Of a stretch of DNA of 64,000 nucleotides, positions 1 through 64,000 are shown one piece after another (positions within the stretch are counted from its first letter, which is position 1; the number at the start of each line of letters is the position of its first letter). The translations under genes and the position numbers were made by a program. The stretch comes from Firmicutes bacterium UBA4845. GTDB lineage: Bacteria > Bacillota > Clostridia > Tissierellales > Sedimentibacteraceae. The stretch lies in contig DHER01000114.1 in the NCBI GenBank assembly GCA_002399975.1, forward strand, positions 999 to 64,998, given 5' to 3'. Below the pieces are notes generated by a model that was not told the DNA's origin, did no database searches, and worked only from the letters and a program-made list of their open reading frames with translations.

Positions 1-62
1 GTTCTCTTATATTGGGAATAATAGGATACTCTGCTGGGTTCGCAATCGGCAAGCTATTATAA
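1..62 (+). CDS. 3' end of a gene entering from the left edge (hydrophobic C-terminus, probable membrane protein)
   Basis: Frame starting at nt 3 reads SLILGIIGYSAGFAIGKLL-stop (TAA 60-62); too short to assign a family. Confidence 0.4.
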   Translation, partial: SLILGIIGYSAGFAIGKLL

Positions 63-234
63 AGGAGGGAAAAAAGTTTGAAACTAATACGCAGTGGGAA
101 GCCAATAAAAATGGGTAAAGCAAACAAGCCATTCATTGATGTCTTAACAGATGACCGGAGACAGAGCAGAAACCGCAGTAAACATCAGTAAGGAATCGGA
201 ATAACGGAAAGTCCGGTTAATTGAAAATAAACTA

Positions 235-263
235 TTGATTTTTAAGTATAATCATGTTATAAT
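235..263 (+). promoter_or_regulatory. sigma70/SigA promoter, convergent with the toxin gene (putative antitoxin RNA promoter)
   Basis: TTGATT (235-240), 17-nt spacer, TATAAT (258-263); no plus-strand ORF follows. Confidence 0.6.
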
Positions 264-269
264 TTGCAT

Positions 270-445
270 AAGATAAAGAATAGGCAGTAGCCAAAAATAT
301 GGCTGACCTGTGAATAACTTAGTTTTACATGATATCTTGTGGTCGAGACAGGGTATCTATTTTCTTTGTCCTTTTACGATAACTGTCACTAACATTGCAA
401 AGGCAATCATTAATGTGAGTGTTTCATATATAGACATCAGGCATC
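270..445 (+). ncRNA. putative cis-antisense antitoxin RNA of a type I TA system (3' end uncertain)
   Basis: Follows the promoter at 235-263 and is antisense to the toxin ORF and its 3' UTR; local hairpin AGCC-AAAAATAT-GGCT. Confidence 0.45.
357..437 (-). CDS. type I TA toxin, putative holin-like toxin family (26 aa)
   Basis: MSIYETLTLMIAFAMLVTVIVKGQRK: one TM helix with a basic tail; SD-like AAAGGTGGTG upstream; matches the pattern of small holin-like Firmicute toxins; below the ORF-track cutoff. Confidence 0.75.
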   Translation of the reverse strand: MSIYETLTLMIAFAMLVTVIVKGQRK

Positions 446-526
446 ACCACCTTTTGAAAGAGATTTTTACCTCCTTTCATTAGGATGGGTCAGCCATACC
501 CTGCTATTACTACCTATTCAAGATAT

Positions 527-555
527 ATTTTATCATATTTTTCCCATGTTTACAA
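527..555 (-). promoter_or_regulatory. SigA promoter for the toxin mRNA
   Basis: Minus strand TTGTAA, 17 nt, TAAAAT with extended TG. Confidence 0.6.
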
Positions 556-748
556 GAAATAAAAGAATAAGAAATTAAGTATGAAGAATGAAGGGTTAAG
601 GAATAAGGCATGTTTGTTTCTGACAATTGTTTGCTTACAGATGAACAGCATATTCCTACATGGACTTGCTGCCTTATACATATAATGATTTATTTTCCAA
701 AATATCAGATTTCAATATGTTGTTTTTTAAAGCTGCAGCATATAGTAA

Positions 749-1237
749 AAAACCGGATTACACATTCAATGCGGTTCTCGTTTGGGAAAGAAGCAAATAG
801 CTGAAATTCAGAAAGATTATGATGCCATAATTGTAGCTGCAGGCACACCGCATGGCAAAGAAATAACATGGGTTCCAAAATGGAATTATGATGCTGTATA
901 TACGGCAATTCAGTTTATGGATTTTGTTAATAATGACCAGAACACATATCGTATGCCACATCAAAATTTTGTTGTCAAGGGTGCGGAAGGCGTTGTTATC
1001 GGAGGCGGATCCATGGCAATGGATACAGCAAGAGCAGCATTACGGTTAGGTGCAAAGAAAGTTACTGTTGTCTGTCTTGAAGAAGGAGAATATGTACCTG
1101 CTCATCAGTGGGAAAAAGATGAAGCAATGGAAGAGGGCGTTATTTTTATGGAAGGATACAGCCCAAAAACATATACAGGTCGTGTTAATACTCTTGAAGG
1201 AATTGATTTCATGAAGGTTAAAGATTTTGACCTGTAA
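749..1237 (+). pseudogene. internal fragment of a GltD/NADPH-dependent FAD oxidoreductase
   Basis: RLGK..YDAIIVAAG and VVIGGGSMAMDTARAALRLGAKKVTVVC motifs; in-frame TAA at 746-748, no SD, and both the N-terminal Fe-S/FAD region and the C-terminus are missing. Confidence 0.7.
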
Positions 1238-1244
1238 ATCATAG

Positions 1245-1290
1245 AAATCATGTATTAAAATCGAATTAACTTTCGTTTTATACATGATTT
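1245..1290. terminator. hairpin between convergent genes
   Basis: AAATCATGTAT...ATACATGATTT inverted repeat followed by T-rich sequence. Confidence 0.5.
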
Positions 1291-1305
1291 TTATTTCCAA
1301 ATATT

Positions 1306-2268
1306 TTATTCGACTACCTCTATTCCGCAGTAGTTTCCTGTGCCGTCAAATAAGACCTTCCCGGATTTATCCGTTAATTTAACAGAAACCTTACCATTAA
1401 GCCCTTCTTTTATAAAATCATTCATTAATCCGCTTTTAGGTGCTTTCAGCATTCCTCCTGAAAAAGTTATTTTTCCATTAATATTAAGAATGAAATTATT
1501 CTTTTTAATCGAAATTTTAATAGTGCCATTATTATTTTCAATTAATTTCAGTTTGCTTAAATTATAGCTTGCAAATCGATATTCTAAGCCATTGACAATT
1601 AAATTGCAGATGAAACCGTTAAAAGAAGATGCAAGGAAAGGAATGTGTGCAACAGAACACATAATGCTTGCATCTGAATTTTTAAAATTATTAGATTGAA
1701 TCCAAATATATTTCCTCGGAAATGAAGTGCCCCAGTCTTTTTCTACATATCCTTTTCCTTTATTGAAATCAAGGGTTTCTTCATTAACAATTATAGAACC
1801 TTTAAGATTATGGTTCATGCTGACTATTTCATGGTAGCATTCCATAAATGGTATGTAGGCAAAAAATCCCATTGTATTAGGAAATATAAGATTTGTTTTT
1901 ATTTTAGTAAATTTAGAAAAATTAATTTTTCCATGTAAATAACATTCGTTTGCATGCAGATCAAGTTCCATACCATTACAACTGAATTTATTGCTTCCAA
2001 TGCTTATACTGAATGGATCATCAGTATATTTGAAATCATTTATTGTAAATTTATGATAATTTGTTTCAATTTTATCGGAATCCATATTGTATATTATTGT
2101 CTGGATAAAAGCATGTTTATCATATGTATCAATAGATACTCCTGGAATTACGCTGAAAACATTTTTCAAATCTGCCGACACGTTTTTGAAATACCATCCT
2201 TCAAAATATTTATCGGTTTTGTTTCTTCCCTGGAATAATTCGGGATATTTTATAAGCTTTAAGTTCAT
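1306..2268 (-). CDS. tocopherol cyclase family protein (function in anaerobes unknown)
   Basis: YFEGWYFK, MECYHEIVSM and GYVEKDWGTSFP motifs. Confidence 0.75.
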   Translation of the reverse strand: MNLKLIKYPELFQGRNKTDKYFEGWYFKNVSADLKNVFSVIPGVSIDTYDKHAFIQTIIYNMDSDKIETNYHKFTINDFKYTDDPFSISIGSNKFSCNGMELDLHANECYLHGKINFSKFTKIKTNLIFPNTMGFFAYIPFMECYHEIVSMNHNLKGSIIVNEETLDFNKGKGYVEKDWGTSFPRKYIWIQSNNFKNSDASIMCSVAHIPFLASSFNGFICNLIVNGLEYRFASYNLSKLKLIENNNGTIKISIKKNNFILNINGKITFSGGMLKAPKSGLMNDFIKEGLNGKVSVKLTDKSGKVLFDGTGNYCGIEVVE

Positions 2269-2436
2269 TATATCAAATCTCCAATAATATATTATCTAAA
2301 ATATAGTATTATCTTATATATTTTCCTTATACAATAGAGTGGGAGAATAGTAAAAAAGTAGTAGAATTATTATTTTCTATACAGTATAATGTTACAAGCA
2401 ATAATAATGTGTGATTAAGGTATCAAGGAGGGTAAA

Positions 2437-2961
2437 GTGAGTACAGTTTATGTTAGAAAAGCTACAGGAAAAGATTTAAGCGCCATTATGCCTATTATTG
2501 ACTACGCAAAACAATTACTGAAATCAGACGGCAGTCAACAATGGCAAAATGGTAATCCTAATGAGAAAATAATCCTTGATGATATCAGAAAAGGCTATTG
2601 TTATCTTTTAATAGTTGACGGGCAAATTGCTGGGACTTCCACATTATTGACCGAACCCGATCCAAATTATGAAGTAATTATTGACGGCTCATGGGAAAAT
2701 AACGAAAGTATTTATGCAACTTTTCATCGCATTGCTATTTCCGATAAATTTAGGGGAATGCATCTTTCTTCTTATTTATTTTCAAATCTGCTCAGTTTGG
2801 CATACAATCAAGGATTAAGAGATTTTAGAATAGATACTCATGAAATGAATTTACGTATGCAAGGATTGATTGAAAAAATTGGATTCAAATATAGAGGCAG
2901 AATTTTTGTTGATTCTACCCCTCATGGTGAGCGTAAAGCTTATGAACTTCACTTGGATTAA
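2437..2961 (+). CDS. GNAT family N-acetyltransferase
   Basis: QWQNGNP, HRIAISDKFRGMHLS acetyl-CoA motif, RIDTHEMNLRMQ; GGAGG SD before GTG. Confidence 0.85.
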   Translation: MSTVYVRKATGKDLSAIMPIIDYAKQLLKSDGSQQWQNGNPNEKIILDDIRKGYCYLLIVDGQIAGTSTLLTEPDPNYEVIIDGSWENNESIYATFHRIAISDKFRGMHLSSYLFSNLLSLAYNQGLRDFRIDTHEMNLRMQGLIEKIGFKYRGRIFVDSTPHGERKAYELHLD

Positions 2962-3070
2962 GTATATGGAATAGGCAATTAGTGAAAAGTAAAGATTTAA
3001 AATCTTATGTTTCAAACACACTAGAGATGGTATAATATAATTATAACATTTATACTGGAGGAGATTTGAA

Positions 3071-3550
3071 ATGAGTAAATTATATGATGGTTTAAATGAA
3101 CAAATGAATTTTGAATTGGAATCTGCATACATATATGCAACAATGTCAGCATACTTGAATGAGCAAAACATGAAAGGGATGACACATTTTATTGATAAAC
3201 AGGTAGAAGAAGAAATTGAACATGCAAAAAAAATCAAAAATTTTCTTCAGGAAACCGGATATGGTATAAAATATCATTCCCTAAATCCGGGTGAAGGAAA
3301 ATTTGCTTCAATCTATGAAGTGTTTCAGAAAGCTCTCGCTCACGAAAAAGTTGTAACATCCAAAATTCATGATTTAGCCGCACAGGCAAGAGAAGAAGGA
3401 GAACAAAGGGTACTAAATCTTCTTGCGTGGTTTGTGGATGAACAAATAGAAGAAGAGGATACTTTCACCGTGCTGGTCGAAAGATTAGAAAGAATTAACG
3501 ATCAGTGGGATGGGCTCTATATTCTTGATGGTGAAATGGGACAAAGATAA
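3071..3550 (+). CDS. ftnA: non-heme ferritin
   Basis: LNEQMNFELESAYIY, EEEIEHA, HEKVVT, WFVDEQIEEE ferroxidase motifs. Confidence 0.9.
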   Translation: MSKLYDGLNEQMNFELESAYIYATMSAYLNEQNMKGMTHFIDKQVEEEIEHAKKIKNFLQETGYGIKYHSLNPGEGKFASIYEVFQKALAHEKVVTSKIHDLAAQAREEGEQRVLNLLAWFVDEQIEEEDTFTVLVERLERINDQWDGLYILDGEMGQR

Positions 3551-3574
3551 AAATTGGGAAATGGCTACACATAC

Positions 3575-3608
3575 AAAGCCCCTCAGAAGGTTAGTTCTGA
3601 GGGGCTTT
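3575..3608. terminator. bidirectional intrinsic terminator
   Basis: AAAGCCCCTCAGAA-GGTTAG-TTCTGAGGGGCTTT perfect stem. Confidence 0.85.
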
Positions 3609-3668
3609 TATCAAAGTACTGAAGAAATTTCCTTTTAGTCTGAGAGAACTGTAATTTTAATTGTAAAT

Positions 3669-5384
3669 TTATTCAATCCAACTTGCAACTTTTTCCGGAT
3701 TTTTATCAATCCAATTTTGAGCAGCAACGGTTGGACCAACGTCTTGAAGTTCTAACATGACACTTTGCATATCTTCAACAGTCCAGTTAAAGTTATCTAT
3801 TACACGATAAACTTCAGGCATATCTTCTTCAAGGCCTTCTCTGGCAAATGAGACGACAAACTCACCTTCACCCATAGTCAGCTTGGGATCTTCTAAGATC
3901 TTCAAATCATATTTTTCATACATCCAATGAGGTTTCCAGCCGGTTGTAATAAAGTCTTCTTTACTGGCTATGGCTTTGTCCAGCTCTGCCAGCATGGCAC
4001 CCGTGGATGACGTGCTTAATGTCCAATCACTTAAATTTTCATAATCATTCATTAGTTTCTGGGCCAAAGCGGTGACACCTGCTCCTGGCTCAATTCCTGT
4101 AATAGTTTTATTCGCTTCATCCGTTAAATCGGCTATAGAATTGACATCCATGTAGGCAGGCACGGTTATCCCGTTAATAGCACCTTCCAAATTAGGCCCA
4201 AGGTTAATCATTTGATCACCATATTGTTCATATAAAAAACCGTGTGAATCAGGTAACCATGGAGCCACTGTGGCATCTGCTGTACCGCTGGCAATCGAGC
4301 TGAATACAATAGCTGGATCGAGCTCAGAGATTTTAACCGTATATCCCAAATCCTCTAAAACAATTTTTATCACATTGGCAGAAGCAATTTCACTATCCCA
4401 TTGAACACTAGCTAAGGTAACTGTTTTATCATTATCTTGATCAAGAGAATAATAAATTGTGCCACTTACCAAGAATAAAATGACTGCTAAAGATCCTGCC
4501 AATATGGCATGTTGCCTTTTTTTAGCCTGTTTAGGACTTGTTGCCCTGTCAGTTTTGTTGACATTTTGAGTAAAGCGGTCAATGATGATTGCTAAGATAA
4601 CTAAAGCTGAACCATTAACAAATCCATTTCCTACTTCTGCTCTTTGTAGTGCCTGTAACACTCCTTCTCCTAGCCCTGGAGCACCAATCATTGAAGCTGT
4701 AACGACCATCGACAAAGCCAACATTGTGGTCTGGTTGATTCCTGCAAAAATCGTATTTTTAGCCAGTGGCAATTCAAGTTTAATCATTTTTTGCCAACCG
4801 GTACTGCCAAATGAGTCAGAAGCTTCGGTTAATTCCTCAGGTATTTGGCGTATACCTAAATTTGTGAACCGTACGGTCGGCGGCAAAGCAAAGATAACGG
4901 ATGCGAAAACACCCGGTACCATGCCAATACCAAAGAAGGCAACGGCTGGAATTAAGTAAACAAAGGAGGGCATAGTTTGCATAAAATCAAGAATTGGTGT
5001 AATGACCCCTTTGGCACGTTCACTTTTTGACATCCAAATACCTAATGGTATACCCAATATAACTGAAATTATTGTAGCAATAATAACCAGCGTGAGAGTA
5101 TTAATTAAATTAATCCATAGGTTCTGGTTTAGTACAAAAAGAAGACCAATAAATGTAAAAACCGTTAAACTAATTTTTTTGTTTGATATAAAATATATAA
5201 TTATAGACAATACAATTATAAAAATAAGTGGTGGAATTATAAGTAAAGTTTCAACCATCCCGTTCATCACAGTGCTTCCAACTGTTTGAATGGAAGCAAA
5301 GAAACCGGCAAGTGTAGTCGTTAACCAATTGGTAAACATTTCAATCCATTCAGCCAATGGAAGTGGCGTTTGTAAAAATGTCAT
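3669..5384 (-). CDS. opuAB: glycine betaine ABC transporter, fused permease and substrate-binding protein (OpuAB/BusAB type)
   Basis: LDFMQTMPSFVYLIP, EAA-like loop, C-terminal binding domain with WLPDSH and TGWKPHWM. Confidence 0.9.
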   Translation of the reverse strand: MTFLQTPLPLAEWIEMFTNWLTTTLAGFFASIQTVGSTVMNGMVETLLIIPPLIFIIVLSIIIYFISNKKISLTVFTFIGLLFVLNQNLWINLINTLTLVIIATIISVILGIPLGIWMSKSERAKGVITPILDFMQTMPSFVYLIPAVAFFGIGMVPGVFASVIFALPPTVRFTNLGIRQIPEELTEASDSFGSTGWQKMIKLELPLAKNTIFAGINQTTMLALSMVVTASMIGAPGLGEGVLQALQRAEVGNGFVNGSALVILAIIIDRFTQNVNKTDRATSPKQAKKRQHAILAGSLAVILFLVSGTIYYSLDQDNDKTVTLASVQWDSEIASANVIKIVLEDLGYTVKISELDPAIVFSSIASGTADATVAPWLPDSHGFLYEQYGDQMINLGPNLEGAINGITVPAYMDVNSIADLTDEANKTITGIEPGAGVTALAQKLMNDYENLSDWTLSTSSTGAMLAELDKAIASKEDFITTGWKPHWMYEKYDLKILEDPKLTMGEGEFVVSFAREGLEEDMPEVYRVIDNFNWTVEDMQSVMLELQDVGPTVAAQNWIDKNPEKVASWIE

Positions 5385-6571
5385 TATTTTTTCACCTCAC
5401 TTGTCTTAGCTAAAGCATCAATAATCGTTCCATGGGGGATAACACCTAGCAATCGTTCGCCATCGACTACTACAATTGGAGCAGGCGATTGATTACCTAC
5501 TTCAAACAAATCAGCAACTAGAGTATCTTTATCAACACGGGTCACATTTGGATTTACAGCTGATTTAGCTCTTTTCCCGGTTCGCTTAGTTTCCAATACA
5601 TCCTCTGCATTTAGATAACCTAATAATTTACCTTCCCGATTAACGGCTAACAATAAATCCACACCTTCATGACTCATCTGATTCAAAATAACACTTGGTC
5701 CATCATTATCGATGTTCACCTTAATTGCCGGCACCATTATATTGCCAGCAGTTAATACTTTGGAACGATCCACTTCTTCAACGAAGTCACGGACATATTC
5801 GTTTGCAGGTTGTGTCAATATTTCTTCTCCAGTTCCGATTTGTACAATTTCACCATCTTTCATAATAGCGATACGGTCGCCGATTCTCAATGCTTCATTT
5901 AAATCATGAGTGATAAATACAATTGTTTTTTTAACTGTATTTTGTAGATCAATTAACTCATCTTGCATTTCATGGCGGATTAACGGGTCCAGCGCAGAAA
6001 AGGCTTCATCCATCAATAGGATTTCGGGATCATTGGCTAAAGCGCGGGCAATACCCACACGCTGTTGCATACCGCCAGAAAGTTGATCTGGATATTGATC
6101 TTTAAAGCTAAGTAAACCTGAATTTTCTAATGCTTTTTCTGCTCTTTCACGACGTTCTTTTTTATCAATTCCCTGAAGTTCCAGTCCATATTCGGTATTT
6201 TTAAGTATGGTTCGATGAGGAAAAAGAGCAAAGTTTTGAAACACCATGTTAATTTTGGTGCGTCTTACTTCACGCAGTCTTTTCTTATCTAATTTCGAAA
6301 TATTAACATCATCAATATAGATTTCTCCTGCAGTAGGTTGAATCAATCGATTCAGCAATCGAACCAGAGTTGATTTTCCACTACCGGATAGACCCATAAT
6401 AACAAAAACTTCATTTTCATTAATCTCTAAATTAACATTGTTAACCCCTACAGTCGCACCTGTGGCTTCGAAAATTTCTTCTTTTGATTTGTTCTGTTTT
6501 AGCATATTCAAAGCACTTTTCGTTTTCTTTCCAAAAATTTTTGTGAGATTTTTGATTCTTATTTTTCCCAT
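5384..6571 (-). CDS. opuAA: glycine betaine ABC transporter ATPase with CBS domains
   Basis: [32 protein letters not shown]-terminal CBS pair. Confidence 0.92.
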
Positions 6572-6628
6572 GTTTATTACGCTCCTTCATTCTCATGGTT
6601 TAAAAAGGAAATGTTATTAAACTACGTT

Positions 6629-6657
6629 ATGTTAACATATACCCAAATCTTTGTCAA
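6629..6657 (-). promoter_or_regulatory. SigA promoter of the opuA operon
   Basis: TTGACA, 17 nt, TAACAT with extended TG on the minus strand. Confidence 0.65.
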
Positions 6658-6896
6658 AAAGCATACATCCTGGAAGTGCGTTATACCTTAGAAAGCATCA
6701 AGCATTAAGATGACAAAATTTTTTTTTAATTGTTCTCTTATTATGCACAATTTTTCTATCAATAAACTTGAGTGTTGATTATATTTCCCTATTGTTTTAT
6801 TCATAATGATAGCATATAATATAGGATAATATGTAAGTTACCGTCGATTTCAAAATACACCATTTGCTCATGGAGAGTATAGGGAGGATCTGTATT

Positions 6897-7253
6897 ATGG
6901 ATAAATCTAATTTAGAAGTACCAAAGGATAATAATATGACTTGTAATGAAACGGTAGATAGCCACAGTGAAAAAAAACACGTTCATAGTCATAAACACCA
7001 AAGTACAAAGGCAGTATTAAATAGATTGTCTCGTGCAAGCGGGCATCTGGAATCGGTAAAACGTATGATAGAGGGTGGAAAGGACTGCAGTGAAGTATTG
7101 ATTCAGCTGTCAGCCGTAATAGCAGCCCTTAATAATGCAGGCAAGGTTATTTTAAAAGATCATTTGGAACATTGCATTGTGGATGCAGTCGAGTCAGGAG
7201 ATAAAGATGCCATAACAAATCTGAATAAGGCAATTGATAGTTTTATAAAATAA
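6897..7253 (+). CDS. CsoR/RcnR-family metal-sensing repressor (InrS-like, His-rich N-terminus)
   Basis: HVHSHKH, NRLSRASGHL, DCSEVLIQL, DHLEHC; start moved to ATG 6897 after a GGAGG SD. Confidence 0.85.
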   Translation: MDKSNLEVPKDNNMTCNETVDSHSEKKHVHSHKHQSTKAVLNRLSRASGHLESVKRMIEGGKDCSEVLIQLSAVIAALNNAGKVILKDHLEHCIVDAVESGDKDAITNLNKAIDSFIK

Positions 7254-7300
7254 TTATACAATATTAATACTAACTTTTTTATTATTAAATATATAAGAAC

Positions 7301-7329
7301 AAGGCAGTCATAAATTTTGGCTGCCTTTT
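7301..7329 (+). terminator. intrinsic terminator
   Basis: AAGGCAGTCA...TTGGCTGCCTTTT. Confidence 0.65.
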
Positions 7330-7368
7330 CATATGTGCTCAGCATGGGCACGAAAAATAAAGACCGCT

Positions 7369-7384
7369 GATGCAATAATGCATC
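7369..7384. promoter_or_regulatory. putative upstream activator sequence (UAS)
   Basis: Palindrome GATGCA-ATAA-TGCATC about 65 bp upstream of a -24/-12 promoter; motif recurs upstream of the other island promoters. Confidence 0.55.
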
Positions 7385-7446
7385 TTATAAATGATAAGCA
7401 ATAGTATATTAAAATAATTTCTATTGAAATTTCAACATTGTATAAC

Positions 7447-7462
7447 TGGCATAATTATTGCT
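7447..7462 (+). promoter_or_regulatory. sigma54 -24/-12 promoter of abfD
   Basis: TGGCATAATTATTGCT, exact GG-N10-GC. Confidence 0.85.
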
Positions 7463-7497
7463 ACATACATAGAAGAACTATTTGGGAGGATAATATA

Positions 7498-8949
7498 ATG
7501 ACTTTAAAAACCGGTGAACAGTATATAGAAAGTATAAGAAATATGAAAATGCAGATTTATATGTTTGGAGAAAGGGTGGAAAGTTCTGTTGACAATCCGA
7601 TACTTTGCCCTTCCTTGAATTCGGTAAAAGCAACCTACGATTTGGCACAGATGCCTGAATACGAAGATCTAATGACGGTTACATCTTCCGTTACGGGAAA
7701 TAAAATTAACAGATTTACTCATATTCATCAGAGCACGGAAGATCTTATAAAGAAAGTAAAAATGCAAAGATTGTTAGGGCAGAAAACTGCTTCCTGCTTT
7801 CAAAGATGTGTAGGTATGGATGCTTTTAATTCTGTATATAGTACAACATATGAAATTGATAAAGCATACAATACACAATATCATAGAAACTTTGTTAATT
7901 ATATGAAATATGTTCAGGAAAATGATTTGACGGTTGATGGGGCAATGACAGATCCTAAAGGGGACAGATCACTGTCACCAGGTAAGCAGTCTGATCCGGA
8001 TTTGTTTTTAAGAGTTGTGGAAAGAAGAACCGATGGAGTAGTGGTGCGTGGTGCTAAAGCTCACCAGACAGGTATTTGTAATTCTCATGAAGTACTGGTA
8101 ATGCCAACAATTGCTTTAACCTTTGAAGACAAAGATTATGCCATTTCATTTTCGGTCCCTGTTGATACAAAAGGAATAATAATGATAATCGGGAGACAGT
8201 CCTGTGATACAAGGAAGCTTGAAAATTCGCCTATAGATGTTGGAAATTCAAAATATGGAGGGGTTGAAGCATTAACCATATTTGACAATGTATTTGTACC
8301 AAATGAAAGGATTTTTCTAAACGGAGAAACTGATTTTTCCGGAATGATGGTTGAAAGATTTGCAGGATACCACAGGCAAAGCTATGGAGGATGCAAAGTG
8401 GGAGTTGGAGACGTGCTTATTGGTGCAGCGGCATTAGCATCAGAATATAATGGGGTTCAAAAAGCATCACATATAAAAGATAAGCTGATTGAAATGACTC
8501 ACTTGAATGAGACACTGTATAGCTGCGGTATAGCATGTTCTGCAGAGGGTCATAAGACTGAATCGGGTAACTATATTATAGATTTGTTATTAGCGAATGT
8601 TTGCAAGCAAAATGTAACAAGGTTTCCTTATGAAATAGCAAGGATAGCCGAAGATATTGCGGGAGGACTAATGGTAACGGCCCCTTCCGAAAAAGATATG
8701 AGAGATCCGGTTTTGAGTGAATATATCAATAAGTATCTCCGGGGTGTTGACGGTGTTTCTGTAGAGAATAGGATAAGAATATTAAGACTAATAGAGAATT
8801 TGACTTTAGGTACTGCTGCGGTTGGATACAGAACTGAATCCATGCATGGAGCAGGTTCACCCCAGGCACAGAGAATAATGATAGCCAGGCAGGGAAACAT
8901 AAATGGTAAAAAAGAGCTTGCAAAATCAATAGCACGAATAAATGATTAG
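7498..8949 (+). CDS. abfD: 4-hydroxybutyryl-CoA dehydratase / vinylacetyl-CoA isomerase
   Basis: [4Fe-4S] ligands in CFQRCVGMD and HRQSYGGCK; AMTDPKGDRS; ESMHGAGSPQAQR; ATG 7498 after GGGAGG. Confidence 0.88.
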   Translation: MTLKTGEQYIESIRNMKMQIYMFGERVESSVDNPILCPSLNSVKATYDLAQMPEYEDLMTVTSSVTGNKINRFTHIHQSTEDLIKKVKMQRLLGQKTASCFQRCVGMDAFNSVYSTTYEIDKAYNTQYHRNFVNYMKYVQENDLTVDGAMTDPKGDRSLSPGKQSDPDLFLRVVERRTDGVVVRGAKAHQTGICNSHEVLVMPTIALTFEDKDYAISFSVPVDTKGIIMIIGRQSCDTRKLENSPIDVGNSKYGGVEALTIFDNVFVPNERIFLNGETDFSGMMVERFAGYHRQSYGGCKVGVGDVLIGAAALASEYNGVQKASHIKDKLIEMTHLNETLYSCGIACSAEGHKTESGNYIIDLLLANVCKQNVTRFPYEIARIAEDIAGGLMVTAPSEKDMRDPVLSEYINKYLRGVDGVSVENRIRILRLIENLTLGTAAVGYRTESMHGAGSPQAQRIMIARQGNINGKKELAKSIARIND

Positions 8950-9146
8950 TTAAAATAAAATATTTTCCCGGCATTCCCAAAGAAAGTTCCGGGAAATTTT
9001 TTAGTGTAATTTTTAGAACTGCATTGAGAATTTTGAAACATTGATGTGACATTTAAGAGATTCATGCTTTAAAATTTGTTTTTTAAAATGTAAAATATGA
9101 TATAATATTATATGTTAAAAACTTATCATGCGTGAAGGAGGATTAG

Positions 9147-10877
9147 GTGGATATCAAAAAATTAATCATTAAAGACGCCAAATTAAAAGAGTTTATTTTG
9201 AAAAATCCAAACGGAATTATTGCAACGGATTCTAATAATCAAATCATTTATATTAATCAGGAAGCTGAAAATCTGCTTGGCCTGAAGAAAAAAGATATTA
9301 TGAATAATGACATTTTTTGCGTAATCCCTGATTTCAGAAATATCAAGTTCAATTGTGGAAAAGTGTATCTTATTGATGAAAACGATTTGACATACGATAT
9401 AATACCTATTCAGCTATATAACGAAAATGAAGAATCTATAAATATTTATATTATTATTGAAATTGATGAGATAAATAAATTGGAATCAGAACTTAAACAC
9501 CAGAAAACAATTATAAATGAACTTAATGAGATTTTGGAAGGCTCATATGACGGTATTCTTGTTACTGACGGAGATGGTAAGGTTCTATTAGTTAACACCT
9601 CTTATGAGAGAGTAGCTGCAATAAAGAAGGAGGATATGTGGGGAAAAACCATGCGAGATTTAATGAATCCTGTATGGATGCCAAATTCAGTTGCTTATGT
9701 TGTTATTGAGCAAAAACAGGCAGTTTCAAAACGGCAGGTTACTAAAGACGGGAGGCATATTATTGTTACAGGAATGCCTGTTTTTGATAAGAAAGGCGAA
9801 GTTAAAAAAGTAGTGATTAATGCAAGAGACATCAGCGAAATATATGAGCTTCGTGAAGAATTATTAAGAGAAAAACAGATTAATCGTACATATTTGGAGA
9901 ATTATAAGGAGTTTATTGAAAAAAAGAAAAATAATAGCGAGTGTATTTTAGCTGTTAGTAAACCTATGCAGGATGTTTTGGCATTGGCTCAAAGAATTGC
10001 AAATTTTGAGGCTACAGTTCTAATATTGGGAGAGTCAGGTGTAGGGAAAGAGGTTGTCGCAGATTATATACATAAAGAGAGCTTAAGGCGGGACAAGCCT
10101 TTTATTATTAACTGTGGGGCAATTCCGGAAAATCTGTTAGAGTCAGAGCTTTTTGGATATGAAAAAGGTGCCTTCACCGGAGCTAACCAGTCCGGCAAAG
10201 AGGGGTTATTAGAAGCTGCAAACGGCGGAACTGCTTTCTTGGATGAAGTAGGTGAATTAACATTGGATTTGCAGGTTAAACTGTTGAGATTTTTGGAAAC
10301 TAGAGAAATTAGAAGAGTGGGTTCCGTAGATGGCAAGATTGTGGATGTAAGAGTTATTGCTGCTACTAACCGTGATTTGGATGATATGGTTGAAGAGGGA
10401 ACTTTTAGAGAGGATTTGTTTTACAGGTTAAATATTGTAAGAATCAATGTTTCTCCGTTAAGAAAAAGAATTGACGATATAGCACCTCTAAGTATGATGT
10501 TTTTATATCAATTTAATAAGAAATATAACCAGAATAAGGAGCTGACTATAGATGTAATTAAAGAATTAGAAAAATATAATTGGCCGGGTAATATAAGAGA
10601 ACTAAAAAATGCAATCGAAAATATGGTTATTGTGAGTAACAATGAATATTTGCAGACGGAAGATATTCCATGGAATAAAGAAAAAAACTCTGGTAGAAAA
10701 ATAGTAAGTATGATAAACAATACAGAAGATCTGACCTTAATGGAAGCAACTGAATTATTAGAAAAAACCATGCTGGAAAAAGCAAAGCTTAAATATCAGA
10801 CAACACGAGCAATTGGAGAAAATTTAGGGATTGACCAATCTACAGTTGTACGTAAAATAAAAAAGTATAATTTATAG
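9147..10877 (+). CDS. sigma54-dependent enhancer-binding protein (PAS-PAS-AAA+-HTH)
   Basis: [39 protein letters not shown]-terminal HTH. Confidence 0.92.
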
Positions 10878-10918
10878 CCTGGATTTTATACCAGGTTTTT
10901 AATAAGTTATGGATGTTT

Positions 10919-10953
10919 GATGCAATAGAGCATAAGTAATTAATAATGCATCA
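10919..10953. promoter_or_regulatory. putative UAS (full site plus half site)
   Basis: GATGCAATAGAGCATA, 12 nt, TGCATCA. Confidence 0.5.
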
Positions 10954-11105
10954 TTTATTTTTAATAAATTTCATGGGAACAAAATATAAAACAGCAGGAT
11001 TGTATCAGCTTTATTGTTATTTTTTTAATACGTTTGATGATTGCATGTGCATTTTAACAGTATTATTAGGTAGAGATTAGATTTTATTTATAAAACTTAT
11101 ATAGC

Positions 11106-11121
11106 TGGAACGAAAATTGCA
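11106..11121 (+). promoter_or_regulatory. sigma54 -24/-12 promoter
   Basis: TGGAACGAAAATTGCA, exact GG-N10-GC. Confidence 0.8.
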
Positions 11122-11162
11122 ATAAATATACATACATATAAATTATATATGGAGGAATAGAA

Positions 11163-12398
11163 ATGCCAATACTTACAGAATCGGCAAAAGACATTGCAAT
11201 ACCGGAAATGTTTCCAGTAATGCAGCTTTTCCCCGACGTTAAGATTAAAGATGTTTACAGTACCGCCAAAGCTGAAATAAAGAAAAAGCAATTAAATAAT
11301 TTAATCAGACCCGGTAAAAGTGTTGCAGTTCTCGTAGGTAGCAGAGGTATAGCCAGCCTTAAATACGTTGTGAAAGCAGTTATAGAAATGCTCATTAATA
11401 TGGGAGTTAAGCCTTTTATAGTACCTGCTATGGGAAGTCATGGAGGGGGAGTTGCTAAAGAGCAAAAAAAAATCATTGAAAGCTATGGCATAACAGAGGA
11501 ATATTTGGGCATACCTATCTGTTCATCTATGGAGACAACAATTATAGGAGAAACTGCCGATAAAATTCCGATTCATATTGATAAGTTTGCGGATAGAGCA
11601 GACTATATAGTACCAGTTGTGAGAATAAAGGCACATACCGACTTCAGCGGTCCAATTGAAAGCGGACTATGTAAAATGCTTTCAATTGGAATAGGAAAAC
11701 ATAACGGGTGTTCAAGACTGCATCAAGAAGGTTTTTCCAACTTCAGCAAATTAATTCCCAATGCTGCATCTGTAGTATTAAATAAAAAAAATGTCCCTTT
11801 TGGCGTTGCAATAATTGAAAATGCCCATGAGAACGTACATACAATTTGTGCCGTTCCCGGAAGTGATATTTTAAGTAAAGAACCGTCTTTGCTTTCTTTG
11901 AGCAAATCACTTATGCCAAGGTTATATTTTGACCATATTGATGTTCTTATCGTTGAACAAATAGGTAAGGACATTACGGGAGCCGGCATGGATCCCAATA
12001 TTACAGGGCGCACCACCAGCGGATCTGTACAAAACTTCTCAGGTCCTTCAATCAGTCGTATAGTTGTACTGGACTTAACTGAAAAAACGCACAATAATGC
12101 TGTTGGAGTAGGAAATGCTGACTTTATAACAAAAAAACTGTACGATAAAATCGATCTGATTTCAACTTATTCCAATGCCATTGCATCTGGAAATCCAGGT
12201 TCCGCAAATATCCCTGTAGTATTGGACAGTGAACGTGAAGCAGTTCTGGCGGCAATACAAACATGCCCTGGAATTGATCATAATAATGCAAAAATAGTTA
12301 AGATAAAGGATACACTTCATCTTGTAAACATTGAGATATCTGAAAACTTACTTCCATATTGCCGTTCAAGAAAAAATTTCTATGTACCCGAGCATTAG
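11163..12398 (+). CDS. LarA-superfamily (lactate racemase N-terminal/DUF2088-like) protein
   Basis: GSRGIA, PAMGSHGG, KAHTDF..ESGLCKM and KHNGCSRLH align by eye with the LarA His/His/Lys/His residues. Confidence 0.7.
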   Translation: MPILTESAKDIAIPEMFPVMQLFPDVKIKDVYSTAKAEIKKKQLNNLIRPGKSVAVLVGSRGIASLKYVVKAVIEMLINMGVKPFIVPAMGSHGGGVAKEQKKIIESYGITEEYLGIPICSSMETTIIGETADKIPIHIDKFADRADYIVPVVRIKAHTDFSGPIESGLCKMLSIGIGKHNGCSRLHQEGFSNFSKLIPNAASVVLNKKNVPFGVAIIENAHENVHTICAVPGSDILSKEPSLLSLSKSLMPRLYFDHIDVLIVEQIGKDITGAGMDPNITGRTTSGSVQNFSGPSISRIVVLDLTEKTHNNAVGVGNADFITKKLYDKIDLISTYSNAIASGNPGSANIPVVLDSEREAVLAAIQTCPGIDHNNAKIVKIKDTLHLVNIEISENLLPYCRSRKNFYVPEH

Positions 12399-12423
12399 AC
12401 TTTATATTTTTAAGCCTATAAAA

Positions 12424-12468
12424 AAATAAGCGTCCCGGACGTAAGTGTTACGTCTGGAATGCTTATTT
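12424..12468. terminator. bidirectional terminator between convergent units
   Basis: AAATAAGCGTCCCGGACGTAA-GTG-TTACGTCTGGAATGCTTATTT long hairpin. Confidence 0.75.
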
Positions 12469-12492
12469 ATAAATTTGCCGCTCTTAATTACT

Positions 12493-12900
12493 TTACAGCT
12501 TTTCATATACCGATATATACATGCGGAAAAAGAAAAAACCGAAAATACATCCTAACGCAAATATGGATATTAGTCCTGCTGCAACCGAAACAAAAAGACT
12601 TGGCGAAATATCGTTAACATAAACTATCTTAATTGTAGCAGTCAACCTGCTTGCTAATGCTGCCACACCCCAATAAACAACTGAAACCATAACTAAATTT
12701 TTATTTGCCGCCTTATATCTTATAATAATATCAAATCCAAATCCCAACGCAATGCATATGGCACATGCGAATAATAATTTTAAAGCAAGCCCGTTTCCAA
12801 TTAAATCTTGTATGCCACTTTTCTTAATCATAAATGATAATATTATTAAAGAAATTGTTGAGAAAAATATCATTATTGCAGCGCTTACATGTTTTTTCAA
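12493..12900 (-). CDS. hypothetical ~4-TM membrane protein, downstream of the permease
   Basis: Four hydrophobic stretches; GAGGAGG SD; same orientation as the permease, 74 bp gap. Confidence 0.6.
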   Translation of the reverse strand: MKKHVSAAIMIFFSTISLIILSFMIKKSGIQDLIGNGLALKLLFACAICIALGFGFDIIIRYKAANKNLVMVSVVYWGVAALASRLTATIKIVYVNDISPSLFVSVAAGLISIFALGCIFGFFFFRMYISVYEKL

Positions 12901-12974
12901 AAAATGCCCCTCCTCTTACGGTTTAACTTATGTATGATCATTATGGCAGCAGTAATTGTATTCGTGCTGAATGG

Positions 12975-14357
12975 TTAAAATATAATAACTGTATAGTATA
13001 TTGCAAATATGATGAAGAAAATTATACCCAGTATATTAAAAATTATGCTTCCCTTTGACGGTTTAAATGTATCAGGCAATACTTTCAAATTTAGAATAAG
13101 TACTACAATAGCCAATATAGGGAGATTATACGCTCCATCAATAATGGATTGAGCCTGAAGTAAGACCAAAGGCTGAAATTTCATTAAAGAGAAAAACAAT
13201 GAAATCAGACTTTGTACGGTAAACACTATTACCCAGATTCTGTACCCTTTTTTATCGTCAATATTTTTCATACGTTTTGGTGCAAGGATTCTACTCGCAT
13301 CATTCCAGACTCTAACCGTACCGTCTTCAAATGTCAAATATGCTGCAAACATTACCTCGGCCGCTGCTATAATATATATCCATTCACCAAGTGGACCAAC
13401 TAACTCCACAACTATTTGTGCCTGGACTAGAACCAGATCCATCCCGGACGGAGCAAGTCCTCTCGGTCTAAGTACTGCATACCCGCATAGGAAAAAACAA
13501 ATACATACTATAAATGTTAGTACTGTCCCAACTCCTAAATCGATCTTTAAAAGCTTAAGCCAGTTTCTGCCTTTTCTTATTTCATCAGGTGTATCGTCGC
13601 AGGTTACCGACATTATATTATCATATTCATCTTTCCTTTTATTATTTAAACTTAATCCATATCCTTTTTCCCTTATCCAGTAACTGTACCAAATTGTGCC
13701 TATACATCCGGCTCCTACAAAACCCGTAAGAGACATCATATCCGTCCATCCCTGTGTATCGGAAGGAAGTCTTGGAATAACCATATTTGAAAGTAATTCA
13801 GCGTATCCGCTTAACGGAGTAAAGGCTATTGCAGAGATCATTACACACAAAGTCATTGTGCAGGTTCCTAATGTGCATATTTTTTCAAGTATGCTGTATT
13901 TACCGAAATATAGCAACGAAGAAACAAAAATTGTAATAATCACCGTAATAACAGCTAAATTTCCACCGAATACATAGCTAACCAGGGTAGCTCCAGATAC
14001 TGTATATGAAGATATTGTTACTGTTTGCCATGTAATCGGCAAAAATGCAAACCAAAATACTAAAAATTTCGATAATTTGGATACGCCTCCCAAGATTGTC
14101 TGACCGGTAAAAATAGTATATCTGCCTACTTCATAATTAATAAAAAACTTGATAAAAATAAGAAAAAGTATCATCCACGCAAACGTTAACCCGTGTACTG
14201 CTGAATTTCTTGTTGTAAGTATTAATTCTCCTGTACCTATTGCAGCTGCAGACCATACCAAACCAGGTCCGACTTTTTTCAGCAATTCTTTTGTGTTATT
14301 AGTAATATCTGGCATAATCTCTGTTTGGATTTCTTGTAATTCTGCATTTTTTGCCAT
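12975..14357 (-). CDS. NRAMP-like (YcsG-type) secondary transporter
   Basis: GPGLVWSAAAIGTGEL..HG..FAW N-terminal motif; about 11 TM segments; lacks the DPGN metal motif. Confidence 0.7.
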   Translation of the reverse strand: MAKNAELQEIQTEIMPDITNNTKELLKKVGPGLVWSAAAIGTGELILTTRNSAVHGLTFAWMILFLIFIKFFINYEVGRYTIFTGQTILGGVSKLSKFLVFWFAFLPITWQTVTISSYTVSGATLVSYVFGGNLAVITVIITIFVSSLLYFGKYSILEKICTLGTCTMTLCVMISAIAFTPLSGYAELLSNMVIPRLPSDTQGWTDMMSLTGFVGAGCIGTIWYSYWIREKGYGLSLNNKRKDEYDNIMSVTCDDTPDEIRKGRNWLKLLKIDLGVGTVLTFIVCICFFLCGYAVLRPRGLAPSGMDLVLVQAQIVVELVGPLGEWIYIIAAAEVMFAAYLTFEDGTVRVWNDASRILAPKRMKNIDDKKGYRIWVIVFTVQSLISLFFSLMKFQPLVLLQAQSIIDGAYNLPILAIVVLILNLKVLPDTFKPSKGSIIFNILGIIFFIIFAIYYTVIIF

Positions 14358-14464
14358 TTAAATATTAATCCTCCTATATGTTTTATTTCGTAAATGATAT
14401 GAGTTTAACTCAAAAAATTTATACCTCCTTTTTAACAACATTTTTCTTACGATAGATAAAATGA

Positions 14465-14480
14465 TGCAATTATCATGCCA
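14465..14480 (-). promoter_or_regulatory. sigma54 -24/-12 promoter of the permease
   Basis: Minus strand TGGCATGATAATTGCA. Confidence 0.85.
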
Positions 14481-14619
14481 AAGCTTTTTATATTTCAGGG
14501 TATACAGAGTATAAAAGTATAAAAACAAAATTTGTCTATTCTTTGACATAGTCTTTATTATTATAGTAATTTCATCAATATAGTTATATAAAAATCTCGG
14601 TAATATATCTGTTAATTCT

Positions 14620-14654
14620 GATGCGTTTTTGCATGTATACTTAATCTCGCATCA
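14620..14654. promoter_or_regulatory. putative UAS shared by divergent sigma54 promoters
   Basis: GATGCGTTTTTGCATG, 12 nt, CGCATCA; same spacing as at 10919. Confidence 0.5.
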
Positions 14655-14911
14655 CAATTCAATGCAAAATCAGAGTAAAAAATAATACATCCATTATTAC
14701 GATTATTACAATCAATGAAAAAGTAATCTACAAATAAACTAATTCTCCATATATGGAAAAATATACAGAAAATGTTGGAATATTAAGTTATTCTTAAAAG
14801 TTCAAATCACACCTTAAATTAAGTAAGAAAGTCACAATTAGATCAAGCCTATATGCTAAATCATCCAAAGGAACTTAAATCAATATGTGCCAAGTTTAAA
14901 TTAAATGTTAA

Positions 14912-14927
14912 TGGCATAACGATTGCA
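14912..14927 (+). promoter_or_regulatory. sigma54 -24/-12 promoter of the SDR gene
   Basis: TGGCATAACGATTGCA. Confidence 0.85.
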
Positions 14928-14977
14928 TATTACTATTGTTAAAATAATACTTTAGAATGAAATAAAGGAGTCAATAG

Positions 14978-15736
14978 TTGAAAAATTTGTTTGATATTAA
15001 AGGTAAAAAAGCCATAGTAACGGGAGGCAGCAGAGGACTTGGCAGAGGTATGGCACAAGGACTTCATGATGCTGGCGTTGAGCTTGTTATTATGGGAACA
15101 ACTAATAGAATATTGAAGATTGCAGAAGGAATAGATTCACCTGATGCACCTGTGCATGGTGTGATAGCAGATTTCAATAATTCTTTTGAAGTTGAAAAAG
15201 CATTTGATGAAGCAATGAGTATTTTAGGGGATTTAGATATTTTGGTAAATAATGCCGGAATGCAAATACGCCATCCTTCCTCTGAATTTCCGCTGAAAGA
15301 CTGGCAGAATGTTTTGAATGTTAATTTAACTTCGGCATTTATAATGAGCCAGAAAGCAGGAAATGTAATGATGAAAAAAAGGTATGGAAAAATTATAAAC
15401 ATTGCTTCGTTATTGAGTTTTTCCGGAGGCATTAATGTACCTGCATATGCTGCAAGCAAGGGAGGCATAGCACAATTGACAAAGGCATTATCCAACGAGT
15501 GGGCAGCTAAATGCATCAATGTAAATGCCATAGCTCCCGGATATATGGATACTGATAATATTGCAGATATAAAAACAGATGATATCAGAAACGCTCAAAT
15601 TTTAGATCGTATACCGGCAGGAAGATATGGAACACCGGAAGACATGATTGGGACAGTCATATTTTTAGCTTCACATGCCTCAGATTACATTCATGGGTCT
15701 GTATTACTGGTTGACGGTGGCTGGATGGGCAGATAA
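14978..15736 (+). CDS. SDR oxidoreductase, KduD/gluconate 5-dehydrogenase-like
   Basis: TGGSRGLG, NNAG, YAASKGG, NAIAPGYMDT; KduD-like LTKALSNEWA and VDGGWMGR end. Confidence 0.85.
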   Translation: MKNLFDIKGKKAIVTGGSRGLGRGMAQGLHDAGVELVIMGTTNRILKIAEGIDSPDAPVHGVIADFNNSFEVEKAFDEAMSILGDLDILVNNAGMQIRHPSSEFPLKDWQNVLNVNLTSAFIMSQKAGNVMMKKRYGKIINIASLLSFSGGINVPAYAASKGGIAQLTKALSNEWAAKCINVNAIAPGYMDTDNIADIKTDDIRNAQILDRIPAGRYGTPEDMIGTVIFLASHASDYIHGSVLLVDGGWMGR

Positions 15737-15874
15737 TTATTCAATATTTATAAACTGTTGTATTAGTTTAGTCAAAAATAAGAATATCATACTGACCTTA
15801 TTTTTTGAAGGCATTTTCATTTGAATTGGAATTCCTAATGCAATAGTTTTTTTATGATTATTTTTAAAGAATTA

Positions 15875-15890
15875 GATGCATAAATGCATC
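15875..15890. promoter_or_regulatory. putative UAS
   Basis: Palindrome GATGCA-TAAA-TGCATC plus a nearby TGCATAATGCA. Confidence 0.55.
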
Positions 15891-16050
15891 ATAAGACAAA
15901 ATGCATAATGCAAAACAGATAAAAATTAAAACATTTTGAATTTATTCGGGTGATTTTTTGCAATATGAAATTATTTTATTAATTCAAATTTTAATGTTAT
16001 TCAGTTTTATTATAACATGATACATATTCTTTTCCATAAAGAAGCGTTGA

Positions 16051-16066
16051 TGGCATGTTTATTGCT
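16051..16066 (+). promoter_or_regulatory. sigma54 -24/-12 promoter of the 11-gene operon
   Basis: TGGCATGTTTATTGCT. Confidence 0.85.
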
Positions 16067-16136
16067 AAATATTTGTAAGTAAGAAACTCTATTGGATATA
16101 GAAGATAAAGAAATAAATCATAATAAGGAGGAAAAA

Positions 16137-17276
16137 ATGGATTTCAGTTTGACAAAAGAACAGGAAATGGTCAGGAAAATGGTAAGAGAATTTGCCGTTA
16201 ATGAAGTTGAACCAATTGCGGCGGAAATAGATGAAGAAGCGAGATTTCCATTTGAAACCATGGAAAAGGCAGGGAAATTAGGACTTATGGGGATGCCGTT
16301 TCCACGAGAATACGGAGGAGCAGGTGCTGATTATATATCATATATAATGGCCATTGAAGAATTATCCAAAGCCTGTGGTTCAACAGGAGTCATTGTACAG
16401 ACACATTGTGCATTGTGCGCCTGGCCTATAATGACTTACGGAACAGAGAAACAAAAACAAAAATATCTGCCGGATTTACTCTCAGGTAAAAAGCTGGGGG
16501 CGTTTGGTTTAACTGAACCGGGTGCGGGAAGTGATGCTGCGGGAATTCAGACAGCAGCAGTAGACAAAGGAGATTACTGGCTGTTAAATGGTAGCAAGAT
16601 TTTTATAAGCAGCGGCGGCATAGCAGATGTTTATGTAGTTATGGCGATGACAGACAGAAGTAAAGGCACAAGAGGAATTAGTTCATTCATAGTAGAAAAA
16701 GGAATGGAAGGCTTTACAGTACCTAAAAAAGAAAACAAAATGGGAATCAGAGGTTCAGTAGCTGCCGAGCTGTTGTTCGAAAATGTGAAGCTGCCTAAAG
16801 ATAATTTGCTTGGCCAATTGGGAAAAGGGTTTAAAGTGGCAATGTCATCACTAGACGTAGGCAGGTTAGGAGTAGCAGCTCAGGCTCTGGGTATAGCTCA
16901 GGGGGCGTTTGATGAAACCATAAAATATATGAAATCAAGAAAGCAATTTGGGAAAACATTAAATAAATTTCAGGCATTGTCATTTGAAATGGCGGAAATG
17001 AAAACAAAGATAGATGCGGCAAGATTTATATTATATAATGCCGCTGACAGAAGAGAAAAAGGTATGCCAAGCACAATTGAAGCTGCCCAAGCAAAGCTGT
17101 ACTGTTCTGAGACGGCAATGTATGTAACTACAAAGGCTGTTCAATTCCACGGAGGTTATGGATATATAAAAGACTATCCTGTTGAAAGAATGATGAGAGA
17201 CGCAAAGATAACAGAAATATATGAAGGAACATCAGAAGTTATGAAGATGGTCATTTCTGGTGACATATTTAAATAG
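16137..17276 (+). CDS. acyl-CoA dehydrogenase (Bcd-like)
   Basis: FGLTEPGAGSDA, KMGIRGS, RQFG-like RKQFGK, KITEIYEGTSEV with catalytic Glu; ATG 16137 after AAGGAGG. Confidence 0.92.
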   Translation: MDFSLTKEQEMVRKMVREFAVNEVEPIAAEIDEEARFPFETMEKAGKLGLMGMPFPREYGGAGADYISYIMAIEELSKACGSTGVIVQTHCALCAWPIMTYGTEKQKQKYLPDLLSGKKLGAFGLTEPGAGSDAAGIQTAAVDKGDYWLLNGSKIFISSGGIADVYVVMAMTDRSKGTRGISSFIVEKGMEGFTVPKKENKMGIRGSVAAELLFENVKLPKDNLLGQLGKGFKVAMSSLDVGRLGVAAQALGIAQGAFDETIKYMKSRKQFGKTLNKFQALSFEMAEMKTKIDAARFILYNAADRREKGMPSTIEAAQAKLYCSETAMYVTTKAVQFHGGYGYIKDYPVERMMRDAKITEIYEGTSEVMKMVISGDIFK

Positions 17277-17288
17277 GAGGTAAAGGAA

Positions 17289-18089
17289 ATGGCATTAAAA
17301 ATAATAGTTTGTGTAAAGCAGGTACCAAACACTAATGAGATAAAAATAGATCCGGTAAAAAAAACACTTATAAGAGAAGGAGTTGAAAGTATATTAAATA
17401 ATGACGACGCAAATGCTCTTGAAGAAGCATTAAAAATAAAAGATAAATATCCTAATACCCATATTACATTAATAACAATGGGACCTCCACAGGCTAAGGA
17501 CATGTTACTGGAATGTCTGGCAATGGGAGCTGATGATGCGGTGCTGTTATCTGACAGAGCATTAGGAGGTTCTGACACATGGGCTACTTCAAATGCCCTG
17601 TCTGCCGGAATAAAAAATATAGGAGATTATGACATAATATTTTCAGGAAGACAGGCAATTGACGGTGATACAGCACAGGTTGGACCTCAGATTGCAGAAA
17701 AACTTGGAATTCCTCAGGTGACTTATGTAACAGATTTTAATATAGAAGAAGACTTGAGGTCTATTACAGTTAAAAGAGATCTTGAAGACGGATATGAAGT
17801 AATAAAACTTGAGACACCTTGTTTGTTGACTGCAGTTAAAGAACTGAACAAGCCAAGATACATGTCAGTAAGAGGTATATTTGATGCAACTAAAAAAGAA
17901 ATTAGTACTTGGTCTGCAAAAGATATAAACATTTCAACAGATAAAGTGGGATTGGAGGCGTCTCCAACAAATGTGTTCCGCTCTTTCACACCTATTACAA
18001 AGGGAAAGGGCAAGCTGATAGAAGCGGATACAGAAAAAGAAACGGCACGAAAACTTTTGGCAGAGCTAAAAAGCAAACATATAATTTAA
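17289..18089 (+). CDS. etfB: electron transfer flavoprotein beta subunit
   Basis: [28 protein letters not shown]. Confidence 0.93.
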
Positions 18090-18105
18090 CACGGAGGGTA
18101 GAAGA

Positions 18106-19233
18106 ATGGCAGTATTGACAGGTAAGGATAATTATAATGTTGATATTTCATCTTATAAGAATATCTGGGTTTATGCGGAGCACAGGCAGGGAAAATTGAT
18201 GAACGTATCACTGGAATTAATAGGAGAAGGAAACAGACTTGCAAAAGAAATGGGAGAAGCAAAGGTATATGCTTTGCTGGCAGGCAATAATATTGGTAAT
18301 CTTTCAAAAGAATGTTATGAGTATGGAGCAGACGGAGTATATTTAATTGAAGATCCATTGCTTGAAAAATATACAACGGAAGGTTACACAAAAGTAATAG
18401 TAGATGCAATTAATGAGTATAAGCCGGAAATAGTATTGTATGGAGCAACACATATAGGCAGAGATTTAGCTCCGAGAATTGCTGCAAGATTAAATACAGG
18501 ATTAACGGCAGACTGTACAAGGCTGGATGTTAAAATGTCTACATATAAGGAATATGCAGAAAAATATACGACATTGAATACCTCTAATTTAGATGCTAAT
18601 TCAACAGAAACGAGATTGCTGCAAACAAGACCTGCTTTTGGAGGAAATCTTATGGCAACAATCATATGCCCAAAGACAAGGCCGCAAATGTCGACGGTAA
18701 GACCGGGAGTAATGAAGAAGAGGCAAAGAGAAGAAGGAGCAGAAGGTGAATTAATAAAGGTTCAGCCACAAATTTTGGCAGAGTTTATTCATACTCAAGT
18801 TGTAGAAATAGTAAAGTCGGCAAAAGAAGTGATATCACTTACAGATGCTGAAATAATCTGTTCAGGCGGTCGGGGGCTTGGCAATGCGGAAGGATTTAAG
18901 CTGATACAAAAATTGGCAGATAAAACAGGAGGAACTGTAGGTGCGTCAAGGGCTGCAGTTGATGCAGGATGGATAGATCAATCTCACCAGGTAGGTCAGA
19001 CCGGCACCACTGTGAAACCTAAAATATATTTTGCGTGCGGAATATCGGGGGCAATTCAGCATTTAGCCGGAATGCAGACGTCTGATATTATAATTGCCAT
19101 AAATAAAAATCCGGATGCACCTATTTTTGAAATTGCTGATTATGGAATAGTAGGGGATCTATACAAAATAATCCCACAGATAATTGAGGAGTGGGATAAC
19201 ATTGATTTTCTTTATGATGCAGGCATTATTTAA
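18106..19233 (+). CDS. etfA: electron transfer flavoprotein alpha subunit
   Basis: [34 protein letters not shown]. Confidence 0.93.
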
Positions 19234-19293
19234 AAGTGCTTTGCTTTATACGCGGAAGTGATAATTATTTAACGATACAAAGGAAGTGAGAAA

Positions 19294-19728
19294 ATGTTTT
19301 ATTTAAATAGGGAACAAATTAAAGAAATAATTCCTCACCGAGATCCAATGCTTCTAATTGACGAGGTTTTGGAAATGATACCGGAAAAAAGTATTAAAGC
19401 AAGATTTTTTGTTAATTCAGACAGAGAAATTTTCAAAGGCCATTTTCCAGGACAGCCTGTATTCCCAGGAGTTTATACGGTGGAGTGTATGGCACAGGCA
19501 TCGGATATTCTGCTGTTATCCATAGATAGATACAAAGGTACCATTCCATTATTTATTGGAATAAATAATGTTAAATTTCTGAGTAAAATAAATCCTGGTG
19601 ACACCATTGAAATAAATTCGAAAATTATCGTGGAACGAATGAATAAAGGTATAGTAACATGTTGTGCAGAAGTTTTTAACAGCGGAGAACCGGCTGCTAC
19701 TGGAGAAGTAACATTGGCAATGCGTTAG
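19294..19728 (+). CDS. FabZ-family hot-dog (R)-3-hydroxyacyl-thioester dehydratase
   Basis: IPHRDPMLLID, FKGHFPGQPVFPGV..ECMAQ. Confidence 0.85.
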   Translation: MFYLNREQIKEIIPHRDPMLLIDEVLEMIPEKSIKARFFVNSDREIFKGHFPGQPVFPGVYTVECMAQASDILLLSIDRYKGTIPLFIGINNVKFLSKINPGDTIEINSKIIVERMNKGIVTCCAEVFNSGEPAATGEVTLAMR

Positions 19729-19754
19729 ATTATAATATTTTGAGGGAATCAGAT

Positions 19755-20525
19755 ATGAGTGAACAAATTTTTATGAAAATCATTGATCAAATTGCAACAA
19801 TCAGCATAAACAGATCTGAAGTCTTAAATGCTTTATCAAAGGAAATCATTGATGAAATGGACGAAATGATTGAAAGCATAAAAAACAACAAGGATATCAG
19901 AGTACTTGTTTTCTACAGTAAAGACAATTTTGCAGCAGGAGCAGATATTAAGGCAATGGCTAAATGCAATTCTAAGCAGGCGAAAGAATTTGTTTTTACA
20001 CAGACCTACAACAAGATATATGATTTGTCTATTCCAACAATTGCTGCTATTGATGGATACGCATTTGGAGGAGGACTGGAGCTTGCTTTAACATGTGATT
20101 TCAGAATATCCAGCAAAAATTCTAAAATGGGTCTGACCGAACTGAATCTTGGAATTATGCCGGGGGCCGGAGGTACTGTAAGGTTAGCAAGAATAATAGG
20201 CGAGTCAAAAGCCAAAGAAATGATTTTTCTGAGCAAGATTGTAGATGGTGAAGAGGCGGAAAAAATAGGACTTGTCAATGCTGCAGTTGAAAAAGAAGAA
20301 TTGTATTCAACTGCATTAAGATGGGGTGAAAAATTAAAACGAAAAAGCAGTATATCTCTTGCATATGCAAAAAAATCAATAGAAAACGGAATTTGTGATA
20401 CGGATATTCATTCTTCCACCAATATGGAATCAGAAATTTGGGCGTCATTGTTTGACACATATGATCAGAAGGAAGGAATGAATGCCTTTATAGAAAAGAG
20501 GAAGCCAAAATTTTTAGGTAAGTAA
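19755..20525 (+). CDS. enoyl-CoA hydratase (crotonase family)
   Basis: FAAGADI oxyanion loop; both catalytic Glu present (GGGLEL, GLTELNLG). Confidence 0.88.
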   Translation: MSEQIFMKIIDQIATISINRSEVLNALSKEIIDEMDEMIESIKNNKDIRVLVFYSKDNFAAGADIKAMAKCNSKQAKEFVFTQTYNKIYDLSIPTIAAIDGYAFGGGLELALTCDFRISSKNSKMGLTELNLGIMPGAGGTVRLARIIGESKAKEMIFLSKIVDGEEAEKIGLVNAAVEKEELYSTALRWGEKLKRKSSISLAYAKKSIENGICDTDIHSSTNMESEIWASLFDTYDQKEGMNAFIEKRKPKFLGK

Positions 20526-20551
20526 GAATTATAAGTCGGGAGGAAGATAAA

Positions 20552-21759
20552 TTGAAAAATTGTGTTATAACAAGTGCAGCCAGGACAGCTGTAGGAAAAT
20601 ATCTGGGAAGTTTAAAAACAGTAGAAGCACAGGACTTGGGAAGTGCAGTTTTAAAGGAAGCTGCCAAAAGATCAAATATAGCATTAGATCAAGTTGACCA
20701 GGTTGTTATGGGTGACGTGTATGGCTATACACCTAATGTTTCAAGATGTGCGGCACTAATTGCCGGTATACCTATAACAACTCCGGCATACACAGTGGAC
20801 AGGCAGTGTGCTTCTTCACTTCAGGCAGTGGTAAGTGCCATATATGAAATAGCTGCCGAAGAGGCGGATGTAATTTTGCCGGAGGAGTAGAAGTTATGTC
20901 AAGGCTGACCTATTACCTGGATCCTTCAGCAAGGTATGAGCCGCTTAAGTTAGGCAATAAGACTCTCCATGATACGTTCACCACTGGAGTTACCCTTGTT
21001 CAGCCGAGATCCTTATACCCCGGATTAAATATGGGCATTACTGCTGAAAATGTTGCAGATAAATATAACATTTCAAGAGAGGAGCAGGACTTGTTTGCCT
21101 TGGACAGCCAGCGTAAGACGAAAGCAGCAATGGATGCCGGAAGATTTAAAGAAGAAATAGTTCCATATGAAGTGAAGCTTAAGAAGAGCAGTTTTATATT
21201 TGATACTGATGAGCATCCCAGACCGGATACAACTATGGAAATACTTAAAAAACTGAAACCTGCATTTAAGGAAGGAGGAACGGTGACAGCAGGCAACTCA
21301 TCTGGAATGAACGATGGAGCCTCTGCAGTTGTTGTTATGTCAGAAGAAAAAGCAATTGAACTCGGTTGTAAGCCTTTAGTCAAAATTATAAGCCATAGCA
21401 GCGTAGGGGTTGACCCGGCTATAATGGGGATAGGCCCGGTACCGGCAATAAAAAAAGCTCTGAAAAAGGCCGGTCTGACTTTGGAAGATATAGATTTGTT
21501 TGAAATAAATGAAGCATTTGCCGCACAGTCATTAGCTGTTCTGAAGGAACTTGGTATGAATATGGGTAGCAGACCTTATGAGAGAGTAAATGTAAATGGA
21601 GGGGCTATTGCACATGGACATGCACTGGCAAACAGCGGAACAAGATTGCTGACAACGCTGATTTACGAGCTAAAAAGAAGAAATGCCCGTTACGGAGTCG
21701 TAAGCCTTTGCATTGGCGGAGGACAGGGAATGGCAATGGTAGTTGAAAACTGCAGGTAG
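20552..21759 (+). pseudogene. acetyl-CoA C-acyltransferase (thiolase) split by a single-base deletion at about 20874-20878
   Basis: ORF 20552-20890 (QCASS) plus ORF 20896-21759 ([16 protein letters not shown]); one extra base restores VI(F/L)AGGVEVMS and a 402-aa thiolase. Confidence 0.85.
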
Positions 21760-21788
21760 AAATATTATAAATTGATTTGGGAGGATAT

Positions 21789-22646
21789 ATGGAAATAAAA
21801 AAAGTTGGTGTTGTTGGCGCCGGAATGATGGGAGCGGAAATTGGTCTTTGTTTTGCAAAATGTGGTTATGAGGTTGTATTAGTTGACAGAACTGTTGAAC
21901 TGGCAGAGAAAGGTAAGGAAAAACAGGCATCTGCTTTAGATAAGAGCATAAAAAAAGGAAAATTTGATGCTGATGAAAGAGAAGGTGTTTTAGGCAGAGT
22001 AACAGCAACATGTGATTATAAAGATTTACATGACTGTGACCTGGTAATTGAGGCTGTTTTTGAATCGTATGATGTTAAGACTGCAACCTACAAGGAGTTA
22101 GAAAAAGTATGTAATCCTGAATGCATAATTGCTTCAAATACATCAAGTATTTCAATTACAAAACTGGCATCAGGAGTAAGCAGAGAAAGAGCAGAAAAAT
22201 TTATAGGTACTCACTTTAATTCGCCTGCAAGCATAATGAAGTTAGTTGAAGTAATCCCGGGACACCTGACCGACGGTGGGGTTACAAACCAAGTTATTGA
22301 TATGCTAAAGCATATTGGAAAAGAGCCTGTTAAAGTGAAAGATGTGACAGGATTTGCATTAAACAGGTTATTCCACGTATTTTCGTCTGAGGCATGTCGT
22401 CTTTTAGAGGAAGGCGTAGCAACGGCAGAGGATATAGATAAGATATGTGTGTATGGGCTTGGGCATCCGGTAGGAATCTTCAGGCTTCTTGATAATATGG
22501 GACATGATTTAAATATTTCCGTAGATAAAATTCTATTTGATGCCTATGGCGAAAGATTCAGACCCAGCCAGGAAATGCAGCGCCTTGTAGATGCCGGGTT
22601 ATATGGCAAAAAATCCGGTGAAGGTTTTTATAAATATGATAAATAA
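21789..22646 (+). CDS. 3-hydroxyacyl-CoA dehydrogenase
   Basis: GAGMMG Rossmann fold, IEAVFE, SNTSSISIT, catalytic His in GTHFNSP, GKKSGEGFY. Confidence 0.9.
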   Translation: MEIKKVGVVGAGMMGAEIGLCFAKCGYEVVLVDRTVELAEKGKEKQASALDKSIKKGKFDADEREGVLGRVTATCDYKDLHDCDLVIEAVFESYDVKTATYKELEKVCNPECIIASNTSSISITKLASGVSRERAEKFIGTHFNSPASIMKLVEVIPGHLTDGGVTNQVIDMLKHIGKEPVKVKDVTGFALNRLFHVFSSEACRLLEEGVATAEDIDKICVYGLGHPVGIFRLLDNMGHDLNISVDKILFDAYGERFRPSQEMQRLVDAGLYGKKSGEGFYKYDK

Positions 22647-22752
22647 ATACTTGAGTAAATTTGTTGCAATACAATTGTTAAAATAAATGCAATTCTGAAT
22701 GGGAGCAATTAATATAAAGTATTTACTTAGTAAAAAGGAAAGGTGGAACAGA

Positions 22753-23976
22753 ATGGAAAATAAGATTACATCGAAGCAGATGCTTGGTGAGTTATTAGAA
22801 AAACATTATAAATCTGCAATCGAAGCAAAAGCTAATGGCAAGATGGTTGCCTGGGCAACATCAATATGTCCGCAGGAATTGCTGGAAACTATGGATATTG
22901 ATGTTGTATATCCTGAAAACCATGCAGCTGCAATTGGCGCAAGAAAATGCGCACCGGAATTTATTGAGCAATCAGAGGGTAAAGGATATTCTTCGGATAT
23001 TTGTTCATATGCAAGGGTAAATATGGGATATGCTGATATTCAGTTCTCCGAAGCAGAAAATATTCCAATGCCGGATCTATTATTTTGCTGCAGCAATATT
23101 TGCAATACCGTAATTAAGTGGTATGAAAATCTTGCTAAAAATTTAGGCATACCATTAATTATGTTTGACATGCCTTTTAACCATACTTATGAAGTTCCTG
23201 AATATAGTGTCAAATATATGAGGTCACAAATAGAGTATGCAATTAAAAAGCTGGAGGAAATTACAGGGAAAAAATTTGATTTTGATAATTTTGCAGAAGT
23301 TATGAAGCTTTCAAATGAAACCTGTGAGTGGTGGAAAAAGGCTACGGATCTTGCAGTAAATATTCCGTCACCTTTAAAAGGATTCGACATGTTTAACTAC
23401 ATGGCGCTGATTGTTTGCATGAGAGGTAAAAAAGAAGGCAAAGAATTATACAAACTTTGGTATGAAGAATTAAAGGAAAAGTCTGAAAAAGGGATTGGGC
23501 CATTTCGCGATCAGGAAGAAAAATACAGAGTAATGTGGGATGGAATTGCCTGTTGGCCAAATTTGTCAGTAACATACAAAACATTGAAAAAATATGGTAT
23601 CAACATGGTTACATCAACATATCCGGAATCATGGAATGTAAGATATGAAACGAATGATTTGGATGGAATGGCAAGAGCATACAGTTCAAATTACGCTAAC
23701 AGAAATCTTGAGTATGATGTACAAAATGTATCAAAACTTGTACGAGATTTTAAGCTTGATGGTATCATTTATCATTCAAACAGAAGCTGTAAGCTTATGG
23801 ACTTCAGGCAATATGAAGTTCAAAGAAGAGTTGAAGAAGAAACAGGAGTTCCATCGGTAATATTTGACGGTGATCAAACCGACCCCAGGATATTTTCTGA
23901 AGCACAGTATGAAACGAGAATACAGGCTCTGGTAGAAATGATGGAAAATAATAAAAAGGCTGGGAGGGATAAATAA
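22753..23976 (+). CDS. 2-hydroxyacyl-CoA dehydratase alpha subunit (HgdA/HadB/LcdA family)
   Basis: YPENHAA, DICSY, CSNIC, HSNRSCK, DGDQTDPR. Confidence 0.88.
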   Translation: MENKITSKQMLGELLEKHYKSAIEAKANGKMVAWATSICPQELLETMDIDVVYPENHAAAIGARKCAPEFIEQSEGKGYSSDICSYARVNMGYADIQFSEAENIPMPDLLFCCSNICNTVIKWYENLAKNLGIPLIMFDMPFNHTYEVPEYSVKYMRSQIEYAIKKLEEITGKKFDFDNFAEVMKLSNETCEWWKKATDLAVNIPSPLKGFDMFNYMALIVCMRGKKEGKELYKLWYEELKEKSEKGIGPFRDQEEKYRVMWDGIACWPNLSVTYKTLKKYGINMVTSTYPESWNVRYETNDLDGMARAYSSNYANRNLEYDVQNVSKLVRDFKLDGIIYHSNRSCKLMDFRQYEVQRRVEEETGVPSVIFDGDQTDPRIFSEAQYETRIQALVEMMENNKKAGRDK

Positions 23977-25106
23977 TGTCAGAACTGAAAACATTAATAA
24001 GCCAGTTAGAGAATATAGCGTTAAATCCGGGCAAATCAGTGGCAAAGTCAGTAAAAGATACCGGTAAGGAACCTATAGGCTGTTTTCCTATTTATACTCC
24101 GGAAGAAATAGTATACGCAGCAGGCTATCTGCCTGTAGGTATGTGGGGCGGAAAAACCGAAATAAAGCAGGCAGACAAGTATCTTCAAAGCTTTTGCTGC
24201 TCAATAATGAGGTCTAATATTGAATATGGCATGAAGGGTACATATGATGGATTAAAAGCTGTAATTATCCCGACATTTTGTGATACTCTGAAATGTGTTT
24301 GTGAAAATTGGAAGACTGCGGTGCCGCAAGTGCCTGTTATTACTGTGGTTTATCCTCAGAACAGATTATTAGACGCAGGATATCAGTACCTGGTAACGGA
24401 ATTTAATAGAATAAAGGATGAAATAGAAAAACTAAAGGGTGAAAAAATTTCTTCAAAAAACATGGAAAAGTCATTTTCCATATATGAAAACTATAGAGAA
24501 GCAATGAGAAGTTTTGTTAAAGTTGTAAAAGATTATCCAATTACTATTAATACAAGGACGAGACATTTGATTATTAAAGCAGCATATTTTATGGATAAAA
24601 AAGATTATACAGACATAATAATTCAAATAGTAAATGAGTTAAAAAATAGTTCGGCAGAAAACTTCAACGGCATAAGAGTGGTGGCAACAGGATTGATAGG
24701 TGAACCGGTTGAGCTGTTGAATATATTTGTTGAAAACAATATAGCTGTTGTTGCAGATGATTTTGCGCAGGAATCACGTCAATTCCGTGTTCAGGCAAGA
24801 AATAAGGGAACTGCAATAGAAAAAATGGCTTACAGGATTGTTGATCAAAAAGGATGTACATTTTTATATGAAGAAGTAAAAACTAAAGGGCAAATGCTTA
24901 TCGATATGGTAAAAGAGAGCAAAGCACAGGCTGTGGTTGTGGTAATGATGAAATTTTGTGATCCGGAGGAATTTGATTATCCTATTATTAAGGAAGAAAT
25001 TGAAAAAGCTGATATACCCATGCTTTATATTGAAACGGATATGCAGATGGATTCCTATGAACAAATCAGAACAAGAGTACAGAGTTTTGCAGAAATGTTA
25101 GGCTAA
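23976..25106 (+). CDS. 2-hydroxyacyl-CoA dehydratase beta subunit (HgdB/HadC/LcdB family)
   Basis: FCCSIMRS, FCDTLK, MKFCDPEEFDYP, EQIRTRVQSF. Confidence 0.88.
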   Translation: MSELKTLISQLENIALNPGKSVAKSVKDTGKEPIGCFPIYTPEEIVYAAGYLPVGMWGGKTEIKQADKYLQSFCCSIMRSNIEYGMKGTYDGLKAVIIPTFCDTLKCVCENWKTAVPQVPVITVVYPQNRLLDAGYQYLVTEFNRIKDEIEKLKGEKISSKNMEKSFSIYENYREAMRSFVKVVKDYPITINTRTRHLIIKAAYFMDKKDYTDIIIQIVNELKNSSAENFNGIRVVATGLIGEPVELLNIFVENNIAVVADDFAQESRQFRVQARNKGTAIEKMAYRIVDQKGCTFLYEEVKTKGQMLIDMVKESKAQAVVVVMMKFCDPEEFDYPIIKEEIEKADIPMLYIETDMQMDSYEQIRTRVQSFAEMLG

Positions 25107-25118
25107 GGGGGACAATAT

Positions 25119-25889
25119 ATGTATTTAGGGATAGACATCGGGTCTTCATCATCTAAAGCAGCATTGATAAATGAGAATAAAGAGTTGGTAGCAACTGACT
25201 TGATAAATATGGGTACGGGAACTAAGGGACCTGATGAGACTATTAGTAATGTTCTCAGACTTGCAAAAATAAGCAGAGAGAATATTGCCTTTACGGTTGC
25301 AACAGGATATGGGCGTGTTACATTTAGTGGTGCAGACAGCCAGATAACCGAAATAAGTTGTCATGCAAAAGGTGTTTCATTTATGATGAAGGGTGTGAGA
25401 ACGATAATCGATATCGGTGGTCAGGATGCCAAGGTTATCAAAGTTGGTAATGATGGTAAGGTAAAAAACTTTGTCATGAATGAAAAATGTGCTGCCGGAA
25501 CAGGAAGATTTTTGGAAGTAATGGCAAGAGTACTGGGATGTAAAATAGATGAATTATCAGATTTGGCTGATAAGTCTACAACAGATATTTCCATAAGCAG
25601 TGTTTGTACGGTATTTGCCGAAAGTGAAGTCATTTCACGCTTAGCTTCAGGAGCTGCCATTGAAGATGTGGCAAGGGGTGCACATCTTTCAATAGCAAAA
25701 AGAATAGTGGGAATGTGCAGCAGAGTCGGCTACGAGCCGGTTATAGCTATGACCGGTGGAGTGGCACTAAATAGTAATATAGTAAAAGTTTTAAGCAATG
25801 AATTGGAAAGCAGTGTTATAACGGCTCCGCACACACAAGCTGCAGGGGCTATTGGAGCAGCGTTGTTTGCATATGAAAAAGGCATATAA
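25119..25889 (+). CDS. ATP-dependent [4Fe-4S] activator of the dehydratase (HgdC/HadI family)
   Basis: GIDIGSSSSK, TGYGR, DIGGQD, MNEKCAAGTGRFLE, SSVCTVFAESE. Confidence 0.92.
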   Translation: MYLGIDIGSSSSKAALINENKELVATDLINMGTGTKGPDETISNVLRLAKISRENIAFTVATGYGRVTFSGADSQITEISCHAKGVSFMMKGVRTIIDIGGQDAKVIKVGNDGKVKNFVMNEKCAAGTGRFLEVMARVLGCKIDELSDLADKSTTDISISSVCTVFAESEVISRLASGAAIEDVARGAHLSIAKRIVGMCSRVGYEPVIAMTGGVALNSNIVKVLSNELESSVITAPHTQAAGAIGAALFAYEKGI

Positions 25890-25923
25890 TAAATAAAAGT
25901 ATATTTTTATTAAGGAGATTAGT

Positions 25924-27228
25924 ATGAATTGGAGACAAATATATAAATCAAGACTGACTACAGCAGAAGAAGCTGTAAAGTCTGTTAGATCTGGAGATGG
26001 AGTAGTTCCTTCACATGCGGCGGCAGAGCCGAAACATCTTATAAATGCGCTGATGGCAAGAAAAGATGAACTAAAAGGAGTAGAAATATGGCAGGGCCTT
26101 AACATTGGAGATGCTCCATACGCAAAACCGGAATGTGCCGGGCATTTTGTAAATGTAAGCTTTTTTCTTGGTAAAAATAACAGAAAGTGTATTCAGAGCG
26201 GGCAGGGAGAATTTGTTCCCATACATTTTTATGCACAGCCCAGGGCAATTCGGGAGAGTTTGGTAAAATGTGACGTTGCAATGATAAGCTGCACACCGCC
26301 TGATGAAAATGGATATGTAAATATGGGAGTTTCCTGTGATCAGACAAGAATAGCAGTTGAAAAGGCCAGGGTTACTATTGCGCAGGTTAATAAAAAAGTT
26401 CCGTATACATGCGGTGATACATTAATTCATGTGTCTGAAATTGATCATTTTGTGGAGTATGATGAAGACTTATATGAAATTTCATTGATTGAAAGTGATC
26501 CGATTTCTGAGAAAATCGGATACAATATTGCAGGTCTTATAAATGATGGTGACACTCTTCAAATGGGACAAGGTAAAATTCCAAATGCAATATTAAAATT
26601 TTTAGCTGATAAAAAGGATCTGGGCATTCATTCTGAGGTTTTTTCGGATAATCTTATTCCTCTTGTGAAATCAGGGGTTGTTAATGGGGCTAAGAAGACT
26701 ATAAATAAAGGGAAAATAGTTGCTACGTTTATCCAGGGAACCAGGGATGTATATGATTTTGTTGACAGGAATAATATGATTTGTCTTAAACCTGTGGATT
26801 ACACTAATGATGTTTCAGTAATAGCTCAAAATGATAATATGGTAGCAATAAATTCGGCTCTTGAAGTTGATTTGATGGGACAGGTAGTTGCGGATTCTAT
26901 TGGATATAAAACATTCAGCGGTGTCGGAGGGCAGCTGGACTTTTTGCGTGGGACTGAACAGTCAAAAAATGGCAGGCCTATAATTGCACTTCCTTCTACA
27001 GCTAAGAATGGAACGATTTCAAGAATAGTAGCTGTTTTAAAACCGGGTACACCTGTAACAACAACAAGACAGGATGTACACTATGTTGTTACCGAATATG
27101 GTGTTGCCAATCTTTTTGGAAAGCCAATAAGAGAAAGAGCGAAACTATTGACCAATATTGCTGCACCTAAGTTCAGGGAGCAATTAGAAAGAGAATTCTT
27201 TAATTATTACAAAAGCATAGGTGAATAA
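25924..27228 (+). CDS. acetyl-CoA hydrolase/transferase family CoA transferase (4-hydroxybutyrate CoA-transferase-like)
   Basis: LQMGQGKIP, GIHSEVF catalytic Glu, SGVGGQLDF, VVTEYG. Confidence 0.88.
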   Translation: MNWRQIYKSRLTTAEEAVKSVRSGDGVVPSHAAAEPKHLINALMARKDELKGVEIWQGLNIGDAPYAKPECAGHFVNVSFFLGKNNRKCIQSGQGEFVPIHFYAQPRAIRESLVKCDVAMISCTPPDENGYVNMGVSCDQTRIAVEKARVTIAQVNKKVPYTCGDTLIHVSEIDHFVEYDEDLYEISLIESDPISEKIGYNIAGLINDGDTLQMGQGKIPNAILKFLADKKDLGIHSEVFSDNLIPLVKSGVVNGAKKTINKGKIVATFIQGTRDVYDFVDRNNMICLKPVDYTNDVSVIAQNDNMVAINSALEVDLMGQVVADSIGYKTFSGVGGQLDFLRGTEQSKNGRPIIALPSTAKNGTISRIVAVLKPGTPVTTTRQDVHYVVTEYGVANLFGKPIRERAKLLTNIAAPKFREQLEREFFNYYKSIGE

Positions 27229-27256
27229 TATAAAACCTGGAAGAGGCACAAAAACC

Positions 27257-27284
27257 GGCTGTAGCGAAATTATACGCTACAGCC
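27257..27284. terminator. terminator between convergent genes
   Basis: GGCTGTAGCG-AAATTATA-CGCTACAGCC perfect 10-bp stem. Confidence 0.75.
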
Positions 27285-27299
27285 TTAGTGTACTCAAAG

Positions 27300-28172
27300 T
27301 TAACCGTTGACTATGTCTCCTCCATTTATGTGGATGGTCTGACCTGTCATATATGAAGAACCTTGAGATGCTAAGAATACATATGCCTCTGCCAGTTCAG
27401 CAGGCTGGCCCGGCCTTTTTAGAGGAGTATTCATTCCAAATGTGTCAACTTTTATTTTATCAAAAGTTGAAGGTATGAGAGGAGTCCAGATAGGTCCTGG
27501 AGCTACTTGATTTACCTTTATATTTCTGCCTGCAAGATTGGCCGATAATGATCTTGTAAATGCGGTTATGGCTCCCTTGCTGGCAGAATAATCCACAAGA
27601 TCTGCACTTCCTTTAAAAGCAGTTACTGAACTTGTGTTTATTATTGAGCTCCCTTCCTTCAGATAAGGGAGTGCAGCTCTGGTAAGATAAAACATTGAAA
27701 AAATGTTTGTTCTGAAAGTATCATCCAGTTGCTGGTCCGTAATATCTTCAAAGTTAGCTTGAGGATGCTGTTCTCCTGCATTGTTCACGAGTATGTCAAG
27801 GCTGCCGTAATGTCCGACGGTTCTTTGAACCGCTTCTTTGCAGAAATTTGAATCTCTGATGTTGCCTTTGATAAGGAGAACATTTCCTCCGTAAGATTCA
27901 ATTGCCTTTTTTGTGTCATCTGCGTCGCTGTTTGCTATATTATAAACTATTGCAACTTTGCAGCCTTCCTTTGCGTAAGCCACGGCAACTGCCCTGCCTA
28001 TACCACTGTCACCTCCGGTTATAAGTGCTACCTTGCCTTTTAACCTGCCGTATCCCTTGCAGTTCACATTGTCATAGATTGGTTCGGGCTTCATCCTGCT
28101 TTCCTGACCTGGCATATTTTGAGTCTGTCCTTTGATTTGATCAGGCGTGTACATCTTTTCCTGTAATTTCAT
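27300..28172 (-). CDS. SDR oxidoreductase, general stress protein (YdaD/YhdF-like)
   Basis: PGQESRMKPEP N-terminus, TGGDSGIGRA, YSASKGA, APGPIWTPLIP. Confidence 0.88.
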   Translation of the reverse strand: MKLQEKMYTPDQIKGQTQNMPGQESRMKPEPIYDNVNCKGYGRLKGKVALITGGDSGIGRAVAVAYAKEGCKVAIVYNIANSDADDTKKAIESYGGNVLLIKGNIRDSNFCKEAVQRTVGHYGSLDILVNNAGEQHPQANFEDITDQQLDDTFRTNIFSMFYLTRAALPYLKEGSSIINTSSVTAFKGSADLVDYSASKGAITAFTRSLSANLAGRNIKVNQVAPGPIWTPLIPSTFDKIKVDTFGMNTPLKRPGQPAELAEAYVFLASQGSSYMTGQTIHINGGDIVNG

Positions 28173-28351
28173 TTTTAACCTCCATTTAAAAAATCTCGCA
28201 GTTATATTGTTTCAAATAACAGCGAGATTATTTAGTCTATAATAATTTTTATTTATTTTCTTTCAGTTAAAAAATCCGATTGATACAAATTATATTAACC
28301 GGATTTTTTTCTTAATTATAAATTCGTTAAGCTGACATTATGTTGGTGGTT

Positions 28352-28591
28352 TTATTGACTTTCATAGAGTAGTTCATATTGACTGCCTGAGCAATTTTTG
28401 TAGATGCGTTCAATTTCCGGTTCCATAAGACTTATAGGATTTTCACCGTATATAAGTTTGGCACAAATCCCACAGCTGGAGCTTAACTTTCTTGGCACAG
28501 GCTGCAAAAAGCAAGGTATTTTTAATTTTCTCATTTTATTGTCAAATTTTATAGCTCCGGACTGAGTATGAAAGACTATTGTATAATTCAT
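28352..28591 (-). CDS. DUF3343-family protein
   Basis: FHTQSGAIKF, PVPRKLSSSCG; overlaps the upstream TusA-like gene by 4 nt. Confidence 0.75.
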   Translation of the reverse strand: MNYTIVFHTQSGAIKFDNKMRKLKIPCFLQPVPRKLSSSCGICAKLIYGENPISLMEPEIERIYKNCSGSQYELLYESQ

Positions 28592-28797
28592 TTTGTTCCT
28601 CTTACTGTAAACGTGTCATTTTCTTCTTTTATTTCAACACGGAATCCTTTGCTTGAAAGATATTTCTTTACATTGTTTTTTGATGTACCGCTGTCGGTTA
28701 ATACTTCTATGTTATTTTCACTAGGATTATTATCTATTGCTTTTTTTGTCATCAGTACAGGCTGAGGACAAGACATTCCACATGTATCAATTTGCAT
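28588..28797 (-). CDS. TusA/SirA-family sulfur or selenium carrier
   Basis: IDTCGMSCPQPVLMTKKA motif. Confidence 0.85.
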   Translation of the reverse strand: MQIDTCGMSCPQPVLMTKKAIDNNPSENNIEVLTDSGTSKNNVKKYLSSKGFRVEIKEENDTFTVRGTK

Positions 28798-28808
28798 TTT
28801 ATCACCTC

Positions 28809-29909
28809 TTAATTATTTTTCCTGATTAGATCAGAGTTAGCTACTGAGAGTACTGCTAAAAATATGATGCAAATTATAACAGCAATCTGTCCATTGGCAG
28901 TAGACCCCTTTCCGCTTGATGCAAGAGAGAAATTGTGAGCTATGGCTGCACCTATTATCATTCCCAATACTGTAACGGTGGAGTCTGAATTTCCTTCTCC
29001 GGAAAGTATAAGCTGTCTTAATGGACAGCCGCCTAAAAGAACTGAACCCCAGCCGACTAAAAGCATTCCTAAAAAGTTCCACAATCCGTCTGTGTGGGAT
29101 ACAGGCTGCTCGGCAAATCCTAATTTGAAGTTTCCAAATGCCAAATTTCCTATTGCGGTAACAACAATGATAGTTAGGAAGCCCAACAGCAGGTAGTTTT
29201 GTTTAAACATTATTTTATCTCGTATGCCGCCTGCCATGCAAAGCCTGGTTTTTTGTGCTAAAATTCCGACGATTATTCCGCATATTAATGAAATTACAAT
29301 TGGAGCATGTTGGCTTCCCGGTCCTTCTTTGCTGAAAAATATAAAAGCAGGAGTAGTTACTAAAAGAATAAGAAGAACTATTGCCGTTATTGGCATCGTA
29401 TATCCGTCAAATGATGATGTTTTATAGTTTCTTTTAAGACTGAAACCCTTGTTTAAAAATATAATACCTACACCTATTCCGGCTATAAAACCTGCTAAAC
29501 CTACAATAGCGTTTAAATCTCCTCCGCCTATTCTAAGAATCATTCTTAGTGGGCAGCCAAGAAACATTAAAGCTCCTATCATTACTGCAATTCCAAGGAA
29601 AAACCTTGTTGCTGGTGAAGAGCCTCCTTTTGGCTGAAAATCTTTGCTTATTAAAGCAGCACCAAATGCACCTAAGATTATGCCTATAATCTCCGGCCTT
29701 ATATATTGTACTATTTCAGCTCTGTGAAATCCTAAAGCTCCGGCTGTGTCTCTTTCAAAACATGCAATACAAAATCCCATATTTTTAGGGTTTCCTAAAG
29801 CTACTAATATTAATGATATAATTCCTACCACAGCACCTGCAAAGATTATGCCTTTTTTGCTTTCAAAAAAAGATATCTTTTCTGTTTGCAAATTACTATC
29901 TTTTTCCAT
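28809..29909 (-). CDS. yedE: YedE-family putative selenium/sulfur transporter
   Basis: GNPKNMGFCIACF, GCPLR twice, RLCMAGGIRD. Confidence 0.85.
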   Translation of the reverse strand: MEKDSNLQTEKISFFESKKGIIFAGAVVGIISLILVALGNPKNMGFCIACFERDTAGALGFHRAEIVQYIRPEIIGIILGAFGAALISKDFQPKGGSSPATRFFLGIAVMIGALMFLGCPLRMILRIGGGDLNAIVGLAGFIAGIGVGIIFLNKGFSLKRNYKTSSFDGYTMPITAIVLLILLVTTPAFIFFSKEGPGSQHAPIVISLICGIIVGILAQKTRLCMAGGIRDKIMFKQNYLLLGFLTIIVVTAIGNLAFGNFKLGFAEQPVSHTDGLWNFLGMLLVGWGSVLLGGCPLRQLILSGEGNSDSTVTVLGMIIGAAIAHNFSLASSGKGSTANGQIAVIICIIFLAVLSVANSDLIRKNN

Positions 29910-30168
29910 TTTTTCCTCCTATGTTTTATAATTGTATTATATTTCACAAAAAACAATAAGTAAAATAAAAAAAAGTTTTAACCAACAACTTTGATATAAT
30001 AAATATTCATATAATAATAGAATCACGAAAAATCACAATATTTTGGGGAATAACGTACATTAATAATTGCTTTATTTTAAATCTGGTTATATACTGACAT
30101 AGGTAGGTCGATGCAGTGTACTGCCGAAGTAATACCACAATATAATTATCTAGAAATATGGAGGAATT

Positions 30169-30459
30169 ATGAAAGCTTATGATTTAATAAATAAAAAGGA
30201 AATAGATGTGACGTATGACAGCCTTGTAGAACTTATGAGAAATAACAGGCAAGTTGATTTAATACTTTCTGATAAGAAAACTGACGCAGACGGATATTTG
30301 ACTTGGGATGCTGAACATTGGACACTTGTTAAGGAAAATAGATTTATGAGATGTTATTCATTGGGAGATAGGCAGCTTAGAGATTTTACTTATCACAATG
30401 TATATGATCTAAAAAATGATTTTAAACCTGAGGAAGCAAAGGAAATTCAAATAAATTAA
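30169..30459 (+). CDS. hypothetical protein (96 aa)
   Basis: GGAGG SD, ordinary composition, stand-alone; no motif recognised. Confidence 0.65.
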   Translation: MKAYDLINKKEIDVTYDSLVELMRNNRQVDLILSDKKTDADGYLTWDAEHWTLVKENRFMRCYSLGDRQLRDFTYHNVYDLKNDFKPEEAKEIQIN

Positions 30460-30565
30460 TTTTGAAAATAATGTCGCTTCAAATTTGAAGTAAAAATTAA
30501 GATTGGCAAAGGAGCAATCAGCTTTCTGTGCCAATCTTTTATATTAAGTTAATACTGTAATGTCA

Positions 30566-32548
30566 TTAGCTTACAATTTTATAGTATACTTTTGCGGTCA
30601 TAGCGTATACCACTGTGTAAAGGACTGCAAATATAAAAATTGTTATAGCCGTACACTGGGCAAACAGAAGGACATTTGTCAGGTTTAAAGCAGCCAGCAG
30701 TTTTGTTATAACATTGAAAGCAACAGTTATATGAATTACTGCTGATAAAAGTGGTATGAAAAACACAGTAAGAACCTGGCTTTTAACGGCCTTTTTTATT
30801 TCTGTCAAGCTCATTCCCACATTCTGCATTATTTCAAAGCGCTTTTTGTCATCATAGCCTTCGGCTATTTGTTTATAATATATAATAAGTACTGTTGCCA
30901 TTATAAACAAAAGGCCCAGGAATATACCTAAAAACAACAGGGAACCATATATGGAATAGAAAGATGATCTTGAATTTTCCACACATTCGATATATATTCC
31001 TTCAGCTGTTTCAAAATCACCTATATTTATTGACATATTATATACAAGATCTATCTTAGACTGGCTGTCGGTGTTTGCATCAAAGCCGTAGTAATACGAA
31101 AGTTCCTTGGCCTGCTTTTCGCCGGTAAGGGAGGTGTAGACATTATCGATAGTACTCTTGTCTTTTGCTACTACGTAGTAACTTTTTGTCAAATTTTCAG
31201 ATGGTAAATTGAGCGAATTTATATGTTTTTTTATCGAAAGCTTAAAGCCGTTAAAATTTAAAATGTCTTCAGGTATGCTGCCGTTACTTTCGTACAGAAG
31301 GGCTTCATTTTCTGATAAAGATACATCTTCATTATTTAACCTGTTGTAATCATCTTGTGTAATGAAGATTAGGGTCGCCATATTTGAAACCTGGTTTGAA
31401 TCCCACATAGGGTTAGTTGTGAAAGTGGAACCGTCCTGAATTACTCCAAAGTTCATATTGCGGAAATGGATAATATTTTCTTGGGAAATATCTGATTCCC
31501 TGGTTTGTTTCTCAATAAGTTCATCTATTTTTTCAGCTTCAGCATCTGTTATATCTGCTGCAGTGACAATTATATTTCGCGGATAGCGGCTGCGCAGAAC
31601 ATCCTCCATTCCGGCATAAAGTGAAATTGTAGTTGAAATCATTATAATGACGGCTGTTGAAAGGATACATATGCTGGCAAGCCCGGCGGCATTCTGCTTC
31701 ATTCGGTAAATCATGCCTGAAACAGAAATAAAATGATTAGGCTTATAGTAATAACTTTTGTTCTTGCGGAGTGTTTTTAAAAAAGCTATACTTCCTGAAG
31801 TGAATAGGCAGTATGTTCCTATTATCACTAGTACCACGGCAGTGAAAAACAATGTTAATGCTTCAAGCGGGGACTTTGTTGTTATTGCAATGTAATATCC
31901 TGTGCCCAGGCACACTGCACCGATAATTGTTATAATATGTTTTGTTTTCGGTTCTTTTTCTCCTGCGTTTCCGCTCCTTAACAGTTCAATGGGATTAGAT
32001 ACATGTACTTGGAGAACATTATAAACAAGATTTATCATAAATATAGCGCTGAAGAGACATATGGTAATTCCTACAGATCTTATAGGGACTTCAAATCCAA
32101 ATGTGACTTTAAATGATATTAATTTGAAAAGCAGCAGAATCATGAGTTTGCTGAGAAGTATGCCGGACAGTAATCCTGCCGTGAGGCTTATTAAAGAGGT
32201 AAAAACAGTTTCATAAAACATTATTTTACCTATATGTTTTTTCTCCATTCCAAGTATGTTGAAAAGCCCAAATTCTTTTTTCCTTTTTTTAATTAAAAAA
32301 CTGTTTGTATAAAATAGAAATATTAAAGAAAAAATTGCAATAACTGCTGATCCCATCCATAAAATACTTCTTAGCGTTGCACTGTCACTCATACTGCCTA
32401 TATCCTTGGCTGAATTAAGGAATGACATGGTGTAGAACATAGCAATTGTGCCTATTGAAGTAAGTATATATGGAATATATGCCTTGGAATTCTTTTTTAT
32501 ATTATTTAATGCCAGCTTATGATAAAAGAACCTATTCATTTCTTTCAC
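30566..32548 (-). CDS. BceB/FtsX-like peptide-resistance ABC permease
   Basis: YTNSFLIKKRKKEFGLFNILGM; large extracellular loop; 10-TM layout. Confidence 0.9.
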   Translation of the reverse strand: MKEMNRFFYHKLALNNIKKNSKAYIPYILTSIGTIAMFYTMSFLNSAKDIGSMSDSATLRSILWMGSAVIAIFSLIFLFYTNSFLIKKRKKEFGLFNILGMEKKHIGKIMFYETVFTSLISLTAGLLSGILLSKLMILLLFKLISFKVTFGFEVPIRSVGITICLFSAIFMINLVYNVLQVHVSNPIELLRSGNAGEKEPKTKHIITIIGAVCLGTGYYIAITTKSPLEALTLFFTAVVLVIIGTYCLFTSGSIAFLKTLRKNKSYYYKPNHFISVSGMIYRMKQNAAGLASICILSTAVIIMISTTISLYAGMEDVLRSRYPRNIIVTAADITDAEAEKIDELIEKQTRESDISQENIIHFRNMNFGVIQDGSTFTTNPMWDSNQVSNMATLIFITQDDYNRLNNEDVSLSENEALLYESNGSIPEDILNFNGFKLSIKKHINSLNLPSENLTKSYYVVAKDKSTIDNVYTSLTGEKQAKELSYYYGFDANTDSQSKIDLVYNMSINIGDFETAEGIYIECVENSRSSFYSIYGSLLFLGIFLGLLFIMATVLIIYYKQIAEGYDDKKRFEIMQNVGMSLTEIKKAVKSQVLTVFFIPLLSAVIHITVAFNVITKLLAALNLTNVLLFAQCTAITIFIFAVLYTVVYAMTAKVYYKIVS

Positions 32549-33299
32549 CGCCTGTTGCTATTATTGTAAGGGTATCTGAAATTTTCTGATAAAACTCGTC
32601 GTTGGACCCAGAAGCTTTATACAGCTGATGGTATATGCATCCGTCCTTTATAAACAGCACCCGATTAGCATGGCAGGCCGCTTTTACACTGTGGGTAACC
32701 ATAAGTATTGTTTGCCCGCTATTGTTGATTTTACCGAAAATTCTCAATACTTCGTCTGAAGATCGGGAATCCAGGGAGCCTGTGGGTTCATCGGCAAGTA
32801 TTATACTGGGATGTGTAATCAAAGCTCGAGCAATTGCCGTTCTTTGTTTTTGTCCTCCTGAAATTTCATATGGATATTTTTCCAGTATGTTTGTAATTTC
32901 AAGCCTGTTTGAAACAGGTTTCAGCCTTTTATTCATTTCTTCATAGGTTTTCCCTGCAAGGACAAGCGGCAGAAATATATTATCTTGAACAGAAAATGTG
33001 TCCAATAGATTGTAGTCCTGAAACACAAAGCCAAGATTGTCTCTTCTGAAGGAGGAAATTTCTTTTTCTCCGATTGATACTATATTTTTACCGCCCAGTA
33101 TTATCTCTCCATCAGTAGGTTTGTCCAGAGCTGCAAGAATATTTAGCAGTGTTGTTTTTCCCGAGCCGGATTCTCCCATAATTGCTGTATATTCTCCCTG
33201 TTCTATAGAAAACGATATGTTTGAAAGGGCCTGGACAGCATTTCCTCCAAAGCGCGTAGTATATATTTTTTTTAAGTTGTTAACTTCTAAAAGTGCCAT
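32532..33299 (-). CDS. BceA-like ABC ATPase
   Basis: GESGSGKTT, ISGGQKQR, ADEPTGSLD. Confidence 0.92.
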   Translation of the reverse strand: MALLEVNNLKKIYTTRFGGNAVQALSNISFSIEQGEYTAIMGESGSGKTTLLNILAALDKPTDGEIILGGKNIVSIGEKEISSFRRDNLGFVFQDYNLLDTFSVQDNIFLPLVLAGKTYEEMNKRLKPVSNRLEITNILEKYPYEISGGQKQRTAIARALITHPSIILADEPTGSLDSRSSDEVLRIFGKINNSGQTILMVTHSVKAACHANRVLFIKDGCIYHQLYKASGSNDEFYQKISDTLTIIATGGERNE

Positions 33300-33386
33300 T
33301 TCTGTTACCTCCTGTTTTCCTTTTGTTTATGATAACAAAAAGAAAAGCGGCATACCATAACTTTTGCTTACACTTCTATATTCAGT

Positions 33387-33402
33387 CTTACATTTTGGTA
33401 AG
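33387..33402. promoter_or_regulatory. BceR-type response regulator box
   Basis: CTTACATTTTGGTAAG, resembling TnACA-N4-TGTAA, with a second CTTACA 20 bp away, between the kinase and ATPase genes. Confidence 0.6.
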
Positions 33403-33405
33403 TTT

Positions 33406-34419
33406 CTATTCAGAAGATATGTTTTTAACATCAAGGCCGATTTTGACCTTTGTACCTTTTTCTTCTTCTGATTCAATTTTAATAGTATGTGAAATTTTTG
33501 TTAAAATTTCTTTGCACAGGAAAAGCCCTATCCCTGTAGACTTTTTATCAATTCTGCCGTTATAACCGGTAAAACCTTTCTCGAATACTCTGGGCAAATC
33601 CTCCTGTTTGATGCCTATGCCATTATCTTCTATAACTAACGTACAAGGCAGAATTTTGTCCATGTAAATAGAGATGCAGCCTGAACTTTCTGTTGTATAT
33701 TTAAGGGCATTTGACAGTATCTGCTCCAGTACAAAAGTGAGCCACTTTTCGTCGGTCAGCACATGGATATTTAGAGCTGCATAATTAAGTGTTATTTTTC
33801 TGCGGATAAATGTCTTGGAATATTTTTTTACAGCATGTTTAACTATATGGTCAAGAGAGCATTTTTTAAATGCAAGGTCGTTGCTTATATTTTTCAGCCG
33901 CAGGTACTGGAGTGCCATTTCCACATATTGTTCTGTCTTGAAAAGCTGCTCTAAAAGTTCGCTGTTTGTTTCTGACTTTTCAGATTGCAAAATTAATCTC
34001 ATGGCTGCGATGGGAGTCTTGATTTGATGAGCCCAGATAGTATAATAATCAATCATGTCCCAATAAGATTTATTTTTTTCATTAATAATATAAGTCCTGC
34101 TTTTTTCAATTTCTTTAATTAATTCCTGGTAATCTTGTTCTATTACATTTGTAGTGTTGAAAAATTCAAAATTTATAGACATAATGTGGTTTTTTAATTT
34201 TATGAGTTCCCTGTGGCGCCTGTAGAAGGATATAAATTTAAATGTTTCTGCTGTTAGTGCAGCAATAGTGCAAAGAACTGCAGCATAGCCCACAACTTCC
34301 GTAGGAATTGAATATAGGTAAAAAACAGTCAGAAAAATGCATAATGAGGTTATTCCCATAAGAATGGCAACCACATTTTGTTTTAAATAAGAAAAAAAAA
34401 TCCTTAAAAATTCATTCAT
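33406..34419 (-). CDS. BceS/GraS-like intramembrane-sensing histidine kinase
   Basis: Two N-terminal TMs without an extracellular domain, WAHQIKTP, EQILSNALKY, DNGIGI, GFTG. Confidence 0.92.
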   Translation of the reverse strand: MNEFLRIFFSYLKQNVVAILMGITSLCIFLTVFYLYSIPTEVVGYAAVLCTIAALTAETFKFISFYRRHRELIKLKNHIMSINFEFFNTTNVIEQDYQELIKEIEKSRTYIINEKNKSYWDMIDYYTIWAHQIKTPIAAMRLILQSEKSETNSELLEQLFKTEQYVEMALQYLRLKNISNDLAFKKCSLDHIVKHAVKKYSKTFIRRKITLNYAALNIHVLTDEKWLTFVLEQILSNALKYTTESSGCISIYMDKILPCTLVIEDNGIGIKQEDLPRVFEKGFTGYNGRIDKKSTGIGLFLCKEILTKISHTIKIESEEEKGTKVKIGLDVKNISSE

Positions 34420-34420
34420 G

Positions 34421-35092
34421 CTATTCCACCATATATCCCATACCTTTTTTGGTTATAATAAAATCTTCAAGTCCCAGTTCAGAAAGTTTTTTACGCAAGC
34501 GGGTCATGTTAACCGTCAGAGTATTGTCATCAATAAACTGATCGCTGTCCCAAAGACGCTGCATAATTTCTTCTCTGGAAACAACCTTACCTGCATTTTC
34601 CATTAGAAGCTGCATTATTTTATAATCATTTTTTGTCAAATCTGCTCTTTGATTTTTGTACGTGAGGGTGGCATCATTTAAGTTCAAGACAACGTCTTTA
34701 TCCTGTATTACATTTATCTGGCTGTGCAATGAGTATGTTCTTCGTATGAGAGCTCTCAGCTTTGCAGTTAAAACATTCAGGTCAAAAGGTTTTGAGATAA
34801 AGTCATCTCCGCCCATATTCATTGCCATGACTATGTTCATATTGTCACCGGCAGATGATATAAACATAACAGGGACGTTTGATACTTTGCGTATTTCTCC
34901 ACACCAATAGAAACCGTTGAAAAACGGCAAAATTACATCCAGAAGTACGATGTGAGGTTTGAATTTATTGAATTCACCCATGACATTCTTAAAATTTGTG
35001 GCATAGATAATGTCGTAATTCCACTTGGATAAATGTTCTTTTAAGGTTTTGGCAATTGTCATATCATCTTCTATAATCATGATTTTGTACAT
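34421..35092 (-). CDS. OmpR-family (BceR/GraR-like) response regulator
   Basis: IIEDD, LLDVILP, GGDDFISKPF, winged helix; ATG 35092 after GGAGG. Confidence 0.92.
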   Translation of the reverse strand: MYKIMIIEDDMTIAKTLKEHLSKWNYDIIYATNFKNVMGEFNKFKPHIVLLDVILPFFNGFYWCGEIRKVSNVPVMFISSAGDNMNIVMAMNMGGDDFISKPFDLNVLTAKLRALIRRTYSLHSQINVIQDKDVVLNLNDATLTYKNQRADLTKNDYKIMQLLMENAGKVVSREEIMQRLWDSDQFIDDNTLTVNMTRLRKKLSELGLEDFIITKKGMGYMVE

Positions 35093-35401
35093 TGATTCCT
35101 CCGTAGGGACGGTTTTTAACAATTAATTATTGTCAATATTATATTTTTATTATACACGCCGCTTTATAAAATTCCAAGGCTATAACTGTAAAAAGCATAT
35201 TCAACGCTGCTGTTTAAAGATGAATAAAAAATACTTACTATTTTAATAATATTAGCAGTATATTTGGCAAATAATATACTACATGGTATTAATCGTATAA
35301 TTTAGGATAAGTTTTTTTATATGGGGAATTATATGAACTTATAAATGTATGACAATTTTTTTATTAAATATTAAATTGCATATAATTATTTAGGTGGACT
35401 T

Positions 35402-36097
35402 ATGAGGAAAATAGTAATAATACCGGCATATAATGAGCAAAATAACATTATTGAGGTTGTTGACGATATCAAGAAAAATGCTCCGAGTTTTGATTATGTT
35501 ATTATTAACGACGGTTCAACGGACGATACAATTGACTTGTGCAGAAGGGAAAGTTTCAACACAATTGATCTGCCTGTAAATTTGGGCATCGGCGGAAGCG
35601 TTCAGACAGGATATATTTATGCACTGGAAAATGGTTATGATGTAGCTGTACAATTTGACGGGGACGGTCAGCATGAAGCGAAGTATCTTGAAAAAATGTA
35701 TGATGAAATGATTAGGACCGGCAGTGATATGGTTATTGGTTCAAGGTATTTGTCAAAGAACGGATTTCAGTCTACAACTTTGAGAAGGTTTGGGACCGGT
35801 TTTTTGTCTTTATTGATTAAAATTTTGCATAAACAGCAAATCAGGGATGTTACGTCAGGACTTAGGATGGTAAATAAAAAGCTGCTTACAGCCTTTTCAG
35901 AAAATTATCCATATGACTATCCGGAACCTGAGACCGTTGCTTTTTGTATGCGGAAAAAATTCAAGATAACGGAAGTGCCGGTGACTATGCGGCCCAGGGG
36001 AAAAGGATGTTCTTCTATTGGCAGCATACAGTCTGTTTATTATATGTTTAAAGTCAGCTTTTCAATCATTATTGATTATTTTAATCGATTAGACTGA
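35402..36097 (+). CDS. GT2 polyprenol-phosphate glycosyltransferase (DPM synthase/GacI-like)
   Basis: IPAYNE, INDGSTD, FDGDGQH, DVTSGLR, YPEPE. Confidence 0.88.
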   Translation: MRKIVIIPAYNEQNNIIEVVDDIKKNAPSFDYVIINDGSTDDTIDLCRRESFNTIDLPVNLGIGGSVQTGYIYALENGYDVAVQFDGDGQHEAKYLEKMYDEMIRTGSDMVIGSRYLSKNGFQSTTLRRFGTGFLSLLIKILHKQQIRDVTSGLRMVNKKLLTAFSENYPYDYPEPETVAFCMRKKFKITEVPVTMRPRGKGCSSIGSIQSVYYMFKVSFSIIIDYFNRLD

Positions 36098-36105
36098 GAA
36101 AAGAG

Positions 36106-36474
36106 GTGATGAATATGCTGACACAAGTATGGATCGTTATTATATCGGCTTGTATAATAATTTATTTATTTGAGAAAATACGCAGTCAAAAATACAGCGT
36201 TAAATTTTCGATGCCATGGTTTTTTTCATTTCTAACTATAGTAATATTGGTGATTTTCCCTGAATTAATTAACGATATTGCTAAGATACTTGGAATAAAA
36301 GAAACTACAAACGCCATATTTTTTATTACCATATGTATTCTTGTAAGCAACATTATCAATCTTTCATTTTCAATGTCTGAAGCTAAGAAGCAGTCAATCA
36401 GGATGGTACAGGAAATTGCACTTTTAAAAAATGAAATTTCGAATAACAACAATAAAATAGAAGGTGAGCAATGA
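36106..36474 (+). CDS. DUF2304-family small membrane protein (GacJ-like)
   Basis: Three TMs with FPE..LGI and C-terminal QEIALL; directly follows the GT2 gene. Confidence 0.75.
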   Translation: MMNMLTQVWIVIISACIIIYLFEKIRSQKYSVKFSMPWFFSFLTIVILVIFPELINDIAKILGIKETTNAIFFITICILVSNIINLSFSMSEAKKQSIRMVQEIALLKNEISNNNNKIEGEQ

Positions 36475-38291
36475 AATTGTCGTCAAGAAGCAAAGCTACA
36501 GGCTGTATTATATGGATTTTATATTCCAACATATTGATTTATTCCTCCTTTTATTATAACTGGAGACAACAGCTTATTCAACGTGACGCAGTTGTTGCTT
36601 CGTTTATTTTGGCTGCTGCCGTGGTAGCTGTTATATGGATGAATATATGCAAAGGTACTGAAAGTACATATACACTAAGATTAATTAAAGCCCATCCCGG
36701 CAGGTTAATATTTGTTGTTTTATGCGGAATATGTGTCAGTTTTTTTTACTTCGGAAAGTCATTTTTATATGAAAATACAGGTTATTGGATTACTTTAGGT
36801 AAATTTCATTATTTTTTGATGCTTTCTGTATCAGTGTTCATATATGTGCTTTTATCTTTAAGTGTGTTGGATATGTTTAAAGAAAGCATAAAGATTAAAA
36901 CATATTCAAGTACAGGCCTTAGTCTTAGAGCGCATTATTTTATTTTGTTTGTTATGCAATTTGAAATACTGTGTATTTATTTTTACGGACTGAATCCGGG
37001 GAATATGTCCTATGATACATATAACCAGGTAAGTCAGCTTAAAGGAATTATTCCCTTTAATACATGGCATCCCATAGGGCACACCCTCTTGCTGGGGATT
37101 TTATTAAAGATTTGGGATAATTATGCGGTTATAACAATTTTCCAAATTATTTTTTTTGCTGCAGTCACATCTTCGTTTTATATAACTCTTCTCAAGAACG
37201 GGATAAAATGGCAGATGGTATATGTTACAGCGGTTATAATGAGCGCAATTCCTTCAATAGGTGTAAATGTTGTAACCCAGTGGAAAGATATACCATTTAC
37301 GGTGGGGCTTTTGTGGGGAACGCTCATATTATTTAAAATAAGTTTTGATGAGAATTATTTTGATAGGCCGGTCCATATTTTTGAATTTATTTTTTGCATG
37401 CTTTCAATAGCTCTTTTACGCTTTAACGGAATACCTGTATTTTTAGCAGTATTTGTTTTTGTATTTGCATATGTAATTAAAAGCCGGGATAAAATAAAAA
37501 AAAGAAATTGTTTTATTTCATCAGCGGTGGTAATTACAGTCTTTTTTTTGGTGAATAGTGTAGTACCTAATAAATTAGAAGCGGTACCTAATCCTGCCGG
37601 TATGAAACTTAGGCCTGTATATCAGGGTTTGGCGGCGTTGTATGTCTGCGGAGAAGAAAATTCTCTCAGTCATGAAAGCAGGAATATGATAGAATCCGTT
37701 TGTACACCTGAGCAAATTAAGGATTACTACAATCCATACTTTGCCGATACAATTTCAAGCAACACACCCCAGTTTTTAGTGAAACTTTCAAAAATAAAAA
37801 CACGTAATGCTTTAAAAATGTATATTGAAGCGATCAATTCTCATCCAGGGATAGTGTTGGGAGACAAGTTTAATCTTGCAGTCACAATGTGGTCTGTAAC
37901 TAATGATCGTTTCAGTTACAATAATGCATATACTACTGCAATACAGCAGGAAATGGCCGACCAATTCGGGGTTCATAGAATAAGAAATACAATGACGGGT
38001 GCAGTAGAAAAATTAGCTGGAGACACTTTTTCTGAAAATTATTTATTAAATACATTGGTATGGAGGCCCGGATTTTTTCTGGCACTGGAACTTATACTTT
38101 TTCTTTATTTAATAATACTTAGGGATAAACGGCTGAGTTTGTTTATACCTTTGGTGTTCAATGCTTTTACAGTATTCTTGACAATGCCTGCCCAGGACTA
38201 CAGGTACCTGTGGTTTATACAGGTTATATTTCCGTTTTTAGTACTGGCATGTTCAGTTAAATTACCTAATGAAAACGCAGAGGAGAAATAG
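36471..38291 (+). CDS. polytopic membrane protein, putative GT-C glycosyltransferase
   Basis: PGNMSYDTYNQ loop, WHPIGHT, WKDIPF, QDYRY; many TMs. Confidence 0.6.
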   Translation: MKLSSRSKATGCIIWILYSNILIYSSFYYNWRQQLIQRDAVVASFILAAAVVAVIWMNICKGTESTYTLRLIKAHPGRLIFVVLCGICVSFFYFGKSFLYENTGYWITLGKFHYFLMLSVSVFIYVLLSLSVLDMFKESIKIKTYSSTGLSLRAHYFILFVMQFEILCIYFYGLNPGNMSYDTYNQVSQLKGIIPFNTWHPIGHTLLLGILLKIWDNYAVITIFQIIFFAAVTSSFYITLLKNGIKWQMVYVTAVIMSAIPSIGVNVVTQWKDIPFTVGLLWGTLILFKISFDENYFDRPVHIFEFIFCMLSIALLRFNGIPVFLAVFVFVFAYVIKSRDKIKKRNCFISSAVVITVFFLVNSVVPNKLEAVPNPAGMKLRPVYQGLAALYVCGEENSLSHESRNMIESVCTPEQIKDYYNPYFADTISSNTPQFLVKLSKIKTRNALKMYIEAINSHPGIVLGDKFNLAVTMWSVTNDRFSYNNAYTTAIQQEMADQFGVHRIRNTMTGAVEKLAGDTFSENYLLNTLVWRPGFFLALELILFLYLIILRDKRLSLFIPLVFNAFTVFLTMPAQDYRYLWFIQVIFPFLVLACSVKLPNENAEEK

Positions 38292-38293
38292 TC

Positions 38294-38638
38294 ATGTCTA
38301 ATTTTATCGCATATATTTTTTTTACGGTAACAGGGCTTTTCATGATGAAATTTTCAGGCTGTCCTATTGAATTTGGATTAAATAAAGGATTTTTTTATTT
38401 TAATATAAGCTTGAAGATGGCATCTGCCATGTTATTTTATCTAATCAGTTTCCTTTTATGGACAGGGATAGTTGCAAAAAATGATTTAAGCTACATTGTT
38501 CCGTTTTCATCGGCAATAGTGAATATACTTTCTGTAGGGATGGGAATATTTATTTTTCATGAACCTGTCAATATATATAAGGCAGTAGGTCTTACAATGG
38601 CTATACTTGGTGTTGCTCTCATGAACTTTTCAAATTGA
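38294..38638 (+). CDS. small 4-TM EamA/SMR-like protein (possible lipid-sugar flippase)
   Basis: DLSYIVPFS, FHEPVN..K.VG, typical of ArnE/EamA-like proteins. Confidence 0.65.
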   Translation: MSNFIAYIFFTVTGLFMMKFSGCPIEFGLNKGFFYFNISLKMASAMLFYLISFLLWTGIVAKNDLSYIVPFSSAIVNILSVGMGIFIFHEPVNIYKAVGLTMAILGVALMNFSN

Positions 38639-38792
38639 GAGAATCACATTAACTGAAAGTGTGTTATTTCGTAAATAATTTGATTTTTAGCTTGCATAAA
38701 GGTATAATATATGTAATTAATTATCTAAATTGTTAAATGTCCGCAGTTTTGCCTATAGGTTTTTGTCTAAAAAATTGGGGGTGATTTATTTT

Positions 38793-40724
38793 ATGTTTAA
38801 TGAAATGAAAGAAAGATGGATGAATTATGTTAATGAAGGCGAAACTTTTGCGGCAATCAAACCATGTATATTAAATTCATGGAAAAGGTGCAAAAAAATG
38901 GGAGTGAACCATTTGGCAGGCTGCGGAACAACTGTCAGCGAATCTGAATTAAGAGACAGTATTTTAAGAAAACACGAACTTATTAAGCTTTCGAGGCCAA
39001 TCTTGGAAAACGTTTTTAAAACAATTGAAAGCACCAGTTACAGCGTGGTGCTTACTGATGAAAAAGGGATTATTATTGATTTGATAATGAATAGTGATAT
39101 TACAGATATTCACAATAATTTGAATTTTGTGAAAGGGTCTTTGTGGAATGAAAAAAGTGTAGGTACCAATGCAATAGGGACATGCCTTGTAGTTGATAAG
39201 CCGGTGCAGGTAATAGGAGCAGAACACTACTGTGAATATCACCACAGGTGGACATGTTCGGCGGCGCCGATACACAACAGCAAAGGAGAAATAATAGGCA
39301 GCTTTGATATTTCTGGACGTGCAGAGGATGTTCAGACGCATACATTTGGAATTGCAGTTTCAAGTGCAAAATGTATAGAAAAACAGCTTATTATTTCAGA
39401 ATCCTATAATCTTATGGATACGGCTTTTGACTCTATACTTGATGGTATTATAGTAATAGACAGCAAATTGAAAATAATAAAGATAAATAATAAAATACCG
39501 GAGCTCTTCCATATGGAGAAGCAGGAAGTATTTAATATTGATATGAGCATGATACTAAATGGAATTAATATTGGAAGAGAAGTTTTTGTCGGAAAACACA
39601 AAATGAGCTTTACTGATGTTACAATTTCTTTAGCCAATAGGAAAATTGAATGCTCTTTAAACATTTCTCCGATAATTGAAGGGAACAATGCTACGGGTGC
39701 TGTTATTCTCATGCGAGAGGTAAAGCAGGTTATGAAAGAAGTGAGAAAATTAGCCGGATTCAAAGCCAACTATACGTTTGACAGCATTATAACCGTTAAT
39801 GATAGAATGAACGAGCTTATTAATATGGCAAAAAAAATTTCCAAGACTGACTGCTCTGTCTTAATAGAAGGGGAAAGCGGTGTGGGAAAGGAACTGTATG
39901 CGCAATCTATTCATAATGAAAGCCACAGAAGAAACGGTCCCTTTATAGCCATAAATTGTTCCGCAATTCCTAAGGAACTATTTGAAAGCGAGCTGTTCGG
40001 TTATGAAAGCGGCTCGTTTACCGGAGCAATGAAAGGAGGAAGACCGGGAAAATTTGAGCTTGCAATGGGCGGAACAATTTTTTTGGACGAAGTGGGCGAA
40101 ATACCGCTGGAAGTGCAGCCAAAGCTTTTGAGAGTTTTAGACAACAATAAAATAGTTAGAATTGGCGGAACATATGAAAAGGAACTGGATGTCAGGGTTG
40201 TTTCTGCCACCAACAGAAATTTGCTTGAGGAAGTAACGAAGGGCTCTTTCAGGCAGGATTTATATTTCAGGCTCAATGTTATAAATTTAAGGATACCGCC
40301 GCTGAGGAACAGAAAGGAGGATATCCTGGAGCTTGCCGAATATTTCCTGAAAGAGCTAAATGAAGAGAACAGCGGCATTAATAAAATTTTTAGTTCCGGT
40401 TTTAAAAATAAGCTGATAGAGTATGGATGGTATGGAAATGTCAGAGAACTGAAAAATATAATCCAGAGAGCTTACTATATGTCTGATGGAGATATTATCA
40501 GAAACGGACTTTTTTCAAAAGGAATTGAAACCAAGCATGTCAAGGAATCAAAATCACTTAGTCTCAAGGAAATAGAGAGGGACAGCATTTTAAAGGCTCT
40601 TTATTTCAATAATAATAATGTTTTGAAGGCCGCAAAGGATTTAAATATCAGCAAAGCAACAATATACAGAAAAATAAAGACTTATTCCATTAATTTAAAT
40701 AATTTTGAAAGGCTTATACAGTAA
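38793..40724 (+). CDS. acoR: sigma54-dependent activator, AcoR-like (GAF-PAS-AAA+-Fis HTH)
   Basis: SWKRC, GTNAIGT GAF motif, [22 protein letters not shown]; adjacent to the aco operon. Confidence 0.85.
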   Translation: MFNEMKERWMNYVNEGETFAAIKPCILNSWKRCKKMGVNHLAGCGTTVSESELRDSILRKHELIKLSRPILENVFKTIESTSYSVVLTDEKGIIIDLIMNSDITDIHNNLNFVKGSLWNEKSVGTNAIGTCLVVDKPVQVIGAEHYCEYHHRWTCSAAPIHNSKGEIIGSFDISGRAEDVQTHTFGIAVSSAKCIEKQLIISESYNLMDTAFDSILDGIIVIDSKLKIIKINNKIPELFHMEKQEVFNIDMSMILNGINIGREVFVGKHKMSFTDVTISLANRKIECSLNISPIIEGNNATGAVILMREVKQVMKEVRKLAGFKANYTFDSIITVNDRMNELINMAKKISKTDCSVLIEGESGVGKELYAQSIHNESHRRNGPFIAINCSAIPKELFESELFGYESGSFTGAMKGGRPGKFELAMGGTIFLDEVGEIPLEVQPKLLRVLDNNKIVRIGGTYEKELDVRVVSATNRNLLEEVTKGSFRQDLYFRLNVINLRIPPLRNRKEDILELAEYFLKELNEENSGINKIFSSGFKNKLIEYGWYGNVRELKNIIQRAYYMSDGDIIRNGLFSKGIETKHVKESKSLSLKEIERDSILKALYFNNNNVLKAAKDLNISKATIYRKIKTYSINLNNFERLIQ

Positions 40725-40787
40725 AATTTATTTTTTGTCATCAACACATGAATAAAGAAGTATCATCGTTTAACATAAGTATTCAAT

Positions 40788-40906
40788 AAAAAGTATCATT
40801 TTAAGACGTTTCTCAAAATGATACTTTTTTTATTCGAAAGATATTACATAAATTTTTTTAAATCAGTATCAATATGAGAATTATTTTCTCATATTGATAC
40901 TGATTT
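40788..40906. promoter_or_regulatory. tandem inverted repeats, putative AcoR enhancer sites
   Basis: Imperfect IR 40788-40829 and perfect 21-bp IR 40860-40906, each made of two GTATCA-N3-T(G/A)AGA-like units. Confidence 0.6.
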
Positions 40907-41017
40907 TGAAGACAAATTACTTGCAGACATAAACAGGTGTAATTCGAACAAGCTGGTATCTGTTCATTTTAAAGGTTTGTAAACATAAATATATTAGCGG
41001 CTCTTTTTTTATAAGGC

Positions 41018-41033
41018 TGGCATATAAATTGCT
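41018..41033 (+). promoter_or_regulatory. sigma54 -24/-12 promoter of the aco operon
   Basis: TGGCATATAAATTGCT. Confidence 0.88.
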
Positions 41034-41057
41034 TAATGTACTATTGAACTGTGGGAG

Positions 41058-41441
41058 GTGATAAAAACGAACAGATTCATAATTGAATTTGGAATGGGAA
41101 TAGATTTTCATGGTCAGAATGTTACAAATGCTGCAGTTAAAGCCGCAAAGGATGCCATATCCAAAAGCTGTCTTATTGGATTAAATGAGGTATGCGGATT
41201 TTCCCAAAATAATATCAATGAAAATGTATTCATTGAAGTTACTGTTGCCGTTACAAGGCCTGAAGATGTGAAGGCTGAGGAAGTGGCAAAGTGTTTCCCG
41301 ATAGGTAATGTGAAGGTTAAAGCAATAAGAGGAGGATTAAAAACGGATGGGCTTTATTTCACAAGATTTGGAGATAAGGACGATTCTATTGAAGTTGCTA
41401 TAGCAGGAGTAAAGGTTAAAGTAAAAATTGATGGGAGGTAA
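41058..41441 (+). CDS. Lin0512-family protein
   Basis: IEFGMGIDFHGQNVTNAAVKAAKDAI motif. Confidence 0.8.
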   Translation: MIKTNRFIIEFGMGIDFHGQNVTNAAVKAAKDAISKSCLIGLNEVCGFSQNNINENVFIEVTVAVTRPEDVKAEEVAKCFPIGNVKVKAIRGGLKTDGLYFTRFGDKDDSIEVAIAGVKVKVKIDGR

Positions 41442-41445
41442 TATT

Positions 41446-42432
41446 TTGAAAATTACAAACGAACAAATAAAAAACATGTATGAAACAATGTTGAAGATTC
41501 GTAAATTTGAAACAAGAGCAAAAGATTTATTTGCCGAAGGAAAGGTCGGAGGTTTTGTCCATCTGTATATAGGTGAAGAAGCGGTAGCTACAGGAGCCTG
41601 TGCAAATTTAAGAACTGATGACTATATTACCAGTACTCACAGAGGACACGGTCACATTATAGCCAAAGGCGGGGATCTGAAATATATGATGGCAGAGTTG
41701 TTTCAAAAAGAAACAGGCTATTGCAAAGGCAAAGGCGGTTCCATGCACATAGCTGATGCTACTAAAGGTATACTTGGGGCAAACGGTATCGTAGGTGCAG
41801 GCCAAAATATTGCCGTGGGTTCAGGATTAGCTATTCAATACAAGAAAACAGATCAGGTTTGCGTCTGCTTTTTCGGTGATGCGTCAACCAATCAGAGCAC
41901 ATTTCACGAAGCCTTGAATTTAGCCAGTGTTTGGAAGCTTCCTGTAATATTCGTATGTGAAAATAACGGATATGGTATTTCTGTAAGCCAGGCAAGGCAC
42001 CAGGCCATAACAGATGTTTCTGTAAGAGCCGCAGCATACAATATGCCCGGGGTAACTGTGGACGGGAATGATGTATTTGCTGTTTATGAAGCTGTAAATG
42101 AGGCTGTGGCAAAAGCAAGGAAGGGACAGGGACCTACACTTGTAGAATGCAAGACTTATAGGTGGCGCGGACATTTTGAGGGAGATCCTACAGTATATAG
42201 ACCAGCGGGTGAATTGGAAAAATGGATTAAAAAAGACCCAATTCCCAGGGTTGAAAAATATATGCTTGAAAATAAAATCATGACGGACGAAGAAATTGCA
42301 GCAAAGAATACTTATGTGGATGACATGATTAAAGAAGCTGAAAAATTTGCTGATGAGAGCAGTATGCCATCATTGGAATCAGCGCTTCAGGATGTTTATA
42401 CAGATATTATTGAGGAGGGCAGAGTAAGATGA
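41446..42432 (+). CDS. acoA: acetoin dehydrogenase E1 alpha (TPP-dependent)
   Basis: HLYIGEEA, STHRGHGH, FGDASTN TPP motif, TYRWRGHFEGD; TTG start after GGGAGG. Confidence 0.9.
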   Translation: MKITNEQIKNMYETMLKIRKFETRAKDLFAEGKVGGFVHLYIGEEAVATGACANLRTDDYITSTHRGHGHIIAKGGDLKYMMAELFQKETGYCKGKGGSMHIADATKGILGANGIVGAGQNIAVGSGLAIQYKKTDQVCVCFFGDASTNQSTFHEALNLASVWKLPVIFVCENNGYGISVSQARHQAITDVSVRAAAYNMPGVTVDGNDVFAVYEAVNEAVAKARKGQGPTLVECKTYRWRGHFEGDPTVYRPAGELEKWIKKDPIPRVEKYMLENKIMTDEEIAAKNTYVDDMIKEAEKFADESSMPSLESALQDVYTDIIEEGRVR

Positions 42433-43400
42433 GAAAAATGACATATGCCGAGGGTATTAGAGAAGGAATGAGCGTTAGGATGAGAGAAAATCCCAATGTT
42501 TTTCTCTTTGGCGAAGATGTGGGAAAATTCGGAGGCTGTTTTGGCGTATCTGCTGGAATGTATGATGAGTTTGGTGAAATGAGAGTCAGAGATACTCCCA
42601 TATCTGAGGGAGCCATAATAGGCGGTGCAGTAGGCTCTGCAGCATGCGGCCTAAGACCTATAGCAGAATTAATGTTTGTAGATTTTGTAACGGTAGGTAT
42701 GGACCAGCTTGTAAATCAGGCTGCTAAAATGAGATATATGTTCGGAGGTAAAATTAAGCTTCCAATAGTTGTGAGAATGCCCGGAGGCGGCGGATCAGGC
42801 GCAGCGGCACAGCATTCCCAGTCTCTTGAAGCATGGATGGCTCATGCACCGGGGCTGAAAGTTGTTTATCCTTCAAATGCACAGGATGCTTACGGATTAA
42901 TGCTTACTGCAATAGACGATGATAACCCTGTGGTATATTTGGAGCACAAGATGCTGTATCCTGTAAAAAGTGATGTGGAAGATGAAGTTAAACCAATACC
43001 TTTCGGAAAGGCCGCAGTTAAAAAAGAAGGAACCGACGCAACAATTGTAACATACGGGCGCCAGGTTCTTGATTCTTTAAAGGCTGCGGAAATATTGGCA
43101 AAAGACGGCATAGAAGCTGAAGTTATAGATATAAGGACATTGTTCCCACTTGATAAGGAAACAATATTTGAGTCCTTAAAAAAGACTCACAAGGTTGTGG
43201 TAGTCAGCGAAGAGGCTAAAAGAGGTGCATATACAGCAGAAATTGCGGCTGTAATAGCTGAAGAGAATTTCTTTGAATTAGATGCTCCGATAAAAAGAGT
43301 AGGTGCCTTGAATACACCAATAGCGTTTGCATCCAACTTGGAGAGTTATATTCTTCCCAGTGTTCAGGATATTGTTATTGCAGTTAAATCGCTTTTATAA
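42429..43400 (+). CDS. acoB: acetoin dehydrogenase E1 beta
   Basis: GEDVG, DTPISE, AQHSQ, LEHKMLY. Confidence 0.9.
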   Translation: MRKMTYAEGIREGMSVRMRENPNVFLFGEDVGKFGGCFGVSAGMYDEFGEMRVRDTPISEGAIIGGAVGSAACGLRPIAELMFVDFVTVGMDQLVNQAAKMRYMFGGKIKLPIVVRMPGGGGSGAAAQHSQSLEAWMAHAPGLKVVYPSNAQDAYGLMLTAIDDDNPVVYLEHKMLYPVKSDVEDEVKPIPFGKAAVKKEGTDATIVTYGRQVLDSLKAAEILAKDGIEAEVIDIRTLFPLDKETIFESLKKTHKVVVVSEEAKRGAYTAEIAAVIAEENFFELDAPIKRVGALNTPIAFASNLESYILPSVQDIVIAVKSLL

Positions 43401-43464
43401 TTTATGGTTAGCACAGCTTTAATTTTAAATTAAAGCTGTGCCGTTATAGGAGGGAATTTTAAGC

Positions 43465-44466
43465 TTGATATCAATAGGAATAATTGCAAACCCCGCTTCA
43501 GGCAAAGATATCAGGAGGCTTGTTTCGCACGCCACCATAATAGATAATAATGAAAAGATAAATATAGTTGAGAGAATTGTGCTGGGTGCACAGGCTTTAG
43601 GTGTTGAAAGAGTATATATGATGCCTGACTCATATAATATGGGATATAGAGCTGAGGATAATCTTAATATTTGCAATGAATTAAAATGTGAAATAAATGT
43701 AATAAATATTATGCGTTTCGACGGAATGGAAGATACCATTAGCGCCGTAAAATTCATGGAAGATGCAAAGGTAGGGTGCATAGTAACATTAGGAGGAGAC
43801 GGGACAAACAGGGCTGTTGCCAAAGTTATAAAGGATACACCTATTATTTCGATTTCAACAGGAACAAACAATGTATATCCCGAAATGATGGAAGGAACTG
43901 TTGTGGGCATGGCATCGGCGGCAGTCGCTTCCGGTTGTTTTGACAAGAGATTGTTCATGCAAAGAGATAAGCGCATAGAAATATACAAGGGTGGAGAAAT
44001 GATAGATGTTGCCCTTATTGATGCAGTTATATCCAGGGATGTATTAGTAGGCTCAAAAGCAATCTGGGATATGGACAGTATTGATAAGATCTATGTTACC
44101 AGGTGCCATCCTGCATCTATAGGGTTTTCTTCCATAATGGGGAGTAAAAAAATTATTACTGAAGATGATGACTTCGGAGCGTATGGAGAGATAAATCAAA
44201 AAAGCCAAAAAGTTATTGCGGCTGTAGCCGCAGGTGTTTTATCTCATATTTCAATATCTGAACCGGTTATATTGAATTTGAATGAGGAGCACAGCTTTAT
44301 TTCAAAATATAGAGGTACAATAGCTCTTGACGGTGAAAGGGAAATACCATTTTCTGAAAACCAGGAATATATATTTAAAATTACAAAAAACGGTCCAAAT
44401 CACGTAAATGTGAAAAAAGTGCTGGAAACATCCCAGAAAAACGGCTTTTTCAATATAGAGCCGTAA
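43465..44466 (+). CDS. acoX: AcoX / ATP-NAD kinase-like protein
   Basis: IANPASGKDIRRLV, LGGDGTNR, STGTNNV. Confidence 0.85.
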   Translation: MISIGIIANPASGKDIRRLVSHATIIDNNEKINIVERIVLGAQALGVERVYMMPDSYNMGYRAEDNLNICNELKCEINVINIMRFDGMEDTISAVKFMEDAKVGCIVTLGGDGTNRAVAKVIKDTPIISISTGTNNVYPEMMEGTVVGMASAAVASGCFDKRLFMQRDKRIEIYKGGEMIDVALIDAVISRDVLVGSKAIWDMDSIDKIYVTRCHPASIGFSSIMGSKKIITEDDDFGAYGEINQKSQKVIAAVAAGVLSHISISEPVILNLNEEHSFISKYRGTIALDGEREIPFSENQEYIFKITKNGPNHVNVKKVLETSQKNGFFNIEP

Positions 44467-44486
44467 TTTCAGATAAGGAGGGAAAT

Positions 44487-45800
44487 ATGGCAGAATTTAT
44501 AGTAATGCCGAAAATGGGGCTGACCATGACGGAAGGTACCATATCAAATTGGAGGAAACAAGAGGGAGATACAATAAAAAAAGGTGAAATTATTTTTGAT
44601 GTTGAAACAGATAAATTAACAAACGAATTTGATTCAAAGGCAGATGGTGTTTTAAGGAAGATATTAGTTAAGAGCGGCACGGTTCCTGTATTGGCACCGG
44701 TTGCAATTGTAGGAGATAAAGATGAGGATATATCCACGCTGTTAAATCAAGCGGCAGCATCTACGGAGGCTGAAAATGCCAGTGAAAAACAAATTCAGGA
44801 AGCACAGATTGGGCAGTTGAAAACACCGATTGCTGAAAAGGGCGGAAGAGTAAAAGTTACTCCGAGAGCTAAGAAGGTTGCCAAAGAATTGGGAGTGGAT
44901 ATTTCATCTGTGCCTGGAACAGGTTCTGAAGGGTCAGTAACGGAACAGGATGTCAGAAATTATGCAAAGAAGAACGAAAGTGAAAAGAAAAAAACTTCTC
45001 CGGTTGCTTCTATAACTGCGGAGCGCCTCGGAGTGGATATAAATAAAATAGAAAAATCCTCCCGCATAATGAAAAAAGATGTTGTGAAATATAAGTTAAG
45101 TGAAGAATTAGAAAAATATGCGAACCCGCAGGAATTTAGAAAGCCAATGAGCACGATGAGAAAGGTGATTTCTCAAAGAATGCTTGAAAGTAAGCGTGTT
45201 TCCCCTACGGTAACATATAACATTAAAGTAGATACATCTGCAGTTAAGCAGATAAGAGAAGATATCAAGGAAGAAACAAAAGTGTCTTATAATGATATAC
45301 TGATTAAAATTGTATCTGAAGTATTGTTGGAATACCCTCTTTTGAACAGTTCTGTTGACGATAATGAAATAATTATCAGGAACTATGTGAACATGGGATT
45401 CGCAGTTGCGCTAAACGAAGGTTTAATCGTGCCCGTTGTTAAATATGCCAATGTGAAAGGATTAAATGAAATATCAGCGAAAGCAAAGGAACTGGCAGAA
45501 AAAGCCAGGAGTAACGGACTTACTCCCGACGATTTGAACGGAGGTACATTTACAATAAGCAATGTAGGAATGTATGGGGTTGAATCCTTTACGCCCATTA
45601 TAAATCAGCCGCAGGTGGCAATATTGGGAGTAAATGCAATCAATGAAGAAGCAGTCGTTGTAAATGGAGAAATAAAGATTAAACCAATGATGGGATTAAG
45701 CTTAACCGCGGATCACAGGGTTATAGACGGAGCAGTAGCGGCGGAATTCCTGTCAAAACTGAAAAAATATATTGAGAAGCCGGGGCTTCTTTTACTGTGA
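44487..45800 (+). CDS. acoC: dihydrolipoamide acetyltransferase E2
   Basis: Lipoyl ETDK, two E3-binding repeats, GGTFTISN, DHRVIDG. Confidence 0.9.
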   Translation: MAEFIVMPKMGLTMTEGTISNWRKQEGDTIKKGEIIFDVETDKLTNEFDSKADGVLRKILVKSGTVPVLAPVAIVGDKDEDISTLLNQAAASTEAENASEKQIQEAQIGQLKTPIAEKGGRVKVTPRAKKVAKELGVDISSVPGTGSEGSVTEQDVRNYAKKNESEKKKTSPVASITAERLGVDINKIEKSSRIMKKDVVKYKLSEELEKYANPQEFRKPMSTMRKVISQRMLESKRVSPTVTYNIKVDTSAVKQIREDIKEETKVSYNDILIKIVSEVLLEYPLLNSSVDDNEIIIRNYVNMGFAVALNEGLIVPVVKYANVKGLNEISAKAKELAEKARSNGLTPDDLNGGTFTISNVGMYGVESFTPIINQPQVAILGVNAINEEAVVVNGEIKIKPMMGLSLTADHRVIDGAVAAEFLSKLKKYIEKPGLLLL

Positions 45801-45811
45801 AGGAGGCAGCC

Positions 45812-47194
45812 ATGAAAATAGCAATAGTTGGAGGTGGTCCCGGAGGATATGTTGCGGCTATAAGAGCAGCACAATTAGGCGCGGAGGTTACCTTGATTGA
45901 AAAAGAAAACTTAGGAGGCACATGTTTAAATAAAGGATGTATTCCGACAAAGGTTCTGTTGCACACATCGGAGCGTATTGAAGAAATAAAAAATGATTAT
46001 GATAAAATTGGAATTGAAGTCTGCGAAGCTAAATTGGATTGGGCTAAGCTTCAAGAAAGAAAGGAAAAGATAGTCAAAAATCTTACAGGAGGAGTAGGTT
46101 CTTTATTAAGGAAAAACAAAGTAACAAGAATAACAGGGGAAGGAGAATTTAAAAATAAAAATCAACTGCGAGTAAAAACGGAACACGGTACGTCAGTCAC
46201 CGTTGATTTTGACTATGCCGTAATTGCATCAGGGTCAAGGCCCGTAGTTCCTCCACTGCCTGGGACAGACCTTCCGGGGGTGATAACAAGCGATGAGGCT
46301 CTTTGTCTGGGTGAAGTCCCCAGGAGCATGGTTATCATAGGAGGCGGCGTTATAGGAGCTGAGTTTGCGGCTGCCTACAGCGCTTTAGGATGCAGGATAA
46401 CGATTGTGGAAATGCTTCCCAAAATAGTTGCTAATATGGACCAGGATATTGTAAAATCTCTTAAGGAAAAATTTATTAAAAAAGGCATTGAAATACACAC
46501 TAGTACCAAGGTTGAGTCAATTTCCCGAACATCGGCAGGGCTTCTGATTAATACTTCTTCCGTGGAAGGTAAAAGATTCTTTGAAGCTGAAAAGGTATTA
46601 CTGTCAATAGGCAGACGGCCTGCCACAGACGGCTTGGGCCTGGAAAATACAGGCGTGAAAACAGAAAGAGGATCAATCGCAGTGGAAAGGAATATGCGGA
46701 CAAACGTAAGCAATATATATGCAATCGGCGACTGTATCGGCGGCATAATGCTTGCCCACGTGGCATCAGCGGAAGGAATTGCAGCTGTTGAATCAATTAT
46801 GGGTAAAAAAACGGCAATTGATTTTAAGACAGTTCCATATTGCGTATATACAAAACCGGAACTGGCAGGTGTAGGATTAACGGAAGAACAGGCAAAATCC
46901 GAGGGATATGACGTAAAAATTGGTGTGTTCCCTATGTATGGCAACGGTAAAGCAGTGATAGAGTGTGAGACGGAAGGACTGGTGAAATATATTGCCGATA
47001 ATGATACCGGAGAAATATTGGGGATGCATATGGCAGGTCCAAGAGCTACAGATCTAATTGTGGAGGGCGCACTTGCCATAAGGCTTGAAGCAACCATAGA
47101 TGAAATTATCTCAACTATACACGCTCACCCAACAATAAGTGAAGCGCTGCAGGAAGCTGCCCGTGCAGTACATGATAATCCAATCCACATATAA
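45812..47194 (+). CDS. acoL: dihydrolipoamide dehydrogenase E3
   Basis: GGGPGGY, GGTCLNKGCIP, HAHPT..E. Confidence 0.92.
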   Translation: MKIAIVGGGPGGYVAAIRAAQLGAEVTLIEKENLGGTCLNKGCIPTKVLLHTSERIEEIKNDYDKIGIEVCEAKLDWAKLQERKEKIVKNLTGGVGSLLRKNKVTRITGEGEFKNKNQLRVKTEHGTSVTVDFDYAVIASGSRPVVPPLPGTDLPGVITSDEALCLGEVPRSMVIIGGGVIGAEFAAAYSALGCRITIVEMLPKIVANMDQDIVKSLKEKFIKKGIEIHTSTKVESISRTSAGLLINTSSVEGKRFFEAEKVLLSIGRRPATDGLGLENTGVKTERGSIAVERNMRTNVSNIYAIGDCIGGIMLAHVASAEGIAAVESIMGKKTAIDFKTVPYCVYTKPELAGVGLTEEQAKSEGYDVKIGVFPMYGNGKAVIECETEGLVKYIADNDTGEILGMHMAGPRATDLIVEGALAIRLEATIDEIISTIHAHPTISEALQEAARAVHDNPIHI

Positions 47195-47272
47195 TTAAGG
47201 CTCCATCAAAAAATATTATTACTGGAAATTATCAAGGATGGACTTCAATTTAACATAATGGTATAATGAAAT

Positions 47273-47317
47273 AAAAAAGGACTGCTAAGAGATGAAGCCA
47301 TGACATTTCAGCAGTCC
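47273..47317 (-). terminator. intrinsic terminator of the XRE gene
   Basis: Minus strand GGACTGCT...AGCAGTCC followed by TTTTTT. Confidence 0.6.
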
Positions 47318-47357
47318 ATTCTATTCGCTAAATCATGTTTAGACGAATGGTTAAAAT

Positions 47358-47732
47358 TTAATCTTTTTGATTAAAAGAGTTTAATCCTGTAACAACATGT
47401 ATGAAACCTTGTATATCTCTCTTTTTTTCTTTGCCTAATTTTCTGTATGCTTCAATAAGTTCTTTTTCTTCTTCGGACAAATATAACTCGTGAGATTCAT
47501 TAGAATTTTCTTTTTTAGCAAGTGCCATAGGCGGTTCTCCTGTAAGAATCCAGTCTATGGAAACACCGAATAATTGTCTTAAGGCTATCAGAGCATTGCT
47601 TGACGGAGCAAATTTATCATTTTCAAGCTCGCTTAAATTTCCCGTAGACAGACCGGTCATATTTCTTACTTCAGTTAAAGATAATTTGTTAATTTTACGT
47701 GCATATCGTATTCTTTTTCCGATTGTATCCAA
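47358..47732 (-). CDS. XRE-family HTH repressor (CI/ImmR-like, no S24 peptidase domain)
   Basis: IGKRIRYARK, LSELEND, FGVSIDWILTG; GGAGGT SD before TTG. Confidence 0.9.
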   Translation of the reverse strand: MDTIGKRIRYARKINKLSLTEVRNMTGLSTGNLSELENDKFAPSSNALIALRQLFGVSIDWILTGEPPMALAKKENSNESHELYLSEEEKELIEAYRKLGKEKKRDIQGFIHVVTGLNSFNQKD

Positions 47733-47748
47733 AAGATCACCTCCGTTA

Positions 47749-47860
47749 TATCTATTAAAAGATAATATGTATTGACTTTATCGGATATCTGATATAATAT
47801 AAATATGACTAAATATTAATCATCTATTATACATTTTAGCACAATATCTTATAAACGAGA
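47749..47860. promoter_or_regulatory. three TATC-N8-GA(T/G)A operator-like sites and divergent promoter region
   Basis: 47749-47764 TATCTATTAAAAGATA; 47779-47794 TATCGGATATCTGATA, between TTGACT and TGnTATAAT; 47845-47860 TATCTTATAAACGAGA. Confidence 0.55.
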
Positions 47861-47884
47861 ATATATTTTTGAGGAGGACCATAT

Positions 47885-48076
47885 ATGAAAAAAAGGAAGC
47901 TTACTCCTTTCGGCCTGAGAGTAAAAAACAGACTAGCTGATTTAAATATGTCCCAAAAGGATTTGGCAGAAAAATTAGGTACATCCGGTGCTTATCTAAG
48001 TATGATTTTATATGGGGTTCGTTCCGGGAATATGTATATAGAAGATATTAAACAAATTTTAGATATTGATTATTAA
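47885..48076 (+). CDS. Cro-like small HTH protein
   Basis: MSQKDLAEKLGTSGAYLSMILYG; GAGGAGG SD; divergent from the XRE gene. Confidence 0.85.
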   Translation: MKKRKLTPFGLRVKNRLADLNMSQKDLAEKLGTSGAYLSMILYGVRSGNMYIEDIKQILDIDY

Positions 48077-48186
48077 ACATATCAGGTTTAGCTAAACAGT
48101 TTACAAAACATTCCAAAATAGTTACTAATATGATGAGGTAAAACAGGGTAATATATGTTGTAATATAATTTGTTAGGAGTTGGCAT

Positions 48187-48883
48187 ATGAATAAAACGGA
48201 TTCTTTTACGACAATCTTCATATTGGTAGATGAGGATGGAAAAATTTATTACAGTAACATAAATAACGTAGATATGATAAAAGGTTTAATTAAGACAGCA
48301 AAATCAAACAAGTTGTTTGATGATGGCAAAAAAAAAAATCGACGGCTATATTTTTACTGCAGATAAAATAAACATTGATGAAAAAGCACTTTGGGTATTG
48401 ATTACAGAAATGGAATATTATAGGACCTACGATGATCTATCCACAGGGCTTTATAACAGAAATTACTGGGAGCATTTGAAAGACGGTGTTGTTAAATTTT
48501 TGTATGGTTCATCCTATTCTCTCATTGTAATTGATATTGACAATTTAAAGGAATGTAATGATTTATATGGACATGTAATAGGGGATGAAGTGATTGCGTC
48601 GGTTGGAGAATCAATACTGAACTCAGTAAGAGAAAACGATGTTGCTATCCATTATGGAGGAGACGAATTCATAGTAATTCTTCCCAACGCTAATATTGCA
48701 GTGGCAAACAAGGTTATTACCAGAATAAAAAAAGATATAAAGAAAAAATACATAAATAAAAAATTAAAAATTGAAGTTAGCGCGGGGGCATCATATTCTA
48801 ATGATATAAGCAAATTAGAACAGGCACTGCAGTCTGCGGACATGAAAATGTATAGTGAAAAAAATAGAAAGAAAAAATTGTAG
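48187..48883 (+). pseudogene. diguanylate cyclase split by a frameshift in an A11 tract (48328-48338)
   Basis: 59-aa ORF 48187-48366 with AGGAG SD joins the GGDEF ORF if the run is A10 (231 aa); DDLSTGLYNR, DIDNLKECND, RxxD I-site and GGDEF intact; no SD before the internal starts. Confidence 0.75.
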
Positions 48884-49015
48884 AATAAATATGGTGTGTG
48901 AATAAAAAATTTTATTATAATATAAATACTTTGAATTATACGACATGACATTAATAATATTTATGGTATAATATATAAAGAATAATCCGTTAAAGGGAAA
49001 TATCTTGTTGAGGGG

Positions 49016-51019
49016 ATGTTTATGCAGTATTCAAGTGAAGGAGCAATTCGTGATTTAAACGAGAAAACGCGGTATTTGAAACTTTTGTCCAAACAATTTC
49101 CGACTATTGCATCCTGCTGCACGGAAATTATCAATTTGCAGGCTATTTTGAATCTTCCTAAAGGAACGGAGCATTTTTTATCTGATATTCATGGTGAATA
49201 TGAGGCTTTTAATCATGTGCTTAAGAATGGCTCAGGGAACATTAAACGCAAGATAACTGAAGTTTTTGGAGATATAATGAGCGAAAATGATATCAAAAGC
49301 CTTGCGACGCTGATTTATTATCCTGAGCAAAAGTTGGAAATTATTCATAAGCAGGAAAAGAATATTGAAGAATGGTACAAAATAACTATTTACAGGCTTA
49401 TAGTTGTAAGCAGAAAGGCTGCATTTAAATATACGCGTATGAAGGTAAGAAAAGCGCTGCCTAAGGAATTTGCATATATAATTGAAGAACTTATGCAAAG
49501 GGGGCCTGAGGAATATGATAAGGAAGAATATTACAACGAAATTATTAACTCGATCATCAAAGTTGGAAGTGCAGATGAATTTATAATAGCCATGTCCAAG
49601 CTGATTCAAAGGCTGGTTATAGACAGACTTCACATAGTTGGTGATATATTTGACAGAGGTCCGGGTGCGGATAAGGTTATGGATACACTGATTAACTATC
49701 ATTCCCTGGACATTCAGTGGGGGAATCATGATGTGCTTTGGATGGGTGCCGCTGCCGGAAGCGAAGCGTGTATAGCTACAGTAATTAGAATATGTACCAG
49801 ATATGCAAATTTGGATACAATTGAAAATGGTTATGGAATCAACCTGCTTCCGCTGGCTACATTTGCATTGGAATATTATGGAGATGACAATTGTGCGCAG
49901 TTTATGCCAAAAATAGAAAGTGACATTACTTACAGTGAAAATGACTTAAGGCTTATTGCAAAAATGCACAAGGCTATTTCCATAATACAATTTAAGCTGG
50001 AAGGAGAAATAATTAAAAGGCGTCCGTATTTTCACATGGAAGACAGACTTTTACTAAATAAAATTAATTATGAAGAAGGAACCATTGACTGTTATGGTGA
50101 GGTTTACAAACTGAACGATACAAATTTTCCAACCATAGATCCTAAAGAACCTTATAAATTAACGAAAGAAGAAAAAGAACTTATTGAAAAATTAAAATCT
50201 TCTTTTTTAAACAGTGAAAGACTGCAAAAACATGTAAGGTTTCTTTTTTCAAAGGGAAGCATGTGCTTGAAGTTTAATTCCAATCTTCTTTATCACGGAT
50301 GCATTCCTGTCAATGAGGACGGAACGTTTAAAAAAGTTAAAATAGGTTCGTCAGGTAAGGAATACAGCGGAAAAGAATATTTTGACAGACTTGAAATTTT
50401 AATAAGGGAAGGGTACTTTCATAAAAACGATCCTGAAGGCAAGCTATATGGTATGGATATGACATGGTATTTGTGGACCGGACCTGACTCTCCTCTTTTT
50501 GGCAAGGATAAGATGACTACATTTGAAAGATATTTCATTGATGATAAACAAACCCATGAAGAGAAAAAAAATCCATACTTTAAACTGGAAAACAGCGAAA
50601 AGATGTGCAGGTTAATTTTTAAAGAATTTGGTTTAAATCCAAATACGTCTCATATAATTAACGGGCATGTACCGGTTAAAAGCAAAAATGGCGAAAGCCC
50701 TATTAAAGCTAATGGTAAAATTATAGTTATTGACGGAGGGTTTTCGAGAGCTTATCAGAGTACTACGGGTATTGCCGGATATACGTTGATTTACAATTCT
50801 TACGGTCTCATACTTGTATCCCATGATCCATTTGAATCAACTCAAAAAGCAGTTGAAGAAGAAAAAGACATTCATTCTACAAGAAGGGTTATAGAAAAAG
50901 AATTGGAAAGGAAAAGGGTAGGAGATACCGATAACGGAGCGGAGCTTAAGGAAAATATTAAGGATTTGCAAATGCTCTTGAATGCCTATAGAACTGGATT
51001 AATTAAGGAACAGGAATAA
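49016..51019 (+). CDS. fbp: fructose-1,6-bisphosphatase class III
   Basis: [34 protein letters not shown]. Confidence 0.93.
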
Positions 51020-51096
51020 GCAGTAAATAGCACGAATCAATCATAAAGACATTTTATCATTCATAAAATATAAAAAATGAATATAAGGGTGGTAGA

Positions 51097-51435
51097 ATGT
51101 CTTCTTTTTATACAAGCATAGTTCAGAATTTTTTAATCGCATTTGGGGTAGTAACAGGGGCCAGCTTGTTTTCTGGTATAGGAGCAATAATAACGGACCA
51201 TCCGCCGTGCAAAGCAATGACGGAAGTGGCAAACTCTATTAAAATATGGGCAATTGCTGCATCTTTGGGCGGGACGTTTTCATCATTTACGGTTATTGAA
51301 AAAGGCATATTTGAAGGTGAAATCATAAGTTTAATCAAACAGTTCCTGTATGTATTGATATCTCTTGCAGGAGCCAACATTGGATATGAATTTGTCAGGC
51401 TTATTCAAAGGTGCAGTGCAATATGGGGAAGATAA
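51097..51435 (+). CDS. ytrH: YtrH-family sporulation membrane protein
   Basis: FLIAFGVVTG, IKIWAIAASLGGTF, EKGIFEG. Confidence 0.85.
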   Translation: MSSFYTSIVQNFLIAFGVVTGASLFSGIGAIITDHPPCKAMTEVANSIKIWAIAASLGGTFSSFTVIEKGIFEGEIISLIKQFLYVLISLAGANIGYEFVRLIQRCSAIWGR

Positions 51436-51917
51436 ATAAAAATGGTTATAAGTTCTTTATATGCTTTATAGCCGGATTAATGTGCGGATGTATAATAGGC
51501 TCATTGGGAATAAGTATTCTTGTAAGCTATAGGATGGATAGCTTTTATAAAAAGATTGAATATTTGGAAAATACAATAACCGATAAAGATGAGAAACTTA
51601 AGAAACTTGAAAAGGCCATTAATAATTCTGATGTTGTCCTTAAAGATATTCAGATTTTTTTAGATTTCCCGGGGTTCAGTCCTGAGCAGATTGAACAAAT
51701 AAATAATCTGGAAATAGAAAAGGCAATAAAGGAAAAATACAGGTCTTCATTGGGAAAAGAAATTAAGAACCTTGACGGGGATATTTTGTTGCAGATTATT
51801 GATAAAAGGATCTTGAAATTTGATGGCGCAGAATACCAGCTGAAAGTCAATAAGCTTATATTAACCGAAATATTAAAATTATGGGTTGAAATTTCGGTTA
51901 TTGAGGTAGAAAGTTGA
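51423..51917 (+). CDS. ytrI: YtrI-family sporulation membrane protein
   Basis: N-terminal TM, coiled coil, C-terminal domain; overlaps ytrH. Confidence 0.7.
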   Translation: MGKINKNGYKFFICFIAGLMCGCIIGSLGISILVSYRMDSFYKKIEYLENTITDKDEKLKKLEKAINNSDVVLKDIQIFLDFPGFSPEQIEQINNLEIEKAIKEKYRSSLGKEIKNLDGDILLQIIDKRILKFDGAEYQLKVNKLILTEILKLWVEISVIEVES

Positions 51918-51987
51918 ATAAGAGAATATTTATGGTATAATAAGTAAAAAATATTACAGTAATCTGTGAAATGGGAAGGAGATTGAC

Positions 51988-53151
51988 ATGTTAAACTTTG
52001 ATTACTCAATACCTACAAAAATATTTTTCGGCAAGGACAAGGTAAATGTTTTAGCAGATGAATTGAAAAAATACGGAACAAGGGTTCTTTTAGTTTATGG
52101 AGGTGGAAGCATAAAGAGAAACGGTATATATGATAAGGTAATTGATATTTTAAAAGAAAATAAAATTAACTTCTGGGAACTTTCTGGAGTTGAACCGAAT
52201 CCTAAAATAAAAACTGTAAAAAATGGTGTGGATATATGCCGCAAAAATCTTATTGACATTGTACTGGCAATAGGTGGAGGAAGTTCCATAGATTGCGCCA
52301 AGGCGGTTGCAGCCGCATGCTATTATGAAGGGAATCCATGGGATATTGTGGCGGATCCTCAGAAAATAGGAAAAGTTCTTCCTATTGCATCAATATTGAC
52401 ATTATCGGCAACAGGGTCGGAAATGGACAGGAATGCTGTCATTTCCAATACAGAAACTAATGAAAAATTAGGAACCAGGCACCCAGATATGGCTCCGAAA
52501 TTTTCTATATTAGATCCTACATATACATTTACAGTTCCTAAAAATCAAACTGCAGCAGGTACGGCAGATATTATGAGTCATGTTTTTGAAGAATATTTTC
52601 AGAAAACAGAGGGTGCTTATATTCAAGACAGATTGGCAGAGGCAATTTTAAAGACATGCATAAAGTATGGGATAAAAGCAATCCGGGAGCCGGAAAATTA
52701 TGAAGCCAGGGCAAATCTTATGTGGTCTTCCAGTCTTGCTATTAACGGGCTTTTAAGTTATGGCAAAAATTCAAAGTGGAGCGTTCATCCGATGGAACAT
52801 GAATTAAGCGCTTTTTATGATGTTACACATGGTGTGGGACTGGCTATTTTAACACCTCATTGGATGGAGTATGTACTTGATGGCAGTACACTTCAAAATT
52901 TTGTTGATTACGGCATTAATGTATGGAATATTGATGAAGGGTTAGAAAAATATGAAATAGCTCAAAAAGCTATACTAAGGACAAAAGATTATTTTGTTTC
53001 ATTAGGGCTGCCTTCAAAACTAAGTGAAGTGGGAATTAAAGAAGATAAGCTGGAATTAATGGCGAATCAAGCCGCAAGATTTGGAGATGTGGGAAGTTTT
53101 AAACCTCTTAGCGCCAATGACGTATTGAATATCTTTAAAGCTGCATTTTAA
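51988..53151 (+). CDS. iron-containing alcohol dehydrogenase (butanol dehydrogenase BdhA/B-like)
   Basis: YGGGS, GVEPNP, GGGSSID, TGSEM, HPMEHELS, HGVGL. Confidence 0.9.
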   Translation: MLNFDYSIPTKIFFGKDKVNVLADELKKYGTRVLLVYGGGSIKRNGIYDKVIDILKENKINFWELSGVEPNPKIKTVKNGVDICRKNLIDIVLAIGGGSSIDCAKAVAAACYYEGNPWDIVADPQKIGKVLPIASILTLSATGSEMDRNAVISNTETNEKLGTRHPDMAPKFSILDPTYTFTVPKNQTAAGTADIMSHVFEEYFQKTEGAYIQDRLAEAILKTCIKYGIKAIREPENYEARANLMWSSSLAINGLLSYGKNSKWSVHPMEHELSAFYDVTHGVGLAILTPHWMEYVLDGSTLQNFVDYGINVWNIDEGLEKYEIAQKAILRTKDYFVSLGLPSKLSEVGIKEDKLELMANQAARFGDVGSFKPLSANDVLNIFKAAF

Positions 53152-53266
53152 AAAAGTTCAATGATATATATGCATAATTTCACACGTGATAGCTGAAATT
53201 GCCGTACGGATGTGGTGATTTCTGCATAAAAATAATAACAGCTCCCACTTAAATGGTGGGAGTATA

Positions 53267-54610
53267 TTACGAATAGATAGCCTTCCATTTTCCTGTTTTG
53301 TACTGTAAAAAAGAAATAATCCAATTTGCAAACCAGCCAATGGGAACGGCATACCAAACCATTGCGATACCATATTTGGGTGCAAAAGCAACGGAAAGGG
53401 ATACACGAATAAAAAGATTTACAAGATTTGCGATAGTAAACATCTTCATATCTCCTGCTCCGCGCAGCAATCCGTCTACAGTCATTTTGAACCCAATCAG
53501 GCAGAAAAACCAACCCATAAATGTTAAGTAATTCCGTCCTGTGGAAACAGCAGTAGCTGTTCCTTCTGCGAGGAAAAGACTGATAATCTGAGAATGAAAG
53601 AATTCCAGCATCAAACAAATAACTATCGCAAAAACAATTACTATTTTATTTGCTACATGATATCCTTCTATTACACGTTCTTCTTTATGAGTACCTATAT
53701 TCTGTGCTGTATATGATGACACTGCATTTCCGATTCCCATCATGGGAACAACGCAAATTGATTCAACACGCATAGCGGCAGAAAATCCGGCTAATGTCTG
53801 GTATCCAAACCTATTTATTACTGATTGTACCAACATCATGCCGATGGAGACGGTAGACTGCTGTAAGATTGACGGCATAGCAATTTTTGTCATGGAAAGC
53901 AGTTCAGTCTTATCAAAAGCTTTTGTATGCCTACAATTCAGAATTTTAAGTTCTTTCATAAAAAACAGAAAAGATAAGGAGGCGGAAATGCCTTGTGCTA
54001 TCAATGTTGCCCATGCTACACCGGCAACTCCCATCTGGAATCTTGTTACAAGTATAAAATCCAATATGACGTTGAATACAGATGAAAAAATCAAAAAGTA
54101 CAGCGGTATTTTAGATTTACCAAGTGCATTGAACATAGATGAAAGCACATTGTACATAAATAAAAACGGAAGTCCAAGAAAATATATATTCAGGTATTGT
54201 ACCGCCATATCTAAAACATCGATAGGCGTATTCATAAGAATCATAATGCGTTTGCTGAACAACAGCCCGATTCCTCCCAGTAAAATACTGAGTGTCAAGA
54301 AGGAGATAAAAGATGTAAAGACAGCAAGTTTCATCTTAGAATAATCTTTTTCACCAAAGTACCTGCTTACAATTACGGAGGCTCCGATTCCGCCGCCCAT
54401 TGCAATACATATGAATATATTTGTCAGAGAATAAGAAGCTCCTACTGCGGCTAAAGCCTGTTCGCTGACATATCGCCCTACAATAGCCGAATCAGCCATT
54501 GTATAGGCTTGCTGAAATAAATTTCCGATTATTATGGGTAAAGAAAAAACAATCAGAGCATTCAAAGGTTTTTCACGTATTAAATAATCATCTTTATAAT
54601 TATTTTTCAT
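53267..54610 (-). CDS. MATE family efflux transporter
   Basis: NLFQQAYTMADSAIVG, GVAGVAWAT, two repeats; ATG 54610 after GGAGG. Confidence 0.9.
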   Translation of the reverse strand: MKNNYKDDYLIREKPLNALIVFSLPIIIGNLFQQAYTMADSAIVGRYVSEQALAAVGASYSLTNIFICIAMGGGIGASVIVSRYFGEKDYSKMKLAVFTSFISFLTLSILLGGIGLLFSKRIMILMNTPIDVLDMAVQYLNIYFLGLPFLFMYNVLSSMFNALGKSKIPLYFLIFSSVFNVILDFILVTRFQMGVAGVAWATLIAQGISASLSFLFFMKELKILNCRHTKAFDKTELLSMTKIAMPSILQQSTVSIGMMLVQSVINRFGYQTLAGFSAAMRVESICVVPMMGIGNAVSSYTAQNIGTHKEERVIEGYHVANKIVIVFAIVICLMLEFFHSQIISLFLAEGTATAVSTGRNYLTFMGWFFCLIGFKMTVDGLLRGAGDMKMFTIANLVNLFIRVSLSVAFAPKYGIAMVWYAVPIGWFANWIISFLQYKTGKWKAIYS

Positions 54611-54968
54611 TTCTGTCCCTCCAAATTTTAGGATCTTTTTTAATACAATTACATTCCGAAATAAACTCGCAAGAGCAATCGCATAATATTTCAACATCGT
54701 CAGAATATTGTGAAATTTGTTCTAATACTTCAGCAAAAAGAGAAGATATTAACTGCTTATTAACTAAATAGTGCATCTGATACCGTTTTTTTACACCATA
54801 AACGACTTGGTGTTTTTTGAGAATGCGCATATGTTGTGATACAGCTGATTCACTGATATTAAGTTTTTTTGCCAGTGCTTTTACACAATAATGATGTTCA
54901 AAAAGAATCTGTATCAGCCGAAATCTTGTTGGTTCTGTAATAATATGAATTGTTTGTATAGGATCCAT
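54600..54968 (-). CDS. ArsR/SmtB-family regulator with C-terminal Cys cluster
   Basis: EPTRFRLI, ISESAVSQHMRILK, CDCSCEFISECNC. Confidence 0.85.
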   Translation of the reverse strand: MDPIQTIHIITEPTRFRLIQILFEHHYCVKALAKKLNISESAVSQHMRILKKHQVVYGVKKRYQMHYLVNKQLISSLFAEVLEQISQYSDDVEILCDCSCEFISECNCIKKDPKIWRDRNEK

Positions 54969-54984
54969 AATATACCTCTTTTTA

Positions 54985-55002
54985 ATTAAGTGTACGCTTA
55001 AT
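54985..55002. promoter_or_regulatory. putative ArsR autoregulatory operator
   Basis: ATTAAG-TGTACG-CTTAAT inverted repeat just upstream of the start. Confidence 0.5.
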
Positions 55003-55258
55003 CAAATTTCTGTTTAATTGTAATACCTATTATGGATTTTGTCAATTTATTATTTGCCAAACTACCGTAAGTATGAAGTAAATATAAAAATTAATATTTA
55101 TTAAATATCTATTGACTTAATTGATTATTTATATTAAAGTTAAGAGGCAAACGTTATATTATTACTTATAGTAACTATAATTTATCATGAGGGGGTGGTT
55201 TAACGAGGCGGTTTAGAATCTGTTCTATTTTGTAAATACTACGTGAAGGAGTGAAAGT

Positions 55259-56668
55259 ATGGAAGTTATTAAGTTTTTGAACAACAATATTTTCTGGGGG
55301 CTTCCGATGCTTATTTTAATGCTCGGAACCGGGATTTATCTTACGATTGCAACTAAAGGAATTATATTTACTAAATTTGGAACTGTAATGAAATATACTT
55401 TAAAAACTATTATAGGAAGACAAAAGAAGTCTGATGATGAAGGTGCAATAACACCGTTTCAGGCAGTGTCGACCGCTCTTGCGGCTACGGTTGGAACCGG
55501 CAATATAGTGGGTATTGCAGTTTCTATTCAAACCGGTGGACCGGGAGCTATATTTTGGATGCTTGTGGCAGCTTTGTTCGGAATGGTAACAAAATATTCT
55601 GAGGTTACTCTGGCTGTTGCGTATAGGGAAAGAGACTCCGAAGGCAACCTTGTTGGCGGACCGATGTACTATCTGTCAAAAGGTACCGGAAAGAAGTGGG
55701 TAGCAGTTGCATTCTGTTTTTGCGGAGCCTTGTCTTCATTCGGTATAGGGAACATGACTCAGGCAAACTCTCTTTCAGGGGCTGTTAATGCTACATTTGG
55801 TGTACCTACTTGGATAAGTGGTTTAGTACTTGCTGCTCTTGCCGGGTTGGTAGTTATTGGAGGATTGAAAAGAATATCCAGTGTTGCAGAGATATTAGTG
55901 CCATTTATGGCCGCTTTGTACATAATAGGTGCTTTAATTGTTCTGGTTATTAATGCGCCGAAGATTCCAATGGCAATAGGATTAATATTTGAAAATGCAT
56001 TTACAGGAACCGCTGCTAAGGGAGGTTTCCTGGGAGCTTCGATAATGTATGGGATGAGAATAGGAGTAGCAAGAGGAGTATTTACAAATGAGGCAGGTTT
56101 AGGAAGTGCTCCTATAGCTCATGCTTCTGCTGATAATGATCATCCTGCAAGGCAAGGCCTTTGGGGATCATTTGAAGTATTTTTTGATACTGTTGTAATG
56201 TGTACGATCACTGCACTTGTAATAATAACTTCCGGATTGTGGGACAGTGATCCTATGATGTCCGGCAATGCTCTTGCACAGGCTGCATTCAAAAATGCTT
56301 TTAACGGAGGACAGTATATAGTTTCGATCGGATTGGTATTATTTGTGTTTGCAACAATAATTGCATGGTATTATTACGGCGAATCATGTACAAAGTATAT
56401 ATCCGGTAAAAAAGGTGTAAGGATATATCAGGTTCTTTTTGTTATTGCAATATTTATAGGGGCAATGGCAAAGATAGATTTGGTATGGGAACTTGCAGAT
56501 TTATTAAATGCGTTTATGGCAATACCTAACTTGATAGGTTTGATCATATTGACGCCGGTAGTAAAAAATCTTACAGAAGATTTATTCTCAGATCCTTCCA
56601 GAATAAGACCTAAAGGTGAGGATTTTTCCAGATTTCTTATTACTAAAGATACAAGTAAAAATAATTAA
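55259..56668 (+). CDS. alanine/glycine:cation symporter (AgcS family)
   Basis: ATVGTGNI, GGPGAIFWM, GGPMYY, FTNEAGLGS. Confidence 0.92.
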   Translation: MEVIKFLNNNIFWGLPMLILMLGTGIYLTIATKGIIFTKFGTVMKYTLKTIIGRQKKSDDEGAITPFQAVSTALAATVGTGNIVGIAVSIQTGGPGAIFWMLVAALFGMVTKYSEVTLAVAYRERDSEGNLVGGPMYYLSKGTGKKWVAVAFCFCGALSSFGIGNMTQANSLSGAVNATFGVPTWISGLVLAALAGLVVIGGLKRISSVAEILVPFMAALYIIGALIVLVINAPKIPMAIGLIFENAFTGTAAKGGFLGASIMYGMRIGVARGVFTNEAGLGSAPIAHASADNDHPARQGLWGSFEVFFDTVVMCTITALVIITSGLWDSDPMMSGNALAQAAFKNAFNGGQYIVSIGLVLFVFATIIAWYYYGESCTKYISGKKGVRIYQVLFVIAIFIGAMAKIDLVWELADLLNAFMAIPNLIGLIILTPVVKNLTEDLFSDPSRIRPKGEDFSRFLITKDTSKNN

Positions 56669-56691
56669 ATTTTAATAAAATTAATAATTTT

Positions 56692-56724
56692 AAAAAGGCT
56701 GTTCGATTTGGATGGCCTTTTTTT
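56692..56724 (+). terminator. intrinsic terminator
   Basis: AAAAAGGCTGTTC...GGATGGCCTTTTTTT. Confidence 0.65.
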
Positions 56725-56749
56725 ACTTACTAAATAATTTGCTAAAGTT

Positions 56750-56789
56750 CGAACATATGTTTGACTAGATAAAAAATATGTGTTAATAT
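56750..56789 (+). promoter_or_regulatory. LexA/DinR SOS box overlapping a SigA promoter
   Basis: CGAACATATGTTTG (56750-63), close to CGAACRNRYGTTCG, overlapping TTGACT-17-TAATAT. Confidence 0.75.
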
Positions 56790-56829
56790 TATCATCAATA
56801 AGTAATTAATTATTAATTTTAGGTGGATT

Positions 56830-58077
56830 ATGAAGGATATTATGTTTAAAAAATTAAAAATTTTATCTGATGCAGCAAAGTATGATGTGTCTTGTGTTTC
56901 AAGCGGTGTGGAAAGAAAAAGCAATACAGTTGCTGGCATAGGCAGTGCATCTTCCGCTGGAATCTGTCATACGTGGACAGCAGATGGCAGGTGCATTTCA
57001 CTGCTTAAAATATTACTGACAAATGACTGTGTTTATGACTGCGGATATTGTGTGAATAGAGTTACCAATTCAATAGAAAGGGCTTCGTTTACACCTGAAG
57101 AGGTTGCAGAACTGACAATTCAGTTTTATAGAAGAAATTACATAGAAGGATTGTTTTTAAGTTCAGCTGTGAAAAATAATCCTGATTATACCATGGAAAA
57201 TATTTGCGGGGTACTGGAGATCTTGAGATACAAGTATAATTTCTGGGGATATGTACATGTAAAAGTTATTCCGGGAGCAAGTCCTTTGCTTGTTCAAAGA
57301 TCAGGAATGCTTGCGGACAGGATGAGCGTAAATATAGAGCTTCCCACAAGGAAAAGCCTTAGGATCCTGGCACCTCAGAAAAAAATAGAGAATATAATCT
57401 CTCCTATGTCCTTAATAAATAATGAGATAACCGGAACATTAGAAGATAAAAAGCATTTTAGGAATACACCTCGGTTTGTTCCCGGCGGTCAGTCAACTCA
57501 GATGATAATAGGGGCAACCCCAGAAAGTGACAGTACAATACTTGCTTTGTCACAGAATCTTTATGAAAGATTTAATATGAAGCGTGTGTTTTTTTCTGCG
57601 TACATACCTGTTAATTCATCTCCCATGCTGCCTGCGGTAAGCACAATGCCTCCGCTGTTAAGAGAGCACAGGCTTTATCAGGCGGACTGGCTTATGCGCT
57701 TTTATTATTTTCGTTCTGAAGAGTTGTTTACAGAAAACAATAAAAATCTTGATTTAGAATTTGATCCTAAAATGATGTATGCTTTGCGAAATATTGATAA
57801 ATTTCCTGTTGAAATCAATAGGGCATCCTATGAGGAGCTTTTGAGGATTCCCGGCCTGGGAGTAAAAAGTGCCCAAAGGATAATAAAAGAAAGAAAAAAT
57901 GCTGAGCTTTCTTATGATTCATTGAAAAAGATGAAAACTGTATTGAAAAGGGCCAGATATTTTATCACTGTAAATGGAAAGTATTATGGAAATATAAAAT
58001 TTGAGCCTGAAGCTATAAAAGAAAAAATAAGACAAAAGGAAATGCAAAAACAGCTTTCTATTTTTAAGCTGTTGTAG
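56830..58077 (+). CDS. putative DNA modification/repair radical SAM protein with HhH motif (TIGR03916-type)
   Basis: AAKYDVSC, CVYDCGYC, REHRLYQADWLMRFY, LLRIPGLG. Confidence 0.88.
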   Translation: MKDIMFKKLKILSDAAKYDVSCVSSGVERKSNTVAGIGSASSAGICHTWTADGRCISLLKILLTNDCVYDCGYCVNRVTNSIERASFTPEEVAELTIQFYRRNYIEGLFLSSAVKNNPDYTMENICGVLEILRYKYNFWGYVHVKVIPGASPLLVQRSGMLADRMSVNIELPTRKSLRILAPQKKIENIISPMSLINNEITGTLEDKKHFRNTPRFVPGGQSTQMIIGATPESDSTILALSQNLYERFNMKRVFFSAYIPVNSSPMLPAVSTMPPLLREHRLYQADWLMRFYYFRSEELFTENNKNLDLEFDPKMMYALRNIDKFPVEINRASYEELLRIPGLGVKSAQRIIKERKNAELSYDSLKKMKTVLKRARYFITVNGKYYGNIKFEPEAIKEKIRQKEMQKQLSIFKLL

Positions 58078-58086
58078 GAGAATATT

Positions 58087-58818
58087 ATGGATTATCTGTA
58101 TGATGGAACCTTCGAAGGACTGCTGACGTGTATTTATTGTCATTATAAGGAAGCTGCTGCAAGTGGTATTTATTTGGCGTCAAACTATCAGCAGACAATT
58201 ATAAATAACTATAAAGTAATAAATACTGATATTAAAAAAGCACAAATTGTTTCGAATGCAATAAAAAAAATATCCGGGGAAGCATATATTGAAGTATATT
58301 ACTGCTATTTATCAAATGCCTGCAATAAAGAAAATATAATACTTGATTTTTTAATTTTTGCTTTTAAATATGGTAAAAAAACAATGAATTTTTATACTCA
58401 TGAAAAAGTGTTGCCCTTAAAGGAAATATCGTTAAAAGTCACCAAAGAGGTGGATAAATTCTTAGGTATACTTAGATTTTCTGATATTGGAGGCATTTTA
58501 TTTACGCGTTTTTCTCCTGATAATGACTTGCTTATATTGCTTATTGGGCATTTTGCTGACAGATATAAATATGAAAAATTTATTATTTACGATGAGAGAA
58601 GAAACAAAGCTGCTGTTTATGGGAATAATTTTTGGGAAATAAAAGAAAACATATATATTGAAAATCTTGAATATTCACAGAATGAAAAGATGATTCAAAA
58701 ACTCTGGAAACAGTATTTTACTGATTTAGCTATCAAGGAAAGGACAAACGTAAATCTTCAGTTTCAGTTTGTCCCGGCAAGATACAGAAAAAACATGACA
58801 GAGTTTAAAAATCTGTAA
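58087..58818 (+). CDS. TIGR03915/DUF4130-type putative DNA metabolism protein
   Basis: YLYDGTFEGLLT, HFADRY, IYDERR, LWKQYF; canonical partner of the radical SAM gene. Confidence 0.85.
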   Translation: MDYLYDGTFEGLLTCIYCHYKEAAASGIYLASNYQQTIINNYKVINTDIKKAQIVSNAIKKISGEAYIEVYYCYLSNACNKENIILDFLIFAFKYGKKTMNFYTHEKVLPLKEISLKVTKEVDKFLGILRFSDIGGILFTRFSPDNDLLILLIGHFADRYKYEKFIIYDERRNKAAVYGNNFWEIKENIYIENLEYSQNEKMIQKLWKQYFTDLAIKERTNVNLQFQFVPARYRKNMTEFKNL

Positions 58819-58956
58819 AAATCCGTGGATGGGCCATTTATTTTATTTTAGTGTATATGCCTGTATATAAACGTGACTTGAAAATTGATGCGTTTGTCAT
58901 TCTTGCAAAATGTATATAATAATGCTATAATGATGTACATGAAAGGAGACGTAATA

Positions 58957-59223
58957 ATGCCCCAAATAAGACCAATCACTGATTTAAGAAATACCAATGA
59001 AATCTCTGACCTCTGCCATGCCAAGAAAGAACCCATATTCATAACAAAAAACGGCTATGGCGATTTAGTTGTTATGAGCATTGAAACCTTTGATTCCATG
59101 CTGGAGGAGCGCGAACTCGATGCGGCTATCGCGGAGGCTGAAGCTGAATATGATTCCGATGACAAACTTATAGATGCAAGAGAAGCACTGTCGAGGTTAA
59201 AGAGGAAACACTTTGGAAAATAA
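58957..59223 (+). CDS. type II TA antitoxin, Phd/YefM family
   Basis: IRPITDLRN, PIFITKNGYGDLVVMS; ATG 58957 after AAAGGAG; promoter TTGCAA-17-TATAAT at 58903-58931. Confidence 0.88.
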   Translation: MPQIRPITDLRNTNEISDLCHAKKEPIFITKNGYGDLVVMSIETFDSMLEERELDAAIAEAEAEYDSDDKLIDAREALSRLKRKHFGK

Positions 59224-59518
59224 ATATTCAGTAGAATTACTGCCTCGTGCATACCGCGATTTAGACGGCATATATGCTTACATTGCTGAAACGTTAATAG
59301 AACCGGACATTGCTTCTAAGTTGGTTGACTCGCTTGAAGAAGCCATTTTCAGCTTGGAAAGCATGCCTCGGCGCGGAGCTTTAAGAAAAACTGGCTCTTA
59401 TGCCAACAAAGGGTATCGTCAGCTTTTCGTTGATAATTTTACTGTTTTGTACCGTGTTGCAGAAGCAAAAAAGAGGGTTCTCGTTGTTACGGTACAGTAT
59501 TCGAAAAGCAAGCTTTAA
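59213..59518 (+). CDS. type II TA toxin, RelE/ParE family
   Basis: YSVELLPRAYRDLDGIYAYIA, YRQLFVDNFTVLYRV; overlaps the antitoxin. Confidence 0.88.
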   Translation: MENKYSVELLPRAYRDLDGIYAYIAETLIEPDIASKLVDSLEEAIFSLESMPRRGALRKTGSYANKGYRQLFVDNFTVLYRVAEAKKRVLVVTVQYSKSKL

Positions 59519-59641
59519 GAAGCCGATGTTAAAACCATGCTAAAAAATATCCGTAAAATATTCTGGCCCATAGCCGGAGTGCTGTACGGCGCGATTCAGG
59601 CAATTGCCGGACTGGCGGAACAGAGGCGTTAGCAGAATACG

Positions 59642-59690
59642 AAATTCGGGGACGGACCTTTAATTTCAAAGTTCATCCCCGAATTTTTTA
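59642..59690. terminator. hairpin between convergent TA and rsgA units
   Basis: AAATTCGGGGA...TCCCCGAATTT followed by a T-run. Confidence 0.6.
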
Positions 59691-60758
59691 TTTTTTGTTT
59701 TTATTTTTTATATATTTGCGTGCATTTTTTATGCCGCCGAAGCTTTTAAACATCTCGTTTATTTTTTTGTTTTCTATTTGTCTGGAATTTAAGCCGTCGT
59801 AGCCGGCTTCCTTTTTTAGCTTTAAATAGCTTGTAAGCCTTTCTTCCGGCAGGATTCCGCTTTCTATGGCTTCCCTGACCGCGCAGCCGGGTTCGCCTGT
59901 ATGGGTGCAGTCGCTGAACCTGCACTGTCCGGACAGCTCGTCAATGTCGGCAAATGCCCTTGACAGGTCAGCACTCTCGATGCCAAGCTCCCTCATGCCC
60001 GGAGTATCTATCACAATGCCGCCTGAGGGTAAGACCACAAGCTCCCGTTTGGTTGTTGTGTGCCTTCCTTTGTCGTCGCTTCTTGTTTCCTGGGTTTCAA
60101 ACAGATCTTTGCCGGTTAATTTATTAATCAGTGTGGTTTTTCCCACACCTGACGAGCCTATGAAGGCAACGGTTTTTCCATTTACGATATATTTTTTAAT
60201 TGATAAAAATCCGTCCTCTTTCATGCTTGAAGTGATAACAACATCCACGCTTAAAGCAACTGTCTCAAGCTCGGAGAGCATTTGCTCCAAATTGCTGCAC
60301 AAGTCCGATTTCGTGAGAACCACCACAGGTACTGCACCGCTGTCCCAGGCTACGCCTATATATCGTTCCAGCCTTCTTAGATTGAAATCATTGTTGAGCG
60401 ACATGCATATAAAAACCGTATCAATATTGGCAGCCACCACCTGTTCATTGTTGGATGTGCCGGCAGCCTTTCTGACAAATGCGCTTTTTCTGGTTAGGAC
60501 ATGATGAATGACTGCATTCCCATCCCCGTTTTCATTAAGCATCACAAAATCTCCCACAGCAGGATAGTCGGATAAATATGCTGCATTGTAGCGGAACTTT
60601 CCAGATACCTGCGCCCTTCTTTCACCGTTTTCCGTCATTACTTTATATAAATCTTTGTCCTGGGAAACAACCCTTCCTATTATAAGCTTTTCATACAAAT
60701 TCGACTCATTGATAAATCTTTCGCTGAGCCCGAAGTCTTTCATGTCGATTTTATTCAA
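59688..60758 (-). CDS. rsgA: ribosome small subunit-dependent GTPase A paralog
   Basis: OB fold PAVGD, TKSD, GSSGVGKT, GRHTTT, DTPG, CRFSDCTHTGEPGC zinc finger. Confidence 0.9.
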   Translation of the reverse strand: MNKIDMKDFGLSERFINESNLYEKLIIGRVVSQDKDLYKVMTENGERRAQVSGKFRYNAAYLSDYPAVGDFVMLNENGDGNAVIHHVLTRKSAFVRKAAGTSNNEQVVAANIDTVFICMSLNNDFNLRRLERYIGVAWDSGAVPVVVLTKSDLCSNLEQMLSELETVALSVDVVITSSMKEDGFLSIKKYIVNGKTVAFIGSSGVGKTTLINKLTGKDLFETQETRSDDKGRHTTTKRELVVLPSGGIVIDTPGMRELGIESADLSRAFADIDELSGQCRFSDCTHTGEPGCAVREAIESGILPEERLTSYLKLKKEAGYDGLNSRQIENKKINEMFKSFGGIKNARKYIKNKNKK

Positions 60759-60802
60759 TTATTATCCTCCTGAAATAAAATAATACTTTTGGAGGCATAC
60801 GC

Positions 60803-60859
60803 TTATTTTTTATATACCTCCGGAATCACTGCAATATCTAGTAGTACATCGTATATCAT
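60803..60859 (-). CDS. 18-aa leader peptide (uORF) of rsgA
   Basis: MIYDVLLDIAVIPEVYKK with SD AAGGGAG; its 3' codons form the 5' arm of a hairpin containing an anti-SD. Confidence 0.6.
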   Translation of the reverse strand: MIYDVLLDIAVIPEVYKK

Positions 60860-60918
60860 AATACAACACTCCCTTCGCGGTTTACTTAATATTTATTGCA
60901 TAATTGATATGCAAAAAT

Positions 60919-60947
60919 ATTGTACATTAAAATATCCATAAATTCAA
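60919..60947 (-). promoter_or_regulatory. SigA promoter of the leader-rsgA transcript
   Basis: Minus strand TTGAAT, 17 nt, TACAAT. Confidence 0.55.
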
Positions 60948-61133
60948 TTAAAATATTTACCAAATATTAACTGACTGAATTCGGCTGTCAGTCACATCTT
61001 TGCCTAAAATATAAATCCTGGGGAAAATAAATATCTCCGGTGAGATTTTCGGAGGGTTTATTTTTATCTCACAAAGCATTAAAAATTATTTGAAAGAAAT
61101 TATATTTGTGCTATAATACATGAAAAACATAAA

Positions 61134-61406
61134 TTGGAGAAGAAATTGGATAAAAAAAATTATAAATTTTTCCAAAATTTAAAGTGTGAATATTTTCCGT
61201 GCCATAAAACTTCTAATGAAGAAAATTTTAATTGTCTTTTTTGCTATTGTCCTTTATATATGCTGAAGGACGAATGCGGAGGCAATTATATCAAAAATCA
61301 CGGCGTCAAAGATTGTACAAACTGTCTTGTACCTCATTCAAAGGGAGGATATGAAAGGGTCATGTCTAAAATGAAGGAGGTTATAAAGAGAGGCAGTGAT
61401 TTTTAA
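61134..61406 (+). CDS. cysteine-rich small domain protein
   Basis: FFQNLKCEYFPCH, FNCLFCYCPLY, CGGNY, KDCTNCLVPH. Confidence 0.85.
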   Translation: MEKKLDKKNYKFFQNLKCEYFPCHKTSNEENFNCLFCYCPLYMLKDECGGNYIKNHGVKDCTNCLVPHSKGGYERVMSKMKEVIKRGSDF

Positions 61407-61489
61407 AAATTAATATTATTGAATAATCATGTATTATAAAAAATGGGTAAGAATGATTAACCAGTAAGTAGTAAAGGAGATTAACTAAT

Positions 61490-62443
61490 ATGCGGATTAA
61501 ATCAAGAAAAGTAGTTATCATAGGTGCCGGACACGTGGGTTCACATGCAGGATATGCACTGGCTGCCCAGGGATTAGCAGAAGAAATAGTTTATATAGAC
61601 GTAGATAAAAAAAAGGCAAAAGCTCAAGCGCTGGACATTTATGATGCCACAGTGTACCTTTCTCACAGGGTTGTGGTAAAAGTGGGAGATTATTCGGATG
61701 CTGCAGATGCTGAGCTTATGGTTATTGCAGCAGGACCTCTTCCAGATATAAATCAGACAAGAATGGATACCTTGGGAGATACTGTGAAAATTATGAAAGA
61801 CGTGGTTGAAAACATTAAGGAATCCGGATTTGGCGGAATTATTGTAAGTATATCAAATCCTGCAGATGTAATTGCCCACTATATTCAGAATCAGTTAAAC
61901 TATCCACCTGAAAGAATTATTTCCACCAGTACAACTTTAGATTCGGCAAGGCTGAGAAGAGCATTGTCTCAGGCGTTGAACGTTGACCAGAAATCAATAT
62001 GCGCCTATGTTATGGGAGAGCACGGAGAAAGCCAGATGGTTCCATGGTCTTCTGTTACAGTGGCAGGGAAACCTATAACTCAGCTTATAACAGAAAATCC
62101 TGAAAAATATGGCAGCTTGGATTTAAAATCAATTGCAGAGGAGGGGAGGTTAGGAGGTTGGCATGTGCTGGAAGGCAAAGGGTCTACCGAGTTCGGCATA
62201 GGAACATCATTGGCTGAAATTGCCCGGGCAATTTTATGTGATGAAAAAAGGATACTTCCGGTATCGGTTTTCCTGAATGGCCAGTATGGGCAGAAGGAAT
62301 TATATGCCAGTGTTCCAGCAGTTTTAGGAAATAACGGAGTAGAACAGATCATAGAAATTAACATGACAGAAGAAGAGAAAAAATTATTTAATAATTCCTG
62401 CAATATTATGCGTGATAATTATTTGATTTCCCTTAAACTTTAA
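61490..62443 (+). CDS. ldh: L-lactate/2-hydroxyacid dehydrogenase (LDH/MDH family)
   Basis: GAGHVG, SNPAD, LDSARL, GEHGES, KGSTEFGI. Confidence 0.85.
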   Translation: MRIKSRKVVIIGAGHVGSHAGYALAAQGLAEEIVYIDVDKKKAKAQALDIYDATVYLSHRVVVKVGDYSDAADAELMVIAAGPLPDINQTRMDTLGDTVKIMKDVVENIKESGFGGIIVSISNPADVIAHYIQNQLNYPPERIISTSTTLDSARLRRALSQALNVDQKSICAYVMGEHGESQMVPWSSVTVAGKPITQLITENPEKYGSLDLKSIAEEGRLGGWHVLEGKGSTEFGIGTSLAEIARAILCDEKRILPVSVFLNGQYGQKELYASVPAVLGNNGVEQIIEINMTEEEKKLFNNSCNIMRDNYLISLKL

Positions 62444-62611
62444 AATACTGGAATGGAAAGTTTTATATAATGAATTGATATGTGATAAAAATATGATATA
62501 ATAATACTCAGAGGAAACAAAGACTGACGTCTTTGTCTGATATGTATTTATTGAATCGGTGTGAAGCAAGCCGATAAGCGGATTGCACTTATGATATAAT
62601 GGGAGGTATAT

Positions 62612-63160
62612 ATGATTAAAGAATTTGAAGGGACACTGCCCATAGTTAATGAGAAAACTTACATAGCGGAAGGTGCTGTACTTGTGGGTAATGTAATAAT
62701 GGAAGAATTCAGCAGCGTATGGCACAATGCAGTTATAAGAGCAGATCTTACAACAATTAAAATAGGCAGATATTCAAATGTTCAGGATAATGCTGTAATT
62801 CATGTTGAAGACGACAATGAGACGGTACTAGGTGATTATGTAACTGTAGGACATGGTGCAATACTTCATGGATGCAAAATAGAGGATCATTGCCTATTAG
62901 GCATGGGGTCGATTGTTTTAAACGGAGCGGTAATAGGCAGAGGAAGTATTATAGGGGCAGGTACATTGGTTAAAGAAAATGCCGTCATACCTCCTTTTTC
63001 GTTAGTTGTAGGAGTACCGGGTAAAATTATCAAGCAGCTTCCAGAAAATACTGACCGTATCCACGCACAGGCGGTGAAGTATAAGACATTATGGTCTAAA
63101 AGATACGGAGTAATGCCCGATATTGGCGGAGAGGTTTACGAAGGGGAACCAATAGTATAA
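62612..63160 (+). CDS. gamma carbonic anhydrase family (hexapeptide repeat) protein
   Basis: VWHNAVIRAD, NVQDNAVIH, VGHGAILHGC. Confidence 0.9.
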   Translation: MIKEFEGTLPIVNEKTYIAEGAVLVGNVIMEEFSSVWHNAVIRADLTTIKIGRYSNVQDNAVIHVEDDNETVLGDYVTVGHGAILHGCKIEDHCLLGMGSIVLNGAVIGRGSIIGAGTLVKENAVIPPFSLVVGVPGKIIKQLPENTDRIHAQAVKYKTLWSKRYGVMPDIGGEVYEGEPIV

Positions 63161-63295
63161 ATATTTTATAAATCTGCTTATTTATTCATGAATGTTTCCA
63201 AAAAATACTTTGAAAAATATTTATAAATCCTGGTTTAAGGCAGCAATTAGGGTAATAATAATAAATATATTAAATATATTTAAATGGAGGCAGGA

Positions 63296-63595
63296 ATGAA
63301 GGATTTGTTTTTAAAGACAGATGACGGTCTTGTGCCTATTGATGGTAAAATGACCGAAAAATATGGTTTATGTGCCGGTAGAATATCGCCCTTCAGCGGA
63401 TTTACCATTGTGGATAAAGATGGGAATCCTATAGATGCTAGCGATCTAAACCGTTCTTCGGGATCTGGACTTGATTCAGTTAAAAAAGGTGAGGGTTTGG
63501 AAGATGAAGAAATAGAGGAGTTTTCTGATACGGGAGCTATAATGTCCCAATCAGAAATTATTGATTTTTCAAATGGAACTGATTCCGAACAGTAG
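63296..63595 (+). CDS. hypothetical acidic protein
   Basis: GGAGG SD before ATG 63296; Asp/Glu-rich C-terminus; no motif recognised. Confidence 0.6.
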   Translation: MKDLFLKTDDGLVPIDGKMTEKYGLCAGRISPFSGFTIVDKDGNPIDASDLNRSSGSGLDSVKKGEGLEDEEIEEFSDTGAIMSQSEIIDFSNGTDSEQ

Positions 63596-63708
63596 GATGG
63601 TAGGATCAAAAAAATCATGCATATGCATGATTTTTTTGCTTTACTAAGAAAAATAAAAATATGTATTGACAATAGAGCAGTTATTATATTATAATTAAAT
63701 TCAGTTGA

Positions 63709-63732
63709 ATAATTGAACAATTGTTCAATTAT
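63709..63732. promoter_or_regulatory. SmtB/CadC-type operator
   Basis: Perfect 24-bp palindrome ATAATTGAACAATTGTTCAATTAT downstream of TTGACA...TATAAT. Confidence 0.75.
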
Positions 63733-63749
63733 AAAAAGGAGATAATAAT

Positions 63750-64000
63750 ATGAAAGATAAATCGGAAAAAGATGATATGTTTTGTGATTGTGAGTTTATT
63801 CATGAAGACGTAGTGATTGAAGTTAAAAAAAGAATGCCTGATGATGAAACTCTTTATGATTTATCGGATTTTTTCAAAATGTTGGGAGATTCAACCCGTG
63901 TAAAAATAATGTGGGCTCTCGATGAAAATGAAATGTGCGTATGTGATATAGCTGCACTTTTAAATATGTCAAAATCTGCAATATCTCATCAGCTTAAATC
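63750..64000 (+). CDS. ArsR/SmtB (CadC/CzrA-like) metal-responsive repressor, truncated by window edge
   Basis: MKDKSEKDDMFCDCEFIHE...LGDSTRVKI...EMCVCDIAALLNMSKSAISHQLK; AAGGAG SD. Confidence 0.88.
   Translation, partial: MKDKSEKDDMFCDCEFIHEDVVIEVKKRMPDDETLYDLSDFFKMLGDSTRVKIMWALDENEMCVCDIAALLNMSKSAISHQLK

Follow-up and report, generated by a model that had tools for sequence, protein, structure and literature searches.

Positions 7369 to 27228 of the 64-kb window (the window being the whole stretch of DNA that was analysed) encode both known types of oxygen-sensitive radical dehydratase, one acting on 2-OH and the other on 4-OH groups of acyl-CoA esters, together with enzymes of the butyrate pathway. 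This gene combination probably marks an undescribed fermentation route for small polyhydroxy acids, and a published description of such a pathway was not found in the literature. The island could well form a single sigma-54 regulon under its own PAS-domain activator, devoted to the CoA-thioester fermentation of a small hydroxylated carboxylic acid; we put this at slightly under an even chance. As judged from gene context, the substrate would most likely be a C4 sugar acid or C4 deoxy sugar acid (2,4-dihydroxybutyrate, or erythronate or threonate once converted to it). The dehydratases and their associated enzymes were as follows:

7498..8949, + strand: abfD, 4-hydroxybutyryl-CoA dehydratase/vinylacetyl-CoA isomerase (Pfam HpaB_N and HpaB)
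22699-23976, + strand: 2-hydroxyacyl-CoA dehydratase alpha subunit, HadB (NCBIfam HadB, 545 bits)
23976-25106, + strand: 2-hydroxyacyl-CoA dehydratase beta subunit, HadC (NCBIfam HadC, 487 bits)
25119..25889, + strand: HadI/HgdC-type ATP-dependent activator (TIGR00241, 267 bits versus a cut-off of 125)
25924..27228, + strand: family-I CoA-transferase of the 4-hydroxybutyrate CoA-transferase (AbfT/Cat2) family (474 bits to 3EH7)

An earlier note on this DNA had placed AbfD and an HgdABC/HadIBC-type dehydratase in one island, and family, structure and residue checks agreed with it. AbfD matched the crystallised enzyme (PDB 1U8V) with 785 bits and 71 % identity, and all 13 catalytic or cluster positions that were checked were kept (R90, C99, Q101, C103, M149, T190, E257, H292, Y296, C299, K300, E455 and A460). 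This identity and the unchanged active site favor a terminally hydroxylated C4 chain. HadB and HadC both scored well under their equivalog cut-offs (750 and 700, respectively); the best structure match of HadB was the C. difficile protein (PDB 3O3M, 451 bits). The remainder of the 11-gene operon is composed of butyrate-core enzymes and (de)hydratases:

16137..17276, + strand: acyl-CoA dehydrogenase (Acd, enoyl-CoA reductase; best family match AcrC)
17289-18089, + strand: EtfB (best NCBIfam match AcrB)
18106-19233, + strand: EtfA (best NCBIfam match AcrA)
19294..19728, + strand: FabZ-like hot-dog (R)-3-hydroxyacyl dehydratase (catalytic motif with His and Glu preserved)
19740..20525, + strand: crotonase-family enoyl-CoA hydratase (Crt; family match)
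20552..21759, + strand: thiolase, split into ORFs 20552-20890 and 20896-21759
21777..22646, + strand: 3-hydroxyacyl-CoA dehydrogenase (Hbd; family match)

Scores of Acd, EtfB and EtfA to AcrC, AcrB and AcrA were all under cut-off. Thirty related loci likewise link a FabZ-like gene with hadI and cat. The gene calls of the earlier note held, except that its thiolase is broken by a -1 frameshift near 20876-20890, which also occurred in two independent assemblies (X1 and X2). In the closest relative (locus L001, 92 % HadB identity), by contrast, the thiolase is one intact ORF (2878-4086), and in locus L003 the thiolase halves matched in the same frame. Several ORF starts had also been listed too far upstream, the true starts being, for example, 7498 for abfD and 16137 for acd. 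Between abfD and the operon lie these further genes:

11163..12398, + strand: LarA-family nickel-pincer (NPN) 2-hydroxy/sugar-acid racemase or epimerase (NF052515, 502 bits versus a cut-off of 400)
12493..12900, - strand: small membrane protein of 135 aa, 3' of the permease (no family match)
12975..14357, - strand: Nramp-fold permease (NCBIfam Nramp_1, 140 bits)
14978..15736, + strand: KduD-like short-chain dehydrogenase (SDR), keto/hydroxy sugar-acid oxidoreductase (TIGR01832, 301 bits versus a cut-off of 339)

NF052515 corresponds to the NCBIfam entry "NPN isomerase group 22". Residues H93, H158, K171 and H187 of the LarA-like protein were invariant across the family and displayed LarA-like spacing. 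The protein differed from canonical lactate racemase in scoring only 31 bits to Pfam Lar_N and in having no PDB match. Its group 22 relatives in Bacilli adjoin larE/larB/larC, a mannonate-oxidoreductase-like SDR, a gluconokinase-like kinase, uxaC and gnd; for the group 22 family as a whole, an SDR was the commonest neighbour (23 of 84 loci). Homologues of about 40 % identity were located in GntP/LarA/DUF1537 kinase/PdxA2 clusters of Bacteroides, Bacteroidales and Actinomycetota, where the DUF1537 kinase best matched D-threonate kinase and PdxA2 is D-threonate-4-P dehydrogenase. As these contexts span C3, C4 and C6 acids, they leave the chain length unfixed. The permease listed by the earlier note is present, albeit as an atypical Nramp-fold protein in which the metal-binding motifs DPGN and MPH are missing and which gave no match in a Pfam search; it is presumed to import an organic substrate.

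Regulatory features were distributed over the whole island:

7369..7384, unstranded: predicted upstream activator site, perfect palindrome GATGCAATAATGCATC, 63 bp 5' of the abfD -24 element
7447..7462, + strand: sigma-54 promoter TGGCATAATTATTGCT of abfD(-ebp) (-24/-12 pattern)
9147..10877, + strand: sigma-54 enhancer-binding protein, PAS-PAS-AAA+-HTH (family and domain matches)
10919..10934, unstranded: palindrome-like upstream site with two mismatches, 5' of larA (palindrome search)
11106..11121, + strand: sigma-54 promoter TGGAACGAAAATTGCA of the larA-like gene, TGGAAC..TTGCA (found by eye; one mismatch to the strict pattern)
14465..14480, - strand: sigma-54 promoter TGGCATGATAATTGCA of the permease unit (-24/-12 pattern)
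14620..14635, unstranded: palindrome-like upstream site with two mismatches, in the region separating the divergent permease and SDR promoters
14912..14927, + strand: sigma-54 promoter TGGCATAACGATTGCA of the SDR gene (-24/-12 pattern)
15875..15890, unstranded: predicted upstream activator site, perfect palindrome GATGCATAAATGCATC (palindrome search)
16051..16066, + strand: sigma-54 promoter TGGCATGTTTATTGCT of the 11-gene operon (-24/-12 pattern)
27257..27284, unstranded: G+C-rich hairpin at the operon end, flanked by the convergent genes cat and SDR2

The strict -24/-12 pattern matched seven times in the window versus 1.3 expected, a number reached in none of 100 shuffles. The five sigma-54 promoters of the earlier note were recovered. 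Each of the four intergenic regions with promoters contained an upstream copy of the palindrome GATGCA-N4-TGCATC, perfect or with two mismatches (10 matches versus 3.2 expected; none of 100 shuffles reached 10). From their sequences, the five promoters and the common palindrome link all units with the activator encoded in the island, in line with the co-regulation proposed before; the activator would bind the palindromes and turn on the pathway. It belongs to the clade adjoining had clusters (57-64 % identical) and is 42-46 % identical to the clade of canonical abfD loci. Fragments of all five units were detected, qualitatively only, in two fermentation or mud metatranscriptomes.

Conservation was assessed with HadB relatives of 64-92 % identity from 80 genomes, the 38 closest loci being counted for neighbours. 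Neighbours were the same as in the window, and the combination is thus conserved elsewhere. The order acd-etfBA-thl-hbd-crt-hadBCI-fabZ-cat(-abfD) was encountered in Clostridium aminobutyricum, Emergencia timonensis, Anaerovoracaceae and Oscillospiraceae, with abfD directly 3' of hadBCI-fabZ-cat in nine of the 38 loci (L017, L021, L028, L043, L047, L049, L051, L053 and L054). Oscillibacter loci displayed the had-cat-fabZ core and sugar-acid genes, but abfD was not found within 10 kb. Among the 38 loci, a UxaA/GarD-family sugar-acid dehydratase was present in nine, a D-2-hydroxyacid dehydrogenase (D-2-HADH) in 14, a TRAP transporter in 12, an SDR in 13 and a GldA-like dehydrogenase in four. The regulatory logic recurred as well. 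In E. timonensis and L017, sigma-54 promoters of their own precede the UxaA and TRAP genes, and the TRAP region of E. timonensis contains the palindrome as well. L017 and L001 displayed sigma-54 promoter matches 5' of corresponding units, L001 with an additional two-mismatch palindrome match; in L001 a 2HADH-uxaA pair with a sigma-54-like site is divergent from hadB. Together with the D-threonate kinase/PdxA2 or larBCE, gluconokinase-like kinase and uxaC surroundings of the LarA-like family, the UxaA/GarD, D-2-HADH, TRAP and polyol dehydrogenase genes in the relatives' regulon favor the polyhydroxy-acid substrate suggested earlier. Neither glutaconate CoA-transferase (Gct) nor glutaconyl-CoA decarboxylase (Gcd) occurred in any of the 80 loci, nor a family-III HadA-type transferase or Pct in any locus examined, which speaks against an already described pathway.

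The enzyme families suggest the following route, whose step order and energetics are proposed. The Nramp-fold permease (in relatives, a TRAP transporter) would take up the substrate, and the LarA-family 2-epimerase and the KduD-like SDR would provide stereochemical funnelling. In relatives, a UxaA-type dehydratase would yield a 2-keto-3-deoxy acid and D-2-HADH an (R)-2-hydroxy acid; UxaA, D-2-HADH and TRAP genes were absent from the 64-kb window, and its entry point should thus be unlike theirs. After CoA activation by the AbfT-family transferase, HadBC, primed by HadI, would remove the 2-OH radically to give 4-hydroxy-2-enoyl-CoA. Acd/EtfAB would reduce it, presumably by electron bifurcation, to 4-hydroxybutyryl-CoA (alternatively, a FabZ-type isomerisation would precede reduction), from which AbfD would remove the 4-OH radically to form crotonyl-CoA. 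Reduction of the latter could give butyryl-CoA, or else the successive action of Crt (hydration), Hbd (oxidation) and thiolase (cleavage) could give acetyl-CoA; FabZ and Crt together would handle 3-OH groups of both configurations. Passage via 4-hydroxybutyryl-CoA to crotonyl-CoA appears to be the best reading.

Crotonyl-CoA might instead be a hub and would then be the product of each dehydratase, the butyrate core (Thl, Hbd, Crt, Bcd/Etf) being fed by independent entry enzymes from 2-hydroxybutyryl-CoA (Had), (R)-3-hydroxybutyryl-CoA (FabZ) and 4-hydroxybutyryl-CoA (AbfD), all charged by one AbfT-like transferase; the two radical dehydratases would then never act on one molecule. The Had-related lactyl-CoA dehydratase is known to convert 2-hydroxybutyryl-CoA to crotonyl-CoA; this counts for the hub, as does the missing adjacency of abfD in many had-cat-fabZ loci. 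Moreover, the window AbfD falls in a canonical clade whose members in sister genomes (Sedimentibacter saalensis and others) occur in plain ebp-abfD-abfT 4-hydroxybutyrate loci, so that it might be an independent feeder. We nevertheless consider the hub unlikely: all units appear to stand under one activator and one operator, which indicates one inducer, and the hub accounts neither for the recurrent UxaA-type dehydratase and polyol dehydrogenases nor for a LarA of sugar-acid type. C. aminobutyricum, furthermore, carries in its had operon a diverged second AbfD, only 66 % identical to its GABA-pathway counterpart (1U8V), and this separate paralogue suggests that the 4-hydroxybutyryl-CoA step is integral to the pathway. 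A longer C5 or C6 acid, such as 3-deoxy-hexonate from 2-keto-3-deoxygluconate, could undergo the same chemistry through iterative action of Had, Crt/FabZ, Hbd and thiolase, releasing acetyl-CoA and leaving 3,4-dihydroxybutyryl- or 4-hydroxybutyryl-CoA for completion by FabZ, Acd and AbfD. C6 acids are the normal substrates of KduD-like SDRs and of UxaA (altronate dehydratase)-like enzymes, the Bacilli group 22 neighbours (gluconokinase-like kinase, uxaC, gnd) point the same way, and the operon conserves thiolase and Hbd. This is rather less probable, since dehydration steps would outnumber enzymes or require a promiscuous AbfD, whose active site is unchanged; the thiolase is broken in this genome, and an aldolase or kinase alternative pointing to hexonate use is absent.

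The hosts ferment amino acids, HadB and HadC best match the C. difficile models and structure, and there are paralogous had clusters that include genes for a class-III aminotransferase and Fe-ADH. The operon might accordingly represent a Stickland-type reductive branch, as a variant form either of the had operon of C. difficile or of the hydroxyglutarate pathway, acting on 2-hydroxyisocaproate, 2-hydroxybutyrate (from threonine or methionine) or 2-hydroxyglutarate, with abfD as an unrelated passenger for 4-aminobutyrate or 4-hydroxybutyrate. The low equivalog scores, the missing HadA transferase and Gct/Gcd and the lack of an LdhA gene adjoining the operon in the window make this more doubtful still, and abfD shares operator and promoter type and is part of the operon itself in nine relatives. 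Acrylate-type lactate reduction, in which LarA would racemise lactate, Had dehydrate lactyl-CoA, Acd/Etf reduce acryloyl-CoA and Thl, Hbd and Crt elongate the chain to butyrate or valerate, is highly improbable. It would agree with the Acr proteins as best matches, with the lactate-rich fermentation habitat (the source being fermentation or pit-mud type metagenomes) and with valerate-forming Oscillibacter among the relatives, but the Acr scores were insufficient, propionate CoA-transferase (Pct) was absent, the LarA-like protein does not qualify as a canonical lactate racemase, and AbfD, UxaA and TRAP would have no role.

The nearest characterised HadBC relative, that of C. difficile, uses hydrophobic 2-hydroxyisocaproyl-CoA, which counts against the C4 polyhydroxy-acid route, as do the frameshifted thiolase, the absence of UxaA, D-2-HADH and TRAP genes from the window, the canonical clade of its AbfD and the Oscillibacter loci without nearby abfD. 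Dozens of anaerobes carry the combination described here adjoining sugar-acid genes.

The island at 7369-27228 of the window, composed of five sigma-54 units (abfD with an activator gene, a larA-like gene, a permease gene, an SDR gene and the eleven-gene operon acd-etfB-etfA-fabZ-crt-thl-hbd-hadB-hadC-hadI-cat at 16137-27228), very probably encodes a hitherto undescribed pathway that handles hydroxylated or sugar acids in a CoA-dependent manner and draws on known enzyme families; its substrate is one that we infer. Judged by sequence comparison, the island is a real, conserved and apparently co-regulated feature. The earlier note had proposed a sigma-54-controlled, CoA-dependent radical deoxygenation of a polyhydroxy acid, and every gene it named was recovered in the island by family-profile and structure-sequence matches. 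The individually characterised genes were as follows.

7498-8949: abfD, 785 bits to the crystallised Clostridium aminobutyricum enzyme 1U8V (71% identity)
12493-12900, minus strand: 135-aa four-helix membrane protein, next after the permease
12975-14357, minus strand: permease, Nramp-fold transporter, matched by a permissive NCBIfam model only
20552-21759: thiolase gene, split by a -1 frameshift near 20876-20890 (...GTAATTTTGCCGGAGGAGTAG...)
22699-25106: hadB and hadC, 545 bits to the HadB model and 487 bits to the HadC model
25119-25889: hadI activase, TIGR00241, 267 bits against a cut-off of 125
upstream of the operon: larA-like gene, NCBIfam 'NPN isomerase group 22', 502 bits against a cut-off of 400

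AbfD was identical to 1U8V at all 13 residues checked (C99, C103, C299, H292, R90, Q101, M149, T190, E257, Y296, K300, E455 and A460). According to the mutational literature, C99, C103, C299 and H292 (1U8V numbering) are the [4Fe-4S] ligands, and Y296, E257, E455, K300 and T190 are catalytic. The protein displayed the sequence characters of an HpaB-fold 4-hydroxybutyryl-CoA dehydratase, the activity predicted for it, and its unaltered active site points to a 4-hydroxybutyryl-CoA intermediate. It grouped with the 'canonical' AbfD clade and seems to have been recruited into the island regulon. AbfDs linked to had genes in Anaerovoracaceae were 77-82% identical to the biochemically characterised enzyme, and the had-type operon of C. 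aminobutyricum carried a second, diverged paralogue sharing 66% identity with the classical 1U8V.

The two adjacent, homologous PF06050 subunits HadB and HadC, followed by a BcrAD/HgdC-type activase, have the composition expected of a 2-hydroxyacyl-CoA dehydratase system. HadB aligned over its full length with C. difficile HadB (3O3M, 451 bits), and PF06050 was found in all homologues. HadB homologues numbered more than 3000 at E<1e-30. HadBC was the nearest characterised homologue; for a comparison with LcdA, HgdA and FldB, the PDB offered HadBC alone, and relatives found by protein search bore generic names only. Both subunits fell under the NCBIfam equivalog cut-offs for (R)-2-hydroxyisocaproyl-CoA dehydratase (750 for HadB and 700 for HadC). 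The usual had-operon context was not seen in the island either: the transferase belonged to the AbfT family instead of being a family-III HadA, and there was no ldhA.

Also encoded in the operon were Acd, EtfB, EtfA, Hbd, a crotonase and a hot-dog dehydratase of FabZ type that retains its His and Glu motifs. The CoA-transferase of the operon, a family I enzyme, fell within the 4-hydroxybutyrate CoA-transferase family (scoring 474 bits against 3EH7 and 416 bits against AbfT 3GK7) and formed a clade separate from the transferases of canonical abfD loci, with which it shared about 50% identity. For the possibly electron-bifurcating Acd/Etf step, the Etf sequences were of clostridial type, whereas their best family matches were acryloyl-CoA reductase subunits, which are reported to be non-bifurcating. 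The thiolase announced in the earlier note is present as a gene. The frameshift that splits it recurs unchanged in two independent assemblies of metagenomes, while the closest relatives, L001 and L003 (both metagenome-assembled genomes, MAGs), have an unbroken copy.

In the LarA-like family H93, H158, K171 and H187 were invariant and displayed LarA-like spacing. We take these positions to correspond to the two catalytic histidines, the NPN-tethering lysine and the Ni-binding histidine of LarA. The island protein is thereby predicted to belong to the LarA superfamily of NPN-dependent 2-hydroxyacid racemases and epimerases, of which it is, by its sequence, a distant branch: it matched nothing in the PDB even at E<10, and Pfam Lar_N only at 31 bits. 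Genes larBCE were not found in the 64-kb window. Elsewhere, group-22 genes of Bacilli and Paenibacilli were accompanied by larE, larB, larC, uxaC, gnd and genes for an SDR resembling mannonate oxidoreductase and a kinase resembling gluconokinase. Those of Bacteroides, Bacteroidales and Actinomycetota had a GntP permease gene on one side and, on the other, a gene for a DUF1537 kinase (best match D-threonate kinase), then one for a PdxA2-type D-threonate-4-phosphate dehydrogenase, and in a spirochaete the family occurred with glycerate 2-kinase and enolase. An SDR was the commonest partner (23 of 84 loci). These contexts suggest that the family acts on small sugar acids. Other LarA homologues promiscuously racemise 2,4-dihydroxybutyrate and 4-deoxy-tetronates (PMC11770544), which shows such chemistry to be feasible in the superfamily.

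Some of these loci deserve mention in their own right. In the Bacillaceae and Paenibacillaceae loci L180, L183, L187, L189, L195 and L196 (about 5500-13900 in each), the arrangement ROK-regulator/larA/SDR/larE/gluconokinase-like/larB/larC, to which uxaC and gnd are frequently joined, resembles a glucuronate-to-gluconate route that would proceed by 2-epimerisation of mannonate. The clusters with the order GntP/LarA/DUF1537 kinase/PdxA2, whose LarA suggests an undescribed NPN-dependent tetronate 2-epimerase feeding the D-threonate pathway, were located as follows (coordinates of each locus).

L163: 7989-11558
L165: 6594-11583
L168: 6710-11475

A Sedimentibacter MAG locus (L161, 1-14634) displayed ebp-abfD-PFOR-D-2HADH-larA(64%)-dctPQM-thl-hbd on one strand. 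It provides a second context joining AbfD with a group-22 enzyme, with hadBCI absent.

The permease named in the earlier note is indeed present and has the Nramp fold; the metal-binding motifs of that fold are missing from it ('GTGE' replaces DPGN in TM1, there is no MPH in TM6, and Pfam Nramp did not match). A role as nickel importer for the LarA cofactor is unsupported because of these missing motifs, and an organic-acid substrate would be unusual for an Nramp-fold protein. Neither the permease nor its 135-aa neighbour had a homologue in any related locus.

The strict -24/-12 pattern was encountered seven times in the window against 1.3 expected, and four of these sites lay directly upstream of abfD, the permease gene, the SDR gene and acd. 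A fifth site, with one mismatch (TGGAAC-N5-TTGCA), preceded the larA-like gene. Each of the four intergenic regions also had a copy of the palindrome GATGCA-N4-TGCATC, placed 60-190 bp ahead of the promoters; the copies at 7369 and 15875 were perfect, whereas those at 10919 and 14620 deviated from it at two positions (10 matches observed against 3.2 expected). Upstream of the operon, the island encodes a PAS-PAS-AAA+-HTH sigma-54 protein (AAA+ Sigma54_activat plus HTH), 57-64% identical to activators beside had clusters and only 42-46% identical to those beside canonical abfD loci. Shared promoters, palindrome and had-type activator make the five units, abfD included, look like a single regulon of the island activator; the predicted GG-N10-GC promoters and activator sites are those of a sigma-54 regulon with a dedicated bEBP.

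A second, separate sigma-54 unit was found at 38730-47194, comprising an AcoR/DhaR-like activator (38730-40724) and an acetoin/pyruvate-dehydrogenase-like operon for E1alpha, E1beta, a 333-aa protein, E2 and E3; its promoter TGGCATATAAATTGCT at 41018 is the sixth -24/-12 site and belongs to this AcoR-type regulon. The TGGCA-N7-TGCA match at 56934 is probably due to chance, lying within the first gene of a pair (56830-58818) that specifies a radical-SAM protein (TIGR03916) with its partner (TIGR03915) and whose annotation is putative DNA modification or repair. Genes for a YedE-family putative selenium transporter (28809-29909, 525 bits) and a CsoR-type metal-sensing repressor (6864-7253) border the island; for neither of them was a link to the island regulon evident.

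Conservation of the combination in other genomes, which the earlier note had proposed as a test, was borne out. A genome scan with HadB gathered 80 loci (64-92% identity), onto which the island proteins were mapped. The order acd-etfB-etfA-thl-hbd-crt-hadB-hadC-hadI-fabZ-cat was displayed by C. aminobutyricum DSM 2634, Emergencia timonensis, Zhenpiania and many Anaerovoracaceae/Oscillospiraceae MAGs, as well as by Anaerovorax odorimutans and Hominibacterium faecale as far as their shorter loci extend. Where the transferase was at least 60% identical (38 loci), abfD directly followed cat in nine. Clustering of all remaining ORFs in the HadB loci defined the accessory families: DctPQM TRAP transporters (about 30 of the 80 loci), D-isomer 2-hydroxyacid dehydrogenases (19), UxaA/GarD-family sugar-acid dehydratases (10; 234 bits to galactarate dehydratase 6U7L), GldA-like and Zn-dependent polyol dehydrogenases, and KduD-like SDRs. 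In E. timonensis and the related locus L017, UxaA and TRAP genes adjoined abfD, each with its own sigma-54 promoter match; in E. timonensis GATGCAAAACTGCATA was found in the TRAP region and GATGCGTTGACGCATC in the acd region. In L001 (92% HadB identity), a 2HADH-uxaA pair lay between hbd and hadB, divergently oriented, behind a GGCAT-N5-TTGCA site; the UxaA-like dehydratase gene of L001 occupies 5071-6576. Genes for TRAP binding proteins lie, for example, at 18913-19947 in L047 and 13881-14927 in L018. TRAP binding proteins of the relatives reached only about 180 bits in their best PDB matches. Among these PDB relatives, 4PDD, 4PDH and 4P9K presumably bind D-erythronate, a specificity to be taken as a lead only. 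UxaA, 2-HADH and TRAP genes were all absent from the 64-kb window.

Other had clusters were also encountered. C. aminobutyricum DSM 2634 possesses at least three paralogous hadBCI clusters (L021, L050 and L064; HadB 75%, 70% and 66% identity) with differing neighbours, and in two of the three the flanking sequence covered includes a gene for a sigma-54 activator. A distinct type, ebp-hadBCI-hbd-crt-thl-cat with cat 38% identical (L030-L035, L040, L044, L045, L060, L062 and L066), often accompanied by genes for an Fe-alcohol dehydrogenase and an aminotransferase of class III (GABA type), possibly serves an omega-amino or omega-hydroxy acid pathway.

Three findings jointly point to a polyhydroxy acid as substrate: the unaltered AbfD; the genes for sugar-acid dehydratase, reductase and transporter that the regulon includes in relatives; and a sugar-acid NPN epimerase accompanied by an SDR. 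The most economical scheme would employ each enzyme once on a C4 skeleton, essentially as the earlier note had suggested. Erythronate or threonate would be converted to 4-hydroxy-2-oxobutanoate by the UxaA-type dehydratase and reduced to (R)-2,4-dihydroxybutyrate by 2-HADH or the SDR, LarA taking the other epimer. After activation by the AbfT-like transferase, HadBCI would yield 4-hydroxycrotonyl-CoA, Acd/Etf 4-hydroxybutyryl-CoA and AbfD crotonyl-CoA, with butyrate or acetyl-CoA as end products. The window organism, devoid of UxaA, 2-HADH and TRAP, would join the route only at the 2-hydroxy or 2-oxo acid and, with its broken thiolase, may end mainly in butyrate. Put more broadly, and only as a tentative proposition, strictly anaerobic, largely asaccharolytic Clostridia would ferment C4 sugar acids or dihydroxybutyrates, and possibly longer acids by iteration, through a phosphorylation-free CoA-thioester pathway in which three regiospecific dehydratases strip every hydroxyl, the ketyl-radical HadBCI (C2) and AbfD (C4) acting on one carbon skeleton. 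Erythronate and threonate, formed when ascorbate and sugars are oxidised, would be among such C4 acids, and the product would be crotonyl-CoA, hence butyrate or acetate plus ATP.

Four alternatives have to be set beside the C4 scheme. The dehydratases could be independent feeders entering a crotonyl-CoA hub, and the beta-oxidation genes of the operon would suit such a hub; set against it is that abfD appears to share the operator of the operon. Longer sugar acids could be processed iteratively, a variant that would likewise employ the UxaA/GarD-type enzymes of relatives, while the C4 scheme needs each enzyme only once. An amino-acid-derived 2-hydroxy acid would be in keeping with HadBC as nearest characterised homologue; set against it are the sub-threshold equivalog scores. 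Lactate, through an acrylate-type route, would be consistent with the acryloyl-CoA reductase matches and a LarA-like protein. Pct was not found among the ORF families of the 80 HadB loci, nor were Gct, Gcd or a family-III transferase.

Three further routes were considered and not retained. A C5 route, in which 5-hydroxy-2-oxopentanoate would give 4-hydroxybutyryl-CoA by a 2-oxoacid:ferredoxin oxidoreductase, was dropped as evidence because the enzyme of L161, which had suggested it, proved to be a standard pyruvate:ferredoxin oxidoreductase, scoring 1901 bits where the cut-off is 911. A path from tartrate or malate to 4-hydroxybutyrate, passing through fumaryl-CoA and succinyl-CoA, was not adopted, no aldehyde dehydrogenase being found among ten annotated accessory families. 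The hydroxyglutarate pathway was discarded, the window itself also lacking Gct and Gcd.

The window, with a low G+C content of about 35%, had its nearest relatives in Sedimentibacter-like genomes (HadB 90-92% identical to MAGs L001-L003; AbfD of Sedimentibacter saalensis 85% identical). Its exact sequence was contained in fermentation metagenomes, and related sequence in food-fermentation and mud metatranscriptomes. In two metatranscriptomes, contigs gave partial coverage of abfD, larA, the genes for the activator and the permease, and most operon genes; coverage of the SDR gene was weak and confined to one of the two. These contigs show only that related sequence is transcribed in situ, and nothing on co-regulation.

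The two types of radical acyl-CoA dehydratase have so far been taken to mark separate fermentations, of 4-aminobutyrate and succinate on the one hand and of glutamate, leucine and lactate on the other; a conserved, co-regulated operon with both types would define a new catabolic route. No account of such a system was found in full-text literature on the intermediates, the enzyme combination, recent 2-hydroxyacyl-CoA dehydratase work and a survey of butyrate pathways, and a catalogue of Clostridiales sigma-54 regulons contained no matching regulon (PMC6615313). The cluster was present in human-gut genera (Emergencia, Oscillibacter, Hominibacterium) and food-fermentation consortia; if the reading is true, gut and fermentation communities would harbour the pathway widely, and a single regulon would unite a nickel-pincer epimerase with radical Fe-S chemistry. 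Confirmation of the pathway would place sugar and hydroxy acids, a new substrate class, among the compounds from which microbes form butyrate. A large clade of uncharacterised 2-hydroxyacyl-CoA dehydratases would thereby gain a physiological role, as would LarA group 22, and biotechnology would be offered enzymes of interest, 2,4-dihydroxybutyrate and 4-hydroxybutyrate being precursors of 1,4-butanediol and methionine analogues. Cultured carriers (C. aminobutyricum DSM 2634, E. timonensis, Sinanaerobacter chloroacetimidivorans and A. odorimutans) make the idea directly testable.

Among known systems, the 4-aminobutyrate/4-hydroxybutyrate fermentation of C. aminobutyricum (AbfH, AbfT, AbfD) shares with the island an AbfD with identical active site, an AbfT-family CoA-transferase and the dismutation of crotonyl-CoA by Bcd/Etf, Crt, Hbd and Thl. 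The island lacks 4-hydroxybutyrate dehydrogenase and the aminotransferase, whereas it adds a 2-hydroxyacyl-CoA dehydratase, the LarA-like enzyme and the SDR under one operator. The reductive leucine branch of C. difficile (ldhA-hadAIBC-acdB-etfBA) likewise combines a HadBC-type dehydratase and ATP-dependent activator with an Acd/EtfBA reductase; in contrast, the island has a family I transferase, the additional FabZ, Crt, Hbd, Thl and AbfD, and a context of sugar-acid instead of amino-acid genes. The hydroxyglutarate pathway of Acidaminococcus fermentans (HgdH, GctAB, HgdCAB, GcdABCD) also leads from a radical 2-hydroxyacyl-CoA dehydratase into a crotonyl-CoA/butyrate core, but glutaconate CoA-transferase and glutaconyl-CoA decarboxylase occurred in none of the 80 related loci.

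Phosphorylative tetronate catabolism, reportedly described by Zhang et al. in 2016 with DUF1537 kinases and PdxA2 for D-threonate, L-threonate and D-erythronate, concerns the same proposed substrate class, and homologues of the island LarA-like gene are embedded in such clusters. There, a kinase and a decarboxylating dehydrogenase lead to DHAP, whereas the island, from which kinase and PdxA2 genes are absent, would proceed through CoA esters and radical dehydrations to crotonyl-CoA. The acrylate pathway of Anaerotignum propionicum and Megasphaera elsdenii (LarA, Pct, LcdABC, AcrABC) follows the same logic of racemase, CoA-transferase, radical 2-dehydratase and Etf-linked enoyl-CoA reductase; the island differs by the absence of Pct, by a LarA of divergent sugar-acid type, and by its extra 3-OH and 4-OH dehydratases and beta-oxidation genes.

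Follow-up and report, generated by a model that had tools for sequence, protein, structure and literature searches.

The window, the 64,000-nucleotide stretch of DNA from Firmicutes bacterium UBA4845 analysed here, carries five transcription units arranged around the gene for a PAS-domain activator, each with its own sigma-54 (−24/−12) promoter (Table 1). The long operon encodes an acyl-CoA dehydrogenase, EtfB, EtfA, a FabZ-like dehydratase, a crotonase, a thiolase, a 3-hydroxyacyl-CoA dehydrogenase and both subunits (alpha and beta) of a 2-hydroxyacyl-CoA dehydratase, together with the activase of this dehydratase and a CoA-transferase. The thiolase gene is split by a frameshift in this sequence. 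The two dehydratase subunits match the HadB and HadC models best, but with scores (545 and 487) below the equivalog cut-offs of 750 and 700, so their substrate is probably other than 2-hydroxyisocaproyl-CoA.

Table 1. Coordinates of the genes, promoters and candidate activator sites in the window
Feature	Position	Strand	Description
Candidate activator site 1	7369..7384		GATGCAATAATGCATC, exact palindrome; 78 nt before abfD promoter
Promoter of abfD	7447..7462	+	TGGCATAATTATTGCT; exact extended consensus; 51 nt to ATG 7498
abfD, 4-hydroxybutyryl-CoA dehydratase / vinylacetyl-CoA isomerase	7498..8949	+	785 bits to PDB 1U8V; Pfam HpaB_N, HpaB
Enhancer-binding protein, proposed regulator	9147..10877	+	PAS-PAS-AAA+(GAFTGA)-HTH_50
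Candidate composite site 2	10919..10952		GATGC-N6-GCATA-N13-GCATC, three half-sites; 187 nt before larA-like promoter
Promoter of larA-like gene	11106..11121	+	TGGAACGAAAATTGCA; one mismatch, GG/GC intact; 57 nt to ATG 11163
LarA-family nickel-pincer-cofactor isomerase, NCBIfam group 22	11163..12398	+	NF052515, 502 bits (cut-off 400)
Small protein without family match	12493..12900	-	Same minus-strand unit as Nramp-like transporter
Nramp-like transporter	12975..14357	-	From 14480(-) promoter
Promoter of transporter unit	14465..14480	-	TGGCATGATAATTGCA; exact; 123 nt to ATG 14357
Candidate composite site 3	14620..14653		GATGC-N6-GCATG-N13-GCATC; between divergent promoters
Promoter of SDR gene	14912..14927	+	TGGCATAACGATTGCA; exact; 66 nt to TTG 14978
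Short-chain dehydrogenase (SDR), KduD-like	14978..15736	+	Below equivalog cut-off
Candidate activator site 4	15875..15906		Exact palindrome GATGCATAAATGCATC, followed after 10 nt by an extra ATGCAT; 176 nt before acd promoter
Promoter of long operon	16051..16066	+	TGGCATGTTTATTGCT; exact
Operon of about 12 genes	16137..27228	+	About 11 kb; intergene gaps of at most 60 nt
AcoR-type activator, GAF-AAA+-HTH_8	38730..40724		Second sigma-54 unit of the window

The activator, a protein of 576 residues, has the distinctive features of a bacterial enhancer-binding protein: an N-terminal sensory region (PAS_8, residues 18-62; PAS, residues 125-229), an AAA+ domain and a C-terminal helix-turn-helix (HTH_50, residues 530-576). 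The AAA+ domain matches PF00158 at 226 bits as well as the solved structures of NtrC1, FleQ and PspF, and both the Walker A sequence GESGVGKE and the GAFTGA motif are present in the alignment. Orthologues were found at 49-99% identity. The best NCBIfam match is PrdR (NF041552), the proline reductase activator, at 401.6 bits; this is far under the cut-off of 795, and assignment as a PrdR equivalog was rejected. The PAS-AAA+-HTH architecture is common to both proteins, but PrdR has sites of the TGTC-N8-GACA type and unrelated targets. Since neither a −24/−12 promoter nor the palindrome described below lies upstream of its gene, the activator is probably made constitutively.

Promoters of the −24/−12 class cannot open without an activator. 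A sequence-only reading of this DNA had placed exact GG-N10-GC promoters at 7447, 11106, 14480 (minus), 14912 and 16051. Against an extended consensus, TGGCAY-N5-TTGCW, in which exactly 10 nt separate the GG and GC doublets, four of them match exactly and the one at 11106 has a single mismatch; its TGGAAC variant is present among published clostridial sigma-54 promoters (Nie et al. 2019, PMC6615313). The 64 kb of the window contain five exact matches where shuffled sequence would give 0.15, and none of 100 shuffles reaches that count; the fifth exact match, at 41018, belongs to a separate AcoR-type unit. All five promoters of the proposed regulon are intergenic and on the correct strand, 41-123 nt upstream of start codons, with ribosome-binding sites visible downstream (GGAGG before the abfD start). 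The abfD promoter is conserved in two related loci, L001 and L002. In metatranscriptomes, the region is present in three RNA runs as sparse Logan contigs only, which give no transcription start positions. No rpoN gene was found among the family and profile matches to proteins of the window, but the presence of sigma-54 (rpoN/sigL) in the genome is implied by the two intact sigma-54 activators that the window encodes.

A TGCA-based palindrome lies in each of the intergenic regions with these promoters, as the earlier reading had noticed for the form GATGCA-N4-TGCATC. It is exact at 7369 and 15875 and imperfect at 10919 and 14620, where the 16-mers (GATGCAATAGAGCATA and GATGCGTTTTTGCATG, respectively) differ from that form at two positions and from the core GATGC-N6-GCATC at one. 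The conserved core is GATGC-N6-GCATC, and positions 6 and 11 merely prefer A or T. The third half-site of the composite sites, reported at a distance of exactly 12 nt from the 16-mer, can be read directly in both (TGCATCA from 10947 and CGCATCA from 14648). The site at 14620-14653 is about 140-173 nt from the minus-strand promoter at 14480 and 292 nt from the plus-strand promoter at 14912. Two exact copies of the core occur in the 64 kb, both upstream of sigma-54 promoters, where about 0.015 would be expected; allowing up to one mismatch raises the count to seven, a number that none of 100 shuffles reaches, with an expectation of 1.22.

A very similar motif has already been predicted for the XanR group of Clostridium (Cbei_2099, CKL_3021 and CTK_RS03630; Nie, Dong & Yang 2019, BMC Genomics 20:565, PMC6615313), which makes the predicted binding site less of a novelty than the earlier reading had assumed. 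XanR is a PAS-AAA+-HTH activator adjoining abfD, and it controls abfD(-nifU) via a TTGGCAT-N5-TTGC promoter and a predicted 16-bp palindrome, GWTGCA-N4-TGCAWC; the XanR sites are themselves computational predictions only (PMC6615313). In the window, too, abfD with its own promoter and site is directly upstream of the activator gene. With a scoring matrix built only from the published Clostridium XanR sites (PMC6615313), and thus independent of the window sequence, the two best matches in the window are the palindromes at 7369 (22.4) and 15875 (22.3). Both values fall in or above the span covered by the training sites (18.4-22.8), and the next match reaches 13.2.

Even so, the window activator is related to the XanR group without belonging to it: its overall identity to a C. 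kluyveri-type XanR (L006, recognised by the published promoter and site strings) is only 45%, and it has an extra N-terminal PAS domain, with 576 residues against 495. The PAS domain is only 34-39% identical between the two, compared with 76-89% between the activator and its own orthologues. The half-site is GATGC in the window family and mostly GTTGCA in XanR. Relative to XanR, the window regulon would add the 2-hydroxyacyl-CoA dehydratase/beta-oxidation operon, the LarA-like enzyme, the short-chain dehydrogenase and the transporter. The window family is found in Sedimentibacter- and Anaerovoracaceae-type anaerobes, none of them among the genera in Table 1 of PMC6615313, and Sedimentibacter is not named in the supplement of that paper.

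About 50 loci with activator orthologues at 49-78% identity show the same sequence elements, in statistical excess, conserved and linked to the activator gene. Unbiased counting of dyads upstream of sigma-54 promoters in these loci recovers the same palindrome as the top dyad: ATGCA-N4-TGCAT was observed 10 times against 0.28 expected, GATGC-N6-GCATC 10 times against 0.59 and GATGC-N24-GCATC four times against 0.09. No further conserved dyad stood out there. Of 36 exact sites, 19 lie within 300 bp upstream of sigma-54 promoters, a space that makes up 3.6% of the DNA (P=1.5e-18); the other 17 have no promoter with one mismatch or less within 300 bp. This concentration supports the proposal that the scattered and divergent units form one regulon. 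In operons orthologous to the long one, promoter and palindrome precede acd or hgdA-like genes.

Alignments show which letters are held fixed. Across the family the core half-site is GATGC, with A always at position 2. When the window, L001 and L002 are aligned at 15875, the palindrome and the extra ATGCAT are invariant amid diverged flanks; at 7369, the orthologous sites of the same two loci align. In these footprints, only the palindrome, the extra ATGCAT, the −24/−12 element and the ribosome-binding site are conserved. The half-site letters are kept but the 6-nt spacer varies freely, with no compensatory change, which is not the behaviour of RNA hairpins. It is therefore very improbable that the palindromes act as RNA terminators or attenuators for the genes before them, or are a chance symmetry of AT-rich DNA, even though a consensus scan marks 15875-15890 as terminator-like on the minus strand and genes that end convergently precede the sites at 7369 and 10919. 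The stems would be just 5-6 bp long, the gene upstream of 7369 already has a proper terminator hairpin at 7301-7327, and both the tie to sigma-54 promoters and the low expectation of exact sites per window argue against chance.

Which protein binds the palindrome is indicated by its linkage to the activator gene. A site is found within 300 bp 3′ of this gene in 29 of 48 distinct loci (22 of them with an exact site), whichever operon adjoins, and no site was found there in the remaining 19. Exact sites are missing from 160 kb of paralogue and unrelated control loci, and none occurs in the Clostridium XanR loci. These comparisons support both the local PAS activator as the probable regulator and the palindrome as its predicted site, as the sequence-only reading had proposed. 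They also render quite unlikely the reading that the promoters are genuine but that some other protein, such as a XanR-type paralogue elsewhere in the genome or a repressor, recognises the palindrome. Such a binder is suggested by the similarity of the XanR motif and by the HTH region of a C. kluyveri-type XanR, which shares 44-46% identity with the window protein, much like the HTH regions of that protein's own distant orthologues (41-49%); moreover, in L001 a further sigma-54 promoter is preceded by a typical XanR-type GTTGCATTATTGCAAC, which hints at a second such regulator in the relatives.

An internal negative control is provided by the second sigma-54 unit of the window, an acetoin operon in which the promoter at 41018 serves the E1alpha, E1beta, E2 and E3 genes. 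Its AcoR-type activator is 22% identical to the PAS activator in the HTH region, and upstream of its promoter there is no GATGC site but there are GTATCA/TGATAC palindromes of its own. The unit shares the general enhancer logic of the AcoR/acoABCL regulon of Bacillus subtilis and Clostridium.

The two composite sites are the weaker part of the set. By the XanR matrix, 10919 and 14620 rank only fifth and tenth, level with some matches in coding regions, and in most orthologous loci the larA-like and Nramp-like genes were not found with this control. Both observations would fit five units that all depend on sigma-54 without forming one regulon, with 10919 and 14620 non-functional and the larA-like, transporter and short-chain dehydrogenase genes under another activator. 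This is unlikely, since the architecture of three half-sites recurs with identical spacing in L001, just 3′ of its activator gene, and in near-identical form at the equivalent place in L002 (upstream of L002:13019, with GATGT replacing the first GATGC); variants are found in L003 and L004. The enrichment of GATGC-N24-GCATC and the lack of any other conserved dyad in these regions point the same way. The significance of the two weak sites comes from their position and their conservation in relatives and not from their score. A central site common to divergent sigma-54 promoters is also present in L004, L033 and L061.

The locus is thus very probably a local sigma-54 regulon in which abfD, the LarA-family isomerase, the transporter unit, the short-chain dehydrogenase and the operon running from acd-etfBA to the 2-hydroxyacyl-CoA dehydratase and CoA-transferase are controlled by the neighbouring PAS activator via GATGC-N6-GCATC. 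By analogy with established NtrC/NifA-type activators, from which we infer binding, oligomerisation, looping and ligand control, dimers of the activator would bind the palindromes, which lie 58-290 nt ahead of the promoters and in some cases have a third half-site 17-18 nt away. A small molecule sensed by the PAS domains would cause assembly into an ATPase ring, which would loop to the sigma-54 holoenzyme and open all five promoters together. The composite site at 14620 would serve both divergent promoters. Between the site at 7369 and the −24 element there are only some 70 nt, a short distance for looping.

The proposed system shares with NtrC and NifA an AAA+ domain with GAFTGA, dyad sites about 100-200 bp from a −24/−12 promoter and several operons per activator. 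However, the window activator is a one-component sensor with PAS domains instead of a response regulator that is phosphorylated, and its site differs from the TGT-N10-ACA of that paradigm. The LeuR regulon of Clostridioides difficile (hadAIBC-acdB-etfBA) has the same sigma-54 and activator control as proposed here, and its operon, like that of the window, combines 2-hydroxyacyl-CoA dehydratase, activase, acyl-CoA dehydrogenase and EtfBA; the LeuR motif is counted among the 'distinct' motifs and is not of the TGCA type (Nie et al. 2019, PMC6615313).

The observed arrangement holds up and is shared by relatives, although regulons of this kind are ordinary in bacteria. The shared palindrome and promoters tie several hydroxy-acid/butyrate fermentation operons to the neighbouring PAS-domain activator, and this link is of value mainly because it marks the bounds of a possibly new fermentation pathway.

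All five -24/-12 promoters proposed by the sequence-only reading are located at the positions it gave, both by direct reading and by pattern search, the one at 11106 departing from the extended consensus. Each is intergenic and lies on the same strand as the next gene, with the start codon 41-123 nt downstream. Across the 64 kb, TGGCAY-N5-TTGCW is matched exactly five times, where dinucleotide-preserving shuffles predict 0.15, and four of the five are promoters of this set. The TGCA palindrome had been placed at four positions. It is exact at 7369 and 15875, while at 10919 and 14620 it is present but imperfect by pattern search; at the latter two, the (T/C)GCATCA half-site does follow the 16-mer at 12 nt, as the sequence reads directly. 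The observation is thus confirmed, with imperfect copies at two of the four palindromes. The core GATGC-N6-GCATC occurs twice exactly (about 0.015 expected) and seven times with at most one mismatch (1.22 expected). The composite site at 14620-14653, a palindrome with the third half-site, sits between the divergent promoters at 14480 (minus strand) and 14912 (plus strand), and a central site common to two divergent promoters is also found in three orthologous loci, L004, L033 and L061. The palindromes could be read as hairpins or terminators, a reading rejected on the conservation of the half-site letters and the lack of covariation. Scans of the AT-rich window for sigma-70 promoters (69 promoter-like matches against 47 expected) and for terminators (4 terminator-like matches against 4.6 expected) were uninformative.

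Promoters, predicted activator sites and genes of the regulon, in window coordinates
Feature	Position	Strand	Basis or remark
-24/-12 promoter TGGCATAATTATTGCT	7447	+	pattern search and direct reading
-24/-12 promoter TGGAACGAAAATTGCA	11106	+	one mismatch to TGGCAY-N5-TTGCW
-24/-12 promoter TGGCATGATAATTGCA	14480-14465	-	pattern search and direct reading
-24/-12 promoter TGGCATAACGATTGCA	14912	+	pattern search and direct reading
-24/-12 promoter TGGCATGTTTATTGCT	16051	+	pattern search and direct reading
Exact palindrome GATGCAATAATGCATC	7369		predicted activator site
Exact palindrome GATGCATAAATGCATC	15875		predicted activator site
AbfD, genuine 4-hydroxybutyryl-CoA dehydratase	7498-8949		785 bits to PDB 1U8V
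PAS-PAS-AAA+-HTH enhancer-binding protein with Walker A and GAFTGA	9147-10877		domain matches, alignment
LarA-family nickel-pincer isomerase, NCBIfam group 22	11163-12398		score above cut-off
Nramp-like transporter	12975-14357	-	family match
KduD-like SDR	14978-15736		family matches
Tightly packed operon, acyl-CoA dehydrogenase to CoA-transferase	16137-27228		family matches

The long operon encodes acyl-CoA dehydrogenase, EtfB, EtfA, a FabZ-like dehydratase, crotonase, thiolase and 3-hydroxyacyl-CoA dehydrogenase, followed by the alpha and beta subunits of 2-hydroxyacyl-CoA dehydratase, a dehydratase activase and a CoA-transferase. Its thiolase gene (20552-21759) is read as two ORFs of 112 and 287 aa in differing frames. 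A contig of run X7, from an unrelated study, has an extra T after 20873, within a T run, that would bring the two ORFs back in frame; run X1 matches the window form, and the contigs of runs X5 and X6 end at the break point. The split could reflect variation between strains or an error of assembly. Immediately before the regulon lies a gene for a CsoR/RcnR-family metal-sensing repressor (6864-7253), with a hairpin of its own after it, at 7301-7327. In metatranscriptome RNA from fermentation and mud, sparse contigs cover abfD, the activator gene, the larA-like gene, the transporter gene and the acyl-CoA dehydrogenase gene (acd) at a low level.

Orthologues of the activator are numerous, at 49-99% identity, in Sedimentibacter, Dethiosulfatibacter, Sinanaerobacter, Anaerovorax and Emergencia and on many metagenome contigs. 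Four orthologous loci were fetched by exact protein, and about 50 came from metagenomes with a protein alignment (A2) as query, a single-protein query having returned none. Motif discovery in the orthologous loci was carried out as an unbiased dyad count. For each of 38 distinct exact sigma-54 promoters the preceding 300 bp were taken, and each 5-mer was counted together with its reverse complement at every spacing from 0 to 30; the count recovered both the palindrome and the third half-site of the sequence-only reading. The most enriched dyads are ATGCA-N4-TGCAT (10 against 0.28 expected) and GATGC-N6-GCATC (10 against 0.59), and GATGC-N24-GCATC (4 against 0.09) belongs to the next tier, whose dyads were each counted four or five times. 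Pairs of promoter and palindrome in these loci precede acd, hgdA-like, abfD, Fe-ADH and dctP genes, and also altronate-dehydratase-like, hbd, CoA-transferase and 2-hydroxyacid-dehydrogenase genes. The orthologous loci, 711 kb in all, contain 36 exact palindromes. Nineteen of these fall in the 300-bp stretches that precede sigma-54 promoters, which make up 3.6% of the DNA (binomial P=1.5e-18). The control loci, which are those of paralogues or unrelated ones, have none in 160 kb.

When the acd and abfD upstream regions of the window and of two orthologous loci, L001 and L002, are aligned three ways, the palindrome, the -24/-12 element and the ribosome-binding site show no change, against drift in the DNA that separates them. 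The acd region alone has an extra AAAATGCAT, 10 nt past the palindrome, which is also invariant in all three. The composite form GATGC-N6-GCATA-N12-TGCATC is found again in L001 with identical spacing; that of L002 is nearly identical, with GATGT replacing the first GATGC, and two further orthologous loci, L003 and L004, carry variants.

Linkage to the activator gene, like the elements themselves, their excess over chance and their conservation, is shown by the analysis. In 29 of 48 distinct loci, irrespective of the operon that follows, the 300 bp 3' of the activator stop codon contain a site, either composite or with at most one mismatch. In 22 of these 29 the site is exact, where fewer than 0.001 exact sites per 300 bp are estimated by chance from the shuffle mean. 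The proposal that the scattered and divergent units are one regulon of the PAS activator, acting at this predicted site, is supported by the comparative linkage, the enrichment and the controls. By analogy with the established mechanism of NtrC, NifA and PspF, the palindromes would be bound by activator dimers, assembly of the activator ring would become possible once the PAS domains sense a ligand, and the GAFTGA loops would touch sigma-54 via a DNA loop, with ATP hydrolysis leading to promoter opening. Since neither the palindrome nor a -24/-12 element is present upstream of the activator gene, by reading and pattern search of the window, autoregulation is unlikely.

The window contains a second, independent sigma-54 unit at 38730-47194, with a GAF-AAA+-HTH_8 activator at 38730-40724. 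An exact sixth promoter, TGGCATATAAATTGCT at 41018, serves an acoABCL-type operon of Lin0512-family, E1alpha, E1beta, NAD-kinase-like, E2 and E3 genes, and the unit is a regulon for acetoin dehydrogenase of the acoABCL/AcoR type. Its own activator probably binds the two long palindromes at 40788-40829 and 40860-40906, which share a GTATCA...TGATAC core. The GATGC site is absent at the 41018 promoter, which, having other palindromes, provides a built-in specificity control; its membership of the present regulon was rejected on its different activator and different palindromes.

In its architecture the regulon conforms to the textbook sigma-54/enhancer scheme, and its motif closely resembles one already predicted for XanR of Clostridium. 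Nie, Dong and Yang (2019; PMC6615313) reconstructed sigma-54 regulons across 57 Clostridiales genomes, in which the XanR group (Cbei_2099, CKL_3021, CTK_RS03630) controls abfD-nifU... operons. Its predicted sites include GTTGCAATTATGCATA, GATGCATAATTGCAAC, GTTGCATACATGCATC and GATGCAATAATGCAGC, giving GWTGCA-N4-TGCAWC, and among the activator groups tabulated there only XanR has a TGCA-type palindrome (PMC6615313). A weight matrix built from nine published XanR sites, none of them from the window, ranks 7369 first (22.4) and 15875 second (22.3) in the whole 64 kb, the next match scoring 13.2; 14620 is fifth and 10919 tenth.

With a search pattern derived from the sites published for C. kluyveri and C. 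tyrobutyricum, loci were identified in C. tyrobutyricum, C. moutaii and two Clostridium MAGs. Because the CKL_3020 promoter TTGGCATGAAAGTTGCTAA and the site GTTGCAATTATGCATA, both as published, are present in one of these Clostridium loci, L006, the activator encoded next to them there is a XanR orthologue, and the locus was used as a stand-in for C. kluyveri XanR. The window activator is 45% identical overall to XanR of L006 and of L005, a second such locus, against 56-77% among its own orthologues; the corresponding values are 34-39% against 76-89% for the PAS domain, 55% against 70-81% for AAA+ and 44-46% against 41-84% for the HTH region. XanR has one PAS domain, whereas the window activator has two. 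The family motif is related to that of XanR but distinguishable from it, with position 2 always A and position 6 free, and exact GATGC-N6-GCATC is absent from 32 kb of Clostridium XanR loci. Orthology to XanR was rejected on the 45% identity and the different architecture, and, as judged from protein and site comparison, the family is a relative of XanR outside its orthologous group. PrdR is the best NCBIfam match, but it falls far below the cut-off, and membership was rejected. When the HTH region alone was used as protein query, six close relatives were recovered, none of them a named protein from Clostridium. Among named relatives the activator is nearest to that of a Sedimentibacter MAG (77% identity), so the window probably derives from a Sedimentibacter-like fermenter that is uncultured.

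In the Sedimentibacter MAG locus L001 (region 3590-3770), a further sigma-54 promoter, TGGCATGATTTATGCT at 3752, precedes nifU-AF_0334-PFOR. Upstream of it are GTTGCATTATTGCAAC and further GTTGCAA repeats, whose half-site is of the Clostridium XanR type and not GATGC. This points either to a second XanR-like regulator or to relaxed specificity of the same protein.

All parts of the regulon would fit one hydroxy-acid route, which is a lead, not a result. The imported substrate would be a C4 (or related) polyhydroxy or 2-hydroxy acid. The LarA-family isomerase, helped by the SDR, would set the configuration at C2, and the CoA-transferase would activate the acid; LarA homologues racemise 2,4-dihydroxybutyrate (PMC11770544). 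A first radical dehydration, by 2-hydroxyacyl-CoA dehydratase, would convert, for example, 2,4-dihydroxybutyryl-CoA to 4-hydroxycrotonyl-CoA, and after reduction by Acd/Etf a second, by AbfD, would convert 4-hydroxybutyryl-CoA to crotonyl-CoA, whose further conversion would feed butyrate/acetate formation. Literature searches found no paper on a 4-hydroxycrotonyl-CoA/2,4-dihydroxybutyryl-CoA route, and on sigma-54 control of abfD nothing beyond Nie et al.

In the activator alignment A1, it is the second PAS domain (residues 125-232) that reaches 76-89% identity among orthologues, above AAA+ and far above the HTH region, which suggests one strongly conserved ligand; this domain would sense the route substrate or a pathway intermediate. 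The peripheral genes beside the same activator differ between relatives (L003 11843-17075; L004 15046-17563; L033 and L061 about 4900-5200). In L004, L033 and L061 an altronate/galactarate-dehydratase-like gene, a 2-hydroxyacid dehydrogenase gene and TRAP transporter genes carry promoter and motif; in L003 an FGGY kinase, a RuBisCO-like protein and a LarA-like gene stand beside the activator, with no site found before them. These swaps hint at sugar-acid-type substrates entering a common CoA module, and those under the same motif (TRAP transporter, Fe-alcohol dehydrogenase, 2-hydroxyacid dehydrogenase, altronate-dehydratase-like) would be a sign of a modular catabolic family. An undescribed fermentation route, the second PAS domain as its sensor and a modular catabolic family form one joint reading, which is speculative and on balance improbable.

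The activator family inhabits uncultured fermentative anaerobes in fermentation, sludge and pit-mud metagenomes, and DNA runs containing the window come from fermentation, sludge, landfill and food-fermentation metagenomes. For this uncharacterised, widespread family the analysis gives a well-supported predicted binding site and a set of genes under joint control. Of the evidence at hand, the common motif argues most strongly that abfD, the LarA-family isomerase, the SDR, the transporter and the 2-hydroxyacyl-CoA dehydratase/beta-oxidation operon serve one pathway, and it makes the pathway and its inducer testable. The regulon, of modest interest, is chiefly useful as an entry point to a pathway that may be new.

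Follow-up and report, generated by a model that had tools for sequence, protein, structure and literature searches.

What does a phage-type pair of repressor genes do directly in front of a diguanylate cyclase gene on a bacterial chromosome? We address this question for a chromosomal cassette of about 1.5 kb, composed of xre, a cro/ner-like gene (cro in the following) that diverges from xre across 152 bp, and a gene with a GGDEF domain. In Clostridia, the choices to sporulate and between sessile and planktonic life vary from cell to cell and, to our knowledge, the circuits behind this heterogeneity are poorly known beyond SinR/SlrR of Bacillus and the invertible switches of C. difficile. The cassette could be such a circuit, one in which a c-di-GMP synthase and Spo0E-like regulators are directly coupled to phage-type repressors. 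It is a real and conserved regulatory unit and apparently an undescribed one: we found no paper describing it, and its homologues are annotated only generically. Our best reading is that of a domesticated phage-type switch, Mu c/Ner-like and SinR-like, placed over anti-sporulation and c-di-GMP outputs.

Phage-type regulators outside a prophage

The first-pass annotation had described an XRE gene and a divergent Cro-like gene around the 152 bp, and both genes are present, with matches to HTH_19 and HTH_3, respectively (Table 1). The window, that is, the whole 64-kb stretch of DNA that was analysed, contains no paralogue of xre, cro or the cyclase gene. No Rfam riboswitch or other RNA family was found in the locus, nor in the long structured spacer of 280 nt between cro and the cyclase gene of the related locus L024.

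Table 1. Features of the xre-cro-GGDEF cassette, with positions in the window.
Feature	Position	Strand	Description
Candidate intrinsic terminator of xre	47279..47317	-	Hairpin GGACUGCUGA...UUAGCAGUCC, then UUUUUUAUUU on the minus strand
B2, distal copy of second palindrome	47348..47364		TGGTTAAAATTTAATCT, 2 mismatches; overlaps xre stop codon
xre	47358..47732	-	124 aa; HTH_19, E 4.9e-14 (Pfam, NCBIfam)
O1 operator	47749..47764		TATCTATTAAAAGATA; in predicted xre leader, adjoins xre ribosome-binding site
P_cro, predicted promoter of cro and cyclase gene	47772..47800	+	TTGACT (47772), 17 nt, TAATAT
O2 operator	47779..47794		TATCGGATATCTGATA; fills P_cro spacer; 1 mismatch to family consensus
B1, proximal copy of second palindrome	47806..47822		TGACTAAATATTAATCA; covers both predicted transcription start sites
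P_xre, predicted leftward promoter	47826..47855	-	-10 TATAAT at 47831-47826; 10/12 matches
O3 operator	47845..47860		TATCTTATAAACGAGA; weaker; overlaps P_xre -35 region, about 25 bp before cro ribosome-binding site
cro/ner-like gene	47885..48076	+	63-aa single-domain HTH protein; HTH_3, E 2.6e-6
cro-to-cyclase spacer	48077..48186	+	No terminator; ribosome-binding site AGGAG at end
Cyclase orfA	48187..48366	+	59 aa; first half of mini-PAS; out-of-frame end 28 nt after A tract
Cyclase orfB	48317..48883	+	188 aa; remaining mini-PAS and complete GGDEF domain
A11 tract at frameshift	48328..48338	+	Longest homopolymer in the window

XRE consists of an N-terminal HTH of the 434/P22 C2/ImmR type, a linker and two SinR-like C-terminal helices, and the TTG start codon of its gene is conserved. 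In the AF2 model (pLDDT 85) the C-terminal part is made of two helices only. Foldseek searches with this model returned SinR-SinI, arbitrium phage repressors and P22 C2, the match to the SinR structure 1b0n extending over 117 columns. The best sequence match in a PDB profile search was the HTH of ImmR (7t8i, E 1.7e-5), and the protein resembles the P22 C2, ImmR and BalMu-1 repressors. XRE had been called CI-like and ImmR-like. The first label is not supported: the protein is without a CI-type peptidase domain (Pfam/NCBIfam searches, AF2 model) and has a SinR-like fold; the second holds for the HTH but not for the neighbourhood, since no gene for an ImmA-like metalloprotease was found in the locus. 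An ORF for a SinI-like antagonist was not found there either. The C-terminal module, being SinR-like, hints at a small anti-repressor as partner. The best NCBIfam match is DicA (NF007257, E 3.7e-13), whose curated cutoff of 101 lies far above the 49.4 bits obtained, and XRE is therefore not a member of that family.

The Cro-like protein matches PHROG 1468 over its full length (E 1.4e-20). It is 45-48% identical, over 95% of its length, to the product of the gene directly before the Mu-type transposase in the phages FP_Mushu and Villandry, a gene that has been named ner-like (PMC11318856). Each of the two HTH proteins has relatives among phage switch proteins, in agreement with the phage-like origin that had been claimed.

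Such phage relatives, together with weak PADLOC matches (capH among them), could point to a prophage remnant in decay, to a toxin-antitoxin pair or to a module of anti-phage defence. We consider this very improbable. The PADLOC matches are merely generic HTH matches, and no close relatives were found in the phage and plasmid collections, the plasmid collection giving only distant DicA-like matches (34% identity). Around the cassette, no integrase, transposase, toxin, effector or phage gene was found within 6 kb on either side, which upholds the earlier remark on the absence of phage genes near the module. The cassette is spread, and conserved, across families of Clostridia. Moreover, dN/dS is 0.11 for xre and 0.04 for cro, and since both genes are under such strong purifying selection, the cassette is not a decaying remnant.

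Two types of palindrome and predicted facing promoters

The three operator-like sites that had been claimed, with the core TATC-N8-GA(T/G)A, are present at 47749, 47779 and 47845 (O1, O2 and O3, together spread over 112 bp). In the window this core gives 13 strand-hits where 4.7 are expected, 5 of the 13 being inside the 152 bp; the three sites are more than chance occurrences because their position is conserved in 19 orthologous intergenic regions. The full operator consensus from the 19 related loci, TMTCKGA-NN-TCMGAKA, is longer than the core first noted. As described earlier, the site at 47779 lies between the TTGACT at 47772 and the -10, and its start is found exactly 7 nt after the start of the -35 in 19/19 loci. 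In these loci O1 and O2 are spaced by 30, 39-41, 51 or 60 bp, suggesting helical phasing and cooperativity.

From the conserved hexamers and the position of B1, P_cro and P_xre are predicted to stand face to face. In relatives, the P_cro hexamers TTGAC[AT] and TAnnAT are conserved at a distance of 17 nt, and at the place of P_xre relatives have an extended -10, TGnTACAAT; the reverse complement, ATTGTACCA, recurs as a conserved element of the intergenic regions. Both predicted promoters are matches to the consensus in AT-rich DNA, and the promoter scan returned no more matches (12) than are found in shuffled sequences (12.4).

A second type of palindrome, TGATTAA-N3-TTAATCA, occurs in two copies at the locus. 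The counterpart of B1 lies between the two predicted start sites in 24 of the 25 related loci, and a further copy, mostly a perfect palindrome, is located 10-50 bp past the xre stop codon, again in 24/25 loci. The half-sites of Fur and Rex boxes differ from this palindrome; its identification as a Fur or Rex box was rejected, the motif being confined to the cassette. No other good O or B site was found elsewhere in the 64-kb window. Altogether, the positions of the operators, the promoters and the two palindromes are maintained over 19-24 loci, though XRE is just 47-77% identical.

The lambda OR-like layout proposed in the first-pass annotation does not agree with promoters that are predicted to face each other and with a second palindrome type in two copies; the layout resembles more that of Mu c/Ner or of phage 186. 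The Mu-like phage regions carrying the closest Cro-like homologues contain neither the O nor the B motif, and comparison with them therefore failed to assign sites to proteins. Covariation was likewise unable to make this assignment because the recognition helices of both proteins hardly vary within the family.

Conserved gene order with exchangeable cargo

A search for synteny in relatives, suggested earlier as a check, found the xre-cro-GGDEF order in 11 lineages whose flanking genes differ; the order is retained down to 36-46% cyclase identity. The regulators are 76-84% identical, compared with about 55% for the cyclase. An additional scan of genome contigs with the cyclase alignment gave mostly generic GGDEF motifs and, among the matches listed, only L023 and L024 were useful.

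The cargo after cro falls into several types, namely GGDEF, GGDEF fused or adjacent to a Spo0E-like gene, Spo0E-like alone, a decayed GGDEF gene, and unrelated genes. More specifically, a Spo0E-like gene is fused, adjacent or alone behind cro in L024/L115, L114, L184, L110 and L187, and the GGDEF gene has decayed or disappeared in L106, L110 and L109. Other relatives of the xre-cro pair precede TctCBA or a lipoprotein gene plus ApbE, and L117 is without any co-directional gene. Accordingly, the pair is able to exist without GGDEF cargo. A clade of 294-aa GGDEF-Spo0E proteins is accompanied by a single divergent XRE of 81 aa and no cro. Among cultured carriers and named genomes, Irregularibacter muris has cro together with a Spo0E-like gene, and an XRE homologue occurs in genomes of Sedimentibacter, Alkaliphilus sp. 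MSJ-5 and Garciella nitratireducens. Since the cargo is variable and often Spo0E-like, the output theme is sporulation and lifestyle and not just motility. In C. difficile, early sporulation is inhibited by c-di-GMP (PMC8653836).

Transcription across cro and the cyclase gene

Two RNA contigs join cro to the cyclase gene, covering 47952-48386 (run X1) and 48014-48219 (run X2); both are identical to the window, are assembled at low depth and come from two metatranscriptome libraries, one of which is merely guessed to be RNA. The spacer between the two genes is 50-157 nt long and without a terminator in 9/10 lineages compared, and measures 280 nt in L024. In several loci, TATAAT-like hexamers lie directly upstream of the ribosome-binding site of the cyclase gene, and an additional promoter is therefore possible.

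These -10-like hexamers would suit a self-contained xre-cro pair that acts elsewhere or on itself, beside which the cyclase gene would lie by lineage-specific accident and under its own promoter. The same could be said of the varying cargo, of L117 with no co-directional gene and of the 294-aa clade, with its 81-aa XRE and no cro. We find this explanation quite unlikely: the three-gene order holds in 11 lineages despite varied flanks, the spacers are short and free of terminators, the RNA contigs connect cro with the cyclase gene, distinct arrangements of GGDEF or Spo0E-like cargo keep recurring, and the 64-kb window has no further good O or B sites.

A cyclase gene split at an A11 tract

The gene after cro had been taken for that of a GGDEF enzyme. 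Its GGDEF domain is indeed complete, but the gene is split into ORFs of 59 and 188 aa. The second of these, orfB, matches GGDEF in Pfam (PF00990, E 1.8e-32) and TIGR00254 (E 7e-38), and the alignment reveals the GGDEF active-site motif, the metal and GTP contacts, the RxxD I-site (REND-x5) and the guanine-contacting N and D, all present. A mini-PAS plus GGDEF fold is predicted for the cyclase, whose homologues are single mini-PAS-GGDEF ORFs of 236-239 aa; here, a frame of 231 aa would be regained with A10 or A13. In the sister lineage, too, the cyclase frame is broken, with an A11 tract as well but another offset, and in both lineages a single A separates the gene from the in-frame state. The tract originated by a G-to-A change that left the length as it was, and the indels are found beside it, outside the tract. 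A11 is read in each of the 16 loci, in the sister lineage and in every contig examined; these assemblies are clonal consensus sequences, in which minor tract alleles are therefore invisible. Among the approximately 30 contigs of the protein collection there was no in-frame allele.

Both halves of the cyclase gene are under purifying selection, with a dN/dS against the sister lineage of 0.13 for orfA and 0.21 for orfB (binomial test against neutrality, P = 5e-8) at a dS of about 0.2-0.4, and the 231 codons are without further stop codons in both lineages. We also considered whether translation of orfB might begin internally, at the ATG ATG that immediately precedes the tract. As a conserved mechanism this was rejected: in the sister lineage these codons do not share the frame of orfB, and a ribosome-binding site is lacking upstream.

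The frameshift in all assemblies, the out-of-frame gene of the sister lineage, the lack of an in-frame allele in the collection and the repeated loss or decay of GGDEF in L106, L109 and L110 together raise the possibility that the switch is real and its output dead. The cyclase gene would then be a recent pseudogene, inactivated independently or successively in the two lineages, and the cassette would regulate only cro and xre. We take this as a serious possibility, although on the whole we doubt it. By parsimony, a frameshift was already present in the common ancestor and neutral decay would be expected, which is not what the dN/dS values and the 231 codons uninterrupted by further stops display. 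In addition, the lesion sits at an A11 run, known in general to be prone to slippage.

RNA polymerase and ribosomes slip on runs of this kind, and in endosymbionts polymerase slippage at long A runs can restore the frame. The cyclase gene is comparable to those endosymbiont genes in that it loses its frame at a long A run, and it is possibly a natural candidate for slippage-dependent expression outside endosymbionts. The dN/dS below 1 in both halves lends this indirect support. No length heterogeneity or slipped transcript was seen among the assembled consensus contigs. The phase-variable pdcB of C. difficile, which codes for a c-di-GMP enzyme, affects sporulation (bioRxiv 10.1101/2021.05.24.445537); both genes would share a c-di-GMP enzyme with possibly stochastic expression, pdcB through an invertible DNA element as opposed to a homopolymer here.

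Phase variation could also act on the DNA itself if slipped-strand mispairing changed the length of the A tract and gave rise to in-frame subpopulations. The tract is the longest homopolymer in the window, in which A9 tracts occur at 11464 and 34392, each lineage is one A away from the in-frame state, and purifying selection would fit a gene that is used periodically. We nevertheless judge this unlikely, as A11 is found in every consensus assembly and contig examined, those of the sister lineage included, and was made by a G-to-A change with indels beside the tract.

A proposed two-state switch

We consider it somewhat probable that the cassette is a chromosomal regulatory unit derived from a phage-type immunity region and that it works as an XRE/Cro two-state switch driving its cargo. 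In the mechanism that we propose, XRE would be a SinR-like repressor made from the leftward transcript of P_xre and binding the three O sites. Occupancy of O2, within the spacer of P_cro, would turn rightward transcription off; O1, on the same face of the helix, would aid O2 cooperatively, and the weak O3 over P_xre would allow xre to be autoregulated. The Cro/Ner-like protein, as first gene product of the rightward transcript, would bind B1, across both start sites, and B2 beyond xre, and thereby turn xre down. Since the facing promoters would interfere with each other, either an xre-on or a cro-on state may be possible. In the cro-on state the cargo would be co-transcribed, which here is the mini-PAS-GGDEF gene and in relatives a Spo0E-like gene in addition or instead, so that c-di-GMP would rise and entry into sporulation would be opposed. 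Here, the full-length cyclase might arise only from a minority of slipping transcripts or ribosomes, or upon a one-base change of the tract. The anatomy of the cassette, its conservation, the order of the genes, selection on every part and RNA contigs that link cro with the cyclase gene have been observed. In the scheme built on them we infer the pairing of sites with proteins, mutual repression, an inducing signal and the expression of the frameshifted gene; bistability, too, is suggested by the architecture.

A more far-reaching version is that the cassette is a heritable two-state switch of Clostridia and Tissierellia, which sets a non-sporulating subpopulation with high c-di-GMP and Spo0E on, with slippage at A11 as an additional layer here, selected since before the two lineages split. 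We put this forward tentatively and regard it as rather unlikely in its entirety. The size of about 1.5 kb and the clear, conserved operators make a full test by reporters and gel shifts feasible, and the cassette may possibly be of use as a portable two-state part for engineering anaerobes.

Comparison with known switches

In phage Mu, early and repressor promoters are convergent and a Ner site lies between them. Convergent transcription in Mu appears in a title cited in PMC3820752. The cassette shares with the Mu c/Ner type (FP_Mushu, Villandry, BalMu-1) the homologue in ner position, a repressor resembling that of BalMu-1, and several presumed repressor operators, which overlap the early promoter in one case and the repressor promoter in another. 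Convergent promoters enclosing a separate, presumed site for the small protein are predicted for the cassette. It differs in that transposase A/B or phage genes are missing and the next gene codes for GGDEF, a host-type signalling cargo, and in that the second palindrome is repeated distally, on the far side of the repressor gene. Moreover, the operators are not common to the cassette and the Mu-like phages, and XRE has 124 aa compared with 197 aa for Mu c.

With the CI-Cro regions of lambda, 434 and P22 the cassette has in common a divergent repressor/cro arrangement, an HTH of the 434/P22 C2 type and three related operators whose spacing suggests cooperative binding. In contrast to these regions, its operators do not form a tandem array flanked by back-to-back promoters, its palindromes are of two types, XRE is without a LexA/S24 autocleavage domain, and the cassette lies outside a prophage. 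The ImmR/ImmA system of ICEBs1 shares the ImmR-type HTH but has an adjacent ImmA, absent here. In E. coli, dicA-dicC-dicB of Qin is likewise a chromosomal phage-type repressor/cro pair whose cro-side promoter drives a gene of host physiology; Qin, however, is a recognisable cryptic prophage, which the locus of the cassette is not.

The epigenetic switch SinR-SinI/SlrR of B. subtilis, which decides between biofilm and motility, offers the same combination of a phage-type HTH with a C-terminal two-helix multimerisation module (AF2, Foldseek match to 1b0n), although the sequence similarity between SinR and XRE is limited to the HTH, and it too is a regulator of phage descent that resides in the chromosome and is connected with decisions on lifestyle and sporulation. 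The cassette has a Cro-like HTH protein as partner instead of a SinI/SlrR-like one and, in place of matrix operons, its output consists of a diguanylate cyclase, a Spo0E-like protein or both.

The 3' end of xre

Downstream of xre, the candidate terminator folds at -21.4 kcal/mol (z -3.4 relative to shuffled sequences). The hairpin was missed by the terminator scan because its loop is long. Read on the plus strand, the same element may also serve as the end of acoL.

Anatomy of the cassette and its cargo

The cassette lies between the end of acoL (47194) and the start of fbp (49016) in a window of 35.7% G+C, and its four elements are an xre gene, an intergenic region, a cro-like gene and, beyond a spacer, a GGDEF cyclase gene, here in two parts, orfA and orfB. 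Among NCBIfam models the xre product matches DicA best, although its 49 bits fall short of the cutoff of 101. Transcription of xre probably ends at a hairpin with a trailing U run, and fbp is probably transcribed independently of the cassette, since a near-consensus promoter-like site (48945-48972; ATGACA, 16 nt, TATAAT, with TG; 11/12 matches) lies just upstream of it. The first-pass annotation had noted three TATC-N8-GA(T/G)A sites between the regulator genes, one of them in a -35/-10 spacer. Across 64 kb this pattern scores 13 strand-hits where 4.7 would be expected, and five of the 13 fall inside the 152-bp intergenic region. The site at 47779 occupies the gap that separates TTGACT from the -10 in a rightward promoter-like site; the observation is therefore correct.

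Coordinates of cassette features in the window and of Spo0E-like cargo in related loci
Feature	Position	Strand	Remarks
xre	47358-47732	-	124 aa; HTH_19 E 4.9e-14
xre-cro intergenic region			152 bp
cro-like HTH gene	47885-48076	+	63 aa
cro-to-GGDEF spacer			110 bp
TATC-N8-GA(T/G)A sites	47749, 47779, 47845		
B1 palindrome	47806-47822		TGAYTAA-N3-TTAATCA; spans stretch between predicted start sites
B2 palindrome	47348-47364		two mismatches
Predicted P_xre -10	47831-47826	-	TATAAT; 10/12 matches
Cyclase orfA	48187-48366		59 aa
A11 tract	48328-48338		orfA/orfB overlap out of frame
Cyclase orfB	48317-48883		188 aa
Predicted xre terminator	47317-47279	-	hairpin then U run
Spo0E-like cargo	L184 3776-3946		
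Spo0E-like cargo	L110 2793-3002	-	
Spo0E-like cargo	L187 2844-3014	-	alone after cro; cultured species Irregularibacter muris
Spo0E-like cargo	L114 1462-2337	-	GGDEF-fused
Spo0E-like cargo	L024 1296-2192		GGDEF-fused

Conserved synteny of the three genes had been set beforehand as a check, and the order xre (-), cro (+), GGDEF (+) indeed recurs in 11 lineages with differing flanks (mntP, an SLH protein, a nitroreductase, an MFS transporter and others) and with cyclase identity down to 36-46%. These are the window, its sister lineage L181, L182/L183 (protein P0002), L017-19 (P0010), L020/21 (P0012), L022 (P0006), the metagenome contigs L107 and L114, L024/L115 (Alkaliphilus MAG), L184 (Peptococcaceae MAG) and L185 (Sedimentibacter). 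The regulators are better conserved (XRE 76-77%, Cro 82-84% identity) than the enzyme (~55%). XRE belongs to a small family (141 clusters among 5.8 billion proteins); its named sources are Clostridia, Tissierellia or Peptococcaceae, and its annotation is generic.

Scanning metagenomes with an XRE alignment yielded 23 loci having the xre-cro pair. Because the cargo after cro differs among these relatives, the comparison indicates that the xre-cro switch is a portable unit, and near the window lineage it most often carries a cyclase, a Spo0E-like protein or the two together. A more distant clade of 241- and 294-aa cyclases has only a divergent 81-aa XRE, without cro, and its 294-aa form is fused to Spo0E. 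Spo0E-like cargo (PF09388) recurs either as a gene of its own behind GGDEF, as a GGDEF fusion, or as the sole cargo immediately 3' of cro. Decay of GGDEF is also seen repeatedly in relatives (L106, L109, L110); the L110 remnant, of 108 aa, adjoins an IS110-like ORF.

Cargo found after cro
Cargo	Loci
GGDEF alone	window clade
GGDEF fused to Spo0E-like domain	L114, L024/L115
GGDEF, then separate Spo0E-like gene	L184
GGDEF remnant (GRDEY) and Spo0E-like	L110
Deletion joining cro codon 19 to GGDEF C-terminus	L106
GGDEF cleanly absent; Mrp and DUF134 neighbours as in L017	L109
Spo0E-like alone	L187
Unrelated: TctCBA	L125, L127
Unrelated: lipoprotein and ApbE	L121, L122, L126, L128
Unrelated: small membrane proteins	L111
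No co-directional gene	L117

Operators, promoters and palindromes

Comparison of 23 intergenic regions gave the operator consensus TMTCKGA-NN-TCMGAKA. Operator O1 adjoins the ribosome-binding site of xre. In 19/19 loci the first base of TTGAC(A/T) precedes that of O2 by exactly 7 nt, and a TAnnAT hexamer lies 17 nt after the -35 of P_cro, the predicted rightward promoter of cro and the cyclase gene. The O1-O2 spacing is 30 bp in two loci, 39-41 bp in 14, 51 bp in one and 60 bp in two; since these values step by about one helical turn, they suggest cooperative binding on one DNA face. O3, weaker yet well conserved, lies immediately upstream of the extended -10 of the predicted xre promoter, P_xre; this minus-strand element is itself conserved and reads TGnTACAAT in relatives. 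Because this -10 opposes P_cro, the two promoters are predicted to face each other, with start sites ~12-15 bp apart. With no tandem operators and with promoters predicted face to face, the lambda OR-like layout first proposed had to be abandoned.

A second palindrome occurs on either side of xre, as the proximal copy B1 and the distal copy B2, which are 458-520 bp apart in most loci and up to 605 bp apart in others. This arrangement is reminiscent of the flanking operators in true phage switches. B2 lies 10-50 bp past the xre stop codon in 24/25 loci and is a perfect palindrome in most. An RNA hairpin was considered and rejected: the stems are constant across loci while the loop varies, and for this reason we take B to be a DNA site.

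Some loci depart from this arrangement. L121, L122 and L126, of the lipoprotein and ApbE clade, have no O sites, B1 or TTGACA promoter, so the regulatory layout there must differ; they keep B2, the P_xre extended -10 and the recognition helices of both proteins. The low-coverage contig L107 (rc 2410-2509) has an intergenic region of only 98 nt, from which O1, the P_cro -35/-10 and O2 are deleted, and keeps B1, P_xre, O3, cro and an intact 239-aa GGDEF gene. In the fermentation-metagenome assembly ERZ922853 (L010 5865-5900 against window 47677-47770), an 81-nt deletion between imperfect repeats AAAGATAAT(T/A)TGT has removed half of O1 together with the start codon and ribosome-binding site of xre. 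The allele has the appearance of a naturally occurring xre knock-out and would leave cro and the cyclase gene derepressed.

Transcription, frameshift and selection of the cyclase gene

The cro-to-cyclase spacers measure 50-157 nt in 9/10 lineages compared and 280 nt in L024. Neither a terminator nor a well-conserved full promoter was found in the spacers of these ten lineages, and TATAAT-like hexamers occur near the cyclase ribosome-binding site. Contigs from two metatranscriptomes, identical to the window, cover 47952-48386 (cro through the A tract) and 48014-48219, giving low-depth, contig-level support for placing the cyclase gene on the cro transcript; an extra promoter is also possible. 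The L024 spacer (1016-1295, Alkaliphilus MAG) is highly structured (-75 kcal/mol, perfect 14-bp stem), has no match in Rfam and may be an attenuator or a novel leader RNA.

The gene after cro had been described as encoding one GGDEF enzyme; in the window it is two ORFs, out of frame at a run of 11 A (A11), and deleting one A yields a 231-aa protein. Because intact homologues of 236-239 aa align across both parts (P0002 at 70% identity, a dozen others at ~55%), the ancestral cyclase gene was, as judged from these alignments, a single ORF. Sequencing error was ruled out as the source of the frameshift, since every one of the 16 loci compared reads A11; these loci come from at least 11 assemblies, which are 100% identical over 1.8 kb and represent one clone, not independent samples. 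No in-frame allele was found among ~30 contigs in the protein collection. The predicted structure of P0002 (pLDDT 84) has a 70-residue beta-beta-alpha-alpha-beta-beta-beta mini-PAS domain followed by GGDEF, with the PAS-GGDEF-EAL protein PA0861 as top PDB fold match, and the frameshift falls in a low-confidence loop within the mini-PAS domain. In the alignment, the cyclase keeps the GGDEF motif, the RxxD I-site and the guanine-contacting N and D.

L181 shares the acoL-module-fbp context, and its cyclase gene, ~92% identical, is likewise out of frame with a different offset: 10 extra bases (a 9-base in-frame indel plus one T) stand just before the same A11 tract. Frame would be restored by A12 or A9 in L181 and by A10 or A13 in the window. 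The intact L182 has AAAAAAAGAAA in frame at the tract position; A11 thus originated by a G-to-A change, and the frame-breaking indels are beside the tract. The L181 allele is also present in a sludge metagenome.

Nei-Gojobori estimates between window and L181 gave dN/dS values of 0.13 for orfA (6 non-synonymous, 8 synonymous) and 0.21 for orfB (20 and 21), compared with 0.15 for acoL, 0.21 for the E2 gene, 0.10 for fbp, 0.11 for xre and 0.04 for cro. These low values, together with a binomial test of the cyclase halves against neutrality (P = 5e-8), indicate that orfA and orfB have been under purifying selection through most or all of the window-L181 divergence. Weighed on contig-level data, either the frame was lost very recently in both lineages, or the gene is still in use via slippage on the A run. 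This frameshifted yet constrained gene poses a second question besides the switch. Contigs of sequencing runs X1 and X2 (window 47749-47959 and 48688-48941; one of the two libraries is presumed to be RNA) include a variant 5-7% divergent that matches L181; the two lineages therefore occur together, and both appear in RNA libraries of food-fermentation and mud samples.

Ancestry of the regulators and proposed mechanism

The cro-like protein matches PHROG 1468 along its whole length (E 1.4e-20) and is 45-48% identical to the product of a gene just 5' of the Mu-type transposase in Faecalibacterium phage FP_Mushu and Clostridium phage Villandry, a position that is ner-like (PMC11318856). The cassette thus has a homologous Ner-position protein in common with Mu-like phages and, unlike Mu, no transposase. 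XRE shares 33-39% identity with C2-type phage repressors and with the repressor of BalMu-1, and its HTH is nearest to ImmR and P22 C2 among solved structures. Its model (pLDDT 85; HTH, linker, two C-terminal helices) matches full-length SinR of the SinR-SinI complex, whose architecture it shares, and arbitrium phage repressors, which bind small anti-repressors. No peptidase domain was found in XRE, and no ImmA or SinI-like neighbour at the locus. The cassette differs from ImmR/ImmA in being without ImmA, from lambda CI/Cro in that XRE has no S24 domain and the operators are not tandem, and from DicA in that XRE scores below the family cutoff. Literature searches returned no description of an xre-cro-GGDEF or GGDEF-Spo0E cassette.

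From this architecture, we propose that the cassette works in the manner of a phage immunity switch. XRE dimers would bind O2 and O1 cooperatively and silence P_cro, and O3 would serve xre autoregulation. Upon inactivation of XRE, the trigger for which may be a small anti-repressor, P_cro would fire and produce the Cro/Ner-like protein and the cargo; Cro on B1 (and B2), together with convergent transcription, would hold P_xre down, with two self-sustaining states as the outcome. We infer that the O sites belong to XRE, because phased spacing needs an oligomerising protein, and the B sites to Cro; the reverse assignment is also possible.

Spo0E-family proteins oppose Spo0A activation. In C. difficile, c-di-GMP inhibits early sporulation (PMC8653836). 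The first-pass annotation had inferred a switch setting c-di-GMP for motile or sessile cells. On these grounds, the recurrence of both GGDEF and Spo0E cargo points to a sporulation-avoiding, high-c-di-GMP state rather than simply to motile versus sessile cells.

Follow-up and report, generated by a model that had tools for sequence, protein, structure and literature searches.

The accessory rsgA gene of the window (the whole 64-kb stretch of DNA analysed, 64,000 nucleotides in length) is preceded on the minus strand by a leader that is probably a conserved uORF-operated translational switch reporting ribosome traffic, to judge from its conservation and from modelled ribosome footprints. From comparison of its relatives, the leader is one of a widespread, well-conserved family of RNA elements. 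The leader before the accessory rsgA is about 150 nt long. The sequence-only reading had described a uORF with its own SD, two competing pairings and an anti-SD in this region; all of these elements were present on the minus strand, with small corrections to their coordinates. They are given below from 5' to 3', with the adjoining features of the same strand and with positions counted in the window.

60947-60919, minus strand: promoter-like site found by a consensus scan, with a -35 TTGAAT, a 17-nt spacer and a -10 TACAAT preceded by TG
60876-60869, minus strand: SD1, the SD of the uORF, GAAGGGAG, 9 nt 5' of the uORF ATG
60859-60803, minus strand: uORF of 18 codons plus TAA (ATG at 60859, TAA at 60805-60803), peptide MIYDVLLDIAVIPEVYKK
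60838-60830, minus strand: uORF codons 8-10, GAT ATT GCA, the local copy of a conserved GAK-ATT-GYA block
60821-60812, minus strand: 5' arm of helix H1 (anti-anti-SD), GGAGGUAUAU, within uORF codons 13-16
60811-60801, minus strand: loop of H1, 11 nt in the folds, holding the uORF stop codon
60800-60791, minus strand: 3' arm of H1, GUAUGCCUCC, the last five bases of which (60795-60791) are the anti-SD common to H2
60795-60766, minus strand: H2, the SD-sequestering helix, in which CCUCC at 60795-60791 pairs with the rsgA SD GGAGG at 60770-60766
60788-60784 and 60777-60773, minus strand: inner stem of H2 from the fold, AAGUA paired with UAUUU
60758, minus strand: rsgA start codon, TTG in the sequence
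60758-59688, minus strand: accessory RsgA-family GTPase gene ('RsgA2'), 356 aa with a TTG start, assigned by profiles and motifs
59687-59636, minus strand: terminator-like hairpin from the fold, directly after the rsgA stop and followed by UUUCGUAUU

H1 comprises 10 bp, 2 of them G-U pairs, at -13.6 kcal/mol when folded alone, and it was seen in both the MFE and the centroid folds of the window's leader. The corresponding value for H2 folded alone was -9.6 kcal/mol. The pattern GGAGG-N(8-35)-CCTCC-N(8-38)-GGAGG matched once in the 64-kb window, at the rsgA leader, and this triple motif occurred in 0 of 100 dinucleotide-preserving shuffles of the window. The whole-leader fold of the window alone was not better than shuffles (z = -0.82). 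As the leader's own fold energy is ordinary, the case rests on conservation in relatives. A search with Rfam 15 returned chance-level matches only for the window's leader (E of at least 0.25), and at gathering thresholds there was no leader match in 17 homologous loci.

Orthologues were scanned with one genome per species, which gave 80 loci encoding proteins 61-83% identical to the window's RsgA2. These loci were found in Sedimentibacter, Tissierella, Negativicutes (Pelosinus, Sporomusa), Desulfitobacteriia, Syntrophomonadaceae, Synergistaceae and Bacilli (Virgibacillus, Peribacillus, Niallia, Schinkia, Ureibacillus). The 170 nt upstream of each orthologue were inspected, and 61 distinct leaders were extracted and aligned with MAFFT. 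The same leader stands before 61 of the 80 orthologues, in Clostridia, Negativicutes, Bacilli and Synergistota; 17 to 19 of the 80 are without it. At the SD1 position GGAG or GGGAG is nearly invariant (62 leaders). Forty-two distinct leaders have a uORF of 18 codons, and in every one of these 42 the GAG of GGAGG is codon 14. The distance from the ATG to GGAGG is 26, 29, 35 or 38 nt in 58 of 62 leaders; these length variants differ by whole codons, so the reading frame is kept, and the uORF first picked out in a single sequence is thus conserved among homologues. Its stop codon is TAA in 36 of the 42 and its last sense codon AAA in 25 of the 42, with the stop located in the H1 loop throughout the family. 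The leader also extends to more distant genes. A 58%-identical gene on an 808-kb plasmid of Peptoclostridium acidaminophilum has the same leader with a compensated H1 (AGGGAGA/UCUCCCU), and the 41%-identical second rsgA of Listeria monocytogenes has a leader with an 18-codon uORF, H1 (-14.9 kcal/mol) and H2.

Both of the alternative pairings seen in the initial reading fold in all 61 leaders, H1 at -10 to -21 kcal/mol and H2 at -5 to -15 kcal/mol; H2 is weaker in the Sedimentibacter clade of the window (-6 to -10 kcal/mol). In the MAFFT alignment, made without fitting to structure, 90.3% of H1 cells are paired and 7 pairs carry compensatory changes. None of 500 shuffles was as good, and slid controls were 36-58% paired. 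For H2 in the same unfitted alignment, 82.7% of cells are paired versus 40-61% in slid controls, and the 18 double-change cells were equalled by 1 of 500 shuffles; the covariation is modest because most H2 columns are conserved. Chimeras with swapped arms folded worse than native pairs, both for H1 (native -15.6 versus -13.1 kcal/mol) and for H2 (-9.7 versus -8.5 kcal/mol). RNAalifold on the MAFFT alignment found just the 6-bp GGAGGU/ACCUCC core. Since it failed on the variable inner stems, which are misaligned, the helices were assessed by folding each sequence, by swapping arms and by counting pairs explicitly.

RsgA is known as a constitutive late 30S assembly factor; it binds the 30S subunit at the decoding centre, which is also the site of aminoglycosides (PDB 5UZ4, 7NAR and others). 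The profile and motif evidence places the window's gene in the RsgA family. Its product matches TIGR00157 at 152.4 bits (cut-off 100) and PF03193 at 167.7 bits (cut-off 30), and scores far under the cut-offs of the equivalog models PRK12288 and PRK12289. The circularly permuted G motifs occur in the order G4 TKSD, G1 GSSGVGKT and G3 DTPG, and are followed by a zinc knuckle, C-RFSD-C-T-H-TGEPG-C, i.e. CRFSDCTHTGEPGC (pattern CxxxxCxHxxxxxC); these G motifs and the knuckle are conserved among 78 family members. The OB-fold model PF16745 reaches 21.3 bits, under its cut-off of 27, and the alignments to 1T9H and 1U0L begin at residue 28-30. Solved RsgA chains in the PDB match RsgA2 at 105-118 bits (E = 1e-33 to 1e-29). 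The subfamily is highly conserved over its full length, with 61-83% identity across phyla, and this includes about 40 aa of basic C-terminal extension, which lie outside the alignments to solved RsgA proteins. The start codon is TTG in 46 of 65 orthologues with a recognisable start.

The gene had been called an rsgA paralog from the window alone, and the comparative data place it in a distinct accessory RsgA subfamily. The Virgibacillus orthologue matches B. subtilis YloQ (1T9H) at only 117.5 bits, and therefore is not the housekeeping gene in Bacilli. RsgA-like genes were found on 193 plasmid records, all of them less than 60% identical to RsgA2 (38-58% in the listed rows), and one such plasmid-borne gene shares an operon with fosM. 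Two or three RsgA-like genes are present on some complete chromosomes that had been filed as plasmids. In Listeria, where the leader-bearing gene is a second rsgA, a review uses the name rsgA1; the term rsgA2 occurs in a passage of a paper on Lactobacillus plantarum WCFS1.

Transcription likely starts near 60912, as predicted from the promoter-like site, and a similar TTGtAT ... TGTAgAAT arrangement is visible 5' of leaders of the Sedimentibacter clade. Metatranscriptome contigs from two assemblies span the leader and rsgA, reaching 60840 and 60822, with nothing past 60890. These are two low-depth assemblies in which DNA may be present, and their extent is weakly consistent with a transcript starting near the predicted promoter. 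The terminator-like hairpin directly 3' of rsgA is strong (-24.9 kcal/mol, z = -6.15, equalled by none of 200 shuffles), so that the unit is monocistronic. In the window, rsgA is flanked by a Phd/ParE toxin-antitoxin pair and by a divergent gene for a cysteine-rich small domain. Gene neighbourhoods of the 80 orthologue loci are not conserved outside Sedimentibacter, and the leader and the gene therefore travel as one self-contained module.

The leader was also found before other genes. When metagenome contigs were scanned for a pattern made up of the codon 8-10 block and GGGAGGT, 120 stretches matched, mostly by chance; about 20 of the 120 are true leaders, 17 of which precede RsgA2 orthologues. 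One further leader from the metagenomes (L092) precedes a gene for a 141-aa zinc-ribbon protein with an RNHCP domain (PF12647, 120 bits). A variant leader with the uORF shortened to MEIVA-stop stands before a GNAT-like N-terminus for which Pfam gave no match. A Brevibacillus plasmid rsgA has a different uORF, of 28 codons, that also carries the GAGATTGT block.

In every one of the 61 leaders the stability of H1 exceeds that of H2, with a mean gap of 5.9 kcal/mol. Naked RNA therefore holds the anti-SD locked and leaves the rsgA SD free. The ribosome was modelled as forced-unpaired bases around the P-site codon, and the energy needed to open the rsgA SD was taken as the output. In free RNA the median opening energy was 1.2 kcal/mol (62 leaders). 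With the 3' edge of the ribosome at +11 (43 leaders), the medians were 0.8-1.3 kcal/mol for P-site codons 1-9, 3.1 kcal/mol for codon 10 and 5.8-6.6 kcal/mol for codons 11-18. Moving the 3' edge to +14 shifts the step one codon earlier. In the window's leader itself the energy rises from 1.8-2.1 to 6.0-7.9 kcal/mol, and the Listeria leader showed the same footprint behaviour as the others. The logic of an attenuator, as suggested for the window at the outset, is matched by the pairings of the 61 leaders and by the footprints: reading through the uORF closes the rsgA SD, and a ribosome that is absent or stalled early leaves it open. The more specific comparison with erm and cat leaders stood in part. 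The SD-led uORF and the alternative pairings are of that type; the closed ground state is not, H1 being favoured in every leader.

The proposed mechanism is as follows. The strong SD1 would drive ribosomes onto the 18-codon uORF. The default state of naked RNA would be an open rsgA SD: H1 would form between uORF codons 13-16 and the anti-SD CCUCC 3' of the stop, leaving the rsgA SD single-stranded and the gene translatable. A ribosome with its P site anywhere from about codon 10-11 through termination would keep the 5' arm of H1 in the mRNA channel, and the released CCUCC and its flank would pair with the rsgA SD as H2, closing rsgA. As a ribosome in the distal uORF would close the gene, RsgA2 synthesis would be inversely coupled to ribosome flow there. 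Brisk reading of the uORF would lower it, and it would go up if ribosomes did not start on the uORF or stayed within its first nine codons; translation stress, a block of initiation or early elongation, and a shortage or defect of 30S subunits could act as triggers. We infer that the uORF is translated and that the switch works in this direction in vivo, and the physiological signal would presumably be ribosome traffic of this kind. A slow TTG start may help rsgA2 ignore the brief open intervals between uORF ribosomes. A default-open switch needs continuous uORF translation for repression, which makes the dynamic range in vivo uncertain.

Outside the Sedimentibacter clade, codons 8-10 of the uORF are GAG/GAT-ATT-GTA/GCA, always seven bases before GGGAGG. 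In the footprint scan these codons are the last P-site positions that leave H1 intact, and this location at first suggests an arrest site. The peptide outside codons 8-10 is not conserved, and the codons themselves are kept as nucleotides: codon 8 is GAG in 25 leaders and GAA in none, codon 9 is ATT in 35, ATA in 1 and ATC in 0, and codon 10 is GTA in 30 and GTT in 0. In many leaders codons 8-10 are complementary over 7-10 bp to a stretch just 3' of the anti-SD, forming a helix designated H3. Matching changes occur on the two sides, with GAUAUUG:CGAUAUC in one Synergistaceae leader, GAGAUUG:CAAUCUC in two others and AGAUUGUAGU : ACUACAAUUU in another leader. Among 57 leaders, 21 have H3 in the MFE, stacked beneath H1 so that one long open-state hairpin results. 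In the unfitted alignment it is 73% paired versus 21-49% in slid controls, and it did not outperform column shuffles statistically. The Sedimentibacter clade has no H3 and a degenerate codon 8-10 motif; the partner in the window is a weak 6-bp match only. Our tentative view is that H3 reinforces the open state in certain clades, and its pairing appears a likelier reason for the conserved codons 8-10 than an arrest peptide. As these codons lack synonymous variation and pair downstream, arrest of the nascent chain is lowered as an explanation, and keeps some weight.

In that alternative, which is possible though on the doubtful side, the leader is a drug-specific sensor: an antibiotic-bound ribosome would arrest at the E/D-I-V/A codons 8-10 and lock H1 with the rsgA SD open, and RsgA2 would be made on induction to protect or rescue small subunits hit by the drug, as for erm, cat, ABC-F and hflXr leaders. 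Induction of RsgA2 by antibiotics, which the sequence-only reading had put forward, stands as a hypothesis. Codons 8-10 coincide exactly with the last P-site positions at which H1 stays closed, and the nascent chain there would be 9-10 residues, the length in known macrolide-sensing leaders (ErmCL, ErmAL1, ErmBL). The I-A-V-I of the window resembles IAVV and IFVI, and the GAGATTGT block recurs in the 28-codon uORF of the Brevibacillus plasmid. Relatives adjoin fosM and MFS_3 efflux-type transporters, a GNAT-like gene has a leader variant, plasmid records with RsgA-like genes are numerous (193), and RsgA docks in the aminoglycoside-binding region of the decoding centre. Against this, conservation of codons 8-10 as nucleotides is the signature of an RNA constraint and not of peptide selection, and the MFE of 21 of 57 leaders shows them paired with the region 3' of the anti-SD. 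The motif is degenerate in the very clade of the window, with the rest of the peptide unconserved. The ground state is open, unlike that of erm and cat leaders, and an arrest one or two codons further would close the SD. The literature searched described no resistance phenotype of any RsgA paralogue.

The same energies could describe a shut-off device, which we consider improbable. H1 would re-form fast after each uORF ribosome and the gene would normally be on. Only ribosomes that linger on the distal uORF or its stop, owing to slow elongation, starvation or a defect in termination or recycling, would turn it off, and the cell would thus make no assembly factor while translation is failing. 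In favour of the device, H1 surpasses H2 in stability in each of the 61 leaders, closure lasts only as long as a ribosome sits on codons 11-18, and the end of the uORF is conserved (AAA in 25 of 42, TAA in 36 of 42). An efficient AAA-TAA ending argues for a short dwell, however, and the device leaves unexplained why a strong SD and an ATG serve the uORF and a weak TTG the main gene (46 of 65); repression of a rescue or assembly factor under stress is also less intuitive than its induction. We give very little credence to a transcription attenuator with H1 as an intrinsic terminator, or to chance features of an AT-rich spacer. The window's leader fold is not better than shuffles and a U-rich stretch begins 5 nt after H1, but across the family H1 is followed by AAAAG and not by a U-tract. 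A scan of the window found no minus-strand terminator-like site at H1 or within the leader, and the intrinsic-terminator reading of H1 was rejected on this ground. Chance is excluded by the conservation, frame preservation and covariation in 61 leaders of several phyla. A frameshift site (internal SD plus hairpin) was also considered and set aside, no conserved slippery sequence being visible in the aligned leaders. The preferred reading remains that of a translational switch operated by ribosome traffic on the uORF.

Leader-peptide attenuation is a textbook mechanism. A full-text search found no paper linking RsgA with a leader peptide, a uORF, attenuation or inducible resistance, and the leader apparently has not been described before. 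Its switch logic, default-open and closed by transit, would be new. Being open by default and closed by ribosome transit, such a switch would measure ribosome flow and not only drug-induced arrest. A second rsgA in Bacillota, Synergistota and Listeria that is separately regulated and plasmid-capable would likewise be new and would point to an unrecognised small-subunit response. A speculative and rather unlikely extension is that RsgA2 is the small-subunit counterpart of HflXr and ABC-F proteins, an accessory, horizontally mobile GTPase that binds at the 30S decoding region and rescues, proofreads or protects non-initiating 30S subunits. The leader would then be a ribosome flux meter, its 18-codon test ORF with a perfect SD reporting whether 30S subunits start and progress, and RsgA2 and the RNHCP protein would be made only when 30S subunits fail. 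A full-text literature search returned nothing biological on RNHCP, and the leader before the RNHCP zinc-ribbon gene gives a first functional lead for this domain. As the leader family is large, well conserved and present in genetically tractable organisms, the hypothesis is directly testable with simple reporters.

Compared with canonical RsgA/YjeQ/CpgA (E. coli RsgA, B. subtilis YloQ), RsgA2 shares the circularly permuted GTPase and the zinc knuckle, and may share the OB domain. It differs in matching solved chains at only 105-118 bits, in its extra basic C-terminal 40 aa or so, in having its own uORF leader, and in its unconserved synteny and plasmid-borne distant relatives. Like those of ermC, ermB and ermA, the rsgA2 leader has a short SD-led leader ORF and mutually exclusive helices, one of which hides the downstream SD, and the ribosome position selects between them. 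The erm leaders consist of four segments with a closed ground state that a drug-arrested ribosome opens, whereas the rsgA2 leader, as modelled, would have three core segments with an open ground state that a transiting or terminating ribosome closes; its target is an RsgA-family GTPase and not a methyltransferase. In cat-86 and cmlA, as here, the leader ORF extends over the 5' arm of a hairpin close to the downstream SD and control is purely translational. The cat/cmlA hairpin contains the SD, so a stalled ribosome melts the hairpin and induces; H1 of the rsgA2 leader holds the anti-SD, so melting H1 would repress. The mgtL/mgtA leader and trp-type attenuators share the three-way competition of 1:2 versus 2:3 pairing decided by ribosome progress over segment 1, but they govern transcription termination, intrinsic or Rho-dependent, and the rsgA2 leader, which is without a terminator, would govern access to an SD. 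The leaders of hflXr (Listeria lmo0762, rli80) and of ABC-F genes (vmlR, lmo0919) are likewise uORF leaders in Bacillota before accessory ribosome-associated NTPase paralogues. Those are transcription attenuators with demonstrated antibiotic induction and a 50S resistance function, whereas the rsgA2 leader appears translational and serves a 30S-binding family. Of the described systems, those with erm, cat/cmlA and trp/mgtL logic are closest, and the uORF leaders of hflXr and ABC-F genes are the nearest biological analogues.

The RsgA2 gene of the window (59688-60758, minus strand) was compared with its 80 orthologues. Of the 65 orthologues whose start is recognisable, 46 begin with TTG, a proportion far above what is normal for Bacillota. 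A basic C-terminal extension (KLKKEAKY.GLNS.QIE..K..MF...GG.KNARK) is conserved in the RsgA2 subfamily, and this extension is absent from solved RsgA proteins.

Three features flank rsgA2 in the window.

58885-59518, plus strand: toxin-antitoxin pair with overlapping genes (antitoxin Phd/YefM, toxin ParE)
61034-61065: terminator-like hairpin that has a T-run on each strand
61134-61406, plus strand: divergent gene for a cysteine-rich small-domain protein of 90 aa (PF04071, 98.9 bits)

The toxin-antitoxin genes converge on the 3' end of rsgA2. The synteny of the PF04071 gene with RsgA2 is found only in Sedimentibacter relatives. The hairpin is intergenic, with the rsgA promoter on one side and the divergent gene on the other; no gene is present whose transcription it could terminate, and it is overlapped by a sub-threshold match to 'drum RNA' (E = 0.25). 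Elsewhere, at 5 of the 80 loci, RsgA2 is next to MFS_3 transporters. In Terrisporobacter petrolearius, Rfam RF02862 (Enterococcus sRNA_1300) is strongly matched (199.6 bits) at L022:4374-4601, between the RsgA2 gene and a gene for an MFS_3-type transporter.

Two examples of plasmid-borne rsgA genes were noted. On plasmid pMGMM7 of Lysinibacillus fusiformis (L083:2423-4608), rsgA is followed by fosM, a fosfomycin resistance gene, and by a HAD hydrolase gene, all co-oriented; its short upstream spacer holds no obvious uORF of the RsgA2-leader type. The rsgA of a Brevibacillus marinus plasmid (49% identity; L082:2330-2500) is preceded by a different uORF of 28 codons (MRKTEIVLIHPP...), in which the GAGATTGT block is present again.

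The leader type is also found before other genes. Metagenome contig Ga0209755_10017912 carries an RsgA2-type leader (reverse strand, ~6610-7150), with the uORF MRTKKAEIVAAREVCIQ, H1 and H2, and the gene downstream encodes not RsgA, but a zinc-ribbon protein of 141 aa with an RNHCP domain (PF12647, 120 bits). This leader links the uncharacterised RNHCP domain to the same putative regulation as RsgA2. On metagenome contig OQVT01007860.1 (~5900-6270), the uORF of a variant leader is shortened to MEIVA-stop, still seven bases upstream of GGGAGG, and a GNAT-like N-terminus, to which Pfam gives no match, lies downstream.

A homologous leader was found in Listeria monocytogenes (L204:1913-2003; NZ_CP030101.1 is the record of a chromosome, although filed under plasmids), where it precedes a second RsgA-like gene, which starts with TTG and has 41% identity to RsgA2 of the window. 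The uORF has 18 codons (MAIVKMENLIINTGVFYL), with GGGGG at codons 13-14 and CUCCC 3' of its stop. Listeria is a genetically tractable genus, in which the switch could be tested. The computed step from open to closed falls at codon 10-11, matching the leader of the window.
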